From IMG/VR virus record IMGVR_UViG_3300017917_001434, positions 25,593-89,592 of that record: a stretch of 64,000 bases of DNA; one strand, written 5' to 3'. Positions 1-64,000 of the stretch are shown one piece after another. How positions within the stretch are numbered: position 1 is the first letter of the stretch; each line of letters opens with the position of its first letter. Made by a program: the position numbers and the translations under genes. The DNA comes from a virus. Below the pieces are notes generated by a model. That model ran no database searches, was not told the DNA's origin, and was given only the letters and a program-made list of their open reading frames with translations.

Positions 1-1
1 C

Positions 2-202
2 ACAGCAAAACAAGATGGCGTGGCAAATCCTAAGAACGTTAGTCAACATAATCTATCACGCCGCCCATACTCAGCACCGGTGGCTAATAAAGCAGATCAA
101 GCTGAAGACAGTGTAGACGATATGGTTGAATCTGAATCAGAAAAAACCTACAAAAAAATTCAACTACATAACTTAGGCCGTAGACCCTACGCTGAAAAAT
201 AA
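2..202 (+). CDS. small protein with two HNL-x-RRPY repeats, probably 5'-truncated by the window edge
   Basis: Frame is open from position 2; contains HNLSRRPYS and HNLGRRPYA. Confidence 0.6.
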   Translation, partial: TAKQDGVANPKNVSQHNLSRRPYSAPVANKADQAEDSVDDMVESESEKTYKKIQLHNLGRRPYAEK

Positions 203-205
203 CGG

Positions 206-234
206 TTGACCGATAAACTGTTATGTAGTACAAT
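206..234 (+). promoter_or_regulatory. sigma70-type promoter upstream of the tmRNA locus
   Basis: TTGACC-N17-TACAAT. Confidence 0.65.
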
Positions 235-251
235 TAGCAATAAATATTCAC

Positions 252-326
252 ATGAACGGTGAATATAGATTAAACAATTTAGGTGAATTGGAGGTGTATC
301 GTGAAGGTTATTGGCAACCAGCATAA
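252..326 (+). CDS. putative 24-aa leaderless late peptide MNGEYRLNNLGELEVYREGYWQPA
   Basis: TAAATA at 241-246 lies 5 nt before the ATG, the same geometry as other late genes; no SD. Confidence 0.35.
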   Translation: MNGEYRLNNLGELEVYREGYWQPA

Positions 327-374
327 CATATTTTGGTACCATAAACTTGGCTGTACCTGCCCAATTTGTAGTGT

Positions 375-458
375 ATGATTAAGTTTATTAAACGATTATT
401 TCAAGGTAAGGACTATGTAGGTTATAGACCTTATTGGTTTAAACAGCGTAAACACTAA
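375..458 (+). CDS. possible 27-aa basic peptide MIKFIKRLFQGKDYVGYRPYWFKQRKH
   Basis: Short ORF overlapping the 5' end of the tmRNA acceptor piece; no clear SD. Confidence 0.25.
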   Translation: MIKFIKRLFQGKDYVGYRPYWFKQRKH

Positions 459-503
459 GGTAAGGACTTCAAGACGGCGGTTCGATTCCGCCCAGGTCCA
501 CCA
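445..503 (+). ncRNA. ssrA: two-piece (permuted) tmRNA, acceptor piece
   Basis: GAC-GGCGG-TTCGATT-CCGCC T-arm, then CAGGTCC-A-CCA; ACTTCAA 466-472 pairs with TTGGGGT 640-646; the 5' boundary is approximate. Confidence 0.9.
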
Positions 504-514
504 AAAGGTATCTT

Positions 515-619
515 ATGGAATATATTTGGATAACAGTATTTGTTTCAATTCATATTTGGGCATTATTAAAATATGAATCAGATGAAAAAATAGACCAAAT
601 GTGGCAAGATAATTTTTGA
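515..619 (+). CDS. 34-aa ORF filling the tmRNA intervening segment (MEYIWITVFVSIHIWALLKYESDEKIDQMWQDNF)
   Basis: SD-like AAGGT at 505-509 right after the CCA; stop ends 1 nt before the tmRNA 5' end; hydrophobic N-half. Confidence 0.5.
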   Translation: MEYIWITVFVSIHIWALLKYESDEKIDQMWQDNF

Positions 620-620
620 T

Positions 621-835
621 GGGCCTGACCAGGTTTCGATTGGGGTAGATAGAATAAGTGCGCTCGAGAGTCGACTGACGTAATCAGCGAAAAACTAGTA
701 AATGCAAAAGCAAATACTTCTAACGTAGTCAAAGTATCTATGGGCCGTGGCTTCCGCTTCGGTACTCGTAATACTGAGGCTTTAGCAGCTTAGTACTGCC
801 GTTCGGGGCAGTTATGCCTTGTTACCCAAAATAAC
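621..835 (+). ncRNA. ssrA: two-piece (permuted) tmRNA, coding piece, with tag ORF 704-793 (AKANTSNVVKVSMGRGFRFGTRNTEALAA*)
   Basis: GGGCCTG pairs with CAGGTCC including the G3:U70 Ala determinant; D-loop analogue ACCAGGTTTCGA; GTAAAT|GCA resume context; tag ends LAA; pseudoknot GGGGC/GCCTT plus GTTAT/ATAAC at 805-835. Confidence 0.9.
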
Positions 836-857
836 CAAACCCGCTTCGGCGGGTTTG
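836..857 (+). terminator. terminator-like hairpin after tmRNA
   Basis: CAAACCCGC-TTCG-GCGGGTTTG. Confidence 0.7.
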
Positions 858-874
858 CTACCTTTATAAAGAGG

Positions 875-902
875 TTGACAAATACACTAAATCGTGTATA
901 AT
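875..902 (+). promoter_or_regulatory. sigma70-type promoter
   Basis: TTGACA-N16-TATAAT. Confidence 0.7.
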
Positions 903-975
903 TATAATTGTAGATGAAACATTCTACACTTTATTGACGGTGCATTGTGCATCATTTAACATAAGGAGAAGTAAT

Positions 976-2031
976 ATGGCTAAACGCCTCACACGTAAAC
1001 TTACGGACGTTGTCGCTGAAGTTGAACAACAACTTAAGGCACACTACAACGTAACTCAAAAAGAATTAGACAGTTGGCGCAAACGTGCTATGTCTAGCCC
1101 ACATCAATTCCCAGAAAGTAAAATGGTTGCTATTGAAGAGCTTTATATTGACTATGAAGTTCAACGTGATGTTTTACACAAACACATTATCAATATTATG
1201 AAGAAGTGGGATCCTCGTATTTGTAGTCCTGTTAGTGCTTGTCGTCTTACAGGCAAAGAGCACAGTGATACATATGATGGGCAACACAGAACTATCAGCG
1301 CCGCTATACTAGGCTATGTAGAAATTCCTGGTGCAGTTGTAAACACCGATGATCCAAACTTTGCTAGTTATGCGTTTGAACAGTTAAATGACACAGGTGT
1401 TAAACGTTTGAATCCAGGTGACCTACATCGTAACGCCTTGGTACGTTATAAGAATGGTAGCCGTGATATTAAAAACGTTCGTGCTCGCACTTTACAGGAT
1501 CAATTTGACGCACTGGAAATTGACCTACAAGATAAAAATGCACGTGGCAGTGATACCCTGTGTGGTGACAATGAGTATTTCTTTAGTCACTTTAAGTATG
1601 CTCAAAAAGGTGTAGAAATTGATGAGTCGGGCAAAGTTCTCTATAATATCCTAAAGGCAATTAGAGATACTTTCCCAAAACAAGAAGAAATTGATCAAGG
1701 TGTTTTTATTGGACTTTGGGAACTACAACGTTTAGCCAGTACTAATCCAAATGTTAAGTTGCCCGATGGTTGGATGGAATCTGTGCTTAAAACAATTAAG
1801 ACAGTTTTCAAAGGTTCGCACCTAGTACACTCTAAAGCCAAAATACAATGGGAACATAGTCATCCAGGTGCAGGCTGGACTGCTCCAACAGCAATGAGTA
1901 ACTTTATACGTGAAATTTATATGTATGCCGGTGGTGATATCAACTTGCCATATCATGGTGATGGTAGTAAGGTTGGTATTATTGATAACAATCCAGCACC
2001 AGGATTATTTCCTGAGAAAGTTGAGTCATAA
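976..2031 (+). CDS. ParB/Srx-fold (DUF262/DUF6551-like) protein
   Basis: YEVQR...YDGQHR motifs; start moved to ATG 976 behind AAGGAG. Confidence 0.65.
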   Translation: MAKRLTRKLTDVVAEVEQQLKAHYNVTQKELDSWRKRAMSSPHQFPESKMVAIEELYIDYEVQRDVLHKHIINIMKKWDPRICSPVSACRLTGKEHSDTYDGQHRTISAAILGYVEIPGAVVNTDDPNFASYAFEQLNDTGVKRLNPGDLHRNALVRYKNGSRDIKNVRARTLQDQFDALEIDLQDKNARGSDTLCGDNEYFFSHFKYAQKGVEIDESGKVLYNILKAIRDTFPKQEEIDQGVFIGLWELQRLASTNPNVKLPDGWMESVLKTIKTVFKGSHLVHSKAKIQWEHSHPGAGWTAPTAMSNFIREIYMYAGGDINLPYHGDGSKVGIIDNNPAPGLFPEKVES

Positions 2032-2588
2032 TGTTGCAAGAATCTTTAGAAAAGTTTATTGCACCAATCTATGGTAAAACACAGCGCAGTACTGATACTT
2101 ACAAAACTGTAGCAGCACACTGTTCTCGTCATATCCAGCGTTTAGTTGAAGAGTATTCACAGGTTGAAAACGATCAACAGTTGTTACGTGAAATACGTAA
2201 CGACATTGACTACTACCTACGTAGATATCACGAGTACTGTATTCAACAGCGTGATGGTATGAAAGCACACTACCACGAAGTTGGTGCCGATGAAGACTGT
2301 GACTTTGAGCATTTGATTCCAGCGGCACGTATTCGTGACCTACTGTTAGCTGATGCTATTACTGTAGAGCAGGCACTCAATGCTCCTACTGTACGTTTGA
2401 GTCGCAGTAAACATCACGCATTAAAAGACGCCGGCTGGGCTAGTAAGACACCAGACATGTGGAGACCATTCCGCCGTTACACTAACGTGTTTACAGCAGA
2501 ATATCAAACACACGATGGTACAGCAATAGACCCTGAAACCTGGACCTTGGAACAGCATTATAATTATTTTAAACATTTGGTTATCTAA
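2031..2588 (+). CDS. putative His-Me finger (HNH/DUF1524-like) nuclease
   Basis: DFEHLIPA motif; coupled to the upstream gene by TAATG overlap. Confidence 0.45.
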   Translation: MLQESLEKFIAPIYGKTQRSTDTYKTVAAHCSRHIQRLVEEYSQVENDQQLLREIRNDIDYYLRRYHEYCIQQRDGMKAHYHEVGADEDCDFEHLIPAARIRDLLLADAITVEQALNAPTVRLSRSKHHALKDAGWASKTPDMWRPFRRYTNVFTAEYQTHDGTAIDPETWTLEQHYNYFKHLVI

Positions 2589-2591
2589 TCG

Positions 2592-2649
2592 TTGACTAAA
2601 TAATTCTGCTAGCTTATACTATATTATTGAGTATAGGCTAGCAGTTTTT
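2592..2649 (+). promoter_or_regulatory. sigma70 promoter of groESL overlapping a terminator-like hairpin
   Basis: TTGACT-N17-TATACT (2592-2620); inverted repeat 2606-2620/2630-2644 followed by TTTTT. Confidence 0.65.
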
Positions 2650-2703
2650 CGTGCCTATCGGGCGAAATATAAAAATTTTATTTGCTTAACTAAGGAGTAA
2701 AAA

Positions 2704-2997
2704 ATGAAGTTAAATCCCATACATGACCGTGTGGTCATTCGACGTATCGAAGCCGATACACAATCTGCTGGGGGTATCATAATCCCAGATACAGCCACAG
2801 AAAAACCCGATCAAGGAATCGTCTTAGCAGTAGGACAAGGTCGCCGTACCGAAGATGGTGTACTGGTGCCTATGACTCTTAAAGTTGACGATCGAGTATT
2901 GTTTGGCAAGTTTGCAGGACAACAAGTTAAGATTCAAGGTGAAGAACTACTGATTCTTCGCGAAGAAGATATTTTTGCAGTAATTGAGGAGGTTTAA
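2704..2997 (+). CDS. groES: co-chaperonin GroES
   Basis: [17 protein letters not shown] mobile loop, LILREEDI. Confidence 0.97.
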
Positions 2998-4623
<1,626 letters not shown>

Positions 4624-4652
4624 TTAACTACGTAGTTAATTCCATATCTTAC

Positions 4653-4682
4653 AATAGCAGGACTAAGTCCTGCTATTTTTTT
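4653..4682 (+). terminator. intrinsic terminator after groEL
   Basis: AATAGCAGGAC-TAA-GTCCTGCTATT followed by a T run. Confidence 0.8.
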
Positions 4683-4690
4683 GGCCTGCA

Positions 4691-4696
4691 TAAATA
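4691..4696 (+). promoter_or_regulatory. T4-like late promoter core
   Basis: TAAATA directly after the terminator and before the structural operon; the motif recurs before many late genes. Confidence 0.6.
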
Positions 4697-4725
4697 CAAT
4701 AAAGCTATTAGGGAGATATGGAACA

Positions 4726-5640
4726 ATGGCTAACAAAAACTTTGTAGTCCATAATGGACTTACAGTCGGCCTTTTAACAATCGACGCCACAACCGGCGAC
4801 ATCAATACCCCAGGTAACGTTAATATATCAGGTAGCGTTGGCGTAAGTCAAATTGCTAAGAATGATAGCAGTATTGCTATCAATGATAGCGGTCTAGGTT
4901 CATCTGTCGTAATTAAAATTGATAACAGTACAGAACACACAGTTGATGCTGATGGTGTAAATCTTGCCTCTGGTAACAGATTTGCTATTGCAGGTGTTGA
5001 AGTTTTAAATGGAACTGGACTTGGTAGTGCTGTAGTAAACAGCAGTTTGACCACAGTTGGTAATTTAACAGCATTAAGCGTAGCCGGCGATACTAATATA
5101 TACGGCAACCTAACAGTACAAGGGTTAAGTACACTAAATGGTGGTACATTAACCATTGGTGATGCAAACACTGACAATGTTGTATTTGGCGCAGAAATTA
5201 ACAGTAATGTAGTACCAAATACCGATAACGCCTACAGTTTAGGCAGTTCATCTCAAAAATGGGCTAACGTTATTGCAACAAATTTAACTGGCACGTTACA
5301 AACTGCAAGCCAAACAAACATCACTACAGTTGGTAATTTAACAGCATTAAGTGTAGCCGGTAGTGCTACCGTATTTGGTAATTTAACTGTACAAGGATTA
5401 AGCACACTAAACGGTGGTACATTAACCTTAGGTGATGCAAACACTGATAACGTTGTGTTTGGTGCAGATGTTAATAGTAATGTTCGACCAAACACAGATA
5501 ATACATACGGTTTAGGAACTGGTAGTAATCGTTGGGCAGATTTATATTCTGTCAAGGTTACTGCTAACGTGGTTACTATTGCTGGTGCAACAGCGGCCAC
5601 TACAGATGACGCAACAGCTTTAGCAATAGCATTAGGATAA
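4726..5640 (+). CDS. tail fibre-like structural protein with an internal duplication
   Basis: Two copies of TTVGNLTALSVAG...PNTDN; start moved to MANKNF. Confidence 0.65.
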   Translation: MANKNFVVHNGLTVGLLTIDATTGDINTPGNVNISGSVGVSQIAKNDSSIAINDSGLGSSVVIKIDNSTEHTVDADGVNLASGNRFAIAGVEVLNGTGLGSAVVNSSLTTVGNLTALSVAGDTNIYGNLTVQGLSTLNGGTLTIGDANTDNVVFGAEINSNVVPNTDNAYSLGSSSQKWANVIATNLTGTLQTASQTNITTVGNLTALSVAGSATVFGNLTVQGLSTLNGGTLTLGDANTDNVVFGADVNSNVRPNTDNTYGLGTGSNRWADLYSVKVTANVVTIAGATAATTDDATALAIALG

Positions 5641-5644
5641 TTAT

Positions 5645-5977
5645 ATGGCAAATACATTTTATAGAAAGTTAAGTGCAAACGTTGGTACAACATCAGAGGC
5701 AGTGGGTAGTTACACTGTAGGTGCAAGTACTACCACAGTGGTCGTGGGCCTAACAATATGTAACGTATCAGGTAGTACTATTAACGTTGACGTTTCATTG
5801 AATAATGGTTCAACTGATCACTACATTGTTAAAGGCGCTCCAGTCTCTGCTGGCGGTGCGTTGGTTCCAATCGGTGGCGAACAAAAAGTTATTATGACTA
5901 CAGGTGACAGTATCAAAGTAAAAAGTGATAGTGCAACGTCAGCTGATGTTATTTTGAGTATCATGGAGATAACATAA
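5645..5977 (+). CDS. small virion structural protein (paralog of the N-terminus of 63238..63888)
   Basis: MANTFxRK...VGSYTVGA...GGEQKVI...DVILSIME shared with the paralog. Confidence 0.6.
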   Translation: MANTFYRKLSANVGTTSEAVGSYTVGASTTTVVVGLTICNVSGSTINVDVSLNNGSTDHYIVKGAPVSAGGALVPIGGEQKVIMTTGDSIKVKSDSATSADVILSIMEIT

Positions 5978-5978
5978 T

Positions 5979-8153
5979 ATGGCATATATTGGTTTACAAC
6001 CTCAGACTAAAACGGTTGCTACCAGTACCCAGACACTAACAGGTAATGGCGTTGATCTTGAATACTCGCTTAATCGCGCAGTAAGTAAAGCTGCTGACAT
6101 TCTTGTATTTGTTGGTAATACTGTACAGGTACCCGAAAGCGATTATACAGCATTTGATAATACTCTGTTATTTGCATCAGGTAAAACACCTGCTAACGCC
6201 GCAGTAATTAGTATTAACTACAAAGCTGGTGCGTTAACCACTACATTTGTATCATCAAACAGCTATCCTGTGGGCACTACAGTTAACCCAAGTATTCGTT
6301 CAGTTGATGCTGCATCAACTGGTATTTACTTCCCTACTACAACTAGTGTAGGTATAACAGTAGCTGGTAATACTCGTCTTAAAGTAACTAACCAAGTTTC
6401 TGCAATTGACACAGCATCAGGTGCACTACAGGTAGTTGGTGGCGTTGGTATTAGTGATAACATGGTTGTTGGCGGTCCAGTGGCATTTGTAGACAGTAGC
6501 TCTTCAGGAGACACTACAACTGGGGCACTAACCGTAAACGGTGGTGTTGGTGTAGCAGAAAACTTAAACGTTGGCGGTGACTTAAATGTAGCCGGTGACT
6601 TTACAGTTGCTGGTCAATTTACCACAACAGGCGCAGACAGCTTGGCTGTTAACGACCCGTTCATTTTCTTAGCTAATGCTAACCCAGGCGATAACTTAGA
6701 TACTGGTTTTATTTCTAGTTATAACGATGGAAGCGATCAACGTTATACTGGTATTTTCCGCGATATCACAGATGGAAACTATAAATTATTTGATAATCTT
6801 TTAACCCAACCATCTACTGTAGTTGATACAGCTAACGTAAGTTACAGAGCCGCTAATCTGGTAGTTGGAAACATCATTGCTACTAACTTGTTTGGTACTG
6901 TGCAAGGTGCTACAACTATTACTACAGTGGGTAACTTATCTAGTTTAAGTGTCGCTGGTACAAGTAGTTTATACAATATCACCTACATTTATAGTACACA
7001 GGCTGCTAGTTCCACAACCACTGGCGCACTGCAAGTTAGTGGAGGTGTCGGTATTAGTGGTAATGTGTTTACTGGTGGTATTGTTGATATCTCCAGCACT
7101 GCCGCAAGTACAAGTACATCAACTGGCGCACTGATTGTTGATGGTGGTGCCGGTATTGCTGGTAACTTAAATGTCGGCGATAGATTAATCATCGGCGATA
7201 CTACTCCTCTAGCTGGTGTAACTACAACAGGTCAAATTATTACCAGCACTGTCACTGCTGCTACCCCTGTACTAAGCCTAAGAGTATCATCTTCGGCTGG
7301 TAATCCAATTTTTGGACAATTTACTTCATCCGGCACACCATCGGCGCCTACTATTGTAGCAGACGGCAGGGGTCTTGGGCGTAATAACTGGTACGGCTAT
7401 GATGGCTCTAATTATATAATCGCAGCATCTATGATAGTATCTGTTGATGGTACTCCAGGACTTAACGACATGCCCGGTCGTATAACATTCGCTACCACAG
7501 CAGATGGCGCATCTAGTCCTACAGAACGTGTGCGTATTAACAATGCAGGTAACGTAGGTATTGGTAATACAAATCCCCTGCATACCCTATCAGTGGGGGG
7601 AGACTTGTTTGGTGTTAATATAACGTCCACTGCAAACGTTGTAGTAGCTCATCAATTAAGAGTAAATAGCAGTAACTTTGCTACAGCGATAGTCAATAGC
7701 GGCACAGCCGGAGTAGGCAACATTGGTGCTAGCGGTCAAGGATTCAACACTGTATTTGCTCGTGCTACATCAGCACAGTACGCTGACGTTGCTGAGAGAT
7801 ATTTAGCAGATGCTGACTATGCTCCTGGTACAGTTTTACACTTTGGCGGATCTGCTGAAGTAAGTCAATGTAATGTGGATCACTGCTCACGTATTGCTGG
7901 TGTTGTTTCTACTAATCCAGCTTATATCATGAACGACAGTTTAACCGGTGAGCATGTAGTCGATCTAGCCTTGCTAGGTCGTGTACCTTGTCAAGTGCAA
8001 GGTCCAGTACGTCGTGGCGACATGATGGTATCGGCAGGCAACGGCCGAGCACGTGCCGAAGCTAATCCACGTTTAGGTGCTGTAATTGGTAAAGCATTAC
8101 AAGACTTTGATGGCACAGAAGGTGTTATTGAAGTAGTAGTTGGAAGAGTCTAG
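5979..8153 (+). CDS. tail fibre protein with C-terminal intramolecular-chaperone-like domain
   Basis: STxTGALxVxGGxGI repeats; ATSAQYADVAERY...VVVGRV C-terminal domain. Confidence 0.75.
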   Translation: MAYIGLQPQTKTVATSTQTLTGNGVDLEYSLNRAVSKAADILVFVGNTVQVPESDYTAFDNTLLFASGKTPANAAVISINYKAGALTTTFVSSNSYPVGTTVNPSIRSVDAASTGIYFPTTTSVGITVAGNTRLKVTNQVSAIDTASGALQVVGGVGISDNMVVGGPVAFVDSSSSGDTTTGALTVNGGVGVAENLNVGGDLNVAGDFTVAGQFTTTGADSLAVNDPFIFLANANPGDNLDTGFISSYNDGSDQRYTGIFRDITDGNYKLFDNLLTQPSTVVDTANVSYRAANLVVGNIIATNLFGTVQGATTITTVGNLSSLSVAGTSSLYNITYIYSTQAASSTTTGALQVSGGVGISGNVFTGGIVDISSTAASTSTSTGALIVDGGAGIAGNLNVGDRLIIGDTTPLAGVTTTGQIITSTVTAATPVLSLRVSSSAGNPIFGQFTSSGTPSAPTIVADGRGLGRNNWYGYDGSNYIIAASMIVSVDGTPGLNDMPGRITFATTADGASSPTERVRINNAGNVGIGNTNPLHTLSVGGDLFGVNITSTANVVVAHQLRVNSSNFATAIVNSGTAGVGNIGASGQGFNTVFARATSAQYADVAERYLADADYAPGTVLHFGGSAEVSQCNVDHCSRIAGVVSTNPAYIMNDSLTGEHVVDLALLGRVPCQVQGPVRRGDMMVSAGNGRARAEANPRLGAVIGKALQDFDGTEGVIEVVVGRV

Positions 8154-8161
8154 GAGAACGT

Positions 8162-8566
8162 ATGGCTTATTTAGGTAAATCCCCAGTAGCGGGTAATTTT
8201 GTTAAACTTGATGACATCAGCACGCAGTTTGATGGTAATACTAGCGTGTTTAACACGTTAGTATCAGGAACCGCTTATACTGTAAGCAATCCTTTTGCTA
8301 CACTGGTAGTTGCTGGTGGTAATGTTCTAGAACCAGAAGTGGATTACAACTTTAACAATGACACAATCACATTTAGCACAGCACCTACAAGTGCTTGGTT
8401 AAATAATTTTCATGTAATAGCATACGGAGATGTACTAGACACTGGTATTCCTAGTGATGGTACAATTACAAATGCTAAAGTAACTAATGGTACGCTATCG
8501 TACAGTAAATTCTCAGCAGTTTTGAAGGCAAGACTGTTGGCTAACTCTATTATTTTCGGGGCATAA
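8162..8566 (+). CDS. small baseplate/tail-associated protein
   Basis: MAYLG, LDDISTQFDG, ITFSTAP motifs typical of myophage structural proteins. Confidence 0.55.
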   Translation: MAYLGKSPVAGNFVKLDDISTQFDGNTSVFNTLVSGTAYTVSNPFATLVVAGGNVLEPEVDYNFNNDTITFSTAPTSAWLNNFHVIAYGDVLDTGIPSDGTITNAKVTNGTLSYSKFSAVLKARLLANSIIFGA

Positions 8567-8567
8567 A

Positions 8568-11500
8568 ATGGCAAGACAACAACAGAAAGATTATAAATTT
8601 ACACCTGGCGGTGCTGGTGTAGGTACTGTTAAGATCCCAGGCAACTATGAGATCGCAGATATTTTAACGATCTTAAATGCTACAGATCAAACATTTATCT
8701 ATAACTTTGCTGATCCAGATCTGGGTGCTTCAGTAACATTTAGCAAAGAATACGACAGCGATTTTCCGCAGGCACAGGATGGTGTAACTACAATTACACT
8801 GGTGACCAGCACCAGTTCAATGAATGCCAGCGATAGTCTTGCTATTTACATTGAAACTGAATCGCAATACATTCGTCCTTGGCCGTTTGGCACTGATGCT
8901 GTTGAACGTATGCGTACATCAAATCCACAGTCACTAATTGACGCTGACTTTGAATACGGTTTACAAAATACCAAATGGCAATCATTGTCATTGAACAATG
9001 ACATTCCAAGTTTGTACGAATTGCCTGGCAGTGAACTAACTATTAATACTTCAGGATATGCTACATTCATTGGCGCAAATACAATCGCTAGCAATTCAGA
9101 TACCAGTATTGAAGTTACTAACCAGTCCGGAACAGCAACACCAAACTGGGCTACAGATGACTATGCTCTTGTAGTTAACCCATACGTGGCTAATCCTCCA
9201 CCGACAACATATATTACAGCTAACGTAGTTAACAGTAACCAACGTGCTATTACAGTGGCTAATGCGCAACCATACAGTGCCAATGATGAATTAATTATGG
9301 TACAGTTGCCTGGTACAAATACAACTACAGTGGCCACAGGTATTACCAGTGGTGCTACTACTTCTTTAGTGTTAACTAGTGGAGCTGGCTTTGCTATTGA
9401 CCAACAAATTTTAGTACAGACTAACACTACCAATCTTTGGGAATTGATGACCGTAACTAATGTAGCAACAAATACTCTAACAGTTGTGCGTCGTAGATTA
9501 AACACTAACAGCGGTAACGTAAACATTGACGCAGGTCGAGGTGTACGTATTGTCAGCAACGTTGAAATTGCTCAGGTCGTTACAGTTGACAGCGCAACAC
9601 AATTTAGTTTGAACCGTGGTTGGATGAATACTACCCCAGTTAAAAACATGTTAGCTGGTAGTGTAATACAAAAACTTAACAAAGATCCAGGTACAGCCAG
9701 TGGTGCTAACGTTGAAATTATTAAACTTACCACAATTGGAACTGGTACTGGTAACTTAGCTACTATTGCTCGTGGACAAGTGGGTACTACCGCAATTAGC
9801 GCAGCACCAGAAGGCAGTCCAATTATTCGTTTAACAGGATTATTCCAAGCAGGCAATAGTGAAGTTCCACTAGTAGGTGCTTATATCACTGACAACGGGC
9901 ATACAGCCAATAACTTTATCAGTACAGCACAGCACAATAACAGTAACACTGAAGGTTTATATCAAATTTACCAAGCTGATACAAATTACATATTCTGGTA
10001 TCCACGTAGATTGACAGGTCTACAACTTGGTTATCCTCTAAACAAATTTGACACTCAGTTACGTAAAGCAGAAACCTACACTGGTGCACTGATTCCTGTA
10101 AGCTCAATTAGCAGTGATGGCTTAAATCCAAGCACAATTACAGTTACTACACCTTATGCTCACGGTCTAAGTCCAGGTACACCATTAATTGTTGACATTA
10201 CCAGTGCAGCAGGTAACTTAACCTATGGTGAAGGTTCATTTACTACACTAAGTATTCCTTCAACAACAACATTTACATACCAAGCCAAGACTGGACGTCC
10301 AGTAACTGGTAGTATCACTGCTAACGTGTATGTACGTCCAAGTGCGTTCTTTGTACACAGACCGTTTGACGGCGGTGTGTTAATTGGATCAGGAACTCCA
10401 CACCGTGGCGCTATGGCAGCACGCCAAAGTAAGAAATACTTCCGTTACCAATCTGGTAAGGGTCTAGTATGGACAAGTGGTACATTATTAAGTACAAACT
10501 TTGACGTAGCTAACGTAAGTGCTACAGGTACAGCAGTAAGTGGTAATACTATTAGCATCACTACAGAAGTTGAACACTATCTACAAATTGGTGCAAACGT
10601 AAAATTAAGCGGTGTGACCACTAGCGGCTACAACGGCTTCTACCGTGTGGCAGGTATTACCGGCGATAGCACATTTACAGTAGGATTAAACGGTACATTA
10701 GGTAATGTTACTCCAGTGCTAGACACACAACCAAAACTTAACCTAATGGGTTGGCACGGTGGTGCTGTACGTGCTGGTATTTTTGATGAACAAAACGGTG
10801 CGTTCTGGGAAAACAACGGTACTAACATTAACGTAGTACTACGTTCAGCAACGTTCCAATTGGCAGGTACATTAAACATGGAAACTGACAGTAACTATGT
10901 AACCGGCGACGGTAACTGTCGTTTCTTGGAACAATTAAAAATGTACGATCGCATTGTAGTTCGTGGTATGAGTCACACTGTGACCAGTATCATTGATAAC
11001 AATACAATGACTGTGAGTCCGCCATGGCGTGGCATACGTAATCAAACACGTGTTAAAGCAAGTCGTGTTATTGACCGTCGTGTTCCACAGAGTGAATTTA
11101 ATATTGATCGAGTAGATGGCACAGGTCCAAGTGGTTATGTGTTAGATGCAAGTAAGATGCAGATGTTGTTAATTCAGTACACATGGTACGGTGCCGGTTT
11201 CGTTGACTTTGGCCTACGTGGCCCATTGGGCAATTACATTATGTGTCATCGTTTCCAAAACAATAACGTGAACGACGAAGCATACTTCCGCTCAGGTAAC
11301 TTACCAGTACGTTATTCAGCTAACAATGAAGGTCCTACAGCTAAACTAGCTAATGCTATTACTGCCGGTGATACAGTGTTATATGTTGATAATGATAAAC
11401 AATTCCCGCAGGCAAACGTAGCCTACCCATTCTATGTACAAGTAGACAACGAAGTTATTAAGGTAAGTGGCCATACTCCTGGTACTAAGCAGTTTACTAA

Positions 11501-12596
11501 CCTAACACGTGCTGCTACCTACACATTGTGGCAAGATGGTTCAAGTAAATCATTTACCATGGGTAATGCCGCAAGTCACAGCGGTAATGTTTCAGTAGCA
11601 CTGTTAGATGCTACGTCAAGCCCAACATTGAACCACTGGGGTTCTGCGGTAATCATGGACGGTGGGTTTGACCAAGACCGTGGTTATGCGTTTACCTATG
11701 CACGTAACAACATGGCGTTACCAACAGCTGCTGACCAAAAATCTACAGTGTTCTTGATGCGTCTAGCACCAAGTGTAAGTAACACCATCATTGGTGACCT
11801 AGGCGACCGCGATCTAATTAATCGTGCGCAGTTGATTCTAGAAAATATGTTTGTTAACGTAACCGGTGGCCGTTACTTAGTTGAAGGTATTTTGAATCCA
11901 ACTAACATCGATGGTAGAACTATTCAATGGATTGATTTGAATGTAGAAAACACTGGTAACCAACCAAGCTTCACACAGTTTGCTACAGCGTTTAGTTTCA
12001 ATGCTGGTCAAACTGGTGGTATAGTTCCGGCAGCACAGGGACAAGCAGGTGGTGTTGACCGCACTGGTACTTCAACTAGTATCTCTGGTTTCCGTTATAT
12101 TAACTATGCTAAACTTGGCTCGACTGTTGGTATGATAACCAGTGGTGCTGGTACAGGCGCTAACATCAGTGTTTGGGAACTAAGTACATCCAGTGCTGCT
12201 GTTAACCAAACAACTAGTGCGGTTATTGTACACGAACAAGGGTCGGGATTTGCAGTAGGTGACACTATATTGATTCCAGGTAACCTATGGGCCAACAGTA
12301 CAACATCTGGTTCAACATTTGGTAGTAACGCAGCTAACTTTGTGTTATTAACTGTTACCAGTGTTGCATCTGGTGTAGCAGGCGGCGAACGCTTATTTGG
12401 TATTCCAGTAAGTACAACCAACTCAGGCTTCTTAGACTTGACCAAAGTTAAACAGATTGGTACTAGTGCTATTCCAGGTACAGAAGTTTATCCAGATGGT
12501 CCAGAAGTATTGGCTATTAACGTAACAGCAATTACTCCTACATCGGGTACTCCAACTGGTGACTTCCAAATTACGTTCTCAGAAACACAAGCGTAG
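8568..12596 (+). CDS. large virion structural protein (tail/baseplate)
   Basis: 1342 aa, T/G/N-rich beta-type composition, located in the structural operon. Confidence 0.65.
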   Translation: MARQQQKDYKFTPGGAGVGTVKIPGNYEIADILTILNATDQTFIYNFADPDLGASVTFSKEYDSDFPQAQDGVTTITLVTSTSSMNASDSLAIYIETESQYIRPWPFGTDAVERMRTSNPQSLIDADFEYGLQNTKWQSLSLNNDIPSLYELPGSELTINTSGYATFIGANTIASNSDTSIEVTNQSGTATPNWATDDYALVVNPYVANPPPTTYITANVVNSNQRAITVANAQPYSANDELIMVQLPGTNTTTVATGITSGATTSLVLTSGAGFAIDQQILVQTNTTNLWELMTVTNVATNTLTVVRRRLNTNSGNVNIDAGRGVRIVSNVEIAQVVTVDSATQFSLNRGWMNTTPVKNMLAGSVIQKLNKDPGTASGANVEIIKLTTIGTGTGNLATIARGQVGTTAISAAPEGSPIIRLTGLFQAGNSEVPLVGAYITDNGHTANNFISTAQHNNSNTEGLYQIYQADTNYIFWYPRRLTGLQLGYPLNKFDTQLRKAETYTGALIPVSSISSDGLNPSTITVTTPYAHGLSPGTPLIVDITSAAGNLTYGEGSFTTLSIPSTTTFTYQAKTGRPVTGSITANVYVRPSAFFVHRPFDGGVLIGSGTPHRGAMAARQSKKYFRYQSGKGLVWTSGTLLSTNFDVANVSATGTAVSGNTISITTEVEHYLQIGANVKLSGVTTSGYNGFYRVAGITGDSTFTVGLNGTLGNVTPVLDTQPKLNLMGWHGGAVRAGIFDEQNGAFWENNGTNINVVLRSATFQLAGTLNMETDSNYVTGDGNCRFLEQLKMYDRIVVRGMSHTVTSIIDNNTMTVSPPWRGIRNQTRVKASRVIDRRVPQSEFNIDRVDGTGPSGYVLDASKMQMLLIQYTWYGAGFVDFGLRGPLGNYIMCHRFQNNNVNDEAYFRSGNLPVRYSANNEGPTAKLANAITAGDTVLYVDNDKQFPQANVAYPFYVQVDNEVIKVSGHTPGTKQFTNLTRAATYTLWQDGSSKSFTMGNAASHSGNVSVALLDATSSPTLNHWGSAVIMDGGFDQDRGYAFTYARNNMALPTAADQKSTVFLMRLAPSVSNTIIGDLGDRDLINRAQLILENMFVNVTGGRYLVEGILNPTNIDGRTIQWIDLNVENTGNQPSFTQFATAFSFNAGQTGGIVPAAQGQAGGVDRTGTSTSISGFRYINYAKLGSTVGMITSGAGTGANISVWELSTSSAAVNQTTSAVIVHEQGSGFAVGDTILIPGNLWANSTTSGSTFGSNAANFVLLTVTSVASGVAGGERLFGIPVSTTNSGFLDLTKVKQIGTSAIPGTEVYPDGPEVLAINVTAITPTSGTPTGDFQITFSETQA

Positions 12597-12609
12597 TTGC
12601 GGTAATAAC

Positions 12610-12640
12610 AAAAATAGGACCTCCGGGTCCTATTTTTTTT
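12610..12640 (+). terminator. intrinsic terminator followed by late promoter TAAATA at 12643-12648
   Basis: AAAAATAGGACC-TCCG-GGTCCTATTTTTTTT. Confidence 0.85.
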
Positions 12641-12672
12641 GCTAAATACTAAAACAGATATGAGCTAAAAAG

Positions 12673-15600
12673 ATGTCCTTAATTAGACCACGTTTTTCAC
12701 AACTTAATACAGTCGTAACAACTATCGACGATCCAATGACCGTGCTGAATAAAAGCGGCACATCAGCTAACATTGACGTTGGATTTATTATAAACAGAGA
12801 TGGCGGCGCTAGTTCAAACCTAGCAATGATCTGGGACCAGACCGCTAACAACTTTGCTTTTGGTTTTACTACAGCCAGTGGACTTACCAATGCTAACATA
12901 TCCATTGGTACATACGCTAATCTGCGTGCTGGAAGTTTCATTGGTGACGGTAGTCAACTAACTGGAATCAATACCAGCACTGATAAAATATTTTCAGGCA
13001 ATAGTAATGTCGTAGCAACATCAAATTATGTAAACATAGCAATAAACAACAGTAACGTAATATCGATACTAGACGATCTAGACACTCCAGGATATAACGA
13101 CACCACCAAAGGTGATGTACGAATAAATGGTACGGTTAATATCACTGGTCAGGCCTATGCTAATTCAGGATTAGCTGTTAGAGGTGGAGTTGAAGCTAGA
13201 GAAAACAATGCAGGAAGTTGGTCAACTCTAAGCAGTACTATACCACTGGTAGCAAGAAATACTGGTAGTGACACAGTAGCGTTTGGTTTGTATAACAGCG
13301 CAGGTGATAATGAAAATATACTTCTGGTTAATTACCGCGGAAATTTACACATCAACAGTGGATCCAGCGATTTTGTTATAGTTAGCAATCGCGGAACTAT
13401 AGTAAATGTTGAGACTGTATCAACTTCTACCAGCACAGGTGCTTTACAGGTCAAGGGCGGCGCAGGTATTGCTGGCAACTTATATGCCGCAACACTCTAC
13501 GGCAATATTGGCGGTGGTAGTACTCTTTCAAATGTCTATGTAACCGGCAGTTTAATTCCTACAGCAAACATAACCTATGATTTGGGTAGTCCAACGCAAC
13601 GCTGGCGTGATGGTTGGTTTAGCGGCACTACTATCTACATTGGCTCTGAAGCAATGAGTGTAGATGAAAACGGTAAATGGTCATTTACCTCCAAAGGTGC
13701 TACAGTTGAATTAGGTAAAGAAGCAGATTTTAATCCTCCAAGTGCTAACATTTCTGGTAATGTGACCGCATCAGCATTTAATTTTGCCAATGGTGTATCA
13801 ATGATGTCTGTAATTTCCAGTGCTATCACAGATACAAACACCGCTATGAAAGGTTATGTTGACGGGCATGTTAACAGTTTATCTTCAAATGCAGCGGTAC
13901 AGGCCGGCGAGTTGGCTAATCTGTGGGCTAATGCAGGTGCACAATCGTCAACTATAACCACAGCCAATACTAACATGAAAGGTTATGTTGACAGCACTAT
14001 TACTACAGCCAATACCAATTTAAAAGGTTATGTTGATGGACAGATTACAAATTTAGTCAATGGCGCACCAGCGACCCTGGACACATTAAAAGAGTTAGCT
14101 GCCGCATTAGGTAACGATGCTAATTTAAGTGTAACTATAACCAATCAGATTGCAAACGTAAACAGTAATATTACCACAGCTAATACTAATATGAAGGGTT
14201 ACATTGATGGACAACTATCATCAGTAACCGCTAACACTGGTGTACAAGCAGGTCTTATATCATCAGCAGAAGCAAATATAACACTAGCCAATACCAATAT
14301 GAAGGGCTATGTTGATGGGCAAATATCTACCGCTACTTCAGCAATAACCACAGCTAATACTAACTTAAAAGGTTATGTTGATGCAGCTAACACAATACAG
14401 TCAAATCAAATCTCAGGTGCTAACTCAGCAATAACCGCAGCTAATACCAATATGAAAGGTTATGTTGATGGCGAAATAACCACAATAGTTAGTAGAATAG
14501 ATGCCGCAAACTCAGCAATAACCACAGCTAATACTAACTTAAAAGGTTACGTTGATTCTGCCAACACTATACAATCAAATCAGATCGCAGGCGCTAATTC
14601 AGCAATAACCACAGCTAATACCAACATGAAGGGTTATGTTGATGGGCAGATATCAACTACCACCTCAGCAATAACCACAGCTAATACCAATATGAAGGGT
14701 TATGTTGATGCGCAGGTGTCAGGTGCGAGCGGATATGGTAATGCTAATGTAGCCGCATACTTACCAACCTACAACGGTAACTTAACTACTGCTGGTATCT
14801 ATACTGATGGATATTTCTATGCCAATGGCACTGCTGTAAGTTTTAGTGGTGGCAGCAGTTCTTATGGTGATAGTAATGTAGCTGCGTACTTGACTACAAA
14901 CCAATATGCAGTTATAGGTAACATCACTACAGCCAATACCAATATGAAAGGCTATGTTGATGCGGCTAACACAATACAGTCAAATCAGATCTCAGGTGCT
15001 AACTCAGCAATAACCACAGCTAATACCAACATGAAGGGGTATGTGGACGCACAGATCACAAACTTAGTTAACGGTGCTCCGGCTACTCTTGATACCCTAA
15101 ATGAATTAGCCGCAGCTCTGGGCAACGATGCCAATTTAAGTGTGACTATAACCAATCAAATTGCAAATGTTAACAGCAACATTGGTACTGCTAATACCAA
15201 TATGAAGGGTTATGTTGATAGTATTGCTTACAGTAACTCTAGTGTGGCAAGTTATCTGCCCTCATACTCTGGTAACGTAGCGTCATTAACTGTTGCTGGT
15301 AACATAAATGTTGTAGGTAACTTATTGGCCAAAGGACTCAAAGGTAGTGATGGTCAATTACTATCTGCTACAGAAACTGGTCTAGCCTGGGTAAGTTTAG
15401 GCAACAGCCCACTGATTACCGACGACAATGGGACTACTGTTCAGACCAATGGACTGTTTGTTAATGTTGAAATTGACAGCAGTAATGTTGCTCGTTTTGA
15501 ACCCAGCAAATTAACAGTATTTGGCAATGTCTATGCTGGCACCTTCTACGGTGATGGTAGTCAATTAACTGGTATAGCCGGTGAATATGGCAACGTTGAT

Positions 15601-17265
15601 GTGGGCACATACCTGCCGACTTATAACGGCAACATAGGTAACTTAACATTAAACAGTTCGGCTACGATATTTGCTGGCAATACCACAGCAAATATTACCA
15701 TTGGGGCAACTACTTGGGGAGCCGAAGCCGTAAATAGAAAAATAACCATTGGCGGCATCGGGCAAAAGATTTACTTTGATGGTAACAGTAGCCAATACAG
15801 TTACATGGATGATGATGAATTCTACATCTATGACGGTAAAAATAATGCCACAGCTTACTACAAAGCTAATCAGTTTGCACTTAATCGCAATGACTATACT
15901 GGTTATTTTGATGCTGGCCCAGGTACTCTAACTATTGGAGCCTATGTAGGCAACGATCGATCCTTTGTAGCCAACCTAAATATGGTTACTTGGGGTAATA
16001 GTACCGTCAGAACTACGATCGGTAACACTGGTATTACAACCACCGGAAATGTTACCGCGGGTAATGTAAGTGCCACTAACTTAACTGGTACACTACTAAC
16101 AGCCGCACAAACTAATATTACATCAGTTGGTAACTTGTCAAGTTTATCAACCAGTGGCACCGTTAGTGCTATTGGTCAAGTGCGTGCTAATAGTGGAATT
16201 GCTTCCACTAGTACAACCACTGGAGCATTAACAGTTATCGGTGGTATCGGTGTTAGTGGTAACGTATACACCGGCGGTATTGTTGATATTACCAGCACTG
16301 CCGCAAGTACAAGTACGTCAACTGGCGCACTGATTGTTGATGGTGGTGCCGGTATTGCTGGCAATGTTAACGCAGGTAACGTAAGTGCTACTAACTTAAC
16401 TGGTACACTACAAACAGCTGCACAGCCAAGTGTCACCAGCGTAGGTACGTTGACTAGTTTAGCTGTAAGTAACGGTCTAGCGGCTACTTTTGCTGTAACC
16501 GCCAACTCGTCAACATTTACAGATACTGTAAATGTTTCTACAACAAATAAAGTTATACGAGTAGTAAACAATCTACAAGATATTCATTTTAATGCTAATT
16601 TGGGTACCGGTAGCTACAACAATCTTGTTCAAGCCCGAGATGGCGGCATTATATTCTCTAACGGTACCCAAGGACAAGGTAACTTAACTATCGGTCCATG
16701 GATTTCAGGAACATCAGGAATTAGAATTGTTGGAAATACCGGACAAGTTACTGTTCCTGGTTTCTTAAATATCAACAGTAACAATAATGCTACTGCTATT
16801 GTGAACGGTGGTACCAACGGTGTTGGTAACATTGGTGCCAGTGGTGCTGGATTTAACACAGTATTTGCTCGTGCTACATCAGCACAGTACGCTGACTTAG
16901 CCGAGATCTATACCAGCGATCGCGACTATGTTCCGGGCACTGTACTAATATTTGGTGGTGAGCAAGAAGTTACTGTCAGCACGGAGTCACATGATCCGCG
17001 TGTAGCAGGTGTTGTATCCACTAACCCAGCCTACATCATGAACAACTCCTGTGATGGTGTAGAAGTTGCTCTACAAGGTCGTGTGCCAACTAAGGTACAG
17101 GGTCCTGTAAACAAAGGTGATAGACTTGTGACCAGTAGTACACAAGGTGCTGCAGAACGCTTAGACATGACCAAATATCAACCAGGTTGTATCATTGGTA
17201 AAGCACTAGAAGCTATTGCCGATGATAGTATACAAACTATCGAAGTTGTGGTTGGTCGCGTCTAA
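12673..17265 (+). CDS. long tail fibre protein with coiled-coil repeats and C-terminal chaperone-like domain
   Basis: GAPATLDTLxELAAALGND twice, ANTN(M/L)KGYVD repeats, ATSAQYADLAE C-terminus. Confidence 0.75.
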   Translation: MSLIRPRFSQLNTVVTTIDDPMTVLNKSGTSANIDVGFIINRDGGASSNLAMIWDQTANNFAFGFTTASGLTNANISIGTYANLRAGSFIGDGSQLTGINTSTDKIFSGNSNVVATSNYVNIAINNSNVISILDDLDTPGYNDTTKGDVRINGTVNITGQAYANSGLAVRGGVEARENNAGSWSTLSSTIPLVARNTGSDTVAFGLYNSAGDNENILLVNYRGNLHINSGSSDFVIVSNRGTIVNVETVSTSTSTGALQVKGGAGIAGNLYAATLYGNIGGGSTLSNVYVTGSLIPTANITYDLGSPTQRWRDGWFSGTTIYIGSEAMSVDENGKWSFTSKGATVELGKEADFNPPSANISGNVTASAFNFANGVSMMSVISSAITDTNTAMKGYVDGHVNSLSSNAAVQAGELANLWANAGAQSSTITTANTNMKGYVDSTITTANTNLKGYVDGQITNLVNGAPATLDTLKELAAALGNDANLSVTITNQIANVNSNITTANTNMKGYIDGQLSSVTANTGVQAGLISSAEANITLANTNMKGYVDGQISTATSAITTANTNLKGYVDAANTIQSNQISGANSAITAANTNMKGYVDGEITTIVSRIDAANSAITTANTNLKGYVDSANTIQSNQIAGANSAITTANTNMKGYVDGQISTTTSAITTANTNMKGYVDAQVSGASGYGNANVAAYLPTYNGNLTTAGIYTDGYFYANGTAVSFSGGSSSYGDSNVAAYLTTNQYAVIGNITTANTNMKGYVDAANTIQSNQISGANSAITTANTNMKGYVDAQITNLVNGAPATLDTLNELAAALGNDANLSVTITNQIANVNSNIGTANTNMKGYVDSIAYSNSSVASYLPSYSGNVASLTVAGNINVVGNLLAKGLKGSDGQLLSATETGLAWVSLGNSPLITDDNGTTVQTNGLFVNVEIDSSNVARFEPSKLTVFGNVYAGTFYGDGSQLTGIAGEYGNVDVGTYLPTYNGNIGNLTLNSSATIFAGNTTANITIGATTWGAEAVNRKITIGGIGQKIYFDGNSSQYSYMDDDEFYIYDGKNNATAYYKANQFALNRNDYTGYFDAGPGTLTIGAYVGNDRSFVANLNMVTWGNSTVRTTIGNTGITTTGNVTAGNVSATNLTGTLLTAAQTNITSVGNLSSLSTSGTVSAIGQVRANSGIASTSTTTGALTVIGGIGVSGNVYTGGIVDITSTAASTSTSTGALIVDGGAGIAGNVNAGNVSATNLTGTLQTAAQPSVTSVGTLTSLAVSNGLAATFAVTANSSTFTDTVNVSTTNKVIRVVNNLQDIHFNANLGTGSYNNLVQARDGGIIFSNGTQGQGNLTIGPWISGTSGIRIVGNTGQVTVPGFLNINSNNNATAIVNGGTNGVGNIGASGAGFNTVFARATSAQYADLAEIYTSDRDYVPGTVLIFGGEQEVTVSTESHDPRVAGVVSTNPAYIMNNSCDGVEVALQGRVPTKVQGPVNKGDRLVTSSTQGAAERLDMTKYQPGCIIGKALEAIADDSIQTIEVVVGRV
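13825..15220 (+). repeat. 13 copies of the TTANTN(M/L)KGY(V/I)D-type coding repeat
   Basis: Counted in the translation; the DNA unit GCAATAACCACAGCTAATAC recurs. Confidence 0.85.
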
Positions 17266-17272
17266 AAACCTC

Positions 17273-17301
17273 TTGACTTTTACTCAAAAAGGCTGTACAA
17301 T
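17273..17301 (+). promoter_or_regulatory. sigma70-type early promoter
   Basis: TTGACT-N17-TACAAT. Confidence 0.7.
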
Positions 17302-17331
17302 ACGCTTATACTTAATTAATAGGCGTATTCT

Positions 17332-18663
17332 ATGGACTTTCCTTGGCAGGTAATCAGCGCACTAGAAACACACAATCTGCGCACTAACAAAGAACAAATT
17401 ATTGAAGCGCAAGTCAGTGAAAAGAATACAGAATTCTTTGCAGGCTGTAGACTTGCTCTTGATCCTATGATTACATTTGGGGTTCGGCAAATTGATGAAA
17501 AAACCAATGAACCTCCTAAACCCGGTACTGGCACAGGACTCAGCTGGGCAGGATTCCAACAACTAGCCGACCGACTGTCTAGTCGCGCCCTAACAGGCAA
17601 CGAAGCACAAATAGCACTTACACATGCACGTCAAAAAGCCACAGTAGAACAGTGGAACCTGTGGTATCGCCGCATTTTAATTAAAGATCTACGCTGCGGT
17701 GTAACAGAAAAAACAATTAACAAAGTAGTGGAGAAACATAATGCTAAAGATTACGCTATTCCTGTGTTTACTTGTCAACTTGCTCACGACAGCGCCAATC
17801 ATGAAACTAAGGTTACGGGACAGCGACTCATCGAAGTCAAACTTGATGGAGTACGTGTTATTGCTATTGTCTATCCAAATGGCACTGTTAGTCTTTTTAG
17901 CCGGAACGGTAAACAGCTAACAAACTTCCCATTGGTTGAACAACAACTGAGCAAACACGCTATATTTTTTGCTGAACCCATAGTACTTGATGGCGAAATT
18001 ATGAGTGCTAGTTTTCAGGATTTAATGAAACAAGTACACCGTAAAAGTGATGTACAGAGCGAAGATGCCGTACTAAATTTGTTCGACATCATAACATTAC
18101 GCGAGTTTCAAGCTGGTCGCAGTGAACACAGGCAAATTGACCGTAGTGTAAGTTTAGCACATTGGTACAATCAATTTGCTGATCATATGCCCAATGTTAC
18201 AGTAGTAGGGCAAGAGCTAGTTGACTTAAATACAGATGAAGGGCAACAGCGTTTTAAACAAATTAACGCGGAAGCCATTGCTGGTGGGTACGAAGGTATT
18301 ATGATCAAAGACCCAGAAGCAGTGTACGAATGTAAACGTACAGTTAATTGGCTTAAACTCAAGCCATTTATTGAAGTTAGTTTGGAGGTTAAACATGTGG
18401 AAGAAGGTACTGGAAGGAATGAAGGACGACTTGGCGCCCTTGTTTGCGAAGGAATCGACGATGGGCGACAGATATCTGTCAATGTTGGTAGCGGTTTCAG
18501 TGACAGTGATCGTAGCCTGTTTTGGAGCGATCGTAGTAGAATTATTGGAAATATTGTGGAAGTGAGAGCAGATGCTGTTACGCAAAATCAAGACGGCACT
18601 TACTCGCTACGTTTTCCTAGGTTCTTGCGTTTTAGAGGCTTTGAAATTGGCGAAAAACTATAA
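17332..18663 (+). CDS. ATP-dependent DNA ligase
   Basis: EVKLDGVR (KxDG), LDGEI, EGIMIK, WLKLK, SLRFPRF. Confidence 0.95.
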   Translation: MDFPWQVISALETHNLRTNKEQIIEAQVSEKNTEFFAGCRLALDPMITFGVRQIDEKTNEPPKPGTGTGLSWAGFQQLADRLSSRALTGNEAQIALTHARQKATVEQWNLWYRRILIKDLRCGVTEKTINKVVEKHNAKDYAIPVFTCQLAHDSANHETKVTGQRLIEVKLDGVRVIAIVYPNGTVSLFSRNGKQLTNFPLVEQQLSKHAIFFAEPIVLDGEIMSASFQDLMKQVHRKSDVQSEDAVLNLFDIITLREFQAGRSEHRQIDRSVSLAHWYNQFADHMPNVTVVGQELVDLNTDEGQQRFKQINAEAIAGGYEGIMIKDPEAVYECKRTVNWLKLKPFIEVSLEVKHVEEGTGRNEGRLGALVCEGIDDGRQISVNVGSGFSDSDRSLFWSDRSRIIGNIVEVRADAVTQNQDGTYSLRFPRFLRFRGFEIGEKL

Positions 18664-18904
18664 ACTAATACAAGAAGCAGACAAAGATCGGGTTTACGGT
18701 GCGCTCAAAGAGTTTACTCATAATAGTAAACTCTGGCGGCACAGTGATGTTGGCCGCGAATACTGCTATCTGACTGAAGAAGGACGTGAAGTTATAGCGG
18801 ACTTTATGGAAGATATCTTGCGCACTGTTGACGTACTAGACCGCAAGGCCTTAGAACAACGGGCTAAAGAAGTTGTTTGGTCCGAACTTAAAGGAAAAGA
18901 TTAA
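18647..18904 (+). CDS. hypothetical protein
   Basis: ORF overlapping the ligase end; TTG start is inferred. Confidence 0.55.
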   Translation: MAKNYKLIQEADKDRVYGALKEFTHNSKLWRHSDVGREYCYLTEEGREVIADFMEDILRTVDVLDRKALEQRAKEVVWSELKGKD

Positions 18905-18957
18905 TGTTATTAGGTTGGGGTAGTGACGCATTTACACTGGCAAAGGAAAGGAATCGT

Positions 18958-19227
18958 ATGATATTGACACGCACAGAACTTATTGAAGCATTATCCGCAC
19001 ATAAATGTGTAGTAAAGTTTACTAAAGTAAATGGTGAAGTAAGAGAAATGCCCTGTACTCTGCGTGAAGATATTGTGCCCAAATATGAGCACAAAACTGA
19101 ACGGTCCAAACAACCAAATGAAAAGGTCCTAAGTGTTTGGTGCTTGGATAAGCAGGAATGGCGCAGTTTTCGAGTGGACAGCGTACTAGAACTACGCTTA
19201 GACTTGGGCATGCCTGTAGTTGTATAA
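18958..19227 (+). CDS. WYL_2/DUF2693-like Sm-fold protein
   Basis: VKFTKVNGEVREMPCTL...WRSFR. Confidence 0.75.
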   Translation: MILTRTELIEALSAHKCVVKFTKVNGEVREMPCTLREDIVPKYEHKTERSKQPNEKVLSVWCLDKQEWRSFRVDSVLELRLDLGMPVVV

Positions 19228-19254
19228 TTTTGGTAAAAAAGAGGCAAAAAGTGG

Positions 19255-19283
19255 TTGACAATAATACCAAATGAGTGTATTAT
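19255..19283 (+). promoter_or_regulatory. sigma70-type early promoter
   Basis: TTGACA-N17-TATTAT. Confidence 0.7.
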
Positions 19284-19350
19284 ATACACATGCTTAGATA
19301 TTAAGCAGTTGTTGTTTTTCTTTCTTTTAATTTAAATGGAGATGTAACAC

Positions 19351-19599
19351 ATGGCTAATTTGGCTAAAGTATCAAATCAAAAGGCATTTTTAGAGAAGTA
19401 TTTGCGCGGTACAGGTCGTACATTGTCAGTAGCACAAGCTAAGGCAAACTACGGTATTGAAAAGTTGTCAGCTCGTATTAGCGAAATGCGTGATGCAGGT
19501 TTAGTTGTTTACACAGATGTAAACTCAAAAGGTAACACAACTTACCGTATCGTAGCTCGTGACGTAAACGGTTCACGTGCTGCTAAGTTTGCTGAGTAA
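19351..19599 (+). CDS. small winged helix-turn-helix protein
   Basis: LSVAQAKANYGIEKLSARISEMRDAG; own promoter, SD GGAG and terminator. Confidence 0.7.
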   Translation: MANLAKVSNQKAFLEKYLRGTGRTLSVAQAKANYGIEKLSARISEMRDAGLVVYTDVNSKGNTTYRIVARDVNGSRAAKFAE

Positions 19600-19621
19600 T
19601 ATTAGCTAAAATTGTAGTGAT

Positions 19622-19648
19622 AAAAAAGCCCGCTTTGGCGGGCTTTTT
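19622..19648. terminator. bidirectional terminator
   Basis: AAAAAAGCCCGC-TTTG-GCGGGCTTTTT between convergent genes. Confidence 0.85.
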
Positions 19649-19654
19649 AATGAA

Positions 19655-20032
19655 TTATAAAACTCGTTGCGATGGTCTATCGATAGTTAAACGTTCCCAC
19701 CCAGTATGGTCGGGGTTGGCTACTTCTGTAATAGGACTGGTGATATTATTATCGTTTTGATACAAATCTACTTCGTCGGCATTAGCTGAAGTTTTCCACA
19801 GTGGAATATACTGTAATGCTGTATCTTTATAGCTAGCAAAAAAAGCATCATCATTAAAATGATGATCTACGGTAATAACTAAATCTCTATCTTCGTGCCC
19901 TTGTATATAACTTTCAACACCAGCGGCCTCAAGTGCATTAAAATTTGATTCAAGTACCATTGGCCAAATATCAAACGGCCAAACAGTGCTAATATTTGGT
20001 CTTGTCATTACTACTCTTAGAGAAACTGACAT
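19655..20032 (-). CDS. hypothetical late protein
   Basis: GAGGAG SD; TAAATA on the minus strand at 20056-20061. Confidence 0.65.
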   Translation of the reverse strand: MSVSLRVVMTRPNISTVWPFDIWPMVLESNFNALEAAGVESYIQGHEDRDLVITVDHHFNDDAFFASYKDTALQYIPLWKTSANADEVDLYQNDNNITSPITEVANPDHTGWERLTIDRPSQRVL

Positions 20033-20078
20033 GTAAAACTCCTCAATAATAACTGTATTTAGCTAAGATATATTTAGA

Positions 20079-20107
20079 TTGACTTTTTAGTTAAATGAGT
20101 GTATAAT
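20079..20107 (+). promoter_or_regulatory. sigma70-type early promoter
   Basis: TTGACT-N17-TATAAT. Confidence 0.75.
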
Positions 20108-20139
20108 GTTTTTGTAATTAACAATTATGGCTCACTATT

Positions 20140-20724
20140 ATGGCATCTACTAGAACTTATTTGGCCTTAGGCGCGGCAGTTTTTGCAGGTAATGTAGCAT
20201 ATCACGCTGTTAATTCAGATAGCAATCGTATTTCTAGTGTAGAATCACAGGTAGCAGAAATACGTGAAGAAGTTGAGGAAATTAAAGAGGTTGTACTAGC
20301 CTATCAATCTATACAGATTAAGTACAATCAAAAAGACGTAGAATGTTTGGCTCGTAATATCTATTGGGAAGCAGGAGTTGAGCCAATGACAGGCAAACTT
20401 GCTGTAGGTATTATTACCCTAAATCGTGTTAAAACTAAGCACTGGGGGCGTAATATCTGTGACGTAGTTTATAGTCCGGCACAGTTTTCCTGGACCCAAA
20501 AACGCAAACGTGCTTGGGTCAAACTCGAAGGCAAGGCATGGAAAGAAAGTCAAACAGCTGCTCGAGCAGTGTTAGACGGCATTACAGTTAAACAGTTAAA
20601 CAAGGCACTATTTTATCACGCAGATTATGTACAGCCTAAATGGCGTGATCGCAGTAAACAGGTAACAAAAATTGGTCGGCATATTTTTTACACACAGGCA
20701 AAGGATACAAACATTAAGTTATGA
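20140..20724 (+). CDS. SleB-like cell wall hydrolase (Hydrolase_2)
   Basis: CLARNIYWEA, LNRV, QFSW, IGRHIFY; N-terminal hydrophobic anchor. Confidence 0.9.
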   Translation: MASTRTYLALGAAVFAGNVAYHAVNSDSNRISSVESQVAEIREEVEEIKEVVLAYQSIQIKYNQKDVECLARNIYWEAGVEPMTGKLAVGIITLNRVKTKHWGRNICDVVYSPAQFSWTQKRKRAWVKLEGKAWKESQTAARAVLDGITVKQLNKALFYHADYVQPKWRDRSKQVTKIGRHIFYTQAKDTNIKL

Positions 20725-21185
20725 AATATTTTAGTTATGGTATGAACACTAATTTAGGCAGTATGGCCATGCGTTGTCCTAAAGCTCGTAGTCTAGGTGC
20801 CGCTGTGTTGCCGCACTACAAGTTTGAATTTAAATCGTTTGCTACAGTTACTCCCAAGATGGATGAAAACGCACACGGAGTTTTGTGGGAAATTACACCG
20901 GATTGTGAGCGCAGTCTGGACATGTTAGAGGGCTATCCTGTTTACTACGGTAAGATTAATGTATGGGTGGAACACGAAGGTATTATGGTTCCTTGTATGA
21001 CCTATTTAATGTATCCCGAAGAAGAGTATAATTACCCCAGCGATAGCTATGTACGTATGTTAGAAGAAGGGTATCGAGCGCACGGTATCAGCACGCTACA
21101 AATTGACGAAGCATTAAGAGACATAGATTACAAATTTGGATTGACAGAACCCAATCATTACTCTAAAATGTATACTACAGCATAG
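20721..21185 (+). CDS. gamma-glutamylcyclotransferase (AIG2-like)
   Basis: YFSYGMN, GVLWEI, LDMLEGYP. Confidence 0.85.
   Translation: MKYFSYGMNTNLGSMAMRCPKARSLGAAVLPHYKFEFKSFATVTPKMDENAHGVLWEITPDCERSLDMLEGYPVYYGKINVWVEHEGIMVPCMTYLMYPEEEYNYPSDSYVRMLEEGYRAHGISTLQIDEALRDIDYKFGLTEPNHYSKMYTTA
21141..21169 (+). promoter_or_regulatory. gene-internal sigma70 promoter for the 21195 gene
   Basis: TTGACA-N17-TAAAAT. Confidence 0.55.
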
Positions 21186-21194
21186 GAAAAAATT

Positions 21195-21902
21195 ATGGCA
21201 ACAGATCAGGAAAAAGAGCAGTTAATGCAGACACTTCGATTTACACCACGCAAATATAAAGTTGAGATTTTTGGTTATGGTGGTGAGATTTATTGGGGCA
21301 GTGTTGACCGTAAAATTTACGATTTCTTTAAAGATAAAGAAATTGACATCAGCCAGTACGCCAGCGACTGGGACGATGACAAATGGGCAGATATTCCCGA
21401 GGACCTGCGCCCATTTCCGCCAGGAGCACCCTATGAATGCGACCACGGGTGTCATCAATCAGGTGCAACATTCGACAGTGGCAGTACTATCGTAGTCTAC
21501 GACGAACACGGCGAAGAAGTTTGGCGAAGTGACTTAGATGGGCGATCGCTAAACGATCAAGAGATTCCTGCAGAAGAAACAGAAGAACTCTACATCAATG
21601 AGTACGACGAAGGCACTGTGGTATTTTTTGGTGCACAAGGTGAAAAAGGTCTATTCTTTGGCAATGATTTTGAACTTCGCGCACCATTTGACCCTAAAAA
21701 ACTTTTTATCAGCTACGGCGACTACGATGGTTGGCTTATAGTAAACGGTGTACAGTACGATGGCGAAGACATCGACGGTAGTGATTATGATACATCAGGT
21801 AAATGGGGCGAGGCTAAATGGCTTATCGTCGGCGAGACTGAGGAAGTCTACGAAGGTGTAGAACGTGATGATGATTTTGGTAGTGAAGAGGACGAAGATT
21901 AA
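21195..21902 (+). CDS. acidic hypothetical protein
   Basis: 235-aa ORF with SD AGGA; strongly D/E-rich. Confidence 0.75.
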   Translation: MATDQEKEQLMQTLRFTPRKYKVEIFGYGGEIYWGSVDRKIYDFFKDKEIDISQYASDWDDDKWADIPEDLRPFPPGAPYECDHGCHQSGATFDSGSTIVVYDEHGEEVWRSDLDGRSLNDQEIPAEETEELYINEYDEGTVVFFGAQGEKGLFFGNDFELRAPFDPKKLFISYGDYDGWLIVNGVQYDGEDIDGSDYDTSGKWGEAKWLIVGETEEVYEGVERDDDFGSEEDED

Positions 21903-22285
21903 TGGCTGCAGTATATCCAGGATACGGCGCTGTGCCTCCAGGTAAAACGGCCAATCTGACAGTAGGCGGAGGCGCTGGGGGTGCTACGTCAGGGCAAGTG
22001 CTGACCATTAGTAATGGCACTGGCACTACCTATGCTACCGCTAATACTACCTGGAGTGCTAGTGCTAAAACCACAGCCAAGGGTGAACTACACCTAGAAG
22101 GCGAAAATGCTGACTTAGTCATCAACGGTGTTAGACTAAGCGAAACGCTGAAAGCTATTACTGATAGACTAGCAGTCTTACAGCCCAAACCAGAATTACT
22201 CAGCAAGTATGACAACCTACGTCAAGCCTACGAACACTATAAAACACTCGAAGCACTACTACATGAAGAAACATCAGATAAGTGA
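21902..22285 (+). CDS. hypothetical protein
   Basis: Translationally coupled ORF. Confidence 0.65.
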   Translation: MAAVYPGYGAVPPGKTANLTVGGGAGGATSGQVLTISNGTGTTYATANTTWSASAKTTAKGELHLEGENADLVINGVRLSETLKAITDRLAVLQPKPELLSKYDNLRQAYEHYKTLEALLHEETSDK

Positions 22286-22457
22286 TACTGTAGTAGACAT
22301 TAGGGACAACAGTCAAATTGCTAGGATGGCTGACTGGTGTAAAAGTAATCTTGCTACAGAAGAGTGGGATTATACCGTAATAACTATGTTTCCTTTGTGG
22401 ATTAGATTCCGTTTTCACTGCCCAAAAACCAAACTTTTAGCCATACTTAGCTCTTGA
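22263..22457 (+). CDS. hypothetical protein
   Basis: Fills the gap between genes; start uncertain. Confidence 0.45.
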   Translation: MKKHQISDTVVDIRDNSQIARMADWCKSNLATEEWDYTVITMFPLWIRFRFHCPKTKLLAILSS

Positions 22458-22482
22458 CATTTTGGTAAAATTGTAGTATAAT
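22454..22482 (+). promoter_or_regulatory. consensus sigma70 promoter
   Basis: TTGACA-N17-TATAAT. Confidence 0.85.
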
Positions 22483-22514
22483 ACTGTTAAATAATGTTAA
22501 TACAGGAGCAGACT

Positions 22515-22850
22515 ATGTCAATTTTACTTAATATTTTAATATTTTATGCGGTAATTTGTACGGTATTGTGTACACTGTTTTTCTTTGGACTAGCTAAACA
22601 TGTACGTAAAGCTCTAAAAAAAGAAGACTCGGTTGAACAAATTCGTAAATCAATTAAGCTGGTTTATATAGAAAAAGTTGATGATATTAACTATATGTAT
22701 GACGGGCTAACACACAATTTTATCACACAAGCAGACACAGAAGAACAAATGTGGACAAATGCCAAGTTGCGTTTTCCTGACAAAGAGTTTATAATTAGAG
22801 GTGAAAGTGGCAATGCCACTGTGGTTAGTGTAAACGTGAAAGGCGCATAA
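22515..22850 (+). CDS. hypothetical membrane-anchored protein
   Basis: AGGAG SD; N-terminal hydrophobic segment. Confidence 0.65.
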   Translation: MSILLNILIFYAVICTVLCTLFFFGLAKHVRKALKKEDSVEQIRKSIKLVYIEKVDDINYMYDGLTHNFITQADTEEQMWTNAKLRFPDKEFIIRGESGNATVVSVNVKGA

Positions 22851-23272
22851 TGAGCATGCACATGGAAGGGCCGTGGCTTAGTACCACAGGCAAGTACAAA
22901 AGCAAACGTAAGCACCGTACAGCAGCCGCTGCTGACAAAGCTCGCCGTAACGCAGAAGCATGGCAACAACTCCTGGAGAAGTATGATGTTAAAACTGATA
23001 AAGTGGTGGTGGCGAAATCTAAGTCCCATAGAACAGACACTAGTAAAACTGTGGCTAGTCCTAGGTATGATTGGCGAAGCCGTATTGATCCTAGCCGTCT
23101 TACTGACCATATTAGTAGTGTGGACACGGGTGCCGGGGTAGCCGCTAAACCCGCAGACAAAGTCTACACTGGTGATGCTATGATTGGTATTGGACAACTA
23201 CACAAGTCCAACGGCATTCCGATCTTTAAGTCAGAAGATGCTGTGGATATTGCTAAGATGCGTAGAGGCTAA
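22850..23272 (+). CDS. basic phage hypothetical protein
   Basis: Coupled ORF with C-terminal KVYTG...HKSNGIPIF motif. Confidence 0.7.
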   Translation: MSMHMEGPWLSTTGKYKSKRKHRTAAAADKARRNAEAWQQLLEKYDVKTDKVVVAKSKSHRTDTSKTVASPRYDWRSRIDPSRLTDHISSVDTGAGVAAKPADKVYTGDAMIGIGQLHKSNGIPIFKSEDAVDIAKMRRG

Positions 23273-23529
23273 TGCCATATACTCCACTAAAACGTGATTA
23301 TCAAATGCGCAGTGCGATGGGCGGCTGGCGCTTTACTCTAAAGCATAGATTTAAAAATGGTCCTTGTCCTTATTGGAGGGGACATGCTGGAATTAAACGC
23401 AGACTTCTAAACAATTTACTATTTGAAAAATGGCTTAAACGTCCACAGAGTGCGTATAAACTATACTGGCGTCTTCACCCGGAAGAATTCAAAGCAGCGA
23501 ACGAATGGTACAAAACAAGGAAAATGTAA
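23272..23529 (+). CDS. basic hypothetical protein
   Basis: Coupled to both neighbours by TAATG overlaps. Confidence 0.55.
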   Translation: MPYTPLKRDYQMRSAMGGWRFTLKHRFKNGPCPYWRGHAGIKRRLLNNLLFEKWLKRPQSAYKLYWRLHPEEFKAANEWYKTRKM

Positions 23530-23891
23530 TGGAATATAAAGATATACCCTGGAAAGATAAGATTAGCGAAGACGATAATATTGCTGTGTACAAGGACCGG
23601 TATCCTGTAACTGAAGGGCATATCCTTGTAGTACCAAAATATGATACCCTAACATGTCAAGCAGAAGCGTTTAAGTATGCTGTGAGTATTGGCCGTCATC
23701 AAGTGGCTATTAAACAATGGGACGGTTTTAACATTGGTATGAACTTAGGTGAAGCCGCAGGACAGACAGTTATGTGGCCACACATACATGTTATACCTCG
23801 ACGCTACGGTGATGTTGAGGATCCGGTGGGTGGTGTGCGTAACACTATTCCTGGTAAGGGCAATTACAAGAAAAATGCGACACAGAACTAG
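23529..23891 (+). CDS. HIT-family nucleotide hydrolase
   Basis: DRYPVTEGHILVVPK and AGQTVMWPHIHVIPR. Confidence 0.9.
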   Translation: MEYKDIPWKDKISEDDNIAVYKDRYPVTEGHILVVPKYDTLTCQAEAFKYAVSIGRHQVAIKQWDGFNIGMNLGEAAGQTVMWPHIHVIPRRYGDVEDPVGGVRNTIPGKGNYKKNATQN

Positions 23892-24183
23892 CACTAAAAT
23901 CTACGGGCAATGGTTAAAGTTAGTTAAGAAAACTAACCCTAAAACAGGACGCAAACATTATTCGGTGATTGCAGATGTTTATCAATATCTTGCTCAACCA
24001 GGCGAGTATGGACATGTATTCACCGGAACACCAAAAGATGTATTACAGGCCTGGCGTGATCATTTTGACCCTGCGGGCAATCGTGGCATGAAAAGTGCTA
24101 CAAGTTGGAAGTTTAGTAATCGTGAAGAAGCAGAAAAACTAGTGACCTTAGCGTTGCTGAAGTGGGGACATAGATATGGGTGA
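23875..24183 (+). CDS. hypothetical protein
   Basis: Start moved to MRHRTS; overlaps both neighbours. Confidence 0.55.
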   Translation: MRHRTSTKIYGQWLKLVKKTNPKTGRKHYSVIADVYQYLAQPGEYGHVFTGTPKDVLQAWRDHFDPAGNRGMKSATSWKFSNREEAEKLVTLALLKWGHRYG

Positions 24184-24523
24184 TGAGAAAAAAGATTGGG
24201 ACTTTTGGTTAGACGAATACAACAATACCATGGCCGATTCTGGACTTACTGTAGGCGATGTTACTATTGATCTAAGTGATTACTACAGCGGTGCTGACGA
24301 TGTAATCACCGTAGGTAACTATGACGAGTGGTTTAAAGATCTTAATACTCATGACAATATTACCCTAACAGGTGGCGGTGAAGAAATGTTGCGTGTTGCC
24401 GAAGATGGTTTTTATGTTCGTGGCATTAAGGTAGAAGCAGACGCTAAAGAAGCAGAGCAAGTGTATAAGGCTTTTAAACAATGGCTAACTTGGGCAACTT
24501 TATCTAAGAACCCAGATGAATAG
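24176..24523 (+). CDS. acidic hypothetical protein
   Basis: 115-aa ORF within the operon. Confidence 0.6.
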   Translation: MGDEKKDWDFWLDEYNNTMADSGLTVGDVTIDLSDYYSGADDVITVGNYDEWFKDLNTHDNITLTGGGEEMLRVAEDGFYVRGIKVEADAKEAEQVYKAFKQWLTWATLSKNPDE

Positions 24524-24554
24524 GCTTAAATAGTATATTATTAAGGAAAGGTAA

Positions 24555-24770
24555 TTGGCAAAAGAAGACGTATTAAAATTTACCGGCACAGTTGAAGAAG
24601 TATTGGGCAACAGCATGTTCCGTGTAACTCTAGAAAATGGACACTCTGTTGTAGCATATATTGGCGGTAAAATGCGTATGCACACTATTAAAATTATCAT
24701 GGGTGACACCGTAGAAGTTGAAATGACGCCTTATGATTTATCTAAAGCTCGTATTGTATATAGGAAATAA
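24555..24770 (+). CDS. infA: translation initiation factor IF-1
   Basis: MAKEDV...FRVTLENGH...[10 protein letters not shown]...[15 protein letters not shown]; TTG start; TAAATA at 24527. Confidence 0.95.
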
Positions 24771-24772
24771 CT

Positions 24773-25096
24773 ATGGTAACAATGAATCCAGGCGCGATAA
24801 CTAAAATTAAAGAATTACTTGCTGAAGAAAATAACCCAAATTTAAAACTACGTATGTTTGTGCAGGGCGGAGGTTGTTCGGGTTTTCAGTATGGTTTTAC
24901 CTTTGACGAAGATGTTAACGAAGATGATTTTGACTTTGAATTTGATGGCGTACATTTGCTAATTGACAGTATGAGCAGTCAGTATCTGCAAGGTGCCGAA
25001 ATTGACTACACAGAAAGTCTAAGTGGTAGTCAATTTAACATTAAAAATCCACAGGCTACAACTACCTGTGGATGTGGATCAAGTTTTGGCGTGTAG
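24773..25096 (+). CDS. erpA: A-type Fe-S cluster carrier (ErpA/IscA)
   Basis: [11 protein letters not shown] and CGCGSSF. Confidence 0.92.
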
Positions 25097-25097
25097 T

Positions 25098-25460
25098 TTA
25101 TCCTGCGTGACGTGTTAAGAAGTTAATTCTAACGTTTTCAGGCTCAAAGTATTCTTCAACAGTTTGTTTTACTGTAGCAATTTCAAAATCTTTGCAGCTG
25201 AACACATCTAAGTAGATGTCGCCGGTGCTGTCAATAAAGTGTGCTACAATACTTGAAGTAACAATGATTTGAACTGCGGTAAATCCTGCTTTATCTTCAA
25301 ACTCACCAGCAGTGTATTCAATCCAAGGTTCACCAATTGGTTCCATGTCAATGCGTTTAACTAAATCACGAATGAAACGGTCAACGTGGTCACGATCCTT
25401 AATTAAGATACGATTTGCGTTATGACAGTCTAATGTTACGTGATAACCCCAAAAACTCAT
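25098..25460 (-). CDS. speD: S-adenosylmethionine decarboxylase proenzyme, short phage type
   Basis: WGYHVTLDC, GFTAVQIIVTSSIVAHF, YLDVFSCK; AAGGAG SD; TATAAATA at 25489-25496 (-). Confidence 0.8.
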   Translation of the reverse strand: MSFWGYHVTLDCHNANRILIKDRDHVDRFIRDLVKRIDMEPIGEPWIEYTAGEFEDKAGFTAVQIIVTSSIVAHFIDSTGDIYLDVFSCKDFEIATVKQTVEEYFEPENVRINFLTRHAG

Positions 25461-25502
25461 TGATATTCTCCTTGAACAATTAAATAACTATTTATATAAC
25501 AG

Positions 25503-25607
25503 AACCGGTCCTCTTTTACTTCTTAGTGAAGAGCAAAATGATAAGCTGAATTTACAGCTAAAACTTGAGGACGCTCAAGGCTTCGGTCATCCGGGAGGAT
25601 AACTCCC
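25503..25607. ncRNA. candidate structured RNA with four hairpins
   Basis: Stems 25511-20/25525-33, 25544-48/25555-59, 25564-69/25574-79 and 25593-97/25603-07 in an intergenic region. Confidence 0.4.
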
Positions 25608-25662
25608 AACTCCCCTAATCATAATTTTGCCATAAATACTTAACAAGTATTAGAGTAAAATT

Positions 25663-25962
25663 ATGACTATATCAACAGAACAATTTATCCCAGTATTAGT
25701 AGGTACAGTAGCTAACGATGGTACCGGCGACAGTCTTCGTGAAGCCTTTATTAAAGTCAATGATAACTTTTCAAATATCAGTGACATTGGCTTTGATGCT
25801 GCCAACGTAAATGTTACTAGGGCTTTGGTATTGAATGACTACGGAGTGCCAACTGCGGCAGGCGATCCCGGTACCGCCGGACAGATCGTTTGGGATACTA
25901 ATCATATCTATGTATGCGTTGCCGCAAATACTTGGAAACGTGCTAATATTAGCACCTGGTAA
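25663..25962 (+). CDS. small baseplate/tail protein with T4 gp9/gp10-like N-terminus
   Basis: VGTVANDGTGDSLREAFIKVNDNF; TAAATA at 25633. Confidence 0.7.
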   Translation: MTISTEQFIPVLVGTVANDGTGDSLREAFIKVNDNFSNISDIGFDAANVNVTRALVLNDYGVPTAAGDPGTAGQIVWDTNHIYVCVAANTWKRANISTW

Positions 25963-25973
25963 TAGGACAGATA

Positions 25974-28900
25974 ATGGCTCTACCTAAGTGGATAACCCCA
26001 GCTGGTAATTTAGGAATAATACCTGAACTAGAGTATTATCAGTTCAATCTTGACGCTTATGATGCCAGTGGCGGAACATTAGTTTACAGTCGTGTAAGCG
26101 GACGTTTACCATTAGGTATTCAGCTGGTTAACTCCAATGGTGCAGGTAGATTACAAGGTATTCCTGTCAGTGAGTTAGGTGGGGACCAAAACGTAGAGTA
26201 CCGTTTTACTATACGTGTTAAAAACTCCAGTACCAACGAAGTTGCTGATCGAACATTTACACTAACAGTTAGCAATATTATTCCGCCAATTATTACACCA
26301 AGAAATGTTGATCTTGGAATTTTCCTTGACGGTACCATAGTAAATCAACAGCTAGTAGCCGTAGAATCTACTCCAGGTGCAGTTTTGCAATGGCGTGTTA
26401 AAAGTGGCGAACTGCCACCAGGATTGTTTTTAAGCGATACTGGGTTACTCTACGGATATATTAAACCTATTCCCGAGCCCGGTCCGGGTTCCGTTCCTGG
26501 GTGGGACTTAACTCCCTGGGATTTTGACAGTGATTTAACTGACCAATCAGTCGAAGGTGGCGACCCTACACCAGGATTAGGTTGGGACTTTTCGCTACGA
26601 GCTATTAATAAAACGTTTAATTTTACTGTTGAAGTTACTGATGGTGTAAACGTTGATAATTCTACATACAGAATAGAAGTATTTCCTCGCAGTGCATTAA
26701 CCGCAGACAATGACATATTAACTGTTGATACTGGCGACTTGTCCACTGGTGAGGGATTAGCCGATGTTGATGGTGAACGCCACGACCCAATTATTATTAC
26801 TACTCAAGAAGATCTACCGCCAATACGTCAAGGCAGTTACTTTAGTTTTAACGTTGACGCTATTGATATTGACGGCGATGTACTACAATACAGTATTCCA
26901 AGTTCTGCATCTGGTGCGTTTGATGAACAATCTCTAGTAGGACCAAGTTTACCTTACGTAGCTGCAACGCCCGTTGGTACTACATTGTTTGGTGGTGCCA
27001 ACAATCTAATAGATCCAACTACTGCTGGTTTATTTGCCGGCGATAATATCAAAGTATTTTTTAACGGTGGATGGTATGAAGCCAGTGTTGACCGTGGAAC
27101 CACAGTAAGACTTTTTGGTACTACTATAGTATCTGCAAACGTAGGCAATATTGTTACACAAACTGGAACAGCAGTTAATGCCACAGTAACTGGTATAACT
27201 GTTACTTCAGGATTTATTGAATTTGTTGGTAATTTAGTTACAGCCAACGTTGGTGACTTTATAACACAGACTGTTTCGGGTGCTAATGCAACTGTAACAT
27301 CTAATGTTATATCGCAGTCAAGAGTACCTGTTACCTTTACGTCAGGAACATTTACTGTAGGGTCTGGCAACATTAGCATTAACAGCACAGCCGTTGACTC
27401 TTATCCAGCAAATGTTCAATGTTTCACTGATTTGTCTGTAGAATATAACATTGGTTACACTGATACATTTAATCTAAACAATTCATTATTCCCTGTGTTA
27501 ATTGGTAACGGCACAGTACAAACCTCTACACTTAGCTATCCTATACAAACTGTTAGTGTCGAGATCGCTCTTGGATCATTAGCCACCGAAGGCACAGTTG
27601 GATTTGATGAATCTCGATTTGATCAGGGCACGTTGGCATTGCCATTAATTATTCCAAGTACTCAATTAAGTCAAATTGATGCGAACACTGGTTGGATTAC
27701 TGGTACTGTTCCGGCACAGACTATTAGTTCTGTAGAATATCAATTTGAATTAGTGGTATTTAAACGTGACTATCCAACTTATAGTGCATCAAGACTGTAT
27801 ACCATAACCGTATTAGGTGACTTAAATGACACAGTTGAGTGGATTACTCCTACTGATTTGGGCACCATAGAAAACGGTCGTGTCAGTGATCTATTTGTTA
27901 GAGCTGAATCAACCAAAGGCAAGCCATTGGTATACAGTCTAAAATCCAATGGCAGTCATAGATTGCCACAGGGTCTGTTATTAACCAGTGAAGGATTAAT
28001 CACAGGACGTGTCAGTTTTGAAATTTTTACTCTAGACGCATCCTCTACTACTATCGATGGCGGTAGCACAACCTTTGACAATACATACTCATTTACAGTT
28101 ACAGCACGCGATTACCAAGGTACTATTAGCAACGATCGTACCTTTACTCTTAGAGTGCTAGTAAGAAACACAAGACCCTACGAAGATCTATATCTACAGG
28201 CATTGTTATCGCTGGATCAAAGAGTTACATTTAACCAATTAATGTCTGATCGCAGTATATTCCCACTGGAATCAATATATAGATTATCAGATCCATTCTT
28301 TGGTATTGCAGAAAATATACGTACATTATTTTTAGCAGGATTGAGTCCTAGTACCTTAGAAGAATATGCGCTGTCTTTGGCTAATAATCATTTTATTAAG
28401 CGTGTGCAGTTTGGCGATGTAAAAACTGCTGTAGTTCTAGACTCTAATTTTGATGTTAAGTACGAAGTTGTATATGTTGAGATCTTTGATGAAAATACCA
28501 GCGTAGCCGGCGAAGCTCCTGCAAATACCATTGACTTAACAGAAGTAATTGATACACCATATTACGATTTAGAAAATAATCCCTACACCATTGCATATCC
28601 AAATGCTTTTGAAAATATGAGTTCAACTGTTATTGAGGATATTGGCTACGAAGACAAAGGTGCTCTGCCAGATTGGATGACCAGCAGACAACCTAACGGA
28701 CGTGTACTAGGATTTACTCGAGCTGTAGTATTGGCCTACACTGTTCCTGGTGCCAGTGAAAAAATCGCCTATAGATTAAAAGACAGCAATTTTAATTTCA
28801 ATCAACTTGACTTTACCGTTGATCGTTACATGCTGGATAATAGCTATAGTCAAAACTATAATATCACAGGAAATTCTTTCAATACCGCCGAAGAAACTAC

Positions 28901-29831
28901 ATTTGATAGATACCCAAGTCTATCAAGTGCATTCACTGAACAAGGCACTGTTAATTATGCACTTAGCGTTGCCTATGAAGATATTGACAATAGACTTGTA
29001 TCAGAAATACAAGAACTTTGGAATGGAATGGACGGTATTAAAAATTTCCGTGACGGCGATACTGTTGTCTTTGCTACTCAAGAATTCTTCCGCGGACAAT
29101 TTGACATTGGTGAATACAATCAAGGTTGGACTGATGTACAGACCATCTGGGACGGCGATGATTGGGATTACGACAGCGATTTAACTGATAATCCTTATAC
29201 CGAGGCACTACCTTGGACTGCTAACACTATATTCCAACCAGGATTCACAGTGGTGTACAACGATGTTCCTTATAGAGTAAATGCGCGATTCCAGTCCGGC
29301 ACTAGTTTTGCTATCTTTAATGTATTCAATGGTCAATTTGATGAAAATGGCGGCGGATATGATGCAACAGGTCTTGAAGGAGAAATCATTGTACCAAACA
29401 TGACACAGATTCCAATCAGTTCAGGCATTAATTTAACTGATGGACTTGGTTGGGATGCAGCTACCTATGTTCCCGGATACGACGAAAATCTATTAGACCC
29501 AACGGTACCCAACAAGCGTGCTGGTATTTGGCGTGTGAACATCAGTGACACGGATGTAGTAACCTTGACCTTTATACAGTCTGTGCCAATTAACGGTACT
29601 TTATACGTTAAAAACGGTTTCACCTATGGCGGAACTACTATCTACTATGATCCTGTTGTGAAACCCGGACTATTGTATCCAAACTACAGTATTATTCCTC
29701 AACAGATTGAAACTACCTACACAACCTTTGATGGCAACGGAACACGCTTCTTTAGTGATCGAGATGTGTACACTGTTCCAGGAAGCAATGATAAATATAT
29801 TAAATTTGGTAAACTCGGAGTTTTTAATTAA
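25974..29831 (+). CDS. virion structural protein with putative Ig-like (He_PIG) domains
   Basis: Repeated SGxLPxGL motifs and FTVxVxD strands. Confidence 0.7.
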   Translation: MALPKWITPAGNLGIIPELEYYQFNLDAYDASGGTLVYSRVSGRLPLGIQLVNSNGAGRLQGIPVSELGGDQNVEYRFTIRVKNSSTNEVADRTFTLTVSNIIPPIITPRNVDLGIFLDGTIVNQQLVAVESTPGAVLQWRVKSGELPPGLFLSDTGLLYGYIKPIPEPGPGSVPGWDLTPWDFDSDLTDQSVEGGDPTPGLGWDFSLRAINKTFNFTVEVTDGVNVDNSTYRIEVFPRSALTADNDILTVDTGDLSTGEGLADVDGERHDPIIITTQEDLPPIRQGSYFSFNVDAIDIDGDVLQYSIPSSASGAFDEQSLVGPSLPYVAATPVGTTLFGGANNLIDPTTAGLFAGDNIKVFFNGGWYEASVDRGTTVRLFGTTIVSANVGNIVTQTGTAVNATVTGITVTSGFIEFVGNLVTANVGDFITQTVSGANATVTSNVISQSRVPVTFTSGTFTVGSGNISINSTAVDSYPANVQCFTDLSVEYNIGYTDTFNLNNSLFPVLIGNGTVQTSTLSYPIQTVSVEIALGSLATEGTVGFDESRFDQGTLALPLIIPSTQLSQIDANTGWITGTVPAQTISSVEYQFELVVFKRDYPTYSASRLYTITVLGDLNDTVEWITPTDLGTIENGRVSDLFVRAESTKGKPLVYSLKSNGSHRLPQGLLLTSEGLITGRVSFEIFTLDASSTTIDGGSTTFDNTYSFTVTARDYQGTISNDRTFTLRVLVRNTRPYEDLYLQALLSLDQRVTFNQLMSDRSIFPLESIYRLSDPFFGIAENIRTLFLAGLSPSTLEEYALSLANNHFIKRVQFGDVKTAVVLDSNFDVKYEVVYVEIFDENTSVAGEAPANTIDLTEVIDTPYYDLENNPYTIAYPNAFENMSSTVIEDIGYEDKGALPDWMTSRQPNGRVLGFTRAVVLAYTVPGASEKIAYRLKDSNFNFNQLDFTVDRYMLDNSYSQNYNITGNSFNTAEETTFDRYPSLSSAFTEQGTVNYALSVAYEDIDNRLVSEIQELWNGMDGIKNFRDGDTVVFATQEFFRGQFDIGEYNQGWTDVQTIWDGDDWDYDSDLTDNPYTEALPWTANTIFQPGFTVVYNDVPYRVNARFQSGTSFAIFNVFNGQFDENGGGYDATGLEGEIIVPNMTQIPISSGINLTDGLGWDAATYVPGYDENLLDPTVPNKRAGIWRVNISDTDVVTLTFIQSVPINGTLYVKNGFTYGGTTIYYDPVVKPGLLYPNYSIIPQQIETTYTTFDGNGTRFFSDRDVYTVPGSNDKYIKFGKLGVFN

Positions 29832-29833
29832 CC

Positions 29834-30733
29834 ATGACATCATCAATTAACCCAAACAATATTGACGGCCAGTATCCTGTTGCCGGTCAAGATAATGACA
29901 GTCAGGGATTTCGTGATAATTTCACTAATATCAGAAATAACCTAACTTTTGCAAAAACAGAGATTGAAGACCTACAACAAAACGTGCTGTTAAAAGGTGC
30001 ATTGTCAGGTGCTACACTAGACAACGAAATGAGTAACACACAGCTAAAAGGTGTTCAGTGCTTACGTTTTACAGAAACCATTGACGAACTAGGCCCTCTC
30101 AGCGGAACAGTTACAATAGATTGGCAACAAGCACACTTTCATGTTTTAGAAACCAGTGGAAGTGTAGAATTAGATTTCATTGGTTGGCCAACTAGTGGAT
30201 TTTTTACTAAACTACGTTTAGAGGTTGACGTTACTAGCACAGCACATACATTAACATTGCCAACTGAAGTTACTCAAGGTGCACGTTTTATACGTGGTGC
30301 AGCCCTTGACAGTGTAACTGGTAAATGGACTATTACGTTTACACAAATTGGTGTTTATCAATTTGAATTTAGTAGCTACAACAACGGTACTACTATAACA
30401 ATGTTTGATTTAACACGCAACAGTAACCCAGCATTAACTGATTATCAATATCTAACTCCAACAGCAGGCGGCTTTGCTAATATCAGCGCATACGCATCAA
30501 CTGTTATTGTTAATCCAGCTGGTACTATTGCTAGTGCTAATATTAATTTTCCTGCAAATACCAGTGTATTAGATGGACAAACTATAAGTTTTGCCTTTGG
30601 AAATACCATTACTACATCAACGTTATTTGGTAATGGTGCTACAATCAGTGGTACGTTAACCACTGCTGGTGCTACAACACCTGCAAAATTCATTTACAAG
30701 CAATCAACAAACACTTGGTATAGATTAGGTTAA
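29834..30733 (+). CDS. virion structural protein
   Basis: YPVAGQDNDSQGFRDNF N-terminus; within the late operon. Confidence 0.6.
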   Translation: MTSSINPNNIDGQYPVAGQDNDSQGFRDNFTNIRNNLTFAKTEIEDLQQNVLLKGALSGATLDNEMSNTQLKGVQCLRFTETIDELGPLSGTVTIDWQQAHFHVLETSGSVELDFIGWPTSGFFTKLRLEVDVTSTAHTLTLPTEVTQGARFIRGAALDSVTGKWTITFTQIGVYQFEFSSYNNGTTITMFDLTRNSNPALTDYQYLTPTAGGFANISAYASTVIVNPAGTIASANINFPANTSVLDGQTISFAFGNTITTSTLFGNGATISGTLTTAGATTPAKFIYKQSTNTWYRLG

Positions 30734-30747
30734 TATACCAAAAATCA

Positions 30748-30799
30748 TTGACTCCTTATAGTTTATGCTGTATAGTATAGCTATAAGGAGTTTTCTTTT
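30748..30799 (+). promoter_or_regulatory. sigma70 promoter within a terminator/RBS-occluding hairpin
   Basis: TTGACT-N17-TATAGT; arms ACTCCTTATAG 30751-61 and CTATAAGGAGT 30781-91, the latter containing the SD, then a T tract. Confidence 0.7.
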
Positions 30800-31213
30800 A
30801 TGAGCAATCAAATCGATCTAAACAAATATCAAGAGTTTGTTGAAGCTGTGACATCAGCAGAATCAAACTACTGCGGACAATTTGTAAGCCAACTACAGTA
30901 TCTTAAAAGCAATTCAGATGTTAATTTTAGTCTACTGCTTACCGCAGTTATTGGCCTAAGTGCTGAAACAGGTGAGTTTGCTGAAATACCCAAAAAGATC
31001 TTGTTTCAAGGTAAACCATTGAATGAAGAAAGTCTATTTCATATGAAACGTGAACTAGGTGATATCATGTGGTATTGGGTAAATGCTTGCCGTGCTCTTA
31101 ACCTAGATCCTAATGATGTTATTGCTGAAAACGTAAATAAACTACAGAGTCGCTATCCTGGCGGCACGTTTGACGCTTACTACAGCGAGAATAGGAAACA
31201 AGGAGACTTGTAA
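30800..31213 (+). CDS. mazG: MazG-like NTP pyrophosphohydrolase
   Basis: GLSAETGEFAEIPKK, ELGDIMWY, NVNKLQSRYP. Confidence 0.9.
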   Translation: MSNQIDLNKYQEFVEAVTSAESNYCGQFVSQLQYLKSNSDVNFSLLLTAVIGLSAETGEFAEIPKKILFQGKPLNEESLFHMKRELGDIMWYWVNACRALNLDPNDVIAENVNKLQSRYPGGTFDAYYSENRKQGDL

Positions 31214-31449
31214 TGCACCCATTGACCCCTGATTTATCTAAACTGACCGACGACGAACTACATAAAAAACGTGGCGAGTTGATGAATCGATTGACGTTTG
31301 CTTATCGTATGGGTCACTCTGATATAGTTGGACAAGCTCAATTAATTCTAGGCGATTACGAAGCAGAAATATCGCGTCGTAATCAAAAAATGCTAGAAGA
31401 AATGCAAAAAACTAATCCCGGCTTTAAAGACAAGATTGATATTAAATGA
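31213..31449 (+). CDS. hypothetical protein
   Basis: Translationally coupled ORF. Confidence 0.65.
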   Translation: MHPLTPDLSKLTDDELHKKRGELMNRLTFAYRMGHSDIVGQAQLILGDYEAEISRRNQKMLEEMQKTNPGFKDKIDIK

Positions 31450-31958
31450 AATACGACCGCTACGGTAGAACTTATACAACTAGTAATGAGCTATGCGAAT
31501 TACTATATAAAAATCCCGATTTAGATCTAAGTCTGTTTCAAGTTGAAGATCCGCAGGAGTTCAACAAAAGCCGACATGAGTTACACGCAGAAGTTCCTAA
31601 CTTATCTGGATATGTTGAACTAGCAGAAAGTGTGGATGTGTTTGATCAACGCTGGCAAGCTAAATGGCACATGCCCAACGAATACAAAGAACTAGATATT
31701 GCTGAATATGTATTAGGGCTGTGCAAAGAAGATTACGAACTACAACGTGTAGGTCAAGAGTTACTGTTATTTCAAGAACGTGATGCGTTCGATCTATTAC
31801 GCTATATGAAATATCTAGTAGATACTTTACGTAAACATAATATTGTTTGGGGTGTAGGTCGTGGTAGTAGTGTAGCAAGTTATGTGCTGTTTTTATTAGG
31901 AGTACATAAAATTGACAGCCTATACTATAATTTAGATATCGAAGAATTCCTCAAATAA
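31446..31958 (+). CDS. stand-alone fragment of a DNA polymerase III alpha (DnaE)-like protein
   Basis: RVGQELLLF...YLVDTLRKHNIVWGVGRGSSVASYVLFLLGVHKID; only 170 aa. Confidence 0.85.
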   Translation: MKYDRYGRTYTTSNELCELLYKNPDLDLSLFQVEDPQEFNKSRHELHAEVPNLSGYVELAESVDVFDQRWQAKWHMPNEYKELDIAEYVLGLCKEDYELQRVGQELLLFQERDAFDLLRYMKYLVDTLRKHNIVWGVGRGSSVASYVLFLLGVHKIDSLYYNLDIEEFLK

Positions 31959-31985
31959 ATACGCATATATTAGGAGAAATAAACT

Positions 31986-32420
31986 ATGGCTAAACAATAC
32001 AGATCAGCTATGGGCAAGATTGTTGATATTGACGCACTGCGTCTTGCTAATGAAAGTGCCATTGCTCTGGGTAACATGAAAGTTAATGCCCGCGGTGATG
32101 AATTAGGTCCCGGTGGTAAGGTACTAAAAACTCGCGCTCAACTAATGCGAGAATATCACAAAATTAATACCCCAATGATGAACGATGATGTTGTTCTAGA
32201 TACCGATGCACCTATAGTTAACAAACCCACCGGTAAGTTGACTACACCAATGGTAAAAGATACACCAATTTCAGACACTTCCGATGATGCCGCAACAGCT
32301 AACAAACCTCGTGGAAGTTTTGCAGAAGCTGTAGCTAATGAAACTGAAGTAAACACAGAACTGTTAGAACCAAAATCATTGTTAGGCAGTAACAAGCCTA
32401 CCGGTGTACAACGTATTTAG
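31986..32420 (+). CDS. phage hypothetical late protein
   Basis: GNMKVNARGDELGPGG; TAAATA at 31956; AGGAG SD. Confidence 0.7.
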   Translation: MAKQYRSAMGKIVDIDALRLANESAIALGNMKVNARGDELGPGGKVLKTRAQLMREYHKINTPMMNDDVVLDTDAPIVNKPTGKLTTPMVKDTPISDTSDDAATANKPRGSFAEAVANETEVNTELLEPKSLLGSNKPTGVQRI

Positions 32421-32431
32421 AAAGGTGTAAT

Positions 32432-32788
32432 ATGACCAGCGTTTTTGAGCCAGATAGAATTAAATCTATTAGAGCACTAAGAGATCACGTCATTGTATGT
32501 GATATGAACTTTGATCAAAAAATCAGCCACGGCGGTATTATTATCCCCAGCGGCGATGGCAAACTAGAAGGCGTACATGCTCGTTGGGGTCGTGTGTACG
32601 CTATCGGACCTAAACAACGAGACATACAGGTAGGGCAGTATGTCTTAGTCAAACACGGTCGCTGGACCAGAGGTATTGATATTGTTGACGATGCAGGCGA
32701 AAAAACTATTCGTCGAATAGACAATGCTGATATTTTAATGGTAAGCGACGAACCAATGGTTGACGAAACCATTGGAGATGGGTTATAA
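32432..32788 (+). CDS. divergent GroES-like co-chaperonin
   Basis: IRALRDHVIV...GGIII...GRVYAIGP...IQVGQYVLV. Confidence 0.8.
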   Translation: MTSVFEPDRIKSIRALRDHVIVCDMNFDQKISHGGIIIPSGDGKLEGVHARWGRVYAIGPKQRDIQVGQYVLVKHGRWTRGIDIVDDAGEKTIRRIDNADILMVSDEPMVDETIGDGL

Positions 32789-32818
32789 TATTAACAACTC
32801 AACTACAAAAGGCGTTCA

Positions 32819-33739
32819 ATGAAACAATTATGGGTAGAACAGTATCGCCCTCGCGATATTGAGGGCTATGTCTTTCGCGATGAAGCACAGCGAGATCAAG
32901 TAAAGTCCTGGATCAAAGATGGTAGTATTCCGCATTTGCTGTTCAGTGGTGCTGCAGGCATTGGCAAAACAACCTTAGCTAAAATTCTTATAAATGCGTT
33001 AGGTATCGATGAATACGATGTATTGGAACTAAATGCTTCACGTACCAACAGTGTCGACGATGTGCGAGAAAAAATTACTAATTTTGTTAGCACTATGCCT
33101 TTTGGCAGTTTTAAGATTGTTTTGTTAGATGAAGCAGACTATTTGAGTCCAAATGCACAGGCTGCCTTACGTGGTGTTATGGAAGAGTATAGTCAAACTG
33201 CTCGTTTTATTTTAACCTGTAACTATCCGCATAAGATTATTCCGGCACTACACAGTCGTTGTCAGGGTTTTCATATTGAAAAAGTTGATCACACTGAATT
33301 CACTGCTCGTGCCGCAACTGTACTAGTAACCGAAGGGGTAGAGTTTGATTTAGATACCCTTGATAGTTATGTTAAAGCTACCTACCCTGATCTGCGTAAA
33401 TGTTTAAATTTGTTACAGATGAACAGTACAGGCGGCAAATTAATTGCTCCTAGCGAAAGTAACAACAGCACCGCTGACTATAAACTTGCTATGGTAGATC
33501 TGTTCAAACATGGGAAAATTAAAGAAGCACGACAACTGTTATGCAGTCAAGCCCGCCCAGAAGAAATGGATGATGTTTTCCGCTGGCTATACGATAATCT
33601 ACAGTTATTTGCAAAAACAGAAGAACAGGAAGACGAAGCAATTCTTATTATTCGCAAAGGGCTAGTCAACCATACTATGTGTGCAGACGCCGAGATTAAT
33701 CTGTCAGCTACACTTGTTGAATTAAGTCAAATAGGATAA
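32819..33739 (+). CDS. clamp loader AAA+ subunit (T4 gp44/RFC-like)
   Basis: LWVEQYRP, GAAGIGKTT, LLDEADYL, SRC. Confidence 0.93.
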   Translation: MKQLWVEQYRPRDIEGYVFRDEAQRDQVKSWIKDGSIPHLLFSGAAGIGKTTLAKILINALGIDEYDVLELNASRTNSVDDVREKITNFVSTMPFGSFKIVLLDEADYLSPNAQAALRGVMEEYSQTARFILTCNYPHKIIPALHSRCQGFHIEKVDHTEFTARAATVLVTEGVEFDLDTLDSYVKATYPDLRKCLNLLQMNSTGGKLIAPSESNNSTADYKLAMVDLFKHGKIKEARQLLCSQARPEEMDDVFRWLYDNLQLFAKTEEQEDEAILIIRKGLVNHTMCADAEINLSATLVELSQIG

Positions 33740-33743
33740 CACT

Positions 33744-34058
33744 GTGAAAAATCTAAACATTTATCTAGTGGCAAATTACATAGGACGGCCAAAAGATCCT
33801 AGACGTACCTTTGAAAAAGGTTACGTAAATAATCCCGACAATATGATATATGATGAACACATATACCTATGTCGAGGATTACGCAACAAAGATCACCAAA
33901 ACAGTGTTGTTTTGGATCTAACTGAACAAAAAATTATTAAAAATACCTTCAAAACAGGCGCTAGTTTTGAAGAAGCGTTTACTCACTACTATGAGGGTTA
34001 CGGTGACTACATTGATGACTGTGTAAACAAATTAAATGAAGCGTTACAAGTTAAATGA
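33744..34058 (+). CDS. hypothetical protein
   Basis: GTG start with AGGA SD. Confidence 0.6.
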   Translation: MKNLNIYLVANYIGRPKDPRRTFEKGYVNNPDNMIYDEHIYLCRGLRNKDHQNSVVLDLTEQKIIKNTFKTGASFEEAFTHYYEGYGDYIDDCVNKLNEALQVK

Positions 34059-34356
34059 GTGCGGAGCCCGTGGCTGGTTCTTGGGCGATTTTTCCGGTAG
34101 TGTACTACCCACAAAAGACTTTGAAGTATGCTACCAAAAGAATCCTCGCAGTCAGACAGCCAGTCATATTCATAAGGTTGCCCACGAAATTACATTAGTA
34201 ATCAGTGGGCGTCAGATATGTAACGGACAAATGTTTGAAGCTGGGGATATTTGTGTACTAGAGCCAGGCGATATAAGTCAGATTGAATACCTAGAAGAAA
34301 CCGAAGTAGTCACTATTAAAGTTCCAAGTGTACCTGGCGACAAATATCTTCTCTAA
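34036..34356 (+). CDS. cupin-fold protein
   Basis: HIHKVAHEITLVISG...GDICVLEPG. Confidence 0.75.
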   Translation: MKRYKLNECGARGWFLGDFSGSVLPTKDFEVCYQKNPRSQTASHIHKVAHEITLVISGRQICNGQMFEAGDICVLEPGDISQIEYLEETEVVTIKVPSVPGDKYLL

Positions 34357-35366
34357 GAATCTTTAACACCGCAAGTTTGATTACAACGCCAAAGTCTGCC
34401 TTCCTTGTAGCTATTTTTACTCCAGGATTCTTCGACCCGATTGAACCATTCCATACACTCTCGTAATGGTCTTTTTAGAGCATTAATTTCTTCATTGCCT
34501 ATCAGTTCTTTAATCTGTTCTAGTCCGTAGACATACGCAGGCGAATAAGTCTTTGGCATGATTCCTAGATAACAACAAGGGCTTACATCTCCATTGGCAC
34601 TAATGTAGATTGTTCTGTCTCTAATTGTTTCGCAGTCAATTTTTTTATGCACCGGATCTGTATATTTTCTAGTTTTAGAAAACTGTATAATATCTTCTAA
34701 ATGTTTGTGATATGTTTTATATTTGCCTACATCTTTGGAGCCAATGGAATGAGTATAGTTTCCATCTCTGTCATAGGCAGCACCCTGATTTCTACCATGG
34801 TCTACTGGAGTGAAATCACTAAAGCCTAATTCTTTAGCTAGTTTACGACATTGTTCAATTTGATGTCTATTATGATCAAACTCAATCATTTTCCATATGG
34901 CCGTTCCGCCAGCATTCATAAAAATTTTTGCATTTTTAATAACAGTATGCCAGTCGGTGTCTGCCCTATATAAACTATGGGTGTCTTCAAGACCATCGAG
35001 GGCAAATATGATTTCAATATTGCCTAATTTGCCCAAGGCGGTCCAAAATTCACGATCTCTGGCACTACCATTGGTACCAATGGACACAAAAAGTGACGGG
35101 TTGTGTTGTCTAAAATAACTAATAATTTCTAAGGATTCAGGGGCTAACATAAAGTCCCCAAAATTGCCATTGATGTACAATCTTTTTAACCTACCAATAA
35201 AGTCTGGTTCGAATATTTTTTTGATGTCATCTAAGGATAAAGAGGTTTCAGGATACCCTAAATTTATAGGGTATCCGTGAAAGTTTCTTGGACAAAGAAT
35301 GCAACGTGCGTTACATTTCGTTGAAAGTTCAAGATGTATTACTCTTACATCTTCATATTTTATCAT
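34353..35366 (-). CDS. radical SAM protein with C-terminal SPASM/twitch-like cysteines
   Basis: CNARCILC (CxxxCxxC), GNFGDF, GDVSPCC, CNQTC; TATAAATA 5 nt before the ATG. Confidence 0.88.
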   Translation of the reverse strand: MIKYEDVRVIHLELSTKCNARCILCPRNFHGYPINLGYPETSLSLDDIKKIFEPDFIGRLKRLYINGNFGDFMLAPESLEIISYFRQHNPSLFVSIGTNGSARDREFWTALGKLGNIEIIFALDGLEDTHSLYRADTDWHTVIKNAKIFMNAGGTAIWKMIEFDHNRHQIEQCRKLAKELGFSDFTPVDHGRNQGAAYDRDGNYTHSIGSKDVGKYKTYHKHLEDIIQFSKTRKYTDPVHKKIDCETIRDRTIYISANGDVSPCCYLGIMPKTYSPAYVYGLEQIKELIGNEEINALKRPLRECMEWFNRVEESWSKNSYKEGRLWRCNQTCGVKDS

Positions 35367-35382
35367 GCTACTATTTATAGCA

Positions 35383-36126
35383 TTAGAATTCTTTATAGAT
35401 CTTTAACACCTCCGCAACCGCCGGATGGCGCATGATATCTTTGCTTATAAATTCAACACCGGCTACGTACTTACTCTGTTGGTACGCAGCAACAAGACTC
35501 TTGAAGTCTAGTAACCCGTTGTTACTTTCACTACGGTCTGCCTGACGTGTATCACCTGTAACAACTATCTTGGAGCCTTCGCCGAGTCGCGTTAGGAGCA
35601 TCTTCATCTGTCCAGGAGTGGCGTTCTGCATTTCATCTGCAACGATCCAACTATCCTTAAAAGTGCGACCTCTCATGTATGCTAGTGGAGCTATCTCTAT
35701 TGTTTGTTCGTCTATCATACGAGCGATGTCTCTTGAACTATAATACTCTGCAAATACATCAAACAGAGGTCTAGTCCAGGGTTCCATTTTAGCGTTAATA
35801 TCACCTGGTAGGAATCCGTGCTGTTCATCATCCACTCCTACCGCTGGACGAGTCATTACAATTTTCTTCACCTCCCCTTCTTTAAGTGCTTTAATTCCGG
35901 CTAACACGGCTAGCATAGTTTTACCAGTACCAGCAGGACCTGTGGCAAATACTATGTACTTGCTAGTATCTTCTAATAGGCTGATATATTCTTCTTGGTT
36001 CAAACTTTTTGGAATTAGATGTACTGCTTTACGTTGTTGAACATATTGGTTAAAATTTACTACGGTGTTATCTACTACAAATGCTTGTGCGTTGTTGCTA
36101 CGACTGCTTCTGCGGTGTCTTGACAT
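35383..36126 (-). CDS. phoH: PhoH-like ATPase
   Basis: GPAGTGKT, GFLPG, YMRGRTF, DEMQN, LLTRLG, RHP. Confidence 0.95.
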   Translation of the reverse strand: MSRHRRSSRSNNAQAFVVDNTVVNFNQYVQQRKAVHLIPKSLNQEEYISLLEDTSKYIVFATGPAGTGKTMLAVLAGIKALKEGEVKKIVMTRPAVGVDDEQHGFLPGDINAKMEPWTRPLFDVFAEYYSSRDIARMIDEQTIEIAPLAYMRGRTFKDSWIVADEMQNATPGQMKMLLTRLGEGSKIVVTGDTRQADRSESNNGLLDFKSLVAAYQQSKYVAGVEFISKDIMRHPAVAEVLKIYKEF

Positions 36127-36313
36127 ACTGCTCCCTTATTTCTGAATGTTGTGTGGACGACAGTATCCACACAAATATTTACAAGGTAATTTTAATGACA
36201 AAGTAAGCAGTTAAATCAGAATCTTCCAAACTAAATATTAAGCTGTCCTAGCAACCCACCTTTAAAACCTTTACTTGCTTAAATTCATAAATAACATAAA
36301 GAGCGCAATTACT

Positions 36314-36868
36314 ATGGCTAAAATTATTGTTGAAAATAAACCAATATCTGATGTAATCGAAAACACCAAAGAGCTGTACATGACAGATTCTGCAACAGAA
36401 ACACTCATGGACTTCGAACGTGTACTCGATGAATTAGATTTATATGTTTTTAAACACTGGAAACAAGGTGAGTTAGTTGAAGGACCAACCTACGAAAAAT
36501 ACTTTGTGACCTGTACATTTATGTGGCCTTATAAATTAATGCCAGATCCACGTGGCGCAGAACGTTTGCTTGACTACGACTGCGAAGTAAGCTATCGTAA
36601 AGATCTATTAGAATACCCAGTTAAAATTGAAAGTCCAGATGACTTTCAAGATGGCGGTAAAATGCCTAAGATGGCGCAAACACCAATTTGGCTAGTAACT
36701 ATCACTATGCCTAAACAATTGATGCAGGAAATTAATCAAGGTAGCCTAGAACTAGAAAGTGCTACTTTAGATATGGAAGACATTGAGCAGGCCTATGAAG
36801 AAGGCACTGACGATGCAACAAATTTTGATCAAGAAGACGAGTTGGACAATGCACAAACCACTGCTTAG
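36314..36868 (+). CDS. phage hypothetical late protein
   Basis: Start moved to MAKIIVE; TAAATA at 36288. Confidence 0.7.
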   Translation: MAKIIVENKPISDVIENTKELYMTDSATETLMDFERVLDELDLYVFKHWKQGELVEGPTYEKYFVTCTFMWPYKLMPDPRGAERLLDYDCEVSYRKDLLEYPVKIESPDDFQDGGKMPKMAQTPIWLVTITMPKQLMQEINQGSLELESATLDMEDIEQAYEEGTDDATNFDQEDELDNAQTTA

Positions 36869-37439
36869 AGAAAATTTAGAGTACGGCGACTTAAAAAGAC
36901 TAGTACACAACGAACTACACATCGACGAATATAAATCTAAGATGGGCAGTGACAGCGAAGTTTGTGTTGTAAGTTTTAAAGTCAGTGGTAAACAGCCCAG
37001 TGCAGATTTGGTTGCTTTTATAGAAAAGAGCTATGATTTTGTTCTAGATGCTGATGTAAGCTCTGGAGAAAAAGAAGACGGCGACTACCTGGTCTTTGTT
37101 GAAATTCCACGCAGTCCTGATACAGCATCTCAGATTGTTGAGATGATCAAGGACGTATTAAATCTAACCGAACAAACTGAAGAAGAATGGCGTGTTAGAT
37201 ATTATAAATCAACTGAAGATCATCCACTAGATGCAGACAAACTTCGTGAAGTTATTCCGAGTACACCAGAAGAATACGCCAGTCGATTTGGCGACAGCGA
37301 AGCTGAGGACGAGGAAGATGCCGAAGATATTACTAAAGATTTAGACGCATTGAAATCAGCTGCAGGTGTTAAAGTTAACACAGTAGCACCAAAGAACGAA
37401 TACACAGAAAGTTTGAGGGTCGCAGCAGGAATAAAATAA
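36849..37439 (+). CDS. phage hypothetical protein with C-terminal LxxAAG(V/I)K motifs
   Basis: Start moved to MHKPLLRE; IDEYKSKMG motif. Confidence 0.7.
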   Translation: MHKPLLRENLEYGDLKRLVHNELHIDEYKSKMGSDSEVCVVSFKVSGKQPSADLVAFIEKSYDFVLDADVSSGEKEDGDYLVFVEIPRSPDTASQIVEMIKDVLNLTEQTEEEWRVRYYKSTEDHPLDADKLREVIPSTPEEYASRFGDSEAEDEEDAEDITKDLDALKSAAGVKVNTVAPKNEYTESLRVAAGIK

Positions 37440-37459
37440 TAATTTAGGAGTTATCAACG

Positions 37460-38293
37460 ATGCAAATTACAGCAGGACATATTCGAGCACTTTTCCCAAA
37501 ATACAAATACCCAGAAGATCTAGCAGAAGCCTTAACAGAATCCTTTGACAAATACGAAATCAACACTGTTAACCGTGCTGCTGGTTTCTTAGCACAATGC
37601 GGACATGAAAGTGCCGGATTCACAATCTTACAAGAAAACTTAAACTATTCGGCCGAAGGTTTGAATAAGATATTTAAGAAATACTTCCCAACAGTAGCAG
37701 ACGCACAACCGTATGCTCGCAATCCAGAAAAGATTGCTAACAAGGTCTACGGTGGACGTATGGGCAACGGCCCAGAGTCTAGCGGTGATGGTTACAAATT
37801 CCGTGGCCGTGGTGCTATCCAATTAACTGGCCGTGACAACTACACACAGTTTGCCAAAGCAGTTGGGCTTACAGTAGACGAAGCAGTGGCAGACTTAGAA
37901 ACACTTGACGGTGCTATCGAGTCAGCCTGCTGGTTCTGGAAGAAAAATGGTCTAAACGGTATATGTGATAAAGATGATATCGTTCTAATGACTAAACGTA
38001 TCAACGGTGGTACCATTGGCTTAGATGATCGTAAGAAACATTATGAACATGCTAAACATGTATTAAGTGGACATGTTGAAGAATCACACGGTGTCAACGT
38101 GGTTAATTACGAAACAGTACGTCTAGGTAGCAATAACGACACAGTCAAAGCAGTACAGGCTAAACTAGGACTTGCCGCAGATGGTAAGTTTGGACCAGGA
38201 ACAGAAAAGGCAGTTAAAGCATGGCAAACAGCTAATGGCTTAACCGCAGATGGTATCATGGGACCTAAGAGCCTTGCTAAACTATTAGGATAA
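37460..38293 (+). CDS. endolysin: GH19 domain plus peptidoglycan-binding domain
   Basis: FLAQCGHESAG, FRGRGAIQLTGRDNY, TKRINGG; ADGKFGPGT and ADGIMGPKS binding motifs. Confidence 0.92.
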   Translation: MQITAGHIRALFPKYKYPEDLAEALTESFDKYEINTVNRAAGFLAQCGHESAGFTILQENLNYSAEGLNKIFKKYFPTVADAQPYARNPEKIANKVYGGRMGNGPESSGDGYKFRGRGAIQLTGRDNYTQFAKAVGLTVDEAVADLETLDGAIESACWFWKKNGLNGICDKDDIVLMTKRINGGTIGLDDRKKHYEHAKHVLSGHVEESHGVNVVNYETVRLGSNNDTVKAVQAKLGLAADGKFGPGTEKAVKAWQTANGLTADGIMGPKSLAKLLG

Positions 38294-38296
38294 TCA

Positions 38297-38776
38297 ATGT
38301 TTTTACTACACTTTTTACCAGACAGTTTTCTTCATACTATAATTAATCTTGTGTTGTTTGCAGGCCTAGGTTTAACTGTCGTTGGCTTTTTCTTAGTAGG
38401 TTGGATACCTGGCCTGCGTAATTATAAATCATTAATACAAATCATTGGCGTTGTACTATTAGTGGCAGGTATCTACTGGAAAGGTGGTTATGGTGTTGAA
38501 ATGGAATGGCGTGCTAAGGTTGCTGAACTAGAAGCCAAGGTAAAAGCCGCCGAAGCACAATCAGCAAAAGTAAACACAGTTATCCAAGAAAAAGTTGTTA
38601 CTAAAATTAAACACGTAAAAGATACACAGGTTAAGATACAAAAAGAAATAGTTGAAAAAGAACGTGTAATCAACGGTGAATGCGTAGTACCAGAAGAATT
38701 TGTCAACATACTAAACAAAGCCGCAGAAAAACCTCAACCTGTAGTTGAAGTTAAACCAGGGGAGGTGGCAAAATGA
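38297..38776 (+). CDS. putative inner-membrane spanin (Rz-like)
   Basis: N-terminal TM helices plus coiled coil; follows the endolysin. Confidence 0.65.
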   Translation: MFLLHFLPDSFLHTIINLVLFAGLGLTVVGFFLVGWIPGLRNYKSLIQIIGVVLLVAGIYWKGGYGVEMEWRAKVAELEAKVKAAEAQSAKVNTVIQEKVVTKIKHVKDTQVKIQKEIVEKERVINGECVVPEEFVNILNKAAEKPQPVVEVKPGEVAK

Positions 38777-39033
38777 GATACTTACTAATAGCATTATTAT
38801 TAACCGGTTGTTCAACTCTTGTGCCTACCCGTGCTACTTTCCCAGATGTACCTAAAGAAATTGCTGAAGCATGCCCAGATTTAGAAAAACTTGCCGCAGA
38901 AACAAGTAAGTTAAGCGAAGTTGCTGGTACTGTAACTAAAAACTACAGTAGTTACTATGAATGTCAAGCCAAGCATGAAGCATGGGTTGAGTGGTACAAA
39001 GCACAACGTCAAATACATGAGAGCGTAAAATGA
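38773..39033 (+). CDS. putative outer-membrane spanin lipoprotein (Rz1-like)
   Basis: Lipobox LLTGC; Pro and Cys in the mature part. Confidence 0.7.
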   Translation: MRYLLIALLLTGCSTLVPTRATFPDVPKEIAEACPDLEKLAAETSKLSEVAGTVTKNYSSYYECQAKHEAWVEWYKAQRQIHESVK

Positions 39034-39431
39034 AAAAACTATTAGTTATAAGTCTAGCATTTTTATTAAGTAGTTGTGCTATTGTAGACATCTACCGTCA
39101 GGCTAAGTGGGATAACAACGAATACGCACTAGTTAATGATATACAGACTACTGCTACATTAGGCGCAGATAAATGTGGCACTAACGCGGTTGTTCCCTAT
39201 GTAAACAAAATCTACGAAAAGAGTGTAGAGTTTAAAAACTATTCAGCGGATGTAGATCGCAACAAAGAAACACAAAAAATGTCAGAAGAATTACTAGCTA
39301 TAACTAAAGGCCTAAAAGAGCGTTATAATAGCGGTGATGAACCCAGTCAAAAATACTGCGAACTAAAATTTACAGCTATTGAGACCAGCACAGGTACAAT
39401 TAAAAGAGCATTAGGAGCTAAACCACGATGA
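39030..39431 (+). CDS. second lipoprotein in the lysis cassette
   Basis: Lipobox LLSSC. Confidence 0.7.
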   Translation: MKKLLVISLAFLLSSCAIVDIYRQAKWDNNEYALVNDIQTTATLGADKCGTNAVVPYVNKIYEKSVEFKNYSADVDRNKETQKMSEELLAITKGLKERYNSGDEPSQKYCELKFTAIETSTGTIKRALGAKPR

Positions 39432-39634
39432 GCACACAAAATGAAGTAGTAGCAGAAGCACGTACACTAGAAAATGAATTCAAAGCAGGACGTATCAGTG
39501 CTGCAGAATTAAAAGAATTATTAGAAGACTTAAAGCACAGTAAGGCTATTGTAGCGGCGGCAGGAGATTTAGAAGTTAAAGGTCAACTGTTTGAGCTAAT
39601 TGATGGCATCATCGTTGCTGCAGGTGCTATTTAA
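39428..39634 (+). CDS. hypothetical protein
   Basis: AGGAG SD; coupled ORF. Confidence 0.6.
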   Translation: MSTQNEVVAEARTLENEFKAGRISAAELKELLEDLKHSKAIVAAAGDLEVKGQLFELIDGIIVAAGAI

Positions 39635-39667
39635 TAAATACTATTATAATTACAACTAGGAGCAATT

Positions 39668-39952
39668 ATGACAACTCAAGCACAAAAGAAATCTGAAGAT
39701 TGGATGACCACTAAGTGGCGTCCATTAATGGCTATTACATACATGGCCACAATCTGGTTTGACTTTATTGTAGGACCTATCTTATATAATCTATTACAAT
39801 TTTGGAACCCAGGCCAGGCAGTTACAGCCTATGCCCCAGTTACCTTACAAGGTGGCGGATTATACCACATCTCAATGGGTGCTATTTTAGGTATTGCTGC
39901 GTTTACACGCGGTAAAGAAAAAGTAGCGGAGATTGAAGCGGGAAAACAGTAG
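39668..39952 (+). CDS. holin (GTA 3TM-holin-like), 94-aa short form
   Basis: WMTTKWRPLMAITY...GAILGIAAFTRGKEK; hydrophobic segments; lysis cassette; TAAATA at 39635. Confidence 0.75.
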   Translation: MTTQAQKKSEDWMTTKWRPLMAITYMATIWFDFIVGPILYNLLQFWNPGQAVTAYAPVTLQGGGLYHISMGAILGIAAFTRGKEKVAEIEAGKQ

Positions 39953-39983
39953 GGGCTGGAGACGCCCCAGCAGAAAGTTCTCC
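39940..39983 (+). other. -1 programmed ribosomal frameshift signal
   Basis: G_GGA_AAA in the holin frame, 5-nt spacer, pseudoknot S1 GGGGC/GCCCC and S2 GGAGA/TCTCC. Confidence 0.8.
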
Positions 39984-40176
39984 TGTTTGGTTAGGTCAAC
40001 CTGCGCCAGAGAGTGCTCCACAGGCACAACCTGAAGCACAACCAGCAGCAGAGTTTGAAGCACCTGAAGTTGCAGAAACACAAGCACTTACAGAGGCTCC
40101 AGAAGAAGTAGAAACTGCACAAGCAGTAGAGCCAGCAGAAGATCCAAATCGTCCAAAAAGACGTAAGAAATCTTAA
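39946..40176 (+). CDS. -1 frame extension of the holin (76 aa, P/A/E/Q-rich with basic tail; fusion about 169 aa)
   Basis: Open frame with no ATG/GTG/TTG, closed upstream by TGA at 39934-39936. Confidence 0.75.
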   Translation, partial: TVGAGDAPAESSPVWLGQPAPESAPQAQPEAQPAAEFEAPEVAETQALTEAPEEVETAQAVEPAEDPNRPKRRKKS

Positions 40177-40202
40177 ACTGGTGAAAAATCAGTAGTAAAT
40201 AT

Positions 40203-40242
40203 AAGGGTAAGCATTGACGCTTACCCTTTTTTATTATATAAT
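40203..40242 (+). promoter_or_regulatory. terminator hairpin overlapping the sigma70 promoter of dnaJ
   Basis: AAGGGTAAGC-ATTGAC-GCTTACCCTT-TTTT; TTGACG-N17-TATAAT at 40214-40242. Confidence 0.75.
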
Positions 40243-40251
40243 ATACTTACT

Positions 40252-41076
40252 ATGGCAAATGCGTACGAAACATTGGGTGTGCCTAAAGGGGCATCTGAAG
40301 ATGAAATTAAAAAGGCTTACCGCAGACTAGCGGCCAAGCACCATCCTGATCGTGGAGGAGATACCGCTAAGTTTCAGGAAATACAATCAGCTTACGAAAC
40401 CTTAACTGACCCAGTTAAGCGTCAACAGCATGATAATCCAGGATTTAGTCATTTTGATCAAGGACCGGGTGGATTCCAATTCCATTTTGGGTCAGGCATG
40501 GATCCAAACGATATATTTGCACAATTTTTTCAACAGGCTGGATTTGGACATCCACATAGACAACAGCGTAGAAATAAAGATCTAAGAATCAACATAGCTG
40601 TGGATTTAGCCAGTACTTTAGAAGATCAAGTAAAAACTATCAGTGTTCAGACTACCAAACAGGAAAAGTTTAACATTGATGTTAAAATACCGCGTGGTGT
40701 AAACAACGGTACAACTATTAAGTATTCCGGACAAGGAGATAACTTCTTTGAGAGTTTACCTCGTGGGGATTTGTATGTTATTATTAATGTAATGCCAGAT
40801 CGTAGATTTGATGTCAATGGAATACATCTAGTACACAATCTTGAAATAACTGCTATTGAAGCAATGATAGGCATAGAAAAAGAAGTTGAAGGGCTTGATA
40901 ATACAAAGTATCTTGTTAAAATTCCTCGAGGTTGCCAGTATGGTGCCAAATTTGGCCTACAAGGCAAAGGATTATATCAGATGAATACTAATTATCGCGG
41001 CGATCTAATAGTAAATGTTGTTGTAAAAGTTCCAACATTAACTGATGATCAAATAAAAGTACTTAAAACTCTATAA
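40252..41076 (+). CDS. DnaJ-class (class B/CbpA-like) co-chaperone
   Basis: J-domain with HPD, G/F-rich linker, C-terminal domain, no zinc finger. Confidence 0.9.
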
Positions 41077-41109
41077 TCCATTCTATAAATATTTTTAAAG
41101 GAAAGCATA

Positions 41110-43416
41110 GTGTCATTAAAATCTAATCCTGCAATCGAAGAAATTATCAAGGCGGCGGCTATCTTAGCCACAGAGTATCGTCACCGTTACGTGACCTTGG
41201 AACATCTGTTGATTGCACTGATCGAGTATCCAGAGTTTAAAAAACTTTTAGACGACTACGGTGCTGAGACTGAAAATCTTTTAAAAGATTTATACGAGTA
41301 CACTAGCAAACAAGATCACATTGTAGATTTAACCGAGGAAGAAATTGTGCCACAGAGAACACACAGTCTAGAACGTGTGTTTAACCGAGCATTTACTCAG
41401 GTGTTGTTTACAGCACGTGAAATGATTGAGCCAATTGATTTATACATCAGTATTACCAACGAACAGAACAGTCATGCTGCTTACTTCCTAATCAAGTGGG
41501 GTATTAACCGTAAACAGTTAGTACAATTCTACTCTGAGGAGCACGGCGGAAATGCTAGAACTGTTAACAACACTAAAGATCCAAAGGCAAAACTTGACTA
41601 CGTTAAAAAAGTTTTAAATGAATACTGCACTAACTTAAACAAACAAGTTGAAGATGGAAAAATTGATCCTGTAATTGGCCGTGAATATGAACTAGAAGAA
41701 ATTGCTCAGGTTTTAGCACGTCGTCACAAATCAAACGTACTAATGATTGGTGACCCCGGTGTAGGCAAGACTGCCATTGCCGAAGGATTGGCCTATAAGA
41801 TTGTTAACGGCGAAGTACCTACTTACCTAAAAGAATATATAGTGTACAATCTTGAAATTGGTAGCCTGTTAGCAGGCAGTAAGTACCGAGGTGAATTTGA
41901 AGAGAAACTTAAAGAAGTATTGTTTGCTCTAAGCGAAAAAGGCAAAACAATCCTGTTCATTGATGAAGCACATCAAATGCAGGGCGCAGGCAGTGGATCA
42001 AGTAGTAGTGTAGACTTTGCTAACATGATCAAACCAGCACTGGCTAAAGGTGGTATTAAAGTTATTGCTAGTACTACCTACGAAGAATACACACAGTCAT
42101 TTGAAAAAGATCGTGCTTTAATGCGTAGATTCTATAAGTTATCCATTGACGAACCAAGTCCTGTTGTAGCTAAAGATATTCTACGTGGCTTGAAAGAACA
42201 TTTTGAAAAGTTCCACAATGGTGTTATTACTAACGAAGCTATTGATGCCGCTGTAGACCTAAGTGTACGCTATCAAACAGACAAACGTCTACCAGACAAG
42301 GCCATTGACTTAATTGACATGAGCTGTGCTAGATTAAAGATACACAATGATTCCTGGGTAGTTGATCGTGATCAAATTGTTGAGACCTTAAGTAAGGCTA
42401 CTAAGATTCCAATGGAAAATCTTAACAACAAAGAAACTGCTACAACACTTAACAATCTTGACAGTCTAATTAAAGACAGACTCTATGGTCAGGATACCGC
42501 AGTTGATCAAGTATTAGAAAAAATCTATGTGGCCAAAGCTGGATTAAAAGCACACAATAAACCCGTGGGCAACTTCCTATTCTTAGGTCCCACTGGTACA
42601 GGTAAAACTGAACTATGTAAACTGTTAAGCGAAAACCTTAGCATGAAGTTGTTGCGCTTTGATATGAGCGAATATCAAGAGAAACACAGCATGGCTAAAC
42701 TTATTGGTGCTCCTCCGGGCTACGTAGGTTACGAAGATGGTAACCTAGGCGGCGGCTTGTTAATCAGCGAAGTTGAGCGTAATCCACACAGTATTATCTT
42801 GTTAGATGAAATTGAAAAGGCGCACCCAGACATCAGTAACTTACTGTTACAGATCATGGACGAGGGCACTATCACTGGCAGTAATGGTAAGAAAGCAGAT
42901 TGCCGCCACGCTATTCTAATCTTAACCAGCAACTTGGGTGCTGCAGATAACGAGCGCAACAACATTGGTTTTGGTCGAGACTTGCTTAAAGACGGTCAAG
43001 ACGACAGTGCTGTTAAGAAATTCTTTAAACCAGAATTCCGCAATCGTTTAGATGCTGTGATTAAATTCAACAAACTTGATAAACTGTCAATGAAGAAAAT
43101 TGTTGTTAAGTTTGTCAATGAACTAAATGACCTATTGGGCGAAAAGCATATTAAAGTATATGCCACCGAAGCACTAGTTGATCATTTAGTAGAAGTTGGA
43201 TTTGACCCTGCAATGGGCGCACGTCCACTGGCACGTAAGATAAACGAGATGATTAAAGTACCGTTAAGTAAGAAGATTTTGTTTGAAAATATTCGTGAAG
43301 GCAGCACAGTAACAGTAGGCTATACTAACGAAACTGTTGACTTTACCGTCACTGAACCTAGATTAGAATTATTGGAAAACAAAACTGTTGACGAAAACGG
43401 CTACATCATAGCATAA
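41110..43416 (+). CDS. clpA: ClpA-like AAA+ unfoldase
   Basis: Two Walker A motifs (GDPGVGKT, GPTGTGKT), GAPPGYVG, IGF ClpP-docking loop, no ClpB middle domain; TATAAATA at 41084. Confidence 0.9.
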   Translation: MSLKSNPAIEEIIKAAAILATEYRHRYVTLEHLLIALIEYPEFKKLLDDYGAETENLLKDLYEYTSKQDHIVDLTEEEIVPQRTHSLERVFNRAFTQVLFTAREMIEPIDLYISITNEQNSHAAYFLIKWGINRKQLVQFYSEEHGGNARTVNNTKDPKAKLDYVKKVLNEYCTNLNKQVEDGKIDPVIGREYELEEIAQVLARRHKSNVLMIGDPGVGKTAIAEGLAYKIVNGEVPTYLKEYIVYNLEIGSLLAGSKYRGEFEEKLKEVLFALSEKGKTILFIDEAHQMQGAGSGSSSSVDFANMIKPALAKGGIKVIASTTYEEYTQSFEKDRALMRRFYKLSIDEPSPVVAKDILRGLKEHFEKFHNGVITNEAIDAAVDLSVRYQTDKRLPDKAIDLIDMSCARLKIHNDSWVVDRDQIVETLSKATKIPMENLNNKETATTLNNLDSLIKDRLYGQDTAVDQVLEKIYVAKAGLKAHNKPVGNFLFLGPTGTGKTELCKLLSENLSMKLLRFDMSEYQEKHSMAKLIGAPPGYVGYEDGNLGGGLLISEVERNPHSIILLDEIEKAHPDISNLLLQIMDEGTITGSNGKKADCRHAILILTSNLGAADNERNNIGFGRDLLKDGQDDSAVKKFFKPEFRNRLDAVIKFNKLDKLSMKKIVVKFVNELNDLLGEKHIKVYATEALVDHLVEVGFDPAMGARPLARKINEMIKVPLSKKILFENIREGSTVTVGYTNETVDFTVTEPRLELLENKTVDENGYIIA

Positions 43417-43434
43417 TAATTTTATAGCCAATCA

Positions 43435-43472
43435 GGGCTCCGGTAAATAATAGTAGTATATTTTAGGAGCCC
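43435..43472 (+). promoter_or_regulatory. late promoter inside an RBS-occluding hairpin
   Basis: GGGCTCC (43435-41) pairs with GGAGCCC (43466-72, the SD); TAAATA at 43444-49 lies between the arms. Confidence 0.7.
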
Positions 43473-43475
43473 GAA

Positions 43476-43640
43476 ATGGCAAAGTTACAAGAAGAAGTTT
43501 TAGTAGTTAAGGTTAGTAAGTTACTTAAAGACTCCGACGCTGAAAGTGCGATCCTAACCGCAGATACAGTAGCAAGTTTAGAAGCAGTAGTACAGGAATT
43601 AGCAGGTGCTAATACTCTTGTAGAAATTCAAGTAGCATAA
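43476..43640 (+). CDS. 54-aa hypothetical protein (MAKLQEEVLVVKVSKLLKD...), not in the ORF track
   Basis: AGGAG SD, late promoter, fills the gap. Confidence 0.75.
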   Translation: MAKLQEEVLVVKVSKLLKDSDAESAILTADTVASLEAVVQELAGANTLVEIQVA

Positions 43641-43665
43641 TTTATTCAATAAAGAGAGATTTTCA

Positions 43666-44451
43666 ATGGCAAAGCGTATCAAACCCAATTCAACCCCCAT
43701 GGTGACAGCGGCACCGCAACCTCAGCAGTATGACTTTAGTAAAGTACATATTCACTTTGGTATCCCTTGCTACGGTGGGCAAATTACAGAACCTTGTTTT
43801 ACAAGTTTCTTACGTTTTATCTTACTAGCAAGTCGTGTGGGACTACAATGGTCACTAGACACCATGGTTAATGAAAGTTTGGTTACACGAGCACGTAATA
43901 ACCTAATGGCCAAGATGATGACCAACGACAAGGCCACACACTTTATGTTTATTGACGCTGACATTCGTTTCCAGCCAGAAAGTATTTTGATGATGCTGGC
44001 CACAGACAAGGATGTTATTGGCGGCTTGTATCCTAAGAAAGCCTTGCCAATTAGCTATGTAATTAACGTACAACCTGGCACACAGATTATCAATGATTTG
44101 TTTAAAGTCGACACAATGGGCACAGGTTTTATGATGTTTAAACGTCATGTCTACGAAAAACTAATTGCCGCTCATCCTGAGTGCAAGTATGTTGACGATG
44201 TAGGACTAGGCAAACAATACGAGCCAATGATGTACAGTATTTTTGATACTGCCATCGACGAAAAAGGTCACTATCTAAGTGAAGATTGGTTGTTCTGTCG
44301 TCGTTGGGCCGCTATAGGTGGCGAAATCTATGCTCATAGTAAAGTATTGTTGAACCATAGTGGTCATTATGAGTTTGCTGGCGATCTTGATGTGCTAATT
44401 GGCAAGAAAAAAGCAGAGCACCCAAACGAACACGATCCTAACAAGAAGTAA
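43666..44451 (+). CDS. GT-A fold glycosyltransferase-like protein
   Basis: ESLVTRARN, FIDAD (DxD), GTGFMM, LSEDWLFC. Confidence 0.8.
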   Translation: MAKRIKPNSTPMVTAAPQPQQYDFSKVHIHFGIPCYGGQITEPCFTSFLRFILLASRVGLQWSLDTMVNESLVTRARNNLMAKMMTNDKATHFMFIDADIRFQPESILMMLATDKDVIGGLYPKKALPISYVINVQPGTQIINDLFKVDTMGTGFMMFKRHVYEKLIAAHPECKYVDDVGLGKQYEPMMYSIFDTAIDEKGHYLSEDWLFCRRWAAIGGEIYAHSKVLLNHSGHYEFAGDLDVLIGKKKAEHPNEHDPNKK

Positions 44452-44453
44452 TT

Positions 44454-44912
44454 ATGGCAGAGAATCTCACTTTTAAAGTTACACTAAGTGGTACCTTTTG
44501 GGAAAAAAGACCACAGTTTAGTATTTGGTTAGATGAACATGTGGCTGTACAAAGTGAGATTCCTGATCAACAACCTCACGTATTTCAATTCTCGCACGAG
44601 TTAGACGAAGGTACGCACTCACTGAAAATTAGATTAGAAAACAAAGAGCCCAGTGACGTCGTCAAAGACAACCCAGACAGCGAAAACTACACTATAGTCA
44701 AAGATATGTTGTTAAACATTGAAGACATTGAAATTGATAACGTGTCTCTTGGTCGTTTAATCTGGAACACAGAGTTTATCTTAGACGAGCCTGTTGAGTA
44801 TCAAGGTCAAACTATAACAAAATTAAAAGAGTGTGTAAACCTTGGCAACAACGGCACCTACATTCTAGAGTTTTCTAGCCCCTTCTACATTTGGCTTCTT
44901 GAAAATTTATAA
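44454..44912 (+). CDS. hypothetical protein
   Basis: 152-aa ORF within the operon. Confidence 0.7.
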   Translation: MAENLTFKVTLSGTFWEKRPQFSIWLDEHVAVQSEIPDQQPHVFQFSHELDEGTHSLKIRLENKEPSDVVKDNPDSENYTIVKDMLLNIEDIEIDNVSLGRLIWNTEFILDEPVEYQGQTITKLKECVNLGNNGTYILEFSSPFYIWLLENL

Positions 44913-44942
44913 CTAAATATAGTAAGAGAGTTAAATTTTACT

Positions 44943-45890
44943 ATGTTTTTAAGAGATCTTTTTGAAGCTGATACTGCCAAACACGCTGCATTTTGCTTTG
45001 GTCGTATGAATCCCCCAACTATTGGGCATCAACAGTTAATCAATACTGTAGCTCGAGCAGCTCACGGTGGCGATTTCTTTATTTTCACTAGTCAAAGTCA
45101 AGACCCTAAGAAAAATCCGTTAGACTATCAAACTAAAGTTAAATTTTTACGTGCTTTATATCCAGACTTGGCCAGTCACTTTGTCTACGAGCCTAGTTTA
45201 AAAACTGTGATCCAAGTAGCGCATTGGTTATATTCCAAAGGATACCGTAGTGTAACTTTTGTGGCCGGTAGTGATCGTCTAGCTGACTTTAAAGAATTGT
45301 TAACAAAATACAATGGCGTAGAAGGTCCCAACGGCATGTACAAATTTGATCGTATCAACTTTGTCAGCAGTGGTGAACGCGACCCCGATGCCGAAGGTGT
45401 AACTGGTGTAAGTGCTAGTGCCGCTCGTGCCGCTGCCCAAGCAGGAGATTTCAAAGCATTTGCTCAGGCCACCGGTGCAGGTAAACTAGCACAACCTTTA
45501 TATGATGCTGTACGTCAAGGCATGTTATTAGAAAACGTAACAGGCAAATTACCACCAGGCGAAACTATGAATATTGATGGCGCCAATTTAGTGAGATTGC
45601 GTAAATTACCTCAATATAAACAGGGATATGATGCTCAAATGAGAATGTCCACCGGTACTCCTAACAATTCATACGAATTAGGATCAGATCAATATAATGC
45701 GTTTTATATTGGTACAGGCGATGCTTTTGCTAAAAAAAACAGTTTTATTAATGATGTCGCAGAAGATGCCAGTGGGTATATTCCTAAAAATAAACGAGAA
45801 GCAAAAGACCCACGCTGGAGTATGGCACTGAGTGTAGATGTAACTCCAGAAACACCAACTAAAAACGCACGTGCTTTCAGATTGATCTAA
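44943..45890 (+). CDS. cytidyltransferase-like (HxGH) protein with CTS-like leader
   Basis: FGRMNPPTIGH, VAGSDR, SAS motifs; MFLRDLFE leader; TAAATA at 44914. Confidence 0.85.
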   Translation: MFLRDLFEADTAKHAAFCFGRMNPPTIGHQQLINTVARAAHGGDFFIFTSQSQDPKKNPLDYQTKVKFLRALYPDLASHFVYEPSLKTVIQVAHWLYSKGYRSVTFVAGSDRLADFKELLTKYNGVEGPNGMYKFDRINFVSSGERDPDAEGVTGVSASAARAAAQAGDFKAFAQATGAGKLAQPLYDAVRQGMLLENVTGKLPPGETMNIDGANLVRLRKLPQYKQGYDAQMRMSTGTPNNSYELGSDQYNAFYIGTGDAFAKKNSFINDVAEDASGYIPKNKREAKDPRWSMALSVDVTPETPTKNARAFRLI

Positions 45891-46229
45891 ATGATATATT
45901 ATCTAACCTTAGATGTTCGTTGTTATAGACCAAATTGGGTATTTGAAGAACATAATAAAATAAAGTATTCTACACCAGGTTACAGAATCTATGTAGACAA
46001 AGATTTATTAGTAGAGCGTAGCTGGGTATGGGAAGGTAATAATTATATTACAGAAAATGTCTTTGTTGAATTACCCGAAGGTGAATCAGGACACAGCCTT
46101 AGATTAGAGCCAGCGTTAGCCAATCCGGCTCAGGCCAAATTTAGTATATCTAATCCAACAATTAATGGACACTCGATGCCATTGGTCTGGCGCGATGACT
46201 TCTTCTTAGACTTAGGTTTCAATACCTAG
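45891..46229 (+). CDS. hypothetical protein
   Basis: Abuts the upstream gene. Confidence 0.6.
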   Translation: MIYYLTLDVRCYRPNWVFEEHNKIKYSTPGYRIYVDKDLLVERSWVWEGNNYITENVFVELPEGESGHSLRLEPALANPAQAKFSISNPTINGHSMPLVWRDDFFLDLGFNT

Positions 46230-46244
46230 CGATAAATATAGTAT

Positions 46245-46406
46245 ATGAGAATAAATGAAATTTTAACAAAACCCCTTAAAGAAAATGCCAGTGCAGGTGC
46301 TACAGGTGCCGGAGCAGTGGCTACAAGCATGGGTGGCGGTGCTGGATTTGGTCTAAGTCCTTTTATGCGTCAGCCTGCTAAAAGAAAAGCTAAAAAGAGA
46401 AAATAA
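46245..46406 (+). CDS. 53-aa protein MRINEILTKPLKE...KRKAKKRK, not in the ORF track
   Basis: TAAATA 6 nt upstream; CTS-like leader, G/A-rich core, basic tail. Confidence 0.75.
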   Translation: MRINEILTKPLKENASAGATGAGAVATSMGGGAGFGLSPFMRQPAKRKAKKRK

Positions 46407-46408
46407 AG

Positions 46409-48136
46409 ATGGATATACGAGCACTCTTAGAAAAGATGTACAAGTTTGCCGGTAGCACGGACCAAAAACAAGGTCCTGCTGGACAATTACGTGGCAGCAA
46501 CAAAATGCCTAAGAAGGGTGGCAAACATCCAGCATATCATAAACTTGTGGGCGACAGTGTTGAACCAGAAGGCAATATGCTAGAAGACCTAGCACAAGAG
46601 GCACAGGATAAATCAATTGAATGGAAACTAGCTGAAGCCTGGGCTGAATTCAAAGAAGAAGCATTTAAAGATACAGCAGACAAACGTCCAGCACGTGCAG
46701 GAAGTCGTCCCGATCGTGAATATACATCAGATGATAAGCCAAGCAAACGTTACAAAAAAGTAGGCGAGGGCGAGTGTATTGACAAAGAAAAAATTACTAA
46801 GTTCCACTCTAAATTAGATGATCTGGTACACAGTACATTTGGTAAACGCCCTGGTGAAATGCAGGAATCTGCCGCAGAACTAAATGTGGGAGATGATGTC
46901 ATTATCACCGGTCCAGTAGAACACCAAGGCGAAACTGGTGTAATTGACAGCTTTGGCAAAGATAAAAGTTTTGTAGTTGTAAACTTATACAACCACGGTA
47001 AACAAAGTTTTAACAGCAGTGATGTGAGCTACAATGACTATGCTGACAGCGATGCTGAAGAAGCAGAAATGTATGATCGTGACCCAGACTTCCGCAAGTG
47101 GGCAGACACACAGGTAGATGAAGGATTCTTTGGCGATCTTAAGAAGAGTATTAATACAGGTTATGCTACCGGCTTAAGAAAAGGTCTAAGAAGAACTATT
47201 AAGCCTGAATATCATGATGAATATGGCATCGATTCAGTTTTAACAAAAGATCAAGCTGTTGAAATATTAAAAGCTGCTAAGGCCAACGGTCATCTTATCC
47301 CTAAAACAGAAGGTTGGGAAAGTGGTCCTGAAGAACGTGATAGCTACGAACCAGATCCAGACTACGGCTACGATGAAAAACGTCAACGCGAACTTGATGC
47401 TAAAGCAGACGCAGAAAATGCTCGTCGTCCACAACAAAAAATTTACACATTACTTGGTCGTGGACCCAATATGGAACCTAACTACAAGTTCCCAGGTGAA
47501 TATACCAGCCAAGAAGACGCTATTGCTGCACGTGCTAAGTTAATGGCGGATCCTAGAACGCCTAATCCAAATATGATTGGCATTCATTCATATACAAAAT
47601 ATTTAGATGAAAGCCAAGGTGATCCACACAAAATTCTACTTAATAAATTAAGAGATATTGAGCGCGGTAACAATCCTACAGTACCTTCGGCAGACGACGA
47701 TGCTCGCCGTGCTGAACAGGGTAAAGAAGACTATCGCAAGTACGTAGAAAAAATGAAGAAGAAAGATCCTAACTTCGTTCCGCTGTATAAAATGGACGAG
47801 TATGGCGCTGCTGGAGGTGCTAGTGCGGCAAAAACTACCAGCACTTCAACTACTCCAACTGCTACTAGTAGCCCAGAAGAAAAACAAAAGGCAGCCAAAA
47901 TGGCACAGGCGGCCACTACAGTAAAATCTGCAATTGGTACAACTGCGCCCACAACTAGTGTAGTTAAAGCACTAGATACAGCTACACAGGGTAAAACTGT
48001 TGGTAGTCAAGATATGAAAATCTTAGAACCAATGATGAAAGATATGGCAACTGTAGCACAAGAGCCAAGATTAGCTAATCAATTTAAAACTTTAGTTAAT
48101 CAAATAAATCAAACACAACGTCAACAAAACAAATAA
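46409..48136 (+). CDS. charged mosaic protein, putative internal head protein
   Basis: MDIRALLE leader; segments bounded by (hydrophobic)-x-E sites. Confidence 0.7.
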   Translation: MDIRALLEKMYKFAGSTDQKQGPAGQLRGSNKMPKKGGKHPAYHKLVGDSVEPEGNMLEDLAQEAQDKSIEWKLAEAWAEFKEEAFKDTADKRPARAGSRPDREYTSDDKPSKRYKKVGEGECIDKEKITKFHSKLDDLVHSTFGKRPGEMQESAAELNVGDDVIITGPVEHQGETGVIDSFGKDKSFVVVNLYNHGKQSFNSSDVSYNDYADSDAEEAEMYDRDPDFRKWADTQVDEGFFGDLKKSINTGYATGLRKGLRRTIKPEYHDEYGIDSVLTKDQAVEILKAAKANGHLIPKTEGWESGPEERDSYEPDPDYGYDEKRQRELDAKADAENARRPQQKIYTLLGRGPNMEPNYKFPGEYTSQEDAIAARAKLMADPRTPNPNMIGIHSYTKYLDESQGDPHKILLNKLRDIERGNNPTVPSADDDARRAEQGKEDYRKYVEKMKKKDPNFVPLYKMDEYGAAGGASAAKTTSTSTTPTATSSPEEKQKAAKMAQAATTVKSAIGTTAPTTSVVKALDTATQGKTVGSQDMKILEPMMKDMATVAQEPRLANQFKTLVNQINQTQRQQNK

Positions 48137-48158
48137 AAAGGGCCGAAAGGCCCTTTTT
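48135..48158. terminator. bidirectional terminator
   Basis: AAAAAGGGCC-GAAA-GGCCCTTTTT. Confidence 0.85.
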
Positions 48159-48159
48159 G

Positions 48160-48603
48160 TTAATCATCAAACGCTTCGGGTTCAACTGCTTCTTGTTGTA
48201 GTTCTCGATCCAATCTTTTTAAGAACGATTTAACTGTAGTAAGTTTATTATACAATCTTGCTGATCTCTTTTTGTTTAGATACAAACAAAACTTGCCAGC
48301 ATCATCTTTTTTAACTTCTGCTAGTGTATCTCGCTTGTAGCCAATGTTGGCCACATACACCGGATCTACATCTAATAGATTATCAAACCCTAATAGAATA
48401 CTGTCTCCACGGTGTCCAATTTTAACTAATCTTAGATTAAATTTACCACTATTATTAACCTTGCGTAGGATAGTAGCAGCTAGTAATACATTGTTATCTG
48501 CAACTTGAATACTACCATCAGGATCAAACCAAAAATCTTCACCTTCGTAAGGGCCATTGATAGGATCGGCAATAATGTCGTTGAGCAATTCTACTTGGTT
48601 CAT
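48160..48603 (-). CDS. hypothetical early protein
   Basis: Start moved to MNQVELL behind AAGGTG. Confidence 0.7.
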   Translation of the reverse strand: MNQVELLNDIIADPINGPYEGEDFWFDPDGSIQVADNNVLLAATILRKVNNSGKFNLRLVKIGHRGDSILLGFDNLLDVDPVYVANIGYKRDTLAEVKKDDAGKFCLYLNKKRSARLYNKLTTVKSFLKRLDRELQQEAVEPEAFDD

Positions 48604-48633
48604 AATACACCTTGATCTGTTGATAATAGAGCA

Positions 48634-48662
48634 ATTATACAATATTTTCTAGCATTTGTCAA
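48634..48662 (-). promoter_or_regulatory. consensus sigma70 promoter
   Basis: TTGACA-N17-TATAAT on the minus strand. Confidence 0.85.
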
Positions 48663-48732
48663 CCAGAATTTTGATTAATGTTTAGTTTTAATATTGATAA
48701 ATATCATATAAAGCTATAAAACGGAATAGGGC

Positions 48733-49122
48733 ATGTTACTAACTGAGTTTTTCACTACCGCGGAGGGCGACTCGTATGCAAAGTCTACGTCAGCGTCGTC
48801 AATTGCAGAAGCTAAACGCAAAATATCAGCATCAGAAGATCCGTGCTGGAAAGGGTATCACATGGTGGGTACTAAGTCTAAAGATGGTCGTGAAGTCCCT
48901 AACTGCGTACCTGGTGCAAAAGGTTCAATGAACGAAAGTGAAGAAATGAGTCACATTATACAGGCTCGAGAGTTGGTAAAAAAGGCATTAAAAGACACAA
49001 ATAAACGTCACGAGTATTTTGATTATATCAAATACCTACGTGCCAAACATGGTGCTGACTACAGCACACAAATACATCAAGCCGCTACAACATTTGACAA
49101 GGAAACACATAATGGCCGTTAA
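48733..49122 (+). CDS. hypothetical protein with PCWKGY...VPNCVP motif and CTS-like leader
   Basis: MLLTEFF; TAAATA at 48698. Confidence 0.7.
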   Translation: MLLTEFFTTAEGDSYAKSTSASSIAEAKRKISASEDPCWKGYHMVGTKSKDGREVPNCVPGAKGSMNESEEMSHIIQARELVKKALKDTNKRHEYFDYIKYLRAKHGADYSTQIHQAATTFDKETHNGR

Positions 49123-49498
49123 AGAAACAGTAAAACACATAAGACCAGGTACCTATACATACACAATACCTGCTGGAGTTTCAACGGTTGAAATTCACAT
49201 ATGGGGTGCTGGTGGGGCTAATGGCGAAGGTGGTGTTGAAACCACAGTAGTAGTAGGGCAACAGGCCGCTGGTACAAGAATCGTAGGACAAACACAGACA
49301 GGTTCAGTTGAAGTCGGAACACGTGTGGTAACAGAAGCTGTCCCTGAAACAGTCATTCCGGCAGGCAGACAAACATTCTCTCAAGCAGGTACATTTACCG
49401 CAGTACTACCCTCAGGTGTTACCACTGCAACAGTGACAGCCACCGGTGGGTCAGGAGCTCCTGCTGTAGCAACTACTAGCAACGCAACTAGAAAATAA
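49112..49498 (+). CDS. N-terminal part of a glycine-rich fibre/adhesin protein
   Basis: TYTIPAGVSTVEIHIWGAGG; AAGGA SD; the domain appears to continue in the next ORF. Confidence 0.6.
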   Translation: MAVKETVKHIRPGTYTYTIPAGVSTVEIHIWGAGGANGEGGVETTVVVGQQAAGTRIVGQTQTGSVEVGTRVVTEAVPETVIPAGRQTFSQAGTFTAVLPSGVTTATVTATGGSGAPAVATTSNATRK

Positions 49499-49514
49499 TA
49501 GAAGGTTATAATTC

Positions 49515-52235
49515 ATGGGACTCACAACCAATACCAGAACAGCATTAGTTACAACAGGATCTAGTGGAACAACTACTACTCAGACAGTTAGTGTTCCAAC
49601 CGGTGCTTTAACAGTAACAGTCGGAGCCGGTGGCACTACAGGATCTGGTGGTGCTTCAAGGGTCGCAAATGGTACTAATACGATTGTTATTGGAGGAGGC
49701 GGAAATCCTGTAGCAATTAATCGAACAAACGTAGCATCAACAACTAAATATGGCACAGTTCAGAATGCACCCACGGCTGTTACTCGGGGAACCCCAGGAC
49801 AAGTGGTTGTATCTTGGCAAGAAACAGTTATACCAGGCACCCCAGCAGTAACAGAACCAGTATATCAACCTGTTTACAGTCCTGTGTACGAAACTGTATA
49901 TCAACCAGTGTACTCTACAGTGCCCGGTGCGGCTGCCGGTCGTGGCGCAGGCGGTGGTTATGTTAAAAAAATTATTGAAGTTAAAGAAGGCGATGTTCTT
50001 ACCATTGGAGTAGGTGCCCCTGGAACAAGCTATGTTGGTGGCCAGGGTTATGTACTATCTACTGCCAGCGGAGGAACAAAACCCCTAATAGAAATCCCAA
50101 TGAGCAGTGAAGACTGGGTGCTTCCGTTTACGTCTGATGCTGGTACAATCAACGACATTTGTATAGCGGTAATTGACGAGGTAAGCGTAAGAGACTCAAC
50201 TATAGACGCAAACTGGAACATTTTCCGTAGTAAGTGGCCTACAAGAAAATTTTATCTCTTAAGACCTAGTGACAGAGACATTCATTTACCTCCAGGATTT
50301 GCCAGCGATCCTAATGCTTTTGGTCCAATTACTGTTAATAGAGATAACGGTAATGCAAACTTAACCTCAGATTGGTTTACACTTGCCAACTGCGATACAT
50401 TAGTTGCAGGTGCAAGTATTAGACTGTCAGTAGACCGTTCAGGTAGTTTAGGTGGAACAAATAACAGTGCTGTTAGAGCTAGCTTAGATCTCATGAGAAC
50501 AAAAGCAAGTTTTGATTCGGGTATTAATTACTCCGGAGGAAGTGCTGGCACAGGCACAGCTCGTGGTGGTGGTGGCGGTGCAGCAACCGTAGTACTTCTC
50601 AATGGTGTAATTATTGCTGTAGCCGGAGGTGGCGGTGGTGGCGGTGCTGGTGGGTCCAGTACCAATGCTGGTACTAGCGGTTCTCCTGCAAGTGCATCAG
50701 GACTTGGCCGCGGAAGTCAAGGTGTTGGCGGATCATCTCCCCCAGGTAACATTACCGGTGGCGGTGGCGGTGGCGGACACTACGGTGGAGCTGCTGGCAG
50801 TAGCGGCACACGAGGTACTGGAGGATCTGGTGGTGTAAATTATGGCGGACTTGTATCTTTAGCAGGTTCAGGTGAAACTCCTGGTGGCGCTACAGTCAGC
50901 GAATATCCCGGAGGTAGAGTTGGTTATGCTGGTTCTAGTGGCGGCGCTGTTTTAAGTTTTATTAAATCATTTAATGTTTCTTATAAGCATGCTGGAGATT
51001 GGCGAGATATTGACAAAGCCTGGATCAAACTTCCAGGTGGACGATTTGGCGAATGGCGAGAAATTTATAACGGCTGGGTAAAAGTCAACGACGAATGGAG
51101 ACCATTGATAACTTCTGGTCGTATTACAGGTACAGAAAATGTTTATATCCCAGAAGCCACATACACTCTTTCTGCTAGCACTGCTATTATTAACGAAGGA
51201 CAAAGTGTTACATTTACACTTAGAACCACCGGGGTGCCACTACAAAATCCAGTAAGTTACGTTGTAACAGGGGTAGAAGCCAATGACTTGGCATCTGGTA
51301 GTAGTCCATTATCTGGTAACTTTATAGTAGGTACCAATGAATCTGTTACCTATATCGCAAGGTCGGATCTTACCACAGAAGGTAGCAAAACTATAAGAGT
51401 ATCATTAACCAACGGAAAGAGTTTTGCTACCTGTTTAATAAATGATACTTCAACTACTCCTATTGCTGCATATAATTTAACAGCATCCACACCATCAATT
51501 AACGAAGGTGGTTCTGTAACATTTACCTTGTCTACAACTAATGTAGCCAACGGAACAGAAATTGGCTATTACTTAACCGGTATTACCGAAGATGACCTAG
51601 CGTCAGGTTCTGACAGTTATCGTGGAAATTTTGTAGTAGGTCTAACCACTACAAAAACTTTTACGCTTAAAGAGGATTTATCTACTGAGGGTGCAGAAAC
51701 TATACGTTGTAACCTAAATGGCCTAGGTATTAATGCCTACGCCCTAGTAAACGATACTTCATTGACCCGTCCATCGGGCAGTGAAACATTTACCGTAGCC
51801 GGACAGGGTTTTTGGACTGTTCCTGCTAGAGTTACCGCAGTAAGAGTAACTGCGTATGGCGGCGGTGGTGGTGCTGGTGGTTCGCATTCAGGATGTGAAA
51901 ATCCAGGTAGTCACTATGGAGGCGCTGGCGGCGGAGGTTATGTAACTACAAAAATTATCAATGTTACTCCTGGTACACAAATTGCATATACTGTCGGTGC
52001 AGGTGGCGCTGGCGGTACAGCACAAAAAACTGGAGCCACTGGAGGCACCAGCACATTCAGTTCAGTTAGTGCCAGTGGAGGTAGCGGAGGTATCGGAAAT
52101 ACTAAAGCAAAACCTGTCGATGGTGCCGGTGGCACAGCAGGTAATGGCGGTGCATCTGTTAAAAGAAGTGGTGCCACTGGTGGCAATGGCGGTCCTGGAC
52201 GTATTTTTATAGAATGGAGCCCATCCATTGGATAA
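49515..52235 (+). CDS. glycine-rich tail fibre/adhesin-like protein with two Calx-beta/Ig-like repeats
   Basis: GGGG-rich domains; INEGxSVTFTL...TEG repeat present twice. Confidence 0.7.
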   Translation: MGLTTNTRTALVTTGSSGTTTTQTVSVPTGALTVTVGAGGTTGSGGASRVANGTNTIVIGGGGNPVAINRTNVASTTKYGTVQNAPTAVTRGTPGQVVVSWQETVIPGTPAVTEPVYQPVYSPVYETVYQPVYSTVPGAAAGRGAGGGYVKKIIEVKEGDVLTIGVGAPGTSYVGGQGYVLSTASGGTKPLIEIPMSSEDWVLPFTSDAGTINDICIAVIDEVSVRDSTIDANWNIFRSKWPTRKFYLLRPSDRDIHLPPGFASDPNAFGPITVNRDNGNANLTSDWFTLANCDTLVAGASIRLSVDRSGSLGGTNNSAVRASLDLMRTKASFDSGINYSGGSAGTGTARGGGGGAATVVLLNGVIIAVAGGGGGGGAGGSSTNAGTSGSPASASGLGRGSQGVGGSSPPGNITGGGGGGGHYGGAAGSSGTRGTGGSGGVNYGGLVSLAGSGETPGGATVSEYPGGRVGYAGSSGGAVLSFIKSFNVSYKHAGDWRDIDKAWIKLPGGRFGEWREIYNGWVKVNDEWRPLITSGRITGTENVYIPEATYTLSASTAIINEGQSVTFTLRTTGVPLQNPVSYVVTGVEANDLASGSSPLSGNFIVGTNESVTYIARSDLTTEGSKTIRVSLTNGKSFATCLINDTSTTPIAAYNLTASTPSINEGGSVTFTLSTTNVANGTEIGYYLTGITEDDLASGSDSYRGNFVVGLTTTKTFTLKEDLSTEGAETIRCNLNGLGINAYALVNDTSLTRPSGSETFTVAGQGFWTVPARVTAVRVTAYGGGGGAGGSHSGCENPGSHYGGAGGGGYVTTKIINVTPGTQIAYTVGAGGAGGTAQKTGATGGTSTFSSVSASGGSGGIGNTKAKPVDGAGGTAGNGGASVKRSGATGGNGGPGRIFIEWSPSIG

Positions 52236-52269
52236 GTATTACTAAATTCAATTACACAGAGGTTTTCAA

Positions 52270-52614
52270 ATGTCAAATATTACTATTAAAATTGTTGAAG
52301 TAGAACAATCTACAATGCGTTTGTTGGTTAAGGCAGCCAGCGACAAAAGTCTGTATTCTGTAGATGACTACGATCCAGTTGCATTTCAGTTAACTGATAT
52401 TACTTTAGATACACCAGAAAAATTTATCAATGCTATTAAAAATGACGTAAGCTATGTAGTTAGTCTACGTGACGCAGCAGAACAAGTTATTAAAAATATT
52501 GATATAGAAAGTTGGGCAGGATATACACGAGTTGTTGAAGCGACTCCTATAGTAGAGTCAGCACAACCAGACCAAATTATTCCTTCATTGAGCAATCCTG
52601 AGGTTACCTTATGA
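52270..52614 (+). CDS. hypothetical protein
   Basis: GAGG SD. Confidence 0.65.
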   Translation: MSNITIKIVEVEQSTMRLLVKAASDKSLYSVDDYDPVAFQLTDITLDTPEKFINAIKNDVSYVVSLRDAAEQVIKNIDIESWAGYTRVVEATPIVESAQPDQIIPSLSNPEVTL

Positions 52615-53105
52615 TAGTTAACTCGGCTGTTAAAAACAACAGCTTTGTCTATTGTTCTGTATATCAAAGTGCTCATGAATCTACCAGTTATCATAACATT
52701 GGTAACGGGCATTTTCATCAAGCTATCTATATAGTTGAAGGCCACGGACTAGCATCAGTTAAGGAAGATCCTACATTAGATCAGACTTTAGCCGCTGGTA
52801 ATCTCTATGAGATATCATATACATACGACAAAAATATTGTAACCAAAACTTCTGAATCTGGATTAAGCATGATGATGTTCAATCCTATTCCAGAAACAAA
52901 AAAATTAAAATTTGAAGTATTAAAAGGTGCACAAAAAAGAATTGTTTTGGCCGGTGATCAACGAGTCACGGTGGTTTGTGTAACTGGCCCTGTGCAGATT
53001 AAAGATAAAGAATTAGCTAGTATGCAGTTTGCTGTAGTTTTTTCAAATACCTCGGCGGAATTGGTTATGCAAGAGCATCATATTTGTATACTAGTAACAG
53101 GATAA
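52611..53105 (+). CDS. hypothetical protein, possibly cupin-like
   Basis: HFHQAIYIVEGHG. Confidence 0.6.
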   Translation: MIVNSAVKNNSFVYCSVYQSAHESTSYHNIGNGHFHQAIYIVEGHGLASVKEDPTLDQTLAAGNLYEISYTYDKNIVTKTSESGLSMMMFNPIPETKKLKFEVLKGAQKRIVLAGDQRVTVVCVTGPVQIKDKELASMQFAVVFSNTSAELVMQEHHICILVTG

Positions 53106-53125
53106 CTTACAAGGAAATATTATCA

Positions 53126-53830
53126 ATGAAAAAACTATTATTAACACTATTACTAGTGAGTTCAACAGCGTGGGCAGGCATCAATCAAAGTTGTCCTCAG
53201 TTCACTCCTGCAGGGGTACCAGCTTATACAGCTAAACCTGGCGATCAAGAGATTTGTCACAAGAACTATGCAGTTATACATCGCTGTGACGTTAAAGCAC
53301 CATCAGCAGTGTTTGAACACTTAACGCAGGCTGCTATGTCAGGACCTGCTAAACGTAAAGATGACTTTCGCCCTGATCCTCTTGTTACTCCTAACTGTCA
53401 AGCACAATTAAGTGACTATGCTACTGTAGGTAAAACACACGATCGTGGTCATATGAGCCCTGCGGCTAATAATACACAAGACGCAGATATTATGAGCGAG
53501 AGCTTTTTCTTAAGTAATATGCAACCACAGGTAGCCAACAACAATCGTGGTGCCTGGAGATTGTTAGAAAGTTCAGAACGTGATCTGGCTAAAGCAGGTG
53601 GAGATTACTATATTATCAGTGGCGGTATATGGGACGCTGGATATCAAAAAACTGGCAATGGTTTGGGTATTCCAACACGCTTGTATAAGATCATTTACAA
53701 TAAAACAACTAAACAAGTACGTGCATTTTTAATGCCTAATGCACCTATTAGCCCAGCAACAGATTGGCCTAAATACGAAACTACTTTAGCGGCTGTTGAA
53801 GCTGCAACTGGAATGAAGTTCAAATTCTAA
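53126..53830 (+). CDS. DNA/RNA non-specific endonuclease (NucA/EndoG family) with signal peptide
   Basis: DRGHMSP, FFLSNMQPQ, NRGAWRLLE; MKKLLLTLLLVSSTAWA signal. Confidence 0.9.
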   Translation: MKKLLLTLLLVSSTAWAGINQSCPQFTPAGVPAYTAKPGDQEICHKNYAVIHRCDVKAPSAVFEHLTQAAMSGPAKRKDDFRPDPLVTPNCQAQLSDYATVGKTHDRGHMSPAANNTQDADIMSESFFLSNMQPQVANNNRGAWRLLESSERDLAKAGGDYYIISGGIWDAGYQKTGNGLGIPTRLYKIIYNKTTKQVRAFLMPNAPISPATDWPKYETTLAAVEAATGMKFKF

Positions 53831-53846
53831 ACGGTCCAAATCGACC

Positions 53847-53870
53847 AAACCGCCCAAGTGGCGGTTTTTT
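53847..53870. terminator. terminator between convergent genes
   Basis: AAACCGCC-CAAGT-GGCGGTTTTTT. Confidence 0.8.
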
Positions 53871-53871
53871 G

Positions 53872-54999
53872 TTAGCGAAATTTAAACAATAATCTTGCTA
53901 CGTAATACTGAGGATTAATATACTTAACCCATTTAGGTCCTAGGAAAATATCATCCCATGTACGTGGAATAGTAAGATAGTTTTCGTGATGATATAAATG
54001 CCAACTTTGATTTAATGCTATTGGAAACAAAAACCAATAGTCGCGCTCACCAAATTTACTCATATACCAGTCATGTTGCCCATCAAAAATAATCTTTGAT
54101 ATCAAAGGAATTAAAAATAGGTAAAAGAAATATTCAAAGCCAAACAGTGCAATAAACAAAATAAACAAACAAATTCTAATTTCAGGTATGTATTTAAAAA
54201 TATATGAACATGATTTATGTTCGTTTTGCATTTTAAGTAGATCTGTGCCGTTGGGCTTTTTAAAAAAATGACACTTAAATATGTGTCTTAGTATTTCTTT
54301 AAACTCATTGACTACATGAAAAAATGTATCTTGCTCTTGACGCCAAAACTTATGATGTCTAACATGAACATTGATCCAGTTCAGACGGTCAGCATATAGA
54401 GTAGGATAGACAAAGTATAAAACAAAATCTACTAAGTGCCCGGCAAATTTATTTTTTGGTATTACATATCCATGTTCAAAATAGTCATGTTTTGGGAATT
54501 CTAAAATAGCCCATAGTATCCAGGTTATTAATATTGAGTATAAAAATAACTGTAGGTTCGCAAAGTAAACCAATCCAAAAATTATCAATGGACCGTAAAC
54601 ATATTCTTGTCTTTCAGGTAGGATATTTAAGAAACTTTTTATTTTAATATGCAATTTTTCATGCCAGTACATAGGTCTACATCTAGACAATTTTGACTTT
54701 AATTCGGTAGTATTTTGAGGGAAATAGTCTATTAAATCAAGACTGTATCCGCCCTCGCGTAACAGTTTTACTAATACTGCCTGGTCATCTATAGATAAAT
54801 CAGATTGACTCCAGTCAAGATTTGTGTTATGCTTTATTGCTTTAACAATTTTATTAACTAGTTTGTTCTTAGATGCGGTATGGTAATAGAATGATAATGC
54901 TTCTCTCAGTTCGCCCACTGAAACTTCGTTGATTTTTTTATGATATGTAGAAGAAAACCACTGTTCAAATTCAGGGCTGTTAAGAATAGACTGTTCCAT
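53872..54999 (-). CDS. membrane fatty-acid desaturase/hydroxylase-like protein
   Basis: His boxes HDYFEH, HVRHH, HLYHH and TM segments; TATAAATA 5 nt before the ATG. Confidence 0.75.
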   Translation of the reverse strand: MEQSILNSPEFEQWFSSTYHKKINEVSVGELREALSFYYHTASKNKLVNKIVKAIKHNTNLDWSQSDLSIDDQAVLVKLLREGGYSLDLIDYFPQNTTELKSKLSRCRPMYWHEKLHIKIKSFLNILPERQEYVYGPLIIFGLVYFANLQLFLYSILITWILWAILEFPKHDYFEHGYVIPKNKFAGHLVDFVLYFVYPTLYADRLNWINVHVRHHKFWRQEQDTFFHVVNEFKEILRHIFKCHFFKKPNGTDLLKMQNEHKSCSYIFKYIPEIRICLFILFIALFGFEYFFYLFLIPLISKIIFDGQHDWYMSKFGERDYWFLFPIALNQSWHLYHHENYLTIPRTWDDIFLGPKWVKYINPQYYVARLLFKFR

Positions 55000-55038
55000 T
55001 CAAATATTTATAGAAACCCGTTTTAACTAAATATAATA

Positions 55039-55593
55039 ATGAAAGCGCAAGAATTAATCAGAGCAACAGAAAACACTAAGATCTATCTAGATATGGATGG
55101 TGTTCTCGCTGACTTTTTCCACGAGTATGCTAAACTAGCAGGAGTGCCCCCAAATGAATTTGGACGACACGATTATCGTAGCATTCCACCAGCTAAAGAA
55201 GATCCAACACTAAACAAGATGGTAGGTACTGATTTCTTTGCTCGACTACCAAAGTTTTCAACAGCAGACAGTTTGGTACAGTTAGTACTAAGCTACGTGC
55301 CAACATACAATATTTGTAGTAGTCCACTGCGTGGAGATCATGCAAACAGCGAGCGTCATAAGCGTCGTTGGATTGAACATCATCTACGCCCAATGCCCAA
55401 AGATATTGTTATCACTGGGCAGAAAGAACACTGGGCAGTAAATCCTGATGGTAGCCCTAATATTTTAATTGATGACCGCGGTACTAACATTGAACGTTGG
55501 CGTGCTCGTGGCGGCATTGGTATTAAGTATCAAGCTGACGAAGATAGTTTGCAGAAAGTAGCACAGGGATTGGCACTAGCATATGGCCGTTAA
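55039..55593 (+). CDS. 5'(3')-deoxyribonucleotidase-like HAD phosphatase
   Basis: IYLDMDGVLADF and ILIDDR; MKAQELIRATE leader. Confidence 0.88.
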   Translation: MKAQELIRATENTKIYLDMDGVLADFFHEYAKLAGVPPNEFGRHDYRSIPPAKEDPTLNKMVGTDFFARLPKFSTADSLVQLVLSYVPTYNICSSPLRGDHANSERHKRRWIEHHLRPMPKDIVITGQKEHWAVNPDGSPNILIDDRGTNIERWRARGGIGIKYQADEDSLQKVAQGLALAYGR

Positions 55594-56320
55594 TTTATAC
55601 GAAGGTGGTAACATTTTTAAGCAAGCAGATGGTAGCCCTGCTACTGTTCGTATTGCTCGCGATAACGTTGTGCCAACTGTACAATGGTTAGAGCAACTTA
55701 CGGGTCTAAATCTTGTAGACAATATGCTAGGCAGCACCGGTCGTAAAGAAACTTCTGGTGATTTAGATCTAGGAGTTGATAGTACTAAAGTTAGTAAAGA
55801 AGTGTTGATACAACAGTTACTACGCAAAGGTATTGACCGTAATGACATACGTAAAACTGGCGACAGTGTACACTTAAAGACACCAATATTAGGTGATCCT
55901 AGCAACGGTTATGTACAAACTGACTTTATGTTTAGCGATAATCCAGCATTTCAAAGTTTTAGCTATGCTGGCACAGGCGCAGGCGAATTTAAAGGTGTAC
56001 ACCGTAACATACTGTTAGCCAGCATTGCCAAGGCACTGGGCATGAAATGGAGTCCAAAGTTTGGACTGGTTAACAGAGAAACTAACGAAGTAATCAGTAA
56101 CAATCCACAAGAAATAGCCAAACAATTAGTCAATGGTACTATACAGGACCTGGCCAGTGTTGAAACTATATTAAATAAAATTAAAGGTCGTGCCGACTAT
56201 GATCAATTAACCGCAGATGCACGCGAAGCATTTGCCCGAGACAATTTAGTACTACCAGAATCTGCTCCTTTGCCTGGAACAGGCGAGTGGTTTAGAGCAT
56301 GGCGCAACAGAGATATTTAA
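55583..56320 (+). CDS. Pol-beta-like nucleotidyltransferase-fold protein
   Basis: LGSTGRKETSGDLDL (hGS...DxD) and VQTDFM. Confidence 0.65.
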   Translation: MAVNLYEGGNIFKQADGSPATVRIARDNVVPTVQWLEQLTGLNLVDNMLGSTGRKETSGDLDLGVDSTKVSKEVLIQQLLRKGIDRNDIRKTGDSVHLKTPILGDPSNGYVQTDFMFSDNPAFQSFSYAGTGAGEFKGVHRNILLASIAKALGMKWSPKFGLVNRETNEVISNNPQEIAKQLVNGTIQDLASVETILNKIKGRADYDQLTADAREAFARDNLVLPESAPLPGTGEWFRAWRNRDI

Positions 56321-56321
56321 A

Positions 56322-57644
56322 ATGAGAGCAAGACAATTTATATTTGAATATAGTAGAGAAAAGACTGCTGGTGTGTTTGGTAAGAAACTTCTGGCCGCGT
56401 TAGCCAAAGATACAAGTGTTGACAGTAGAATTGGTATGCTAAAGGATATTCTTAAACAACCAGAACCAACAGCCGCTGCAGAAGTATTAGATCGTGTTAT
56501 GGCTATGTTAGAGTCTGCTGATCCTACAGCCAATAAAGAATATGTACAGTGGTTAGCCAAAGTCTACGCCAACGAAGGTGTTAAGATGGAAGACCTGCTG
56601 AGTAAAACAGTTGAATGGCTACAGAAATACGATCTATACAAGAAGAAAAAGTTCTTTACAGGGGTTGATGCTAAACTTGCCAACATCATGAACTTGAAGT
56701 GGAAGGACCTATGGGAAGTTAGCATACGTGCCGACTTCCAGATGAAGATTAAACAGCAAGAAGAAAAGGCAATGCCCCGAGGCGATGCTGAAGTAGTCTA
56801 CGAAAACGGGCAGGTTCGCATTATTGTGCCTAAAGATAAAGAAGCAGCTTGCTACTATGGACAGGGCACTACATGGTGTACAGCAAGTACACAAAGTACA
56901 AACTACTTTAGCAGTTATAGCAAAGATGGTCCGCTGTATATCCTTTTACCAAAGCAGCCCAAATATGAAGGTGAAAAATATCAACTACACTTCCCAAGTG
57001 GACAGTTTATGGATGAAACAGACAGCCAAGTCAATGATATTGTAGAATTACTAGACATGCGCTTTGGCGGTGATGTAGCAGAATTCTTCATGGAACGCGA
57101 ACCAGAGATTAAAGACTGGTTAGTGTTTACTCCAGACGAAATGCTAGAGCCACTAATTGCTAAGATCAAAACCGCAGTAAACGATCACGTATATGAAATA
57201 GTCAACGAGTGGGAAGTAGAAGATGACTATTGGTATGAATATCTACGCAAAGAGGGTTACGTATATCCAGAAGGTCATGAAGAAGAAGGCGAGATTGACT
57301 GGGACAAAGTTGCCGAGGCTGACCTAACCTACACAGACTGGAACTATGATGCCGCTGACTTTATCGGTAGAATAGTTGGCGCAGTAGATCTAACTCCGCG
57401 CGAAGTTAAAGAACTAGCACAAGAAGTGGGCAGTGAATGGGGTGCCGATACACAAACAATCAGTGACCTTGACAAGATCATGGCCTACAGCATTGAACAG
57501 ACTAACAGTCGCAACCAAGGCGATGGTGGTGTAGCAGAATGGTTACACGAACACATATACATTAAGAAACGTGATGGTAAGTGGGACGTGAGTTTGCTAT
57601 ACACACAAAAAGACGGACAACGTAAAGAATACGAGATACGCTAA
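56322..57644 (+). CDS. hypothetical protein with AACYYG..TxWCTA domain and CTS-like leader
   Basis: MRARQFIFE leader; acidic C-half. Confidence 0.7.
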   Translation: MRARQFIFEYSREKTAGVFGKKLLAALAKDTSVDSRIGMLKDILKQPEPTAAAEVLDRVMAMLESADPTANKEYVQWLAKVYANEGVKMEDLLSKTVEWLQKYDLYKKKKFFTGVDAKLANIMNLKWKDLWEVSIRADFQMKIKQQEEKAMPRGDAEVVYENGQVRIIVPKDKEAACYYGQGTTWCTASTQSTNYFSSYSKDGPLYILLPKQPKYEGEKYQLHFPSGQFMDETDSQVNDIVELLDMRFGGDVAEFFMEREPEIKDWLVFTPDEMLEPLIAKIKTAVNDHVYEIVNEWEVEDDYWYEYLRKEGYVYPEGHEEEGEIDWDKVAEADLTYTDWNYDAADFIGRIVGAVDLTPREVKELAQEVGSEWGADTQTISDLDKIMAYSIEQTNSRNQGDGGVAEWLHEHIYIKKRDGKWDVSLLYTQKDGQRKEYEIR

Positions 57645-58072
57645 TGAGAGACATCATAAACCTACTAGAAGCCATCGATAAAAATTGCCCTCGAGCAACC
57701 TATGACATTGATGAGAATCTAAAGAATCGTCAAAAGGCCATAGATGAATATCACTACGGTCCTGCTAATCCCAACAAGCCAGAAGACTATTGGAAGGCCA
57801 GCGCAAAGATATTTGGTGTAAGTGAAGCCACTGCTAAGACTATGCTGTGCGGTAACTGTGCGGCATTTGACGTCAGCGACAGTATGCGCGAGTGTATTGG
57901 TAAAGGCATACAGGGCGATGAAGATAACATAGATGCTAACGCTACAATTAATCTAAGCGACTTGGGTTACTGTAACTTCCTTCACTTCAAATGTGCGGGG
58001 TCGCGTAGTTGTAAAGGATGGATTACTGGCGGACCAATTACAGAAAAAGACAAGGGTAAACAAGCAGATTAA
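57644..58072 (+). CDS. Cys-rich putative metal-binding protein
   Basis: CGNC...GYC...C...CKGW; MRDIINLLE leader. Confidence 0.7.
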   Translation: MRDIINLLEAIDKNCPRATYDIDENLKNRQKAIDEYHYGPANPNKPEDYWKASAKIFGVSEATAKTMLCGNCAAFDVSDSMRECIGKGIQGDEDNIDANATINLSDLGYCNFLHFKCAGSRSCKGWITGGPITEKDKGKQAD

Positions 58073-58106
58073 CCCTGGCTTTTCAAGTAAAATGATAAAT
58101 AACATT

Positions 58107-58754
58107 ATGTTAATATATAAAGTTACTAATCAAATCAATCACAAATCCTATATTGGGAAAACCGAATTATCTTTTTCCAGGAGAAAATCAAATCATTTGA
58201 GTGATGCTAAAAGAGGATGCGAGTTTGCTTTTCATAGAGCATTACGTAAATATGGAGAAGAAAACTTTACCTGGGAAATTATAGAAGACTGTATAGAAGA
58301 TAAAACTCTATTAGACGATAAAGAAAAATATTATATCGCACTTTACGAAACTTTTGGACCCAAAGGTTACAATATGAGTGAAGGTGGAGAAGGGCAAACA
58401 GGCTGGATACCCTCTGATGAAACTCGTGTTAAATGGAGTAAGCAACGAAAAGGAAAAGATCCTTGGAATAAAGGAACTGCTAAACCTAAAAAAGTTCTTA
58501 CTGAAGAAGAACAAGCCGCAAAAAAAGCAGATGCTAACCGTAAAAGAAGCGAAGCAAATAAAGGTAAAAAAACTTGGAACGCAGGACTAAAAGATGTATA
58601 TGGTAGAACTACTTATAAAGTAATATACAAAGATGGAACTGAAAAAATAGGCACAAAAGTAGATTTAGGTTTACCTAAATATGTAATAGATTATATGTTC
58701 AAAGATAAGTGCGGTTCTCGTAAATATAACATTGAACGTATAGAAAGAGTTTAG
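58107..58754 (+). mobile_element. free-standing GIY-YIG homing endonuclease with NUMOD3-like motifs
   Basis: LIYKVTN..YIGKT, FHRALRKYG, GYN, PWNKG; TAAATA 5 nt before the ATG; flanked by a duplicated gene end. Confidence 0.88.
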
Positions 58755-58755
58755 T

Positions 58756-58782
58756 AAAAACAAAGGTAAAAAGGCAGACTAA
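58756..58782 (+). repeat. degenerate duplicate of the 3' end of the 57644 gene (58046-58072)
   Basis: Encodes KNKGKKAD* versus KDKGKQAD*. Confidence 0.8.
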
Positions 58783-58783
58783 C

Positions 58784-58942
58784 ATGAGAGCACATGAAAT
58801 ATTAAAACCTGTTGCCGAGGATGACTACACAGATCACGATGATCCGCAAAAACTAAAAGACATGTATCAATACTACGTAAACGTACGGGGCATGGACCCA
58901 GAAGAAGCCAAACGTAAAGTCTACGATAGAGACGGTGAATAA
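58784..58942 (+). CDS. 52-aa protein MRAHEILKPVAE..., not in the ORF track
   Basis: CTS-like leader; fills the gap exactly. Confidence 0.7.
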   Translation: MRAHEILKPVAEDDYTDHDDPQKLKDMYQYYVNVRGMDPEEAKRKVYDRDGE

Positions 58943-58944
58943 AA

Positions 58945-59595
58945 GTGCGAGCTTGTGAGTTTATCTCAGAAAACAAAGTTCGTCCTAACATTGATATTGA
59001 ATGGGACGGTAACTTTAATGTTTACGCTTTCATTGATGGCAAGCGAGTGGGTCATGCTGAATTTGCCAGCGATGATCCAGAAGGTATGGGTGGCTTTTAT
59101 GCAGTCAGCGTTGGAGTTAACCCGGAGTATCGCCGCATGGGTGTTGCTACTGCTATGTATGATGCCGCAGAAGAAAAGTTTGGTGAGATTATTCCTAGCG
59201 AATCTCAAACAGATGATGCTCGTGCGTTTTGGAGATCACGTGAACTAAGTGAAAACTTATCTAACACACAGATGTTACGTTACATTAAGAAAATACACCC
59301 AGATTTTCACCCAGATGTACATCACAGTGTACTAAATCATGAGGAGTGGGAATTAATTAACTATCCTGTTGATAAGTTACGTATAGCAGATGAAGATGAT
59401 GTTGAAGATCCCTACAATAGAATTATTATGGTAGACCCAGACTATGCTAGCGACTTACCGGCAGAGCATATTAAAGATAACCCCATTGTAGTAGATGCTG
59501 ATGGTTACATTATTGACGGTAATCACCGTGCTTACCAAGCTAAGAAGTTAGGACTAAAGAACATACCAGCGTATGTTCCTTATGAAGAGATTTAA
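58945..59595 (+). CDS. GNAT acetyltransferase fused to a ParB/Srx-like domain
   Basis: VNPEYRRMGVATAMY; PIVVD..IIDGNHR; MRACEFISE leader. Confidence 0.8.
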   Translation: MRACEFISENKVRPNIDIEWDGNFNVYAFIDGKRVGHAEFASDDPEGMGGFYAVSVGVNPEYRRMGVATAMYDAAEEKFGEIIPSESQTDDARAFWRSRELSENLSNTQMLRYIKKIHPDFHPDVHHSVLNHEEWELINYPVDKLRIADEDDVEDPYNRIIMVDPDYASDLPAEHIKDNPIVVDADGYIIDGNHRAYQAKKLGLKNIPAYVPYEEI

Positions 59596-59596
59596 G

Positions 59597-59667
59597 AACA
59601 CAGCCTAGGACCGTTAGTGTTAGGCCGTTGGGCGGCTGCTGCCCTGGAGGGATGCCAAAAGTGAGCA
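59597..59667 (+). ncRNA. candidate pseudoknotted RNA element
   Basis: GC-rich intergenic segment with AACAC/GTGTT, GCCT/AGGC, GGGC/GCCC, TGG/CCA and TGCT/AGCA pairings. Confidence 0.45.
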
Positions 59668-59679
59668 TAGGATATAATA

Positions 59680-60258
59680 ATGTTAGCCATAGAACTATTT
59701 GAAAATTCTCCAGACACTCCTCAGGGTAGTCGCACACAAGATCTCAACCTTGGCAAACTATGGCTATTAACAGAATTAAAACGTTTGGGTTTAGCAGACT
59801 TTGATAATGTTTATGTATTAGGCTCATGGTACGGTAGTATGGGTCCTTACTTACTATACAAAGAACTTGACTTTGGTCATGCTTATCTCTTAGACATCAA
59901 AGACAAAAATACTCAATGGGTAAATCGTTATAATCAACAGTTAGGTATAGATGATAAAATTACTGCCTTAACTCAAGATTGCTGTGCTACAGAATTCAAG
60001 GGCGATCGCATACTCATAATCAACACCAGCACTAACGACATACCCAGTACACAATGGTTAGATAACACACCCCCAGGCACGGTAGTAGCCATACAAGGAC
60101 GTGATGGACAACCCAATAATCCAGACAATCCTGCGCAGGATATAGACTCGTTTGATCAACGTTATCCCTTGAGTCGTACATTATTGTTAGATAGTATTAA
60201 GTTGCAGGGCGCAGATGGCAAGCCTTACAATCGTTTTATGAAAATCGGAATACGATAA
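59680..60258 (+). CDS. class I SAM-dependent methyltransferase-like protein
   Basis: VYVLGSWYG, LLDI, IINTS; MLAIELFE leader. Confidence 0.65.
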   Translation: MLAIELFENSPDTPQGSRTQDLNLGKLWLLTELKRLGLADFDNVYVLGSWYGSMGPYLLYKELDFGHAYLLDIKDKNTQWVNRYNQQLGIDDKITALTQDCCATEFKGDRILIINTSTNDIPSTQWLDNTPPGTVVAIQGRDGQPNNPDNPAQDIDSFDQRYPLSRTLLLDSIKLQGADGKPYNRFMKIGIR

Positions 60259-60265
60259 ATACACA

Positions 60266-63238
60266 ATGCGCTACGAACAAATCAAACCCATTCTCGACGA
60301 AGAAGTACTTGACGAAGTCAAGATGTCGCCATCAGCCCTACAAAAATTTGCTCGCAGTCCAGAAGCAGAAGGTATGCTTATGGGCATAGAATTTGAAATG
60401 TGCGTGCCTAATGTCTCAGTGGATGACGACAGTGGTGAGGGTGAATACGACTATGACATGGACGAGCGTGCCTACAGTATCGACGACATTGTTGAGTTTT
60501 TCCAAAACGGTGAAATGGCACAGTTAACACGCAACGGTGCTGAACGACTACGTCAAGAAATGTGGGACCAATACCTAGATTGGACCGGCGAAAAGATACA
60601 AGAAGATCTTGACCAAAGTGAATTAGAAAGTCGTGTACGTAATCAACTACTTGATGATATGGACGTTAACGATTACATGGACGCTGCCGCAGAAGAACTT
60701 GGCATCGACCCTACAGAAGATGACGAAAGCGAAGCTAAGGTACGTGAGCGTGCTGAAGAATTACTAGATGACGCTGTAGAAGAAATGATGGGCGACAGTC
60801 CCGAATACGAATATGCCTACGATAATATCCGCCAAGAGATGGAAGATGAAATGCGCGACAGTGCTGACTACGATCAAGAAGCGTGGTTGCGTGACATTGG
60901 CATTGACTACATGAGTGAAGCTGAGCGTGAGTGGAACTTAGATTGGCCGCACTGGACATCCTATGGTGGCGAAGGTGAACTTGATGTAGAAACAGTGGGC
61001 GATGAGTTTGGTCGTGCTATGGGCTTAGACTTTGTTAATACATCCAGCAGTTATCACGGCGCACGTCGTGATGGTAAAAACTGGATCATTGAACCTGATA
61101 GCAGTATCGATGCTGACTCAGGTGATGGTGGTTTAGAGTTTGTTAGTCCACCTATGCCAATTAAAGATGGCTTAGAAATGATACAGAAAATGTATGCTTG
61201 GGCTAAGAAAGAAGGCTGTTATACTAATAAGTCAACTGGCCTACACATGAACATTAGTGTTCCAGACATGACCATTGATAAGTTAGACTATGTCAAACTA
61301 GCACTATTCCTAGGCGATGAATACGTATTAAAACAATTTGGTCGTGAATATAATAGTTACTGTAAGAGTGCTATGAGCAAGATCAAAGACCGTGTTCGTC
61401 CAGAAGAAGTTTCAGTGGTTTTGGCTACTATGAAACAACACTTAAATAGTCTAGCCAGTAAAACTATTCACAGTGGTATTACAGACAAGTATACGTCAAT
61501 TAATACTAAAGACAAATATGTAGAGTTTCGTGGTCCTGGTGGTGATTACCTTAATAAAGATCCGTTTGAAATTATCAACACTGCTCTGCGCCTAAGCATG
61601 AGCCTACGTATTGCCACTGACCCAGAAGCATACAAAAAAGAGTATGCTAAGAAACTGTACAAATTAATAGAACAAGGTGGTGACCCTGATGAAGCAGTTC
61701 AACTATTCAGCAAATATGCTGTAGGTGAATTGCCTAAAGAAGACCTAATTGCCCGTATTAAATTTGCTCGCAAAGAACGTGAAATTAAGAAAGGTAAAAC
61801 ATCTTCAGTAAGTCGTGCTATCGACAGCCCTGCGATCAAAGATGAGATACGCAAGTTACCAAGTTACTACAGAGAACTAGCCGGTGATATTAAAGATTGG
61901 GACGAAGATCGTATAAAAAATATACTTCGTCGCATTGAAACTGATGACTGGGGTGATGGATTAACTCCAGATCAGAAAAATCTTTTTACAACTATTCTAA
62001 ACAATGAACTAGAGTACCGTGCCGCACAAGGTGAAAAGAAACAATACTGGGTAATGAATAAAGATGGCACAGGCGGCAAACAAATGGTATTTGCTGACAA
62101 CGAAAACGAAGCCATTCTCAAAGGTGGCAAGCAGATGGGCATGAGTCGCGAAGAAAGTATCACTAAACTTCGCGCATCTGAAAAAGTAGAAGAACCAGCC
62201 AGCACAGCACAAGGCAGCGGCAGTGGTCGCACAAAATACTCACGTGATGTGCAAATCATTATCGCCTCTATGCCTAGTCCTTTTGCAAGTTTTACTGAGA
62301 ATATTCCAATTAAAACCGACGAAACTCTTGCCACAGCAGTTCGCAGAGCCGCAGATGGCGAGTTTGACGATTCTTTAAATCGCAAACAACTTCAAACTTT
62401 AATACAATTAATCAACGATGAACAATCATACCGTGCTGCCTACGGCGAAGGCCCTGCGGCATCTGGAACTGAACTTGAATTCCAAACAGGCGAACCGGCG
62501 ACAACAGAGCCATCACTGCCAACCAACTGGGATCAATGGATTAGATCCATTGGCGCTTTAGAAACCAGCACACTGAACAACGTAGCACGTATGGTTCGCC
62601 AAGGTGGCAATGAAGTAATTAACAGTCTGACAGCTAGTGATCGCGAATACTTATTAAGTCGTATTAGCCAAGAAATTGAACGTCGTGCTACAGGCGGAAG
62701 TAATGCGGGCACAACAGAATGGCCTCGTCCATGGAATCAATGGGTAGCAAATATACAAGATCAAGGACTAGCAAACATCAACAATGTTCGCGCAACTATG
62801 AGCGACCCTGCCTACACAGGTACCGTATTAAGCAACGAACAAAAACGTGAACTTGTTCAATTAATTGATGTTGAACTACGCCGCAGAATGGAAGCAGGTG
62901 AAACTGGTGAAGAGCCGGCACAACAGGAATTAAACTTTGACCAAGATCCTGCGGCTGCACAGCAACAACAGCTAAGACGTGATGATCCTGTTACATCGAA
63001 CGATCCCGAAGCAGAAAGTCCTATTGCTAATCAAGGCACAGAAGATTTTAGGATTTACAATCCCTACACTAATAGTGTAGTCAGCATAGTGCGTCAAGGT
63101 ACACTAGACTATGCCATACAAAAAGCACGTCAACATGAACAAGACCTAGGCCTAGAAGCAGGTACACTACAAGTAAGTCGTGTAGAGCAAACTAACGAAT
63201 CAATAAATATACTAAAGAGATTAGCAGGTGTTAGATAA
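60266..63238 (+). CDS. putative amidoligase (COOH-NH2 ligase) with acidic insert and C-terminal repeats
   Basis: GIEFE, EPDSSI, LEFVSP, STGLHMNIS, KYTSIN, VEFR. Confidence 0.8.
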   Translation: MRYEQIKPILDEEVLDEVKMSPSALQKFARSPEAEGMLMGIEFEMCVPNVSVDDDSGEGEYDYDMDERAYSIDDIVEFFQNGEMAQLTRNGAERLRQEMWDQYLDWTGEKIQEDLDQSELESRVRNQLLDDMDVNDYMDAAAEELGIDPTEDDESEAKVRERAEELLDDAVEEMMGDSPEYEYAYDNIRQEMEDEMRDSADYDQEAWLRDIGIDYMSEAEREWNLDWPHWTSYGGEGELDVETVGDEFGRAMGLDFVNTSSSYHGARRDGKNWIIEPDSSIDADSGDGGLEFVSPPMPIKDGLEMIQKMYAWAKKEGCYTNKSTGLHMNISVPDMTIDKLDYVKLALFLGDEYVLKQFGREYNSYCKSAMSKIKDRVRPEEVSVVLATMKQHLNSLASKTIHSGITDKYTSINTKDKYVEFRGPGGDYLNKDPFEIINTALRLSMSLRIATDPEAYKKEYAKKLYKLIEQGGDPDEAVQLFSKYAVGELPKEDLIARIKFARKEREIKKGKTSSVSRAIDSPAIKDEIRKLPSYYRELAGDIKDWDEDRIKNILRRIETDDWGDGLTPDQKNLFTTILNNELEYRAAQGEKKQYWVMNKDGTGGKQMVFADNENEAILKGGKQMGMSREESITKLRASEKVEEPASTAQGSGSGRTKYSRDVQIIIASMPSPFASFTENIPIKTDETLATAVRRAADGEFDDSLNRKQLQTLIQLINDEQSYRAAYGEGPAASGTELEFQTGEPATTEPSLPTNWDQWIRSIGALETSTLNNVARMVRQGGNEVINSLTASDREYLLSRISQEIERRATGGSNAGTTEWPRPWNQWVANIQDQGLANINNVRATMSDPAYTGTVLSNEQKRELVQLIDVELRRRMEAGETGEEPAQQELNFDQDPAAAQQQQLRRDDPVTSNDPEAESPIANQGTEDFRIYNPYTNSVVSIVRQGTLDYAIQKARQHEQDLGLEAGTLQVSRVEQTNESINILKRLAGVR

Positions 63239-63888
63239 TGGCAAATACATTTTTAAGAAAAATAAGCAGCAACATAAGCACAACACTTACCTCAGTGGGT
63301 AGTTATACTGTTGGTGCAAACATTGGTGCTGTTGTAGTGGGATTAAGTATCTCTAATACTACTCCTTCGCAGGTATTTGCCAATGTTACAATTAATAACG
63401 GGTCTACTGATTACTATATTGTTCGTAATGCTACTATCCCAGCCGAAGGTACTTTAATTACAGTCGGCGGAGATCAAAAAGTAATATTACAAACAGGGGA
63501 CAGCGTCAAAGTATCAGCAAGCGGTAACGTAGATGTTATTATGAGTGTTATGGAAAGTGAAAGTGTTGGCTTAACTGTTGACGGTGGTGGCGGAGGTGGT
63601 GGCGGAACTACATACTCGCACTTAACAGGTGATTGGACCGATGGATTCTTCTATTCAGAACCAGGTCAAAATAATATTAGCCTAAACACAAGTCTTGCAG
63701 TACTAAGTTTCTACGATGCGCTTGACTCTACTTCTCCTGGAACTATCTTCACTGTGGTATACAATGATAATTCCACCGACACACTAACACAGTCTGGTGC
63801 TTCAAGTTACTTTGGTGCACAACTTCTTGTGCCAGTAACTGGGTTTGGGTCCGGGTCAATAAAGTCCATCAAATCTATAACATTTTAG
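63238..63888 (+). CDS. structural protein; N-terminal domain paralogous to 5645..5977
   Basis: MANTFLRK...GGDQKVIL...; poly-Gly linker to an extra domain. Confidence 0.65.
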   Translation: MANTFLRKISSNISTTLTSVGSYTVGANIGAVVVGLSISNTTPSQVFANVTINNGSTDYYIVRNATIPAEGTLITVGGDQKVILQTGDSVKVSASGNVDVIMSVMESESVGLTVDGGGGGGGGTTYSHLTGDWTDGFFYSEPGQNNISLNTSLAVLSFYDALDSTSPGTIFTVVYNDNSTDTLTQSGASSYFGAQLLVPVTGFGSGSIKSIKSITF

Positions 63889-63901
63889 AGATTAAGTAAA
63901 T

Positions 63902-64000
63902 ATGAATCTATACGAAATGTTTGATAACAGCAAAGAACTAACGCTAGTGGATGCACTGCGTGATTTCTTGCCTCTGGCTGTTCAAGAACTTAATCTAACA
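63902..64000 (+). CDS. partial ORF MNLYEMFDNSKE... running off the window
   Basis: Open to the window end; CTS-like leader. Confidence 0.55.
   Translation, partial: MNLYEMFDNSKELTLVDALRDFLPLAVQELNLT

What the first reader, a model, noticed from the sequence alone, without database searches (positions are those of the whole stretch)
504..620. The tmRNA intervening segment is exactly filled by an SD plus a 34-aa ORF
Seen: the 117-nt segment between the CCA and the mature 5' end holds AAGGT, an ATG at 515 and a TGA ending at 619, one nt before G621. The peptide has a hydrophobic N-half and an acidic C-half. Inference: the excised spacer or the unprocessed precursor doubles as mRNA for a small membrane peptide, which would couple translation to tmRNA maturation. 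Intervening segments are normally considered non-coding.
Basis: partly seen in the sequence, partly recalled or inferred. Interest (0 to 1): 0.7.

Follow-up and report, generated by a model that had tools for sequence, protein, structure and literature searches.

The report
Small gene inside phage tmRNA spacer
The 117-base spacer that is cut out when this giant phage's two-piece ribosome-rescue RNA (tmRNA) matures probably carries a real 34-codon gene for a small hydrophobic peptide; no relative of this particular peptide was found, but it fits a recurring and apparently unpublished pattern in which such spacers hold small genes.

Summary
A permuted tmRNA (Rfam RF04321 104 bits, RF01850 88 bits) has its CCA end at 503 and its mature 5' G at 621. 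The 117-nt spacer between them holds AAGG (505-508), AUG 515 and UGA 617-619, giving a 34-aa ORF.

Two of the three striking features are generic. A stop triplet one nt before the mature G (TGAT or TAAT) occurs in 97 of 109 permuted-tmRNA spacers I collected. A closing stem occurs in 97 of 103.

The nearest tmRNA relatives (L094, L237, L233) have unrelated, shorter spacers without the ORF, and the peptide has no homologue.

Three results still argue for a real gene:
- The open frame is unlikely by chance (p about 0.007-0.02).
- Across the collection, 23 of 103 spacers carry a spacer-filling ATG ORF on the sense strand and 0 of 103 on the antisense strand.
- SD motifs co-occur with those ORFs (13/22 versus 3/87), and two ORF families show purifying selection (dN/dS 0.05 and 0.14).

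The window has the same layout as these, including the AUG at nt 12. I put a genuine cistron translated from the precursor at about 0.6 and a chance ORF at about 0.2. Translation has not been shown. Earlier unchecked notes of this scan describe the same pattern in at least 55 other genomes; I found no publication of it.

The parts
206..234 (+). Sigma-70-like promoter (TTGACC, 17 nt, TACAAT), the likely start of the pre-tmRNA transcript
   Evidence: Promoter scan, 10 of 12 consensus matches. This is a consensus match only.
252..378 (+). Conserved leader block with two overlapping small ORFs: 252-326 (24 aa) and GGAGG plus GTG 301-378 (25 aa, with a CxCxxC motif)
   Evidence: About 93% identical to the block just upstream of the tmRNA in metagenome locus L237, while the flanks differ. 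It cannot be decided which frame, if either, is coding.
445..503 (+). Acceptor piece of the two-piece tmRNA: T arm, 3' acceptor strand 493-499 and ACCA 500-503
   Evidence: RF04321 and RF01850 alignments, ARAGORN, and 78-95% identity to relatives.
504..620 (+). Intervening segment (IVS) of 117 nt and 25% G+C, absent from the mature tmRNA
   Evidence: The boundaries follow from the CCA end and from the acceptor-stem partner GGGCCUG at 621-627. It is the longest and one of the most AT-rich spacers in its tmRNA family.
504..514 (+). 5' strand of the closing stem (AAAGGUAUCUU), which contains the SD-like AAGG at 505-508
   Evidence: It pairs with 606-616 (10 pairs, 1 mismatch). An SD tetramer in the first 12 nt is found in 13/22 ORF-bearing spacers against 3/87 others. 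The 6-nt spacing to the AUG is typical of this phage's genes.
515..619 (+). 34-codon ORF (MEYIWITVFVSIHIWALLKYESDEKIDQMWQDNF) with stop UGA at 617-619
   Evidence: the ORF listing. Shuffle p = 0.007-0.02. The codon score beats 99.5% of open shuffles but falls in the lowest 5% of real gene chunks. No homologue was found.
606..616 (+). 3' strand of the closing stem (AAGAUAAUUUU), which overlaps the last four codons of the ORF
617..620 (+). UGAU leader immediately 5' of the RNase P site, which supplies the ORF's stop codon
   Evidence: TGAT in 82 and TAAT in 15 of 109 unique spacers.
621..860 (+). Coding piece of the tmRNA: 5' acceptor strand 621-627, tag reading frame 704-793, and terminator hairpin 836-857
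   Evidence: ARAGORN tag coordinates, cmscan, terminator-like hairpin, and family alignment.

Best explanation
The spacer is a stem-closed slot in the pre-tmRNA that holds a genuine small cistron.

**Proposed sequence of events**
1. Transcription starts at the promoter near 206-234.
2. As the spacer emerges, and before its 3' strand exists, a ribosome binds AAGG (505-508) and AUG 515 and translates 34 codons.
3. The ribosome terminates at UGA 617-619. This is the near-universal U(G/A)AU leader in front of the RNase P site.
4. A terminating ribosome would cover the 5' acceptor strand (621-627). It would also hold the closing stem (504-514 with 606-616) open.
5. Only after ribosome release can the closing stem and the acceptor stem form. 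RNase P then cuts 5' of G621, and the spacer is trimmed back to CCA 503, which destroys the message.

Translation and maturation are therefore mutually exclusive on any one molecule. The peptide would be made in a short pulse tied to tmRNA transcription.

**Product and origin**
- The product is a small hydrophobic peptide, probably membrane-associated, with an acidic tail. Its role is unknown.
- The gene is lineage-specific cargo, one of many unrelated small genes found in this slot in related phage tmRNAs.

**Shown versus inferred**
- Shown: the anatomy, the improbability of the ORF by chance, the recurrence of the layout, its strand specificity, and selection in other spacers.
- Inferred: translation of this particular ORF, the order of events, and the membrane location.
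For: **In the window**
- The open frame is unlikely by chance in 25% G+C sequence: p = 0.007-0.013 and 0.02.
- Among shuffles that stay open, only 0.5% reach its codon score.
- G+C by codon position is 35%, 21% and 18% for positions 1, 2 and 3 (from the base counts).
- AAGG lies 6 nt before the AUG, within the 6-10-nt spacing usual for this phage's long ORFs.

**Across 109 unique spacers of permuted tmRNAs, fetched with patterns taken from this tmRNA**
- 7 of 9 spacers of at least 120 nt, and 8 of 26 of 95-119 nt, carry an ATG ORF covering at least 80% of the spacer. Each of the seven long ones has shuffle p of 0.007 or less.
- Such ORFs occur in 23/103 spacers on the sense strand and 0/103 on the antisense strand. 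The antisense control keeps length, composition and hairpin symmetry.
- An SD tetramer lies in the first 12 nt in 13/22 ORF-bearing spacers against 3/87 others (Fisher p = 9e-9).
- The AUG is at nt 12 after a module N-AAAGGA(U/C)UU(U/G)U in L041, L226, L112 and L166. The window has AAAGGUAUCUU-AUG.
- Nine spacers, including the window, end their ORF at the same UGA.
- Purifying selection is seen in other spacers: L144/L200 dN/dS 0.05 at dS 1.1, and L031/L026 dN/dS 0.14.
- The 124-aa ORF in the L147 spacer has 28 homologous protein clusters.
- L226, a member of the window's own tag family, has a different spacer-filling ORF.
Against: - There is no homologue of this peptide or of this spacer anywhere I searched: a degenerate DNA pattern in viral contigs, phmmer against 1.84 billion representatives, the cluster look-up, which found only the window's own record, Pfam, PHROGs and the Atlas, and tblastn against phages. 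No dN/dS can be computed for it.
- The nearest tmRNA relatives lack the ORF.
- The SD is only 4 nt and lies inside the closing stem, although that stem is weak and AU-rich.
- The ORF's G+C (24.5%) is lower than 99.8% of 105-nt chunks of this phage's genes. Its codon score is in the lowest 5% of real gene chunks, and 18% of spurious small ORFs do as well.
- The hydrophobic-then-acidic layout is partly what a U-rich arm followed by an A-rich arm would encode anyway.
- L017/L086 have dN/dS near 1, so not every spacer ORF shows selection on its peptide.
- The closest published analogue, the S23p ORF in the Coxiella 23S rRNA IVS, appears not to be translated in vivo (PMC4990558).
- No expression data could be obtained.
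Confidence: 0.6

Rival explanations
1. The ORF is fortuitous. The spacer is a disposable, AU-rich, stem-closed linker whose only job is to hold the two acceptor strands together until RNase P and the 3' trimming enzymes act. The frame happens to be open, and it is closed by the generic UGAU leader.
For: - The stop position and the AAAG start are generic.
- The nearest relatives have unrelated spacers without the ORF.
- The peptide is a singleton.
- The G+C content is atypical for this phage's genes, and the codon score lies between real and spurious ORFs.
- Other AT-rich spacers (L245 of 90 nt, L223, L241) have no ORF.
- Short relatives also show chance TTG ORFs that run to the same TGA.
- The hydropathy pattern follows from U-rich and A-rich halves.
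Against: - The chance of the open frame is about 1-2%. The additional SD tetramer occurs in only 3/87 ORF-less spacers.
- The AUG position is identical to four other ORF-bearing spacers.
- There are no comparable ORFs on the antisense strand of any of the 103 spacers.
- The interior of the spacer is not significantly structured (z = -1.1 to -1.2, against -2 to -9 in most relatives). RNA structure therefore does not explain its length.
Confidence: 0.2
2. The act of translation matters but the peptide does not. The ORF works like a leader peptide: a ribosome passing through opens the closing stem and masks the RNase P site. This delays or meters tmRNA maturation according to the cell's translational capacity.
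For: - The SD and the last four codons form the two strands of the closing stem, and the stop lies at -4 to -2 of the RNase P site.
- L017/L086 keep the frame, the ends and the hydrophobicity at dN/dS near 1.
- The cargo peptides in different spacers are unrelated to one another.
Against: - Most relatives mature their tmRNA with short ORF-less spacers, so no such control is needed in general.
- Other spacer ORFs are under strong selection on the peptide itself (dN/dS 0.05 and 0.14).
- A third of the ORFs read through the RNase P site in the +1 frame instead of stopping in front of it, so the geometry is not uniform.
Confidence: 0.15

Closest known systems
Circularly permuted (two-piece) tmRNA genes (Rfam RF04321 and RF01850; Keiler, Shapiro and Williams 2000; Sharkady and Williams 2004, cited from PMC11915505 and PMC9004378). 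Phage-borne examples include OM43 phage Melnitz and the Stenotrophomonas Menderavirus phages.
   Same: - The gene order is acceptor piece, CCA, intervening sequence, then coding piece.
- The match to the betaproteobacterial model is above its gathering score.
- Phage carriage is already known: 53 two-piece tmRNAs among isolate phages (PMC9004378), and an annotated ssrA in Menderavirus.
   Different: - Published descriptions treat the IVS as sequence absent from the mature RNA (PMC11915505).
- The only IVS contents reported there are a tRNA-Ala gene and a repetitive element.
- In six full-text searches I found no report of protein-coding IVSs.
Intervening sequence of Coxiella burnetii 23S rRNA, which carries the S23p ORF (PMC4990558)
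   Same: An ORF sits inside a stem-closed segment that is excised from a stable-RNA precursor and then rapidly degraded. That segment is regarded as an acquired element.
   Different: - It is excised by RNase III from rRNA helix 45, not by RNase P and 3' trimming from a tRNA-like acceptor stem.
- S23p appears not to be made in vivo and is decaying (abstract).
- By contrast, at least two tmRNA-spacer ORF families are under purifying selection and carry their own SD.
Group I introns with homing-endonuclease genes in the T-loop of tmRNA genes (PMC11915505)
   Same: A protein gene is nested in a part of the tmRNA gene that is removed from the mature RNA.
   Different: - The window's spacer shows no intron: no family other than the tmRNA models reached its threshold there.
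- There is no self-splicing and no religation, and the two pieces stay separate.
- The cargo is a 34-aa peptide, not an endonuclease.
Dual-function bacterial RNAs (SgrS/SgrT, RNAIII/delta-haemolysin, SR1/SR1P; general survey in PMC5521070) and tRNA-mRNA co-transcripts cut by RNase P (the tufB operon and the T4 tRNA cluster; textbook knowledge)
   Same: One transcript serves both as a functional RNA and as a messenger for a small, often membrane-active peptide. RNase P separates the RNA part from the mRNA part.
   Different: The messenger lies between the two halves of a single functional RNA, and those halves must pair around it. Its SD and stop codon are built into the processing structure.

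Membership tests
Permuted (two-piece) tmRNA, betaproteobacterial type (RF04321 / RF01850) | Score above the curated gathering threshold | tested here: met
   RF04321 104.2 bits (threshold 47) and RF01850 88.3 bits (threshold 84).
Permuted (two-piece) tmRNA, betaproteobacterial type (RF04321 / RF01850) | T arm and CCA lie upstream of the 5' acceptor strand, and the acceptor stem carries G3.U | tested here: met
   CAGGUCC-ACCA at 493-503 pairs with GGGCCUG at 621-627. ARAGORN flags the gene as permuted.
Permuted (two-piece) tmRNA, betaproteobacterial type (RF04321 / RF01850) | Tag reading frame with an alanine resume codon and a C-terminal hydrophobic degron | tested here: met
   GCA at 704 through TAG at 791-793. 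The tag ends in ALAA. The same tag family occurs in at least 10 relatives.
Permuted (two-piece) tmRNA, betaproteobacterial type (RF04321 / RF01850) | The transcript is processed into two base-paired pieces that act with SmpB | not testable with these tools
Spacer-borne small genes of permuted tmRNAs (a class defined here; not found in the literature) | An ATG ORF on the sense strand covers at least 80% of the spacer | tested here: met
   Coverage 0.90, p = 0.02. In the class, 23/103 on the sense strand against 0/103 on the antisense strand.
Spacer-borne small genes of permuted tmRNAs (a class defined here; not found in the literature) | An SD-like tetramer within 12 nt after CCA, with the start codon 9-20 nt after CCA | tested here: met
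   AAGG at 505-508 and the AUG at nt 12 of the spacer. The motif occurs in 13/22 against 3/87 spacers.
Spacer-borne small genes of permuted tmRNAs (a class defined here; not found in the literature) | The closing stem is retained around the ORF, and the stop is at the U(G/A)AU leader or beyond it | tested here: met
   10-pair stem, 504-514 with 606-616. The stop is at 617-619, the same mode as eight other spacers.
Spacer-borne small genes of permuted tmRNAs (a class defined here; not found in the literature) | Protein-level conservation (dN/dS below 1, frame kept) among homologous spacers | tested here: inconclusive
   No homologous spacer exists in the collections searched. This is met for L144/L200 and L031/L026 but not for L017/L086.
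Spacer-borne small genes of permuted tmRNAs (a class defined here; not found in the literature) | The ORF is translated | not testable with these tools
   No ribosome profiling or RNA reads are available.
Type I toxin-like or holin-like small membrane peptides | Sequence membership in a described family | tested here: not met
   No Pfam hit. The only PHROG hit is phrog_5054 at E = 0.032 over the hydrophobic stretch. Atlas scores are 0.81 or less, which is chance level.
Type I toxin-like or holin-like small membrane peptides | A transmembrane helix of about 20 residues, an antisense RNA partner, and toxicity on expression | not tested
   Hydropathy only: about 16 hydrophobic residues including Ser and His. 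A promoter-like site on the minus strand at 548-519 is a consensus match only.

The most novel reading that the evidence does not exclude
The spacer genes may be functionally tied to trans-translation itself.

In this window the stop codon lies one nucleotide from the RNase P cut. In a third of the other ORF-bearing spacers the frame instead runs through the cut (...UUU GAU | GGG CCU GAC...).

Once RNase P has acted, the acceptor-piece-plus-spacer intermediate is therefore a near-non-stop or true non-stop message. Ribosomes caught on it would become substrates of the phage's own tmRNA. The peptide would then be either released or extended by the 29-aa tag, depending on how fast maturation runs.

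This would be a built-in sensor, or a first substrate, for the phage's rescue system.
Probability: 0.08. Interest if true: 0.85.

Novelty: new variant of a known kind. Interest (0 to 1): 0.6.

Why it matters
- tmRNA intervening sequences are annotated and modelled as discarded, non-coding RNA. If they are a regular slot for small genes, phage and bacterial annotation pipelines are missing a class of small proteins, many of them membrane peptides.
- The tmRNA precursor would join the short list of transcripts that are both a stable-RNA precursor and a messenger. Here the SD and the stop codon are physically built into the processing structure.
- That geometry gives a directly testable case of competition between ribosomes and RNase P on one RNA molecule.
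- It also raises the question of what phages gain from expressing small peptides in step with their own ribosome-rescue RNA.
- This window adds one orphan example. Its main value is the recurring layout, not the individual peptide.

Tried and rejected
**Searches that found no relative of the spacer or the peptide**
- megablast and blastn of the locus against 50,697 phage records: no match.
- tblastn of the peptide against the same records: no match.
- A degenerate pattern for WITVFVSIHIW in viral contigs: 0 hits.
- phmmer against 1.84 billion representatives found only the window's own product, plus two long proteins (1134 and 855 aa) that I did not examine and take to be compositional matches.
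- The cluster look-up returned a singleton from the 89,592-bp record.
- Pfam, PHROGs and the Atlas gave nothing usable.
- There is no paralogue in the 89.6-kb record.

**Searches that were uninformative**
- The one genome-contig scan returned mostly standard tmRNAs and only 3 permuted ones.
- Three Methylophilaceae genomes have no permuted tmRNA above the cut-off, so the host-lineage question was dropped.
- The search for related loci with the L147 spacer protein found only identical copies.
- The papers by Keiler 2000 and by Sharkady and Williams 2004 are not held.

**Readings I rejected**
- The spacer is a group I intron or another known RNA: no Rfam family other than the tmRNA models reaches its threshold there.
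- The minus-strand 60-aa ORF at 550-732 is a gene: it lies antisense to the conserved tmRNA body, and no antisense spacer ORFs exist in the class.
- The spacer's length reflects extra RNA structure: z is only -1.1 to -1.2.

Full report
**1. What is in the sequence**

The window is the last 64 kb of an 89.6-kb IMG/VR virus record that CheckV rates 22% complete, so it is a fragment of a very large phage.

ARAGORN finds one permuted tmRNA at 411-884 with a 29-aa tag. cmscan gives RF04321 tmRNA_permuted at 104 bits and RF01850 beta_tmRNA at 88 bits, both above their gathering scores.

Reading directly:
- The 3' acceptor strand is 493-499 and ACCA is 500-503.
- The 5' acceptor strand GGGCCUG is 621-627.
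- The intervening segment (IVS) is therefore 504-620, 117 nt.
- It holds AAGG(T) at 505-509, AUG at 515 and UGA at 617-619.
- The ORF listing gives the 34-aa ORF MEYIWITVFVSIHIWALLKYESDEKIDQMWQDNF.
- The N-terminal half is hydrophobic, the C-terminal half is acidic, and the net charge is -4.

A promoter-like site (206-234) and a terminator hairpin (836-857) bracket the gene.

**2. Chance**

The IVS is 25% G+C against 40% for the window.
- Dinucleotide-preserving shuffles with the terminal TGAT fixed give an ATG ORF of at least 34 codons ending there in 0.7% of trials, or 1.3% with any start.
- Among mononucleotide shuffles that remain open, only 0.5% reach the ORF's codon-usage score.
- That score nevertheless lies in the lowest 5% of real 34-codon chunks of this phage's genes, and 18% of spurious small ORFs do as well.
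- Only 0.2% of gene chunks are as AT-rich.

The ORF is improbable by chance, but on internal evidence alone it is not convincingly gene-like.

**3.

Pattern scans of viral contigs and of JGI metagenomes recovered a family of phage tmRNAs with the same unusual tag core (…VKVSMGRGFRF…).
- Acceptor piece, coding piece, terminator and the following promoter all align well.
- The IVS interior does not align at all.
- IVS lengths run from 57 to 137 nt, and none contains a counterpart of the 34-aa ORF.
- The nearest relatives have unrelated IVSs of 96, 57 and 76 nt: L094 (acceptor piece 95% identical), L237 (coding piece 87% identical, and sharing the upstream leader block) and L233.
- The peptide is a singleton. 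Only the window's own product was found among 1.84 billion representatives and about 15 billion proteins. There was no hit in Pfam, PHROGs, the Atlas, phage tblastn or a degenerate DNA scan.

**4. What is generic**

I extracted the IVS from 153 permuted tmRNAs in the fetched loci, giving 109 unique sequences.
- The last four bases are TGAT in 82 and TAAT in 15. A stop triplet one nt before the mature 5' G is therefore the rule and was not tailored to this ORF.
- 97 of 103 IVSs have a closing stem of at least 8 pairs. It starts 0-3 nt after CCA and ends 3-6 nt before the mature G. Only 4 of 103 shuffles do.
- In the window this stem is 504-514 with 606-616, with 10 pairs and one mismatch.
- The purine-rich AAAG after CCA is the usual 5' strand of that stem.
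- The interior of the window's IVS is not significantly structured (z = -1.1 to -1.2), unlike most relatives (z = -2 to -9).

**5. The turn: spacer-filling ORFs recur**

The same collection contains many other, mutually unrelated IVSs with the same layout as the window.

*Length classes*
- 7 of 9 IVSs of at least 120 nt carry an ATG ORF covering at least 85% of the IVS, each with shuffle p of 0.007 or less.
- An eighth long IVS has such an ORF from a TTG start.
- 8 of 26 IVSs of 95-119 nt carry an ORF covering at least 80%.
- Long IVSs thus appear to be long because they carry an ORF.

*Three controls against artefact*
- Strand: 23/103 IVSs have such an ORF on the sense strand and 0/103 on the antisense strand. 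The antisense control preserves length, composition and hairpin symmetry.
- SD: an SD tetramer lies in the first 12 nt in 13/22 ORF-bearing IVSs against 3/87 others, Fisher p = 9e-9. ORF-less IVSs typically start AAAGCAUACU, and ORF-bearing ones AAAGGAUUUU-AUG or UAAGGAGAUUAGC-AUG.
- Selection: L144/L200 differ by 11 synonymous and 3 conservative changes (dN/dS 0.05 at dS 1.1), although their tmRNA bodies have diverged. L031/L026 encode homologous 49-50-aa basic proteins (dN/dS 0.14). L017/L086 keep frame and hydrophobicity at dN/dS near 1.

*Other observations*
- The 124-aa ORF in the 398-nt IVS of L147 belongs to a protein family of 28 clusters.
- About half of the ORF families encode short hydrophobic peptides.
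- Stop modes vary: nine IVSs stop at the generic UGA, nine read in the +1 frame across the RNase P site into the tmRNA body, and four stop 9-12 nt earlier.
- Presence and absence alternate among closely related tmRNAs, for example L144 against L058. L226 lies inside the window's own tag family and holds a different ORF.

**6. Where the window stands**

It shares every structural feature of the ORF-bearing class.
- It has AAGG where its ORF-less relatives have AAAGC or AAAGU.
- Its AUG is at nt 12, as in L041, L226, L112 and L166.
- Its ORF covers 0.90 of the IVS.
- Its stop is at the generic UGA.
- The closing stem is retained.
- The 6-nt spacer between SD and AUG is within the 6-10 nt usual for this phage's long ORFs.

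What is missing is direct evidence: there is no homologue and no expression data. I therefore put a genuine small cistron at about 0.6, a fortuitous ORF at about 0.2, and a translation-only, leader-peptide-like role at about 0.15.

**7. Mechanism (inferred)**

- The SD and the last four codons are the two strands of the closing stem. The stop lies at positions -4 to -2 of the RNase P site.
- A ribosome can load only while the stem is open, most easily during transcription.
- A ribosome terminating at 617-619 would cover the 5' acceptor strand.
- Translation and folding or processing therefore exclude each other on any one molecule.
- After the RNase P cut, the IVS is a 3' trailer that must be removed back to CCA. 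This makes the precursor, not a free excised spacer, the likely template (textbook tRNA 3'-end maturation).
- A membrane location rests on hydropathy only. The U-rich-then-A-rich composition would by itself yield a hydrophobic-then-polar peptide.

**8. Known and new**

- Phage-borne two-piece tmRNAs are known (PMC9004378; annotated ssrA in Menderavirus).
- The current tmRNA database paper defines the IVS as sequence absent from the mature tmRNA. It reports only a tRNA gene and a repetitive element as IVS contents (PMC11915505).
- Six full-text searches found no report of IVS-encoded proteins in tmRNA genes.
- The nearest published analogue is the S23p ORF in the RNase III-excised IVS of Coxiella 23S rRNA. 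That ORF appears not to be translated in vivo (PMC4990558), which is a reason for caution.
- Earlier notes of this scan record the same pattern in at least 55 other genomes. They are unchecked AI notes, and I read them after reaching the class-level result. They agree with it but are not independent evidence.

**9. Limits**

- The comparison set was fetched with patterns derived from this tmRNA, from viral and metagenomic contigs. It is a biased sample, and some members are near-duplicates.
- The family-collapsed Fisher test used approximate family counts.
- Whether bacterial permuted tmRNAs show the same pattern was not established.

Noticed in passing
window 252-378: A leader block upstream of the tmRNA is about 93% identical to the block just upstream of the tmRNA in metagenome locus L237, while the flanks differ. 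It holds two overlapping small ORFs: 252-326 (MNGEYRLNNLGELEVYREGYWQPA) and GGAGG plus GTG 301-378 (VKVIGNQHNIFWYHKLGCTCPICSV, with a CxCxxC motif). The few differences do not show which frame is coding. Neither ORF has a Pfam or PHROG hit.
   Followed up: partly
window 617-620, and the last 4 nt of 109 spacers in the fetched loci: U(G/A)AU directly before the mature 5' G is nearly universal in permuted tmRNA genes: TGAT in 82 and TAAT in 15 of 109. The known RNase P preference for U at -1 explains only one of the four bases. The reason for the rest is open.
   Followed up: partly
L226:730-879, L166:1099-1251, L041:4365-4481, L103:1587-1787, L217:3481-3648: In these spacers the ORF runs in the +1 frame through the RNase P site (…UUU GAU GGG CCU GAC…) and stops 5-19 codons inside the mature tmRNA. 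After processing, these would be non-stop messages.
   Followed up: partly
L147:56-453 (minus strand): A 398-nt tmRNA spacer holds a 124-aa ORF with an AAAGGAAA SD. The protein has 28 homologous clusters (40-98% identity) in metagenomes and no Pfam family. Whether its homologues also sit in tmRNA spacers could not be checked.
   Followed up: partly
window 704-793: The tmRNA tag is unusually long (29 aa) and basic. Its core KVSMGRGFRF is conserved in at least 10 related phage tmRNAs. The C-terminal ALAA is kept.
   Followed up: no
window 875-902: A perfect sigma-70 consensus promoter (TTGACA, 16 nt, TATAAT) directly follows the tmRNA terminator. The same arrangement is conserved in the relatives.
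   Followed up: no
L082:5586-6200 (minus strand): In this more distant relative, a tRNA-like gene ending in CCACCA lies immediately upstream of the tmRNA acceptor piece.
   Followed up: no

Follow-up and report, generated by a model that had tools for sequence, protein, structure and literature searches.

A holin-like gene in the DNA analyzed here, from an uncultured giant phage of a lake, very probably encodes two proteins, a short form of 94 residues and a long form of 169, the latter made by programmed -1 ribosomal frameshifting. No protein, RNA or reporter data bear on the matter, and the case is one of comparison among related loci. This comparison shows a conserved frameshift signal and a -1 frame that codes for protein and can be entered only via recoding near a slippery heptamer.

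Anatomy of the frameshift site

The window, i.e. the whole stretch of 64,000 nucleotides analyzed, comes from an 89.6-kb virus record of IMG/VR. The record is estimated to be only about 22% complete, and its origin is therefore taken to be a very large phage. The ORF of the short form (39668-39952; Table 1) ends with GCG GGA AAA CAG TAG, as described in an earlier note on the same DNA, and the in-phase heptamer located there at 39940-46 was confirmed to the base. The arms of both pseudoknot stems were likewise found at the coordinates given in that note, as was the TGA at 39934; the -1 frame of 76 codons is indeed devoid of start codons, and ends shortly before the terminator, the gap being of 27 nt.

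Open as of 39937, the -1 frame reaches its TAA at 40174-76 without a single ATG, GTG, TTG, CTG or ATH codon. The extension it would add to the protein (TVGAGDAPAESS...RPKRRKKS; 76 aa) includes 16 Ala, 13 Glu and 12 Pro residues; its first 66 residues carry a net charge of -15, and its final 10 one of +6. In the long ORFs of the window, 0.23% of the open off-frame runs reach a length of 76 codons or more. Because such runs are rare, and the association of an open -1 frame with the heptamer recurs in 53 distinct related loci, the arrangement exceeds chance. The Shine-Dalgarno-like GGAG to which the earlier note drew attention is present 8 nt upstream of the heptamer; its position is not conserved among relatives, which feature GGTG at -8, GGAG at -12 or GAGG at -14, or, in 4 of 53 loci, no such tetramer, and it is not included in the signal as defined here.

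Table 1. Features of the holin-like gene and its surroundings in the window, and pseudoknot sites in single-frame relatives (numbered within the loci named)
Feature	Position	Strand	Remarks
Lysis cassette	37460-39634	+	upstream of the holin-like ORF
Shine-Dalgarno AGGAG	39658..39662	+	5 nt before the holin ATG; read from sequence
Zero-frame ORF, short form, 94 aa	39668..39952	+	two predicted membrane helices; holin-like
SD-like GGAG	39928-31	+	8 nt before the heptamer
TGA closing the -1 frame	39934..39936	+	2 codons before the slip site
Slippery heptamer G_GGA_AAA	39940..39946	+	in phase X_XXY_YYZ; first G is the third base of GCG
-1 frame extension, 76 codons + TAA	39946..40176	+	acidic, Pro/Ala-rich
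Spacer CAGTA	39947-51	+	between heptamer and pseudoknot
Zero-frame stop TAG, end of short form	39950..39952	+	read from sequence
H-type pseudoknot	39952..39983	+	starts 5 nt past the heptamer; loops of 1, 1 and 10 nt
Stem 1 GGGGC/GCCCC	39952-56 with 39964-68	+	read from sequence
Stem 2 GGAGA/TCTCC	39958-62 with 39979-83	+	read from sequence
Tail motif S-S-P-V-W-L-G	39976..39996	+	family pattern S.P..P.W[LIV]
Basic C-terminal motif DPNRPKRRKKS	40141..40173	+	conserved
Terminator-like hairpin with T-run	40203..40236	+	27 nt past the -1 ORF stop
L015	1791-1845		stem 2 GGAACA/TGTTCC
L016	1782-1836		stem 2 GGUGC/GCGCC
L019	1788-1842		stem 2 GGUGC/GCAUC
L022	1779-1833		stem 2 GGAGG/CCUUC
L108 group	L108:979-1033		stem 2 GAAGG/CCUUC

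The lysis cassette and the identity of the gene

According to the ORF list and to family matches, the cassette opens with a GH19-type endolysin featuring a peptidoglycan-binding domain, followed by an Rz-like i-spanin and by an Rz1/LysC-like o-spanin lipoprotein; a second lipoprotein (133 aa), a 68-aa soluble protein and the holin-like ORF come next. The order endolysin, i-spanin, o-spanin, lipoprotein, 68-aa protein, holin-like gene, DnaJ is common to many relatives, and endolysin, spanins and holin-like gene remain adjacent down to 57% core identity. Among frameshift-type loci the core is 75-87% identical, as against 40-60% for the neighbouring spanins. The terminator, with hairpin and T-run at 40203-40228, is placed 3' of the -1 ORF stop, not directly after the stop of the short ORF.

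Some features of the neighbourhood are worth recording. The i-spanin-like protein (38297-38776, + strand) apparently has, by eye, two hydrophobic segments ahead of the coiled coil; the usual i-spanin has one N-terminal anchor. The second lipoprotein (39030-39431, + strand; lipobox LLSSC), encoded downstream of the o-spanin and ahead of the 68-aa gene, is kept in many relatives and matched no known family. The 68-aa protein (39428-39634, + strand), soluble and helical, is encoded immediately 5' of the holin-like gene in many relatives, the two being called as a single ORF in some contigs (P0040, P0062); no significant family match was found for it, and it could be a lysis regulator. The hairpin region 40203-40242 is terminator-like on either strand, and is overlapped by a strong promoter-like site (TTGACG, 17 nt, TATAAT) preceding the DnaJ gene. 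DnaJ-like and ClpA/ClpB-like AAA+ genes (40252-43416, + strand) follow the cassette, and the position of DnaJ is kept in many relatives. A distant blastn search of phage GenBank records gave no match to the region.

The membrane helices of the short form are predicted at about residues 20-43 and 62-80; in terms of hydrophobicity, one segment is clear and one weaker. In the AlphaFold2 model of a single-frame relative, helices span residues 3-46 and 64-90, and the tail is unstructured and modelled with low confidence. The window protein matches the PHROG family phrog_3427 'holin' (E = 4e-6) and the Pfam family PF11351 (GTA_holin_3TM; E = 2.8e-4), the latter over profile positions 57-96 of 123 only and with a score, 21.8 bits, under the gathering cut-off of 24.8. 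PF11351 is matched at E <= 1e-3 by 27 of 29 aligned relatives (best value 3.9e-7), and precomputed matches to it are present on many database relatives. The three transmembrane segments of PF11351 are not met, two long helices being predicted instead; met is the criterion of a small membrane protein residing in one cassette with endolysin and spanins. The name holin, used in the earlier note, draws support from the PHROG match and from gene order, and lacks that of a Pfam score above the cut-off. Calling the protein the holin is a reasonable inference from gene order and from a Pfam match that stays below threshold, and remains unproven.

The frameshift may be real and the gene may specify a different membrane protein of the lysis cassette, for example a regulator, anchor or superinfection factor, with isoforms unrelated to hole formation. 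The curated Pfam cut-off missed by the match, the two predicted helices set against three in PF11351, an i-spanin-like neighbour with extra hydrophobic segments and the absence of any functional data for a holin leave room for such a reading; it is nonetheless unlikely, given that the ORFs from endolysin to DnaJ offer no other holin candidate, that the gene matches a PHROG holin family and 27/29 of its relatives PF11351, and that its position beside endolysin and spanins is kept over wide divergence.

Conservation of the site in related loci

The window's architecture was found in 64 of 160 loci collected from IMG/VR and lake metagenomes; 53 of the 64 are distinct over 630 nt. All 53 carry the heptamer in phase, as G_GGA_AAA (45 loci) or G_GGA_AAG (8 loci). 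The codon preceding GGA is always NCG, the encoded residue varying among Ala, Ser, Pro and Thr (GCG in 32 loci, TCG in 16, CCG in 4, ACG in 1). NCG codons account for 3-9% of their families, and GGA for 18.5% of glycine codons, in the long ORFs of the window. Since NCG and GGA codons are rare here, it is the nucleotide sequence of the heptamer that is maintained, in spite of codon preference.

The zero frame is closed 7, 10 or 16 nt past the heptamer start in all 53 loci, by TAA (28) or TAG (25), and in the -1 frame a stop is found 1-11 codons ahead of the heptamer. As the one frame is closed just upstream and the other stops soon after, the change of frame must take place within a few codons of the heptamer. 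Neither upstream of the heptamer nor in the first 15 codons of the -1 ORF was an ATG, GTG or TTG found in the 53 loci. Many indels notwithstanding, the complete related loci keep 64-95 codons of the -1 frame free of stops, with the sole exception of L084; the +1 frame is short in frameshift-type loci.

The exceptional locus (L084:970-1024) has a GGGAAAG heptamer and a core 99% identical; GAA has changed to TAA, which leaves a tail of six codons, the remaining frame being intact. L084 may be a natural short-only variant, in which the long form is dispensable, or reflect a contig or assembly error. Long +1 or -1 ORFs following the gene in more distant relatives were considered as extensions and rejected, being ordinary downstream genes with their own ATG. 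Some loci (L024, L025, L038, L044, L110 and L130) fall inside the frameshift clade of the core tree and lack both heptamer and pseudoknot. Their tails are in frame and unrelated, ending ...NARYAE, ...PPRRAK or ...KPVF, which suggests that tail modules are exchanged by recombination.

The downstream pseudoknot

Covariation was analyzed in a gap-free alignment of 42 distinct 55-nt site sequences. Pairing in stem 2 (columns 22-27 with 42-47) amounts to 93% over the 42 sequences, and compensatory double changes occur at three of its pairs (GC in 30 sequences and AU in 12; AU in 29 and GC in 13; CG in 29, AU in 8 and GC in 2). None of 500 shuffles matched stem 2 in covariation score or percentage paired, and pairing fell to 28-71% when the 3' partner was slid by 1-3 columns. 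The helix GGAGA/TCTCC of the window is replaced in relatives by GGAACA/TGTTCC, GAAGA/TCTTC, GAAACA/TGTTTC, GAGGAC/GTCCTT or GAGGG/CCTTC. Stem 1 features an invariant GGG/CCC core and a closing pair which is C-G in the window, U-A in the nearest relatives, U.G elsewhere; its register shifts by one base in part of the family, and it is consistent with pairing and almost free of covariation. The requirement of a downstream structure at a -1 frameshift site is met through the covariation of stem 2.

Across the family the knot starts 4-5 nt past the heptamer, at the short end of the usual range (about 5-9 nt). Loops of 1, 1 and 10 nt and a spacer of 4-5 nt suit a compact H-type knot. Folding of 39947-39990 restricted to nested pairs gave -12.8 kcal/mol (z = -0.31), a value unremarkable and uninformative for a pseudoknot, and no significant Rfam match was obtained over 39600-40300. 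As the single sequence is not outstanding by energy, the case for the pseudoknot is a comparative one. Both arms of stem 2 lie within coding sequence, which formally leaves room for protein-level coupling as the source of the covariation.

Heptamer and knot also bear on the possibility that the frame is changed in transcription. Were RNA polymerase to slip on the A-run of GGGAAAA, some mRNAs would gain or lose one base; both proteins would result, the long form being made from the altered transcripts. The run is made of only 4 A residues, of 3 in the 8 loci with GGGAAAG, and known transcriptional slippage, a subject reviewed in PMC5009743, requires longer runs; slippage of this kind moreover leaves unexplained the invariant G before GGA, the strict codon phase, and a conserved knot at the spacing typical of frameshifting, and is very improbable.

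The tail as coding sequence

Downstream of the pseudoknot, substitutions between close pairs of loci number 59, 49 and 146 at the first, second and third codon positions of the -1 frame, respectively. Their concentration on third positions indicates that the -1 frame is translated. The Trp residue of the tail motif (Table 1) is nearly invariant among aligned single-frame relatives (W114 in A3), and is also found in frameshift-type tails; the tail ends with D-P-x-R-P-x-R-R-x-K in both frameshift-type loci and single-frame relatives, the end being DPNRPxRRKK in the former, whose acidic, proline-rich tails are otherwise variable.

In the protein collection 369 relatives were found, which fall into two length classes, of about 91-98 and about 125-165 residues. 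Members of the short class end with ...AGK, ...SGK or ...PGK, followed by at most 3 residues. Most members of the long class carry in frame with the core a proline/alanine-rich tail with a basic end, e.g. ...DADRPKRRKI; a few calls of this class are N-terminal fusions to the upstream gene instead. Seeding the search with a long form added some 40 single-frame proteins of 170-195 residues, most of which end with DPxRPLRRxK. Because single-frame relatives carry the same tail on the core, the extension is a conserved C-terminal domain, not noise. Neither Pfam nor PHROGs holds a family for the tail.

That single-frame relatives exist, and that the tail frame of L084 has a premature stop, could be taken to mean that the gene is the decaying remnant of a single-frame gene hit by a frameshift mutation, or an assembly error, only the 94-aa protein being made. 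Such a reading is hardly tenable: 53 distinct loci would have been broken identically at a perfect heptamer of rare codons, the tail frame has survived many indels without closing, substitutions are concentrated on third positions, and the C-terminal motif has been kept. An assembly error, for its part, cannot recur across independent metagenomes.

No better founded is the notion of the 76-codon frame as a separate small gene, served by a non-standard start or by re-initiation past the holin stop. Small phage genes are often overlooked, and coupling of termination and re-initiation is known from the MS2 lysis gene, as far as can be told from its citation in PMC5009743. The -1 ORF of the window is without ATG, GTG, TTG, CTG or ATH, no start is found near its 5' end in the 53 loci, and the frame opens only just before the heptamer; furthermore, tail and membrane core form one polypeptide in relatives, the tail hence acting as a C-terminal domain. 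An independent gene is thereby reduced to a bare conceivability. Read-through of the stop, or recoding of TAG, can be dismissed, the tail being in the -1 and not in the zero frame and relatives using TAA as often as TAG.

Mirror-image single-frame relatives

Five distinct single-frame loci retain the pseudoknot, with stem 2 sequences that differ and still pair (Table 1). In these loci G_GGA_AAR is replaced by an in-phase N_NNU_UUU, found 5-6 nt before the knot (G_GGU_UUU in L015, L016 and L019), and the -1-frame codon right after UUU is UAA or UAG. Here a -1 slip would give a protein about as long as the short form of the window, in a dnaX-like manner. At the protein level, F followed by S or N is found at the slip spot in all of the about 40 single-frame relatives, a pattern which fits a constraint UUU-A[GA]Y. 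In E. coli, U_UU.U followed by a pseudoknot directs weak shifting (PMC4066793).

Given the residues, the chance of T_TTT_AR in four lineages is roughly 0.005, as estimated from the codon usage of the window; the lineages are not clearly independent, and the retention of T_TTT_AR against chance is no more than suggestive. In the core tree, frameshift-type and knot-bearing single-frame forms reside in one well-supported clade, and loci outside of it have no knot. The tree, built on 222 columns, is too poorly resolved for counting switches of architecture. The pseudoknot might be a two-way isoform switch, in which a one-base change in the spacer flips the default between short and long form; resting on 5 distinct sequences, the idea is held with somewhat less than even confidence. 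If true, phages would be selected for both forms, with their ratio inverted between lineages.

Proposed mechanism and significance

Programmed -1 ribosomal frameshifting is favoured because it explains together the heptamer, the nearby change of frame and the covarying pseudoknot. Most ribosomes would read GGA AAA CAG and stop at TAG, releasing the 94-residue protein with its two membrane helices. A fraction of them would stall on the pseudoknot that starts 5 nt past the heptamer; tRNA-Gly in the P site and tRNA-Lys in the A site would move back by one base, from GGA_AAA to GGG_AAA, and 76 further codons would be translated in the -1 frame. The product expected is the 169-residue form, in which the same membrane core is followed by a disordered acidic tail with the basic end RPKRRKKS. 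The motif G_GG.A_AA.R is within the heptamer class most efficient in E. coli, V_VV.A_AA.R (Sharma et al. 2014, PMC4066793). The slip of the ribosome, its stimulation by the pseudoknot and the setting of the ratio of the two forms by frameshifting efficiency are all inferred.

A -1 frameshift helped by a pseudoknot and giving rise to 94-aa and 169-aa forms had been put forward in the earlier note, which suggested the alignment of homologous loci as a check. The alignment bore the proposal out, the heptamer being found in 53/53 distinct loci, stem 2 covarying and the -1 frame being open in the complete loci except in L084, and further support comes from the conservation of the tail and from its occurrence in single-frame relatives.

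The tail of the long form is disordered, acidic and probably cytoplasmic; its location is inferred from the positive-inside rule, which places both ends of the protein in the cytoplasm. That the two forms differ in lysis function, one being for example a holin and the other its inhibitor or timer in the manner of lambda S105/S107, is a guess by analogy. A timing role for the long form is a fair guess on the same terms, suggested by the C-terminal charged domain of the lambda holin and by the S105/S107 pair.

Lysis timing determines burst size and fitness of a phage, and known holins set it by dual starts or by separate antiholin genes. The earlier note knew of no described case like the present one, in agreement with full-text literature searches, which retrieved no lysis protein or holin made in two forms by frameshifting. 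The word holin is absent from a large review of frameshifting published in 2016 (PMC5009743), and a genome announcement mentions, without detail, predicted frameshifts in genes near the holins of Streptomyces phages (PMC9671017). Programmed -1 frameshifting, stimulatory pseudoknots and holin isoforms are each known; their combination is new. If true, holin-like isoforms produced by ribosomal frameshifting would be a new control point for lysis, and would add a class of genes to the conserved phage frameshifts, so far tail chaperones, capsid proteins and few others. With a site of 44 nt, natural compensatory variants and lysis time as a read-out, the system is a good test case for the tuning of a timer by isoform ratio. 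Annotation is also concerned, gene callers reporting a 94-aa ORF followed by about 220 nt that seem empty in dozens of jumbo-phage contigs.

Comparison with known systems

Lambda S105/S107 is, like the pair of forms proposed here, a case of one lysis gene, two membrane-protein forms and a ratio set in translation, the forms differing by charged residues at one end. In lambda the difference stems from alternative starts two codons apart and concerns the N-terminus, whereas in the window it would arise by recoding during elongation and add 76 C-terminal residues. The sequences are unrelated, and opposite functions have been shown for the lambda proteins and are only guessed for those of the window.

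Frameshifting is tied to a phage lysis function also in the RNA phage MS2 (Kastelein et al. 1982, as cited in PMC5009743). According to that citation, rare frame errors in the coat gene end translation near the start of L, and re-initiation follows; as far as described there, no trans-frame fusion is made in MS2, and phage and protein are of a different kind. Transposase genes of the IS3/IS911 family resemble the window in combining a bacterial -1 shift on an A_AAG-type motif with an H-type pseudoknot located some bases further on; elements of this family also use G_GG.A_AA.R motifs (PMC4066793). The shift serves there to fuse OrfA and OrfB into the transposase, with no link to lysis.

E. coli dnaX, the source of tau and gamma, likewise relies on a -1 shift on X_XXA_AAG assisted by stimulators, which are an upstream Shine-Dalgarno sequence and a stem-loop, not a pseudoknot. 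The shift shortens the dnaX protein and would lengthen that of the window; closer to dnaX would be the mirror-image relatives, in which U_UUU and a stop in the -1 frame would yield a truncated form upon shifting.

The tail chaperone gene G/GT of lambda (G_GGA_AAG) and its counterparts in tailed phages have the same slippery heptamer, or nearly so. No strong downstream structure is known at the lambda site; in the window a covarying compact H-type pseudoknot follows the heptamer. The extension is a folded T domain in lambda and a disordered tail in the window, and the gene encodes a tail chaperone in the former, a lysis membrane protein in the latter. Common to both are a short product made by default, a C-terminally extended product made, in the window by inference, by a fixed fraction of ribosomes, a -1 ORF without a start, and the conservation of the device across divergent phages.

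Follow-up and report, generated by a model that had tools for sequence, protein, structure and literature searches.

T4-type capsid-targeting leaders probably mark an array of proteins in an uncultured jumbo phage related to PA5oct

In bacteriophage T4, a capsid-targeting sequence (CTS) is carried by the internal proteins IPI, IPII and IPIII, and propeptides are found on Alt, gp24, gp22, gp67 and gp68 (PMC9026906, PMC5694885, PMC3012670). Both the CTS and the propeptides are removed by gp21, the prohead protease (Mullaney and Black 1996, reviewed in PMC9026906, PMC5694885, PMC3012670). Position 7 of the CTS was reported to be critical for targeting, and positions 8 and 10 for processing (PMC9026906). 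In the jumbo phages phiKZ, 201phi2-1 and SPN3US, head and ejection propeptides are cut after Glu, at x-x-E, by a gp21-related protease (PMC5694885, PMC10052503). These propeptides are often longer than 100 residues and have no short tag in common, and the phiKZ-type cleavage motif is S/A/G-x-E or A-x-E. Phage P1 reportedly packages its Dar antirestriction methyltransferase/helicase into the head via an N-terminal targeting region (that of DarB) and injects it. The polyvalent proteins, said to have been described by Iyer et al. in 2017, carry ParB-like, methyltransferase and acetyltransferase domains and have been proposed to enter the host together with the DNA.

Here we analyzed a 64,000-nucleotide stretch (the window; positions 25,593 to 89,592 of IMG/VR record IMGVR_UViG_3300017917_001434) from an uncultured, T4-related jumbo phage represented by a fragment that is ~22% complete. 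Among cultured phages, Pseudomonas phage PA5oct is the closest to it, with 57.6% identity between the clamp loaders, and its kinship is with PA5oct, Atu_ph07 and Rak2-like phages rather than with phiKZ. A megablast search of the region against phage genomes gave no match. Most of the stretch was present in one public run only, a pond metagenome that may be the sample of origin, and among public runs no RNA run was listed as containing it. The two closest uncultured relatives, G001 and G002, are themselves fragments (22–26% complete), G003 is 62% complete, and G004 (329 kb with terminal repeats), G005 and G006 are near-complete.

The first-pass annotation had described similar leaders at the start of about 13 otherwise unrelated late ORFs between positions 44943 and 64000. 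All 13 quoted N-termini were found to be ORF starts on the plus strand, with leaders of 7–13 residues, and the protein bodies after residue 14 had no mutual similarity (E > 0.3 for every pair). Seven of the leaders fit one tight pattern, M-R/K-x-x-E-hydrophobic-hydrophobic…E, and six are looser. The leaders had also been said to end mostly in hydrophobic-x-E, and L/I/V-x-E was read within the first 13 residues of 11 of the 13. Of the two set apart (ORFs are named by their start positions), 55039 has A-T-E and 55583 has only L-Y-E, which does fit; 63902 ends in M-F-D yet has L-Y-E at positions 3–5.

A likeness between short N-termini could be due to chance combined with a relic of common 5' gene-end ancestry, having no present function. 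Six of the 13 leaders are loose, and hydrophobic-x-E occurs within residues 6–14 in 14% of ordinary N-termini. However, a simple motif (an acidic or amide residue and then two hydrophobics at positions 4–7, followed by an acidic residue within 7) was found in 6 of 23 greedily called ORFs at 44.9–64 kb and in none of the 99 ORFs on the rest of the 89.6-kb contig, with a background at internal positions of 1.9–2.3%. When each leader was left out in turn from a profile HMM, 7 of the 13 ranked 25th or better among the contig's 1,713 candidate starts, i.e., in the top 1.5% of all starts, for which our binomial estimate gives a chance of ~2e-10. The remaining six (44943, 46409, 55583, 57644, 60266 and 63902) ranked between 65 and 371 and are therefore weaker members. 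A scan of all possible starts on both strands found no convincing extra copy outside the region, in agreement with the earlier statement that early and tail genes lack the leader. Across 77 related loci, leaders were in 55-fold excess over internal-Met controls, and in one family of 714 members the leader is retained down to 38% body identity. Chance is already disfavored by these statistics, and we regard it as extremely improbable.

The proposed likeness to the T4 CTS proved to be real. The N-termini in the T4 genome (NC_000866) are MKTYQEFIAE for IPII and IPIII, MELITELFDE for Alt, MAKINELLRE for gp24 and MLKEQLIAE for gp22, and beside them can be set MRACEFISE, MLAIELFE, MRINEILTKPLKE and MKAQELIRATE from the window. 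Glu, Phe, Ile/Leu and the terminal Glu are spaced in almost the same way (MKTYQEFIAE versus MRACEFISE or, more generally, MRAxEF[LI]xE), and the conserved F, I/L and E of the leaders correspond to CTS positions 7, 8 and 10. As in T4, a short N-terminal peptide with a terminal hydrophobic-x-E is present on unrelated proteins, resembles head-core N-termini and is accompanied by late-promoter-like motifs upstream. Unlike the CTS, the leader is one residue shorter and has Arg-Ala at positions 2–3, and several subtypes coexist.

Syntenic uncultured relatives have the same kind of leader array with other cargo, a rapid turnover that is also T4-like. The 275 leader ORFs from the 77 loci fall into ~70 body families of related jumbo phages. 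Among 168 relatives' leaders picked for Glu at position 9, the consensus reads M-R-A-x-E-F-[LI]-x-E, with a collapse of conservation past Glu 9. The leader is modular, since homologous enzymes occur with and without it, and it lies outside the fold, as Pfam domains begin at residues 15–18. In scale, the 13 leaders in 19 kb and the ~70 body families in relatives differ from the handful in T4. Much of the cargo, unlike that of T4, has recognizable enzyme domains, and by synteny the genes are arrayed just before the DNA polymerase gene. This location beside replication genes, not in the head module, speaks against a CTS reading.

The phage shares with the phiKZ-type systems a jumbo genome, many (here predicted) head-loaded proteins and, to judge from its relatives, a related protease, and the processing of phiKZ-type ejection proteins, too, varies between relatives. 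We nevertheless rejected assignment to the phiKZ-type propeptide class, as most leaders here have L, I or V three before the Glu, are only 7–13 residues long and belong to phages whose kin are PA5oct and T4. As with P1 Dar, enzymes are predicted to be headed into the capsid through an N-terminal targeting region, whereas the Dar system belongs to another phage family with another head assembly, uses a longer region, shows an ordered dependence among its proteins and has no short leader common to many of them. Polyvalent proteins are single giant multidomain proteins, whereas here separate genes each have their own leader.

The array begins with a 315-aa cytidylyltransferase-like protein (44943..45890; leader MFLRDLFE with L-F-E at 6–8; rank 254), in which Pfam CTP_transf_like starts at residue 18 and which matches a PHROG cytidyltransferase at 2.6e-52. 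Its G001 orthologue begins MFLQQLFE, and the leader is missing from its homologues in L008 and PA5oct (gp307). The 575-aa protein at 46409..48136 (MDIRALLE; a weaker member, rank 183) has no phage-database match, and its G001 orthologue, of 971 aa, begins MNMKSLLEKMMKFAG. At 48733..49122 lies a 129-aa protein with a CWKGY...VPNCVP motif (MLLTEFF..AE, L-T-E at 3–5; rank 25), which has PHROG matches at ~1e-9 and a 70% identical G001 orthologue beginning MLLTEFFETSEG. An NT5C/HAD 5'-nucleotidase of 184 aa follows at 55039..55593 (MKAQELIRATE; rank 15), with the NT5C domain from residue 15 (Pfam 3.5e-8); an NT5C homologue without leader is present elsewhere in G002. Its orthologues read RATA, RATK or RATT at the leader end, replacing the Glu by A, K or T, and cleavage of this leader is doubtful because of its A-T-E ending and unconserved E.

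The weakest member, at 55583..56320 (245 aa, MAVNLYE, rank 371), is a candidate nucleotidyltransferase by a language-model look-alike only (Atlas lead NTP_transf_2 at 0.91), with no Pfam, PHROG or PDB match. It is followed by the large conserved family noted above, represented by a 440-aa protein (56322..57644; MRARQFIFE and then invariant YSREKT; rank 2). Nearly all of its 714 homologues begin MRA[RK][QDE]F[IL]x0-2E/YSREKT (the slash marking the leader end), and the L or I three before the Glu is maintained despite indels of one or two residues. In an AlphaFold2 model of this protein, residues 1–8 have pLDDT < 50 and the first helix starts at 12. The protein has no Pfam or PDB sequence match, and the model has no significant fold match (best Foldseek E 0.47, a cyanophage pre-ejectosome chain). 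The 142-aa Cys-rich protein at 57644..58072 (MRDIINLLE; a weaker member, rank 65) has no homologue in G001, G002 or G004. The 52-aa acidic ORF at 58784..58942 (MRAHEILKPVAE; rank 4) has none in the same three relatives either and is for this reason an uncertain gene.

At 58945..59595, a GTG-initiated, 216-aa GNAT acetyltransferase (7e-9) with a ParB-like C-terminus (PHROG 1.9e-6) has the leader closest to that of T4 IPII and IPIII, MRACEFISE (rank 4). The next protein (59680..60258, 192 aa, rank 2) starts with MLAIELFE, comparable to the start of T4 Alt; it is a candidate methyltransferase by another language-model look-alike (Atlas lead Methyltransf_31 at 0.94), and a PDB sequence search gave no match. 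A 990-aa Amidoligase_2-domain protein (60266..63238; MRYEQIKPILDE, L-D-E at 10–12; rank 285; amidoligase 9.6e-10) belongs to a family whose members in relatives begin MRYSQIKQALKE or MRYDQFKINLLE, and its Atu_ph07 homologue is two genes from the T4-like portal gene. The last gene (63902..64000, MNLYEMFD) is cut by the window end; its G001 orthologue has 400 aa and begins MNLYEMFEPQKE, and its start is of the type seen in the relatives' small head-core protein. Thus, of the enzymes originally named, the cytidylyltransferase, HAD nucleotidase, GNAT-ParB and amidoligase were confirmed, whereas the nucleotidyltransferase and methyltransferase stand as leads only. Low-copy packaging of nucleotide-metabolism enzymes would have no obvious benefit, which counts against the CTS reading, as do the doubtful cleavage of the NT5C leader and the only loose similarity of 6 of the 13 leaders.

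The leader with the top leave-one-out rank (1) is that of a 53-aa mini-protein at 46245..46406, which has orthologues in G001 (47444) and G004 (198492). Its leader MRINEILTKPLKE is followed by NASAGATGAGAVATS, a copy of the first residues of the mature capsid protein, and then by a stretch rich in Gly and a basic tail, KRKAKKRK. Against the G004 proteome, its second-best match is the capsid protein, exactly at the cleavage junction. The mini-protein may serve as a decoy substrate for the protease, or as an internal protein that binds DNA.

Neither Peptidase_S77 nor Gp23 family members were found on the contig, in G001 or in G002, as all three are fragments, and the absence of the protease gene from the contig sets the system, here read from sequence alone, apart from T4. 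The link to a protease consequently rests on more distant relatives. Peptidase_S77, the T4 gp21-type head protease, is encoded in G003, G004, G005, G006 and PA5oct, with its His and Ser motifs kept in PA5oct and G004, and we infer that the source phage has such a protease too. The T4 gp23 junction FLTE/AE aligns with FLVE/NASAG in PA5oct (in full, FLVE/NASAGAT) and HLVE/NATGG in G004, the two that were aligned. A T4-like protease and capsid cleavage junction are thus known from relatives' genes. Head-core proteins provide a second connection. The protein in the gp67 position beside the portal gene starts with MNLLEMFNDD, MNLLEIFNSE, MNLNEMFDPP or MYIVEIFDK in relatives, with MKINDIITE in PA5oct (gp150), where it is virion-detected, and with MKLTELFNPLTE in Atu_ph07; these starts are of the same type as 63902, 59680 and 44943. 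The relatives' scaffold begins MLKAIKPLLDSG. The likeness is moderate, since the leader HMM places head-core N-termini only in the top 5–10% of G004 N-termini. Three paralogues with leaders closely follow the capsid gene of G006 on its downstream side, with one HNH-like ORF between.

A leader that addresses proteins to the virion or another assembly need not be cleaved, and could instead be a permanent docking peptide such as those on interchangeable fiber or adhesin proteins. The NT5C leader, with no conserved cleavage motif, would suit such a role, as would that of 63902, which ends in Asp; in the T4 CTS, a terminal Asp blocks processing, not targeting (PMC9026906). Fiber-like genes are also interleaved with the array (49515–52235 and 63238–63888), and fiber-like virion proteins make up most of what PA5oct encodes immediately ahead of its DNA polymerase. 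Yet in most leaders the distance to the closing hydrophobic-x-E is fixed, and conservation ends at that Glu, where a protease of the gp21 type would cut. Moreover, the cargo consists of soluble enzymes, not fibers, and the leaders resemble head-core N-termini, whereas fiber N-termini here read MANTF... We therefore consider an uncleaved docking peptide unlikely.

Late expression may be indicated by TAAATA, a core resembling that of T4 late promoters, which lies on the plus strand 23 nt before the start of 44943 (44914..44919), 6 nt before 46245 (46233..46238, a near-leaderless spacing), 29 nt before 48733 (48698..48703), 5 nt before 55039 (55028..55033, heading the run 55039–58072) and 4 nt before 60266 (60256..60261). 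These five leader genes head gene runs. Here, 28 of 125 ORFs have TAAATA within 60 nt upstream. In G004, 21% of ORFs have it no more than 45 nt away, versus ~2.5% expected, and it is found ahead of the portal/head operon and of the genes that open the array's runs. The motif shows no per-gene association with leaders in G004 (p 0.36–0.81); it is present only on first genes of runs. Sigma-70-like promoters were not enriched (50 found versus 50.6 in shuffles).

These upstream motifs also bear on the idea that the likeness has no peptide function and reflects either a requirement of RNA or translation start, on leaderless or weak-SD mRNAs, or a DNA recombination anchor. The TAAATA found 4–6 nt before the ATG of three leader genes would result in near-leaderless mRNAs, and one G004 leader pair has 21 identical nucleotides. 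However, where paired leaders have the same amino acid, the codon was identical in 41 of 97 cases in the window, for which codon usage predicts 45.7, and in 107 of 216 in G004, versus 116.7 expected. With synonymous identity at expectation, a DNA module or recombination anchor was rejected for the window. Upstream contexts vary as well (coupled, spaced and near-leaderless), and the near-leaderless genes at 34353–35366 and 53872–54999 on the minus strand have no leader. An RNA- or DNA-level origin is thus highly improbable; selection on the leader is at the peptide level, not the DNA level.

N-terminal degrons occur in bacteria, and a peptide-level tag could in principle serve phage protein quality control, timing degradation or folding by a ClpA-like unfoldase, ClpP and chaperonins. 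The window encodes a ClpA/ClpB-type AAA+ protein, DnaJ and GroES/GroEL, and an apparent ClpP, recognized from its N-terminal sequence alone, is found at contig positions 21494–22114. Such a role would leave the capsid-junction mimic at 46245 unexplained, and the motif has no tie to known ClpA, ClpX or ClpS recognition rules. The leader instead matches the CTS and the N-termini of head-core proteins, and Clp genes are absent from T4. We find a quality-control tag very unlikely.

Virion data are available for PA5oct, in which gp205 (MKLFEVFTLYE), a homologue of the 440-aa cargo protein, was flagged as a virion protein by ESI-MS/MS, as were gp150, gp230 and gp238. The PA5oct cytidylyltransferase (gp307), which has no leader, was not flagged. 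Over 273 ORFs (211 kb), leader-HMM score and ESI-MS/MS flag showed no enrichment (Fisher p 0.5–0.8). As such leaders are few in PA5oct and many of the proteins in its MS list are cytoplasmic enzymes, virion detection is weak evidence here, and the null result is neither for nor against packaging.

Our combined findings suggest that the 7–13-residue leaders are likely to be T4-type capsid-targeting and cleavage propeptides, and that the dozen or so tagged proteins are probably packed into the virus head. By analogy with T4, the tagged proteins would be made late in infection from T4-style late promoters. The leader would imitate the N-terminus of genuine prohead-core proteins and dock the tagged proteins on the scaffolding core, so that these are enclosed as the shell forms. 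A gp21-family head protease would then cut after the Glu of the hydrophobic-x-E that ends most leaders. The mature proteins would remain in the head beside the DNA and exit along with it when the next cell is infected. That these particular proteins dock, are cleaved and packaged, and are delivered into the host is extrapolated from T4, and a role of the cargo in takeover or anti-defense is speculation.

Beyond this phage, we tentatively raise the possibility, in which our confidence falls a little short of even, that a freshwater jumbo-phage clade (~320–520 kb, PA5oct-related) has made the T4 CTS a general loading code, a nine-residue tag (M-R-A-x-E-F-L/I-x-E with its variants) on dozens of genes per genome and at least ~70 families, nucleotide-metabolism and modification enzymes and the conserved mini-protein among them. 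The injected proteome of each virion would then be large and evolve quickly. Should the tag function as it does in T4, the proteins that these uncultured giant phages carry into the cell could be listed from sequence alone, and the list would offer candidates for enzymes that act early in takeover and counter-defense. Being short and portable, the tag could also be used to load foreign proteins into the heads of jumbo phages. The T4 targeting code would, if the reading is true, be ancient and widely reused, on a far larger scale than in T4 itself.

All 13 N-termini quoted in the first-pass annotation were found at genuine plus-strand ORF starts in the last part of the window (44943-64000), and the bodies behind these 7-13-aa leaders share no mutual similarity. 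The leaders are enriched over background and confined to the array: a simple motif of an acidic or amide residue, two hydrophobics and an acidic residue (background rate ~2%) occurred in 6 of 23 ORFs at 44.9-64 kb and 0 of 99 elsewhere on the contig, where no further copy of the leader was found. With such enrichment, chance likeness is very improbable. Seven leaders (ORFs starting at 46245, 56322, 59680, 58784, 58945, 55039 and 48733) were among the 25 best of 1,713 candidate starts in a leave-one-out analysis with a small HMM, and the other six ranked 65-371. These ranks divide the leaders into a tight core, M-R/K-x-x-E-hydrophobic-hydrophobic…E, and looser members (MFLRDLFE, MDIRALLE, MAVNLYE, MRDIINLLE, MRYEQIKPILDE and MNLYEMFD). 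Leader pairs sharing an amino acid used the same codon in 41 of 97 cases versus 45.7 predicted from codon usage, and codon identity in a complete relative was also no higher than predicted; the likeness is therefore kept at the peptide level. This comparison argues against a shared DNA module or RNA signal behind the likeness, and a start signal acting on RNA or DNA is very unlikely.

Predicted structure, Pfam domain starts and leaderless homologues place the leader outside the folded body. In the AlphaFold2 model of the 440-aa protein family (window member at 56322), pLDDT is below 50 at residues 1-8 and the first helix starts at residue 12, while Pfam domains in leader proteins begin at residues 15-18. 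Homologous enzymes without the leader are the cytidylyltransferase in a relative's locus (L008) and in the Pseudomonas jumbo phage PA5oct, and the NT5C nucleotidase in the relative G002; cytidylyltransferases of T4-like cyanophages have a longer N-terminal region, likewise with a start in the style of the T4 capsid-targeting sequence (CTS), MKKFSDFLSE. The cytidylyltransferase (44943), NT5C (55039), GNAT with ParB-like tail (58945) and amidoligase (60266) assignments held up, whereas "nucleotidyltransferase" and "methyltransferase" are leads only; the 52-aa ORF at 58784 is uncertain as a gene.

The array recurs in the syntenic relative G001, whose version of the 440-aa protein is 77% identical; several orthologous leaders are retained there, the cargo differs in part, and a DNA polymerase gene comes straight after the array. 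In the more distant G002, L008 and G004 an array also lies just ahead of the polymerase gene, with different cargo. A GIY-YIG/NUMOD3 homing-endonuclease gene (57993-58754) is inserted inside the window's array; G001 has another gene at this position, which fits rapid cargo turnover. Nearly all 714 homologues of the 440-aa protein start with MRA[RK][QDE]F[IL], 0-2 residues, an invariant Glu and YSREKT, with Leu/Ile three residues ahead of the Glu at every spacer length. Across 77 loci around family members, the HMM trained on the window gave 7 bits or more for 17% of ORF N-termini versus 0.3% of internal-Met controls, and the 275 matches fell into ~70 body families. The consensus in relatives is M-R-A-x-E-F-[LI]-x-E, with low conservation past the Glu, a drop that is partly circular since the subset behind the consensus was selected for a position-9 Glu, a residue also built into the HMM.

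Several other features accompany these arrays. A CWKGY…G.K.K…VPNCV motif, a small Cys-containing module, directly follows the leader in several otherwise different proteins (window 48733-49122; G001 66426-66548; G002 83529-83660). One leader protein, MRFSEFATEDLSRRGFLRGAAAAAGAAA (L007 7485-8147, in G002 coordinates 75586-76248), runs on into an apparent twin-arginine export signal, which would be an odd pairing for a head-packaged protein. An early-type minus-strand gene (48160-48642) is embedded within the putatively late array, driven by a perfect minus-strand sigma-70 consensus (TTGACA-17-TATAAT, 48634-48662); it is separated from the converging gene for the 575-aa protein by a 10-bp GC-rich hairpin (48135-48158) that resembles a bidirectional terminator. 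A second leader-like cluster lies between primase/helicase and exonuclease/RNR genes in G004 (70-76 kb) and PA5oct (L014, 148.6-158.2 kb), the PA5oct block consisting almost entirely of ESI-MS/MS-flagged "structural proteins".

The proposed resemblance to the T4 CTS was borne out, with MRACEFISE, MLAIELFE, MRINEILTKPLKE and MKAQELIRATE closely matching T4 N-termini in NC_000866 (IPII/IPIII MKTYQEFIAE, Alt MELITELFDE, gp24 MAKINELLRE, gp22 MLKEQLIAE). A review of the T4 work (PMC9026906) reports that targeting depends on CTS positions 4 and 7 and processing on positions 8 and 10, and that with Asp at position 10 processing is blocked while targeting persists. Shifted by one residue, the F, L/I and E conserved in the leader fall on T4 positions 7, 8 and 10. 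No head genes were found on the 89.6-kb contig; a Peptidase_S77 (gp21-type) protease is present in each of the four relatives reached via the 440-aa family (three near-complete, among them G004 with terminal repeats, and the 62%-complete G003), and its His and Ser motifs persist in PA5oct and G004. The site where T4 gp23 is known to be cut, FLTE/AE (slash at the cut), aligns with FLVE/NASAG in PA5oct and HLVE/NATGG in G004. In relatives, the small protein at the gp67 position beside the portal gene starts MNLLEMFNDD, MNLLEIFNSE, MNLNEMFDPP or MYIVEIFDK (MKINDIITE in PA5oct, where it is virion-detected; MKLTELFNPLTE in Atu_ph07), and ORFs 63902, 59680 and 44943 share the start type of this head-core protein. 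The relatives' scaffold protein starts MLKAIKPLLDSG…INE, near to the amidoligase leader MRYEQIKPILDE, and G006 carries three leader-bearing paralogues just downstream of the capsid gene, with one HNH-like ORF in between. We conclude that the leader is probably a T4-type capsid-targeting and cleavage tag on an enlarged, fast-changing cargo set. For the NT5C leader, in which the A-T-E ending varies between orthologues, an uncleaved docking tag is preferred; for the leaders in general this reading is unlikely.

A mini-protein of ~53-57 aa (window 46245-46406; G001 47444-47602; G004 198492-198665) bears on cleavage. The 53-aa window copy comprises the leader MRINEILTKPLKE, NASAGATGAGAVATS, a run rich in Gly and the tail KRKAKKRK; the conserved form, orthologues in G001 and G004 included, ends in such a Gly-rich run and a KKRK-type basic tail. 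When the window copy was compared with all G004 proteins, the second-best hit was the capsid protein, the match falling exactly on its propeptide/mature junction; the mini-protein is a leader joined to a copy of the capsid maturation junction (…LKE/NASAGAT…). Unless a protease of this clade cuts at the Glu-Asn bond, such a fusion is difficult to account for. The mini-protein may be a protease substrate, decoy or DNA-bound internal peptide.

Among PA5oct proteins, gp205 (MKLFEVFTLYE), the homologue of the 440-aa cargo, is ESI-MS/MS-flagged, and the same flag is carried by gp150, gp226, gp230, gp235, gp237 and gp238, all with leader-like starts; the leaderless cytidylyltransferase carries no flag. 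These individual matches are anecdotes, and when 273 PA5oct ORFs were compared systematically, leaders were not enriched among the flagged proteins. The list also holds ribonucleotide reductase, thymidylate synthase and ClpP, cytoplasmic-type enzymes, and is therefore not specific for true virion components.

The T4 late promoter has TAAATA as its core, and 28 of the contig's 125 ORFs have this motif no more than 60 nt upstream (window 241-63209, e.g., 46233, 55028 and 60256; on the minus strand ahead of 34353-35366 and 53872-54999), with a gap to the start codon of either about 3-8 nt (near-leaderless) or about 21-29 nt, the longer one holding a GGAG-like ribosome-binding site. Five leader genes, each heading a gene run, are preceded by TAAATA; in G004 it stands ahead of the portal/head operon and of the array's leading genes. 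Sigma-70-like sites showed no enrichment in the region and, together with TAAATA placement, this makes late expression of the array plausible.

The 64-kb window forms the end of the 89.6-kb IMG/VR virus contig, whose CheckV completeness of 22% points to a whole genome of some 350-400 kb. Its genes include an ATP-dependent DNA ligase and a clamp loader of T4 type; judged by this conserved clamp loader, PA5oct (57.6% identity) is the nearest relative in culture, followed by Phosso, Atu_ph07, RsoM2USA and Rak2-like phages, and the large fibre proteins best match T4-like cyanophages among cultured phages. One pond metagenome, which may be the source sample, contains 95% of the region's sampled words. 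The phage's folding and turnover kit is large, with its own GroES, GroEL, IF-1, DnaJ and ClpA/B-type AAA+ unfoldase (2704-4623, 24555-24770, 40252-43416) and an apparent ClpP, called from its N-terminal sequence alone (contig 21494-22114). That the leader tags proteins for this Clp or chaperone machinery is very unlikely. A DNA/RNA non-specific endonuclease (53084-53830; Pfam 3.3e-37) reads as a secreted phage nuclease: its start, downstream of a TTG, resembles a signal peptide (MKKLLLTLLLV). A strong terminator hairpin (53847-53867) follows the gene. Fibre-like proteins at 5645-5977 and 63238-63888 have the common start MANTF(Y/L)RK(L/I)S…VGSYTV, a second, different shared N-terminus that is probably a fibre-attachment module.

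In the literature searched, the CTS is described for T4 and close relatives only, phiKZ-like phages having a different propeptide system, and no report of such a leader was found for T4-related jumbo phages, PA5oct-like ones included. The leader array is testable and of interest, and, given the T4 CTS, it is no surprise in principle.
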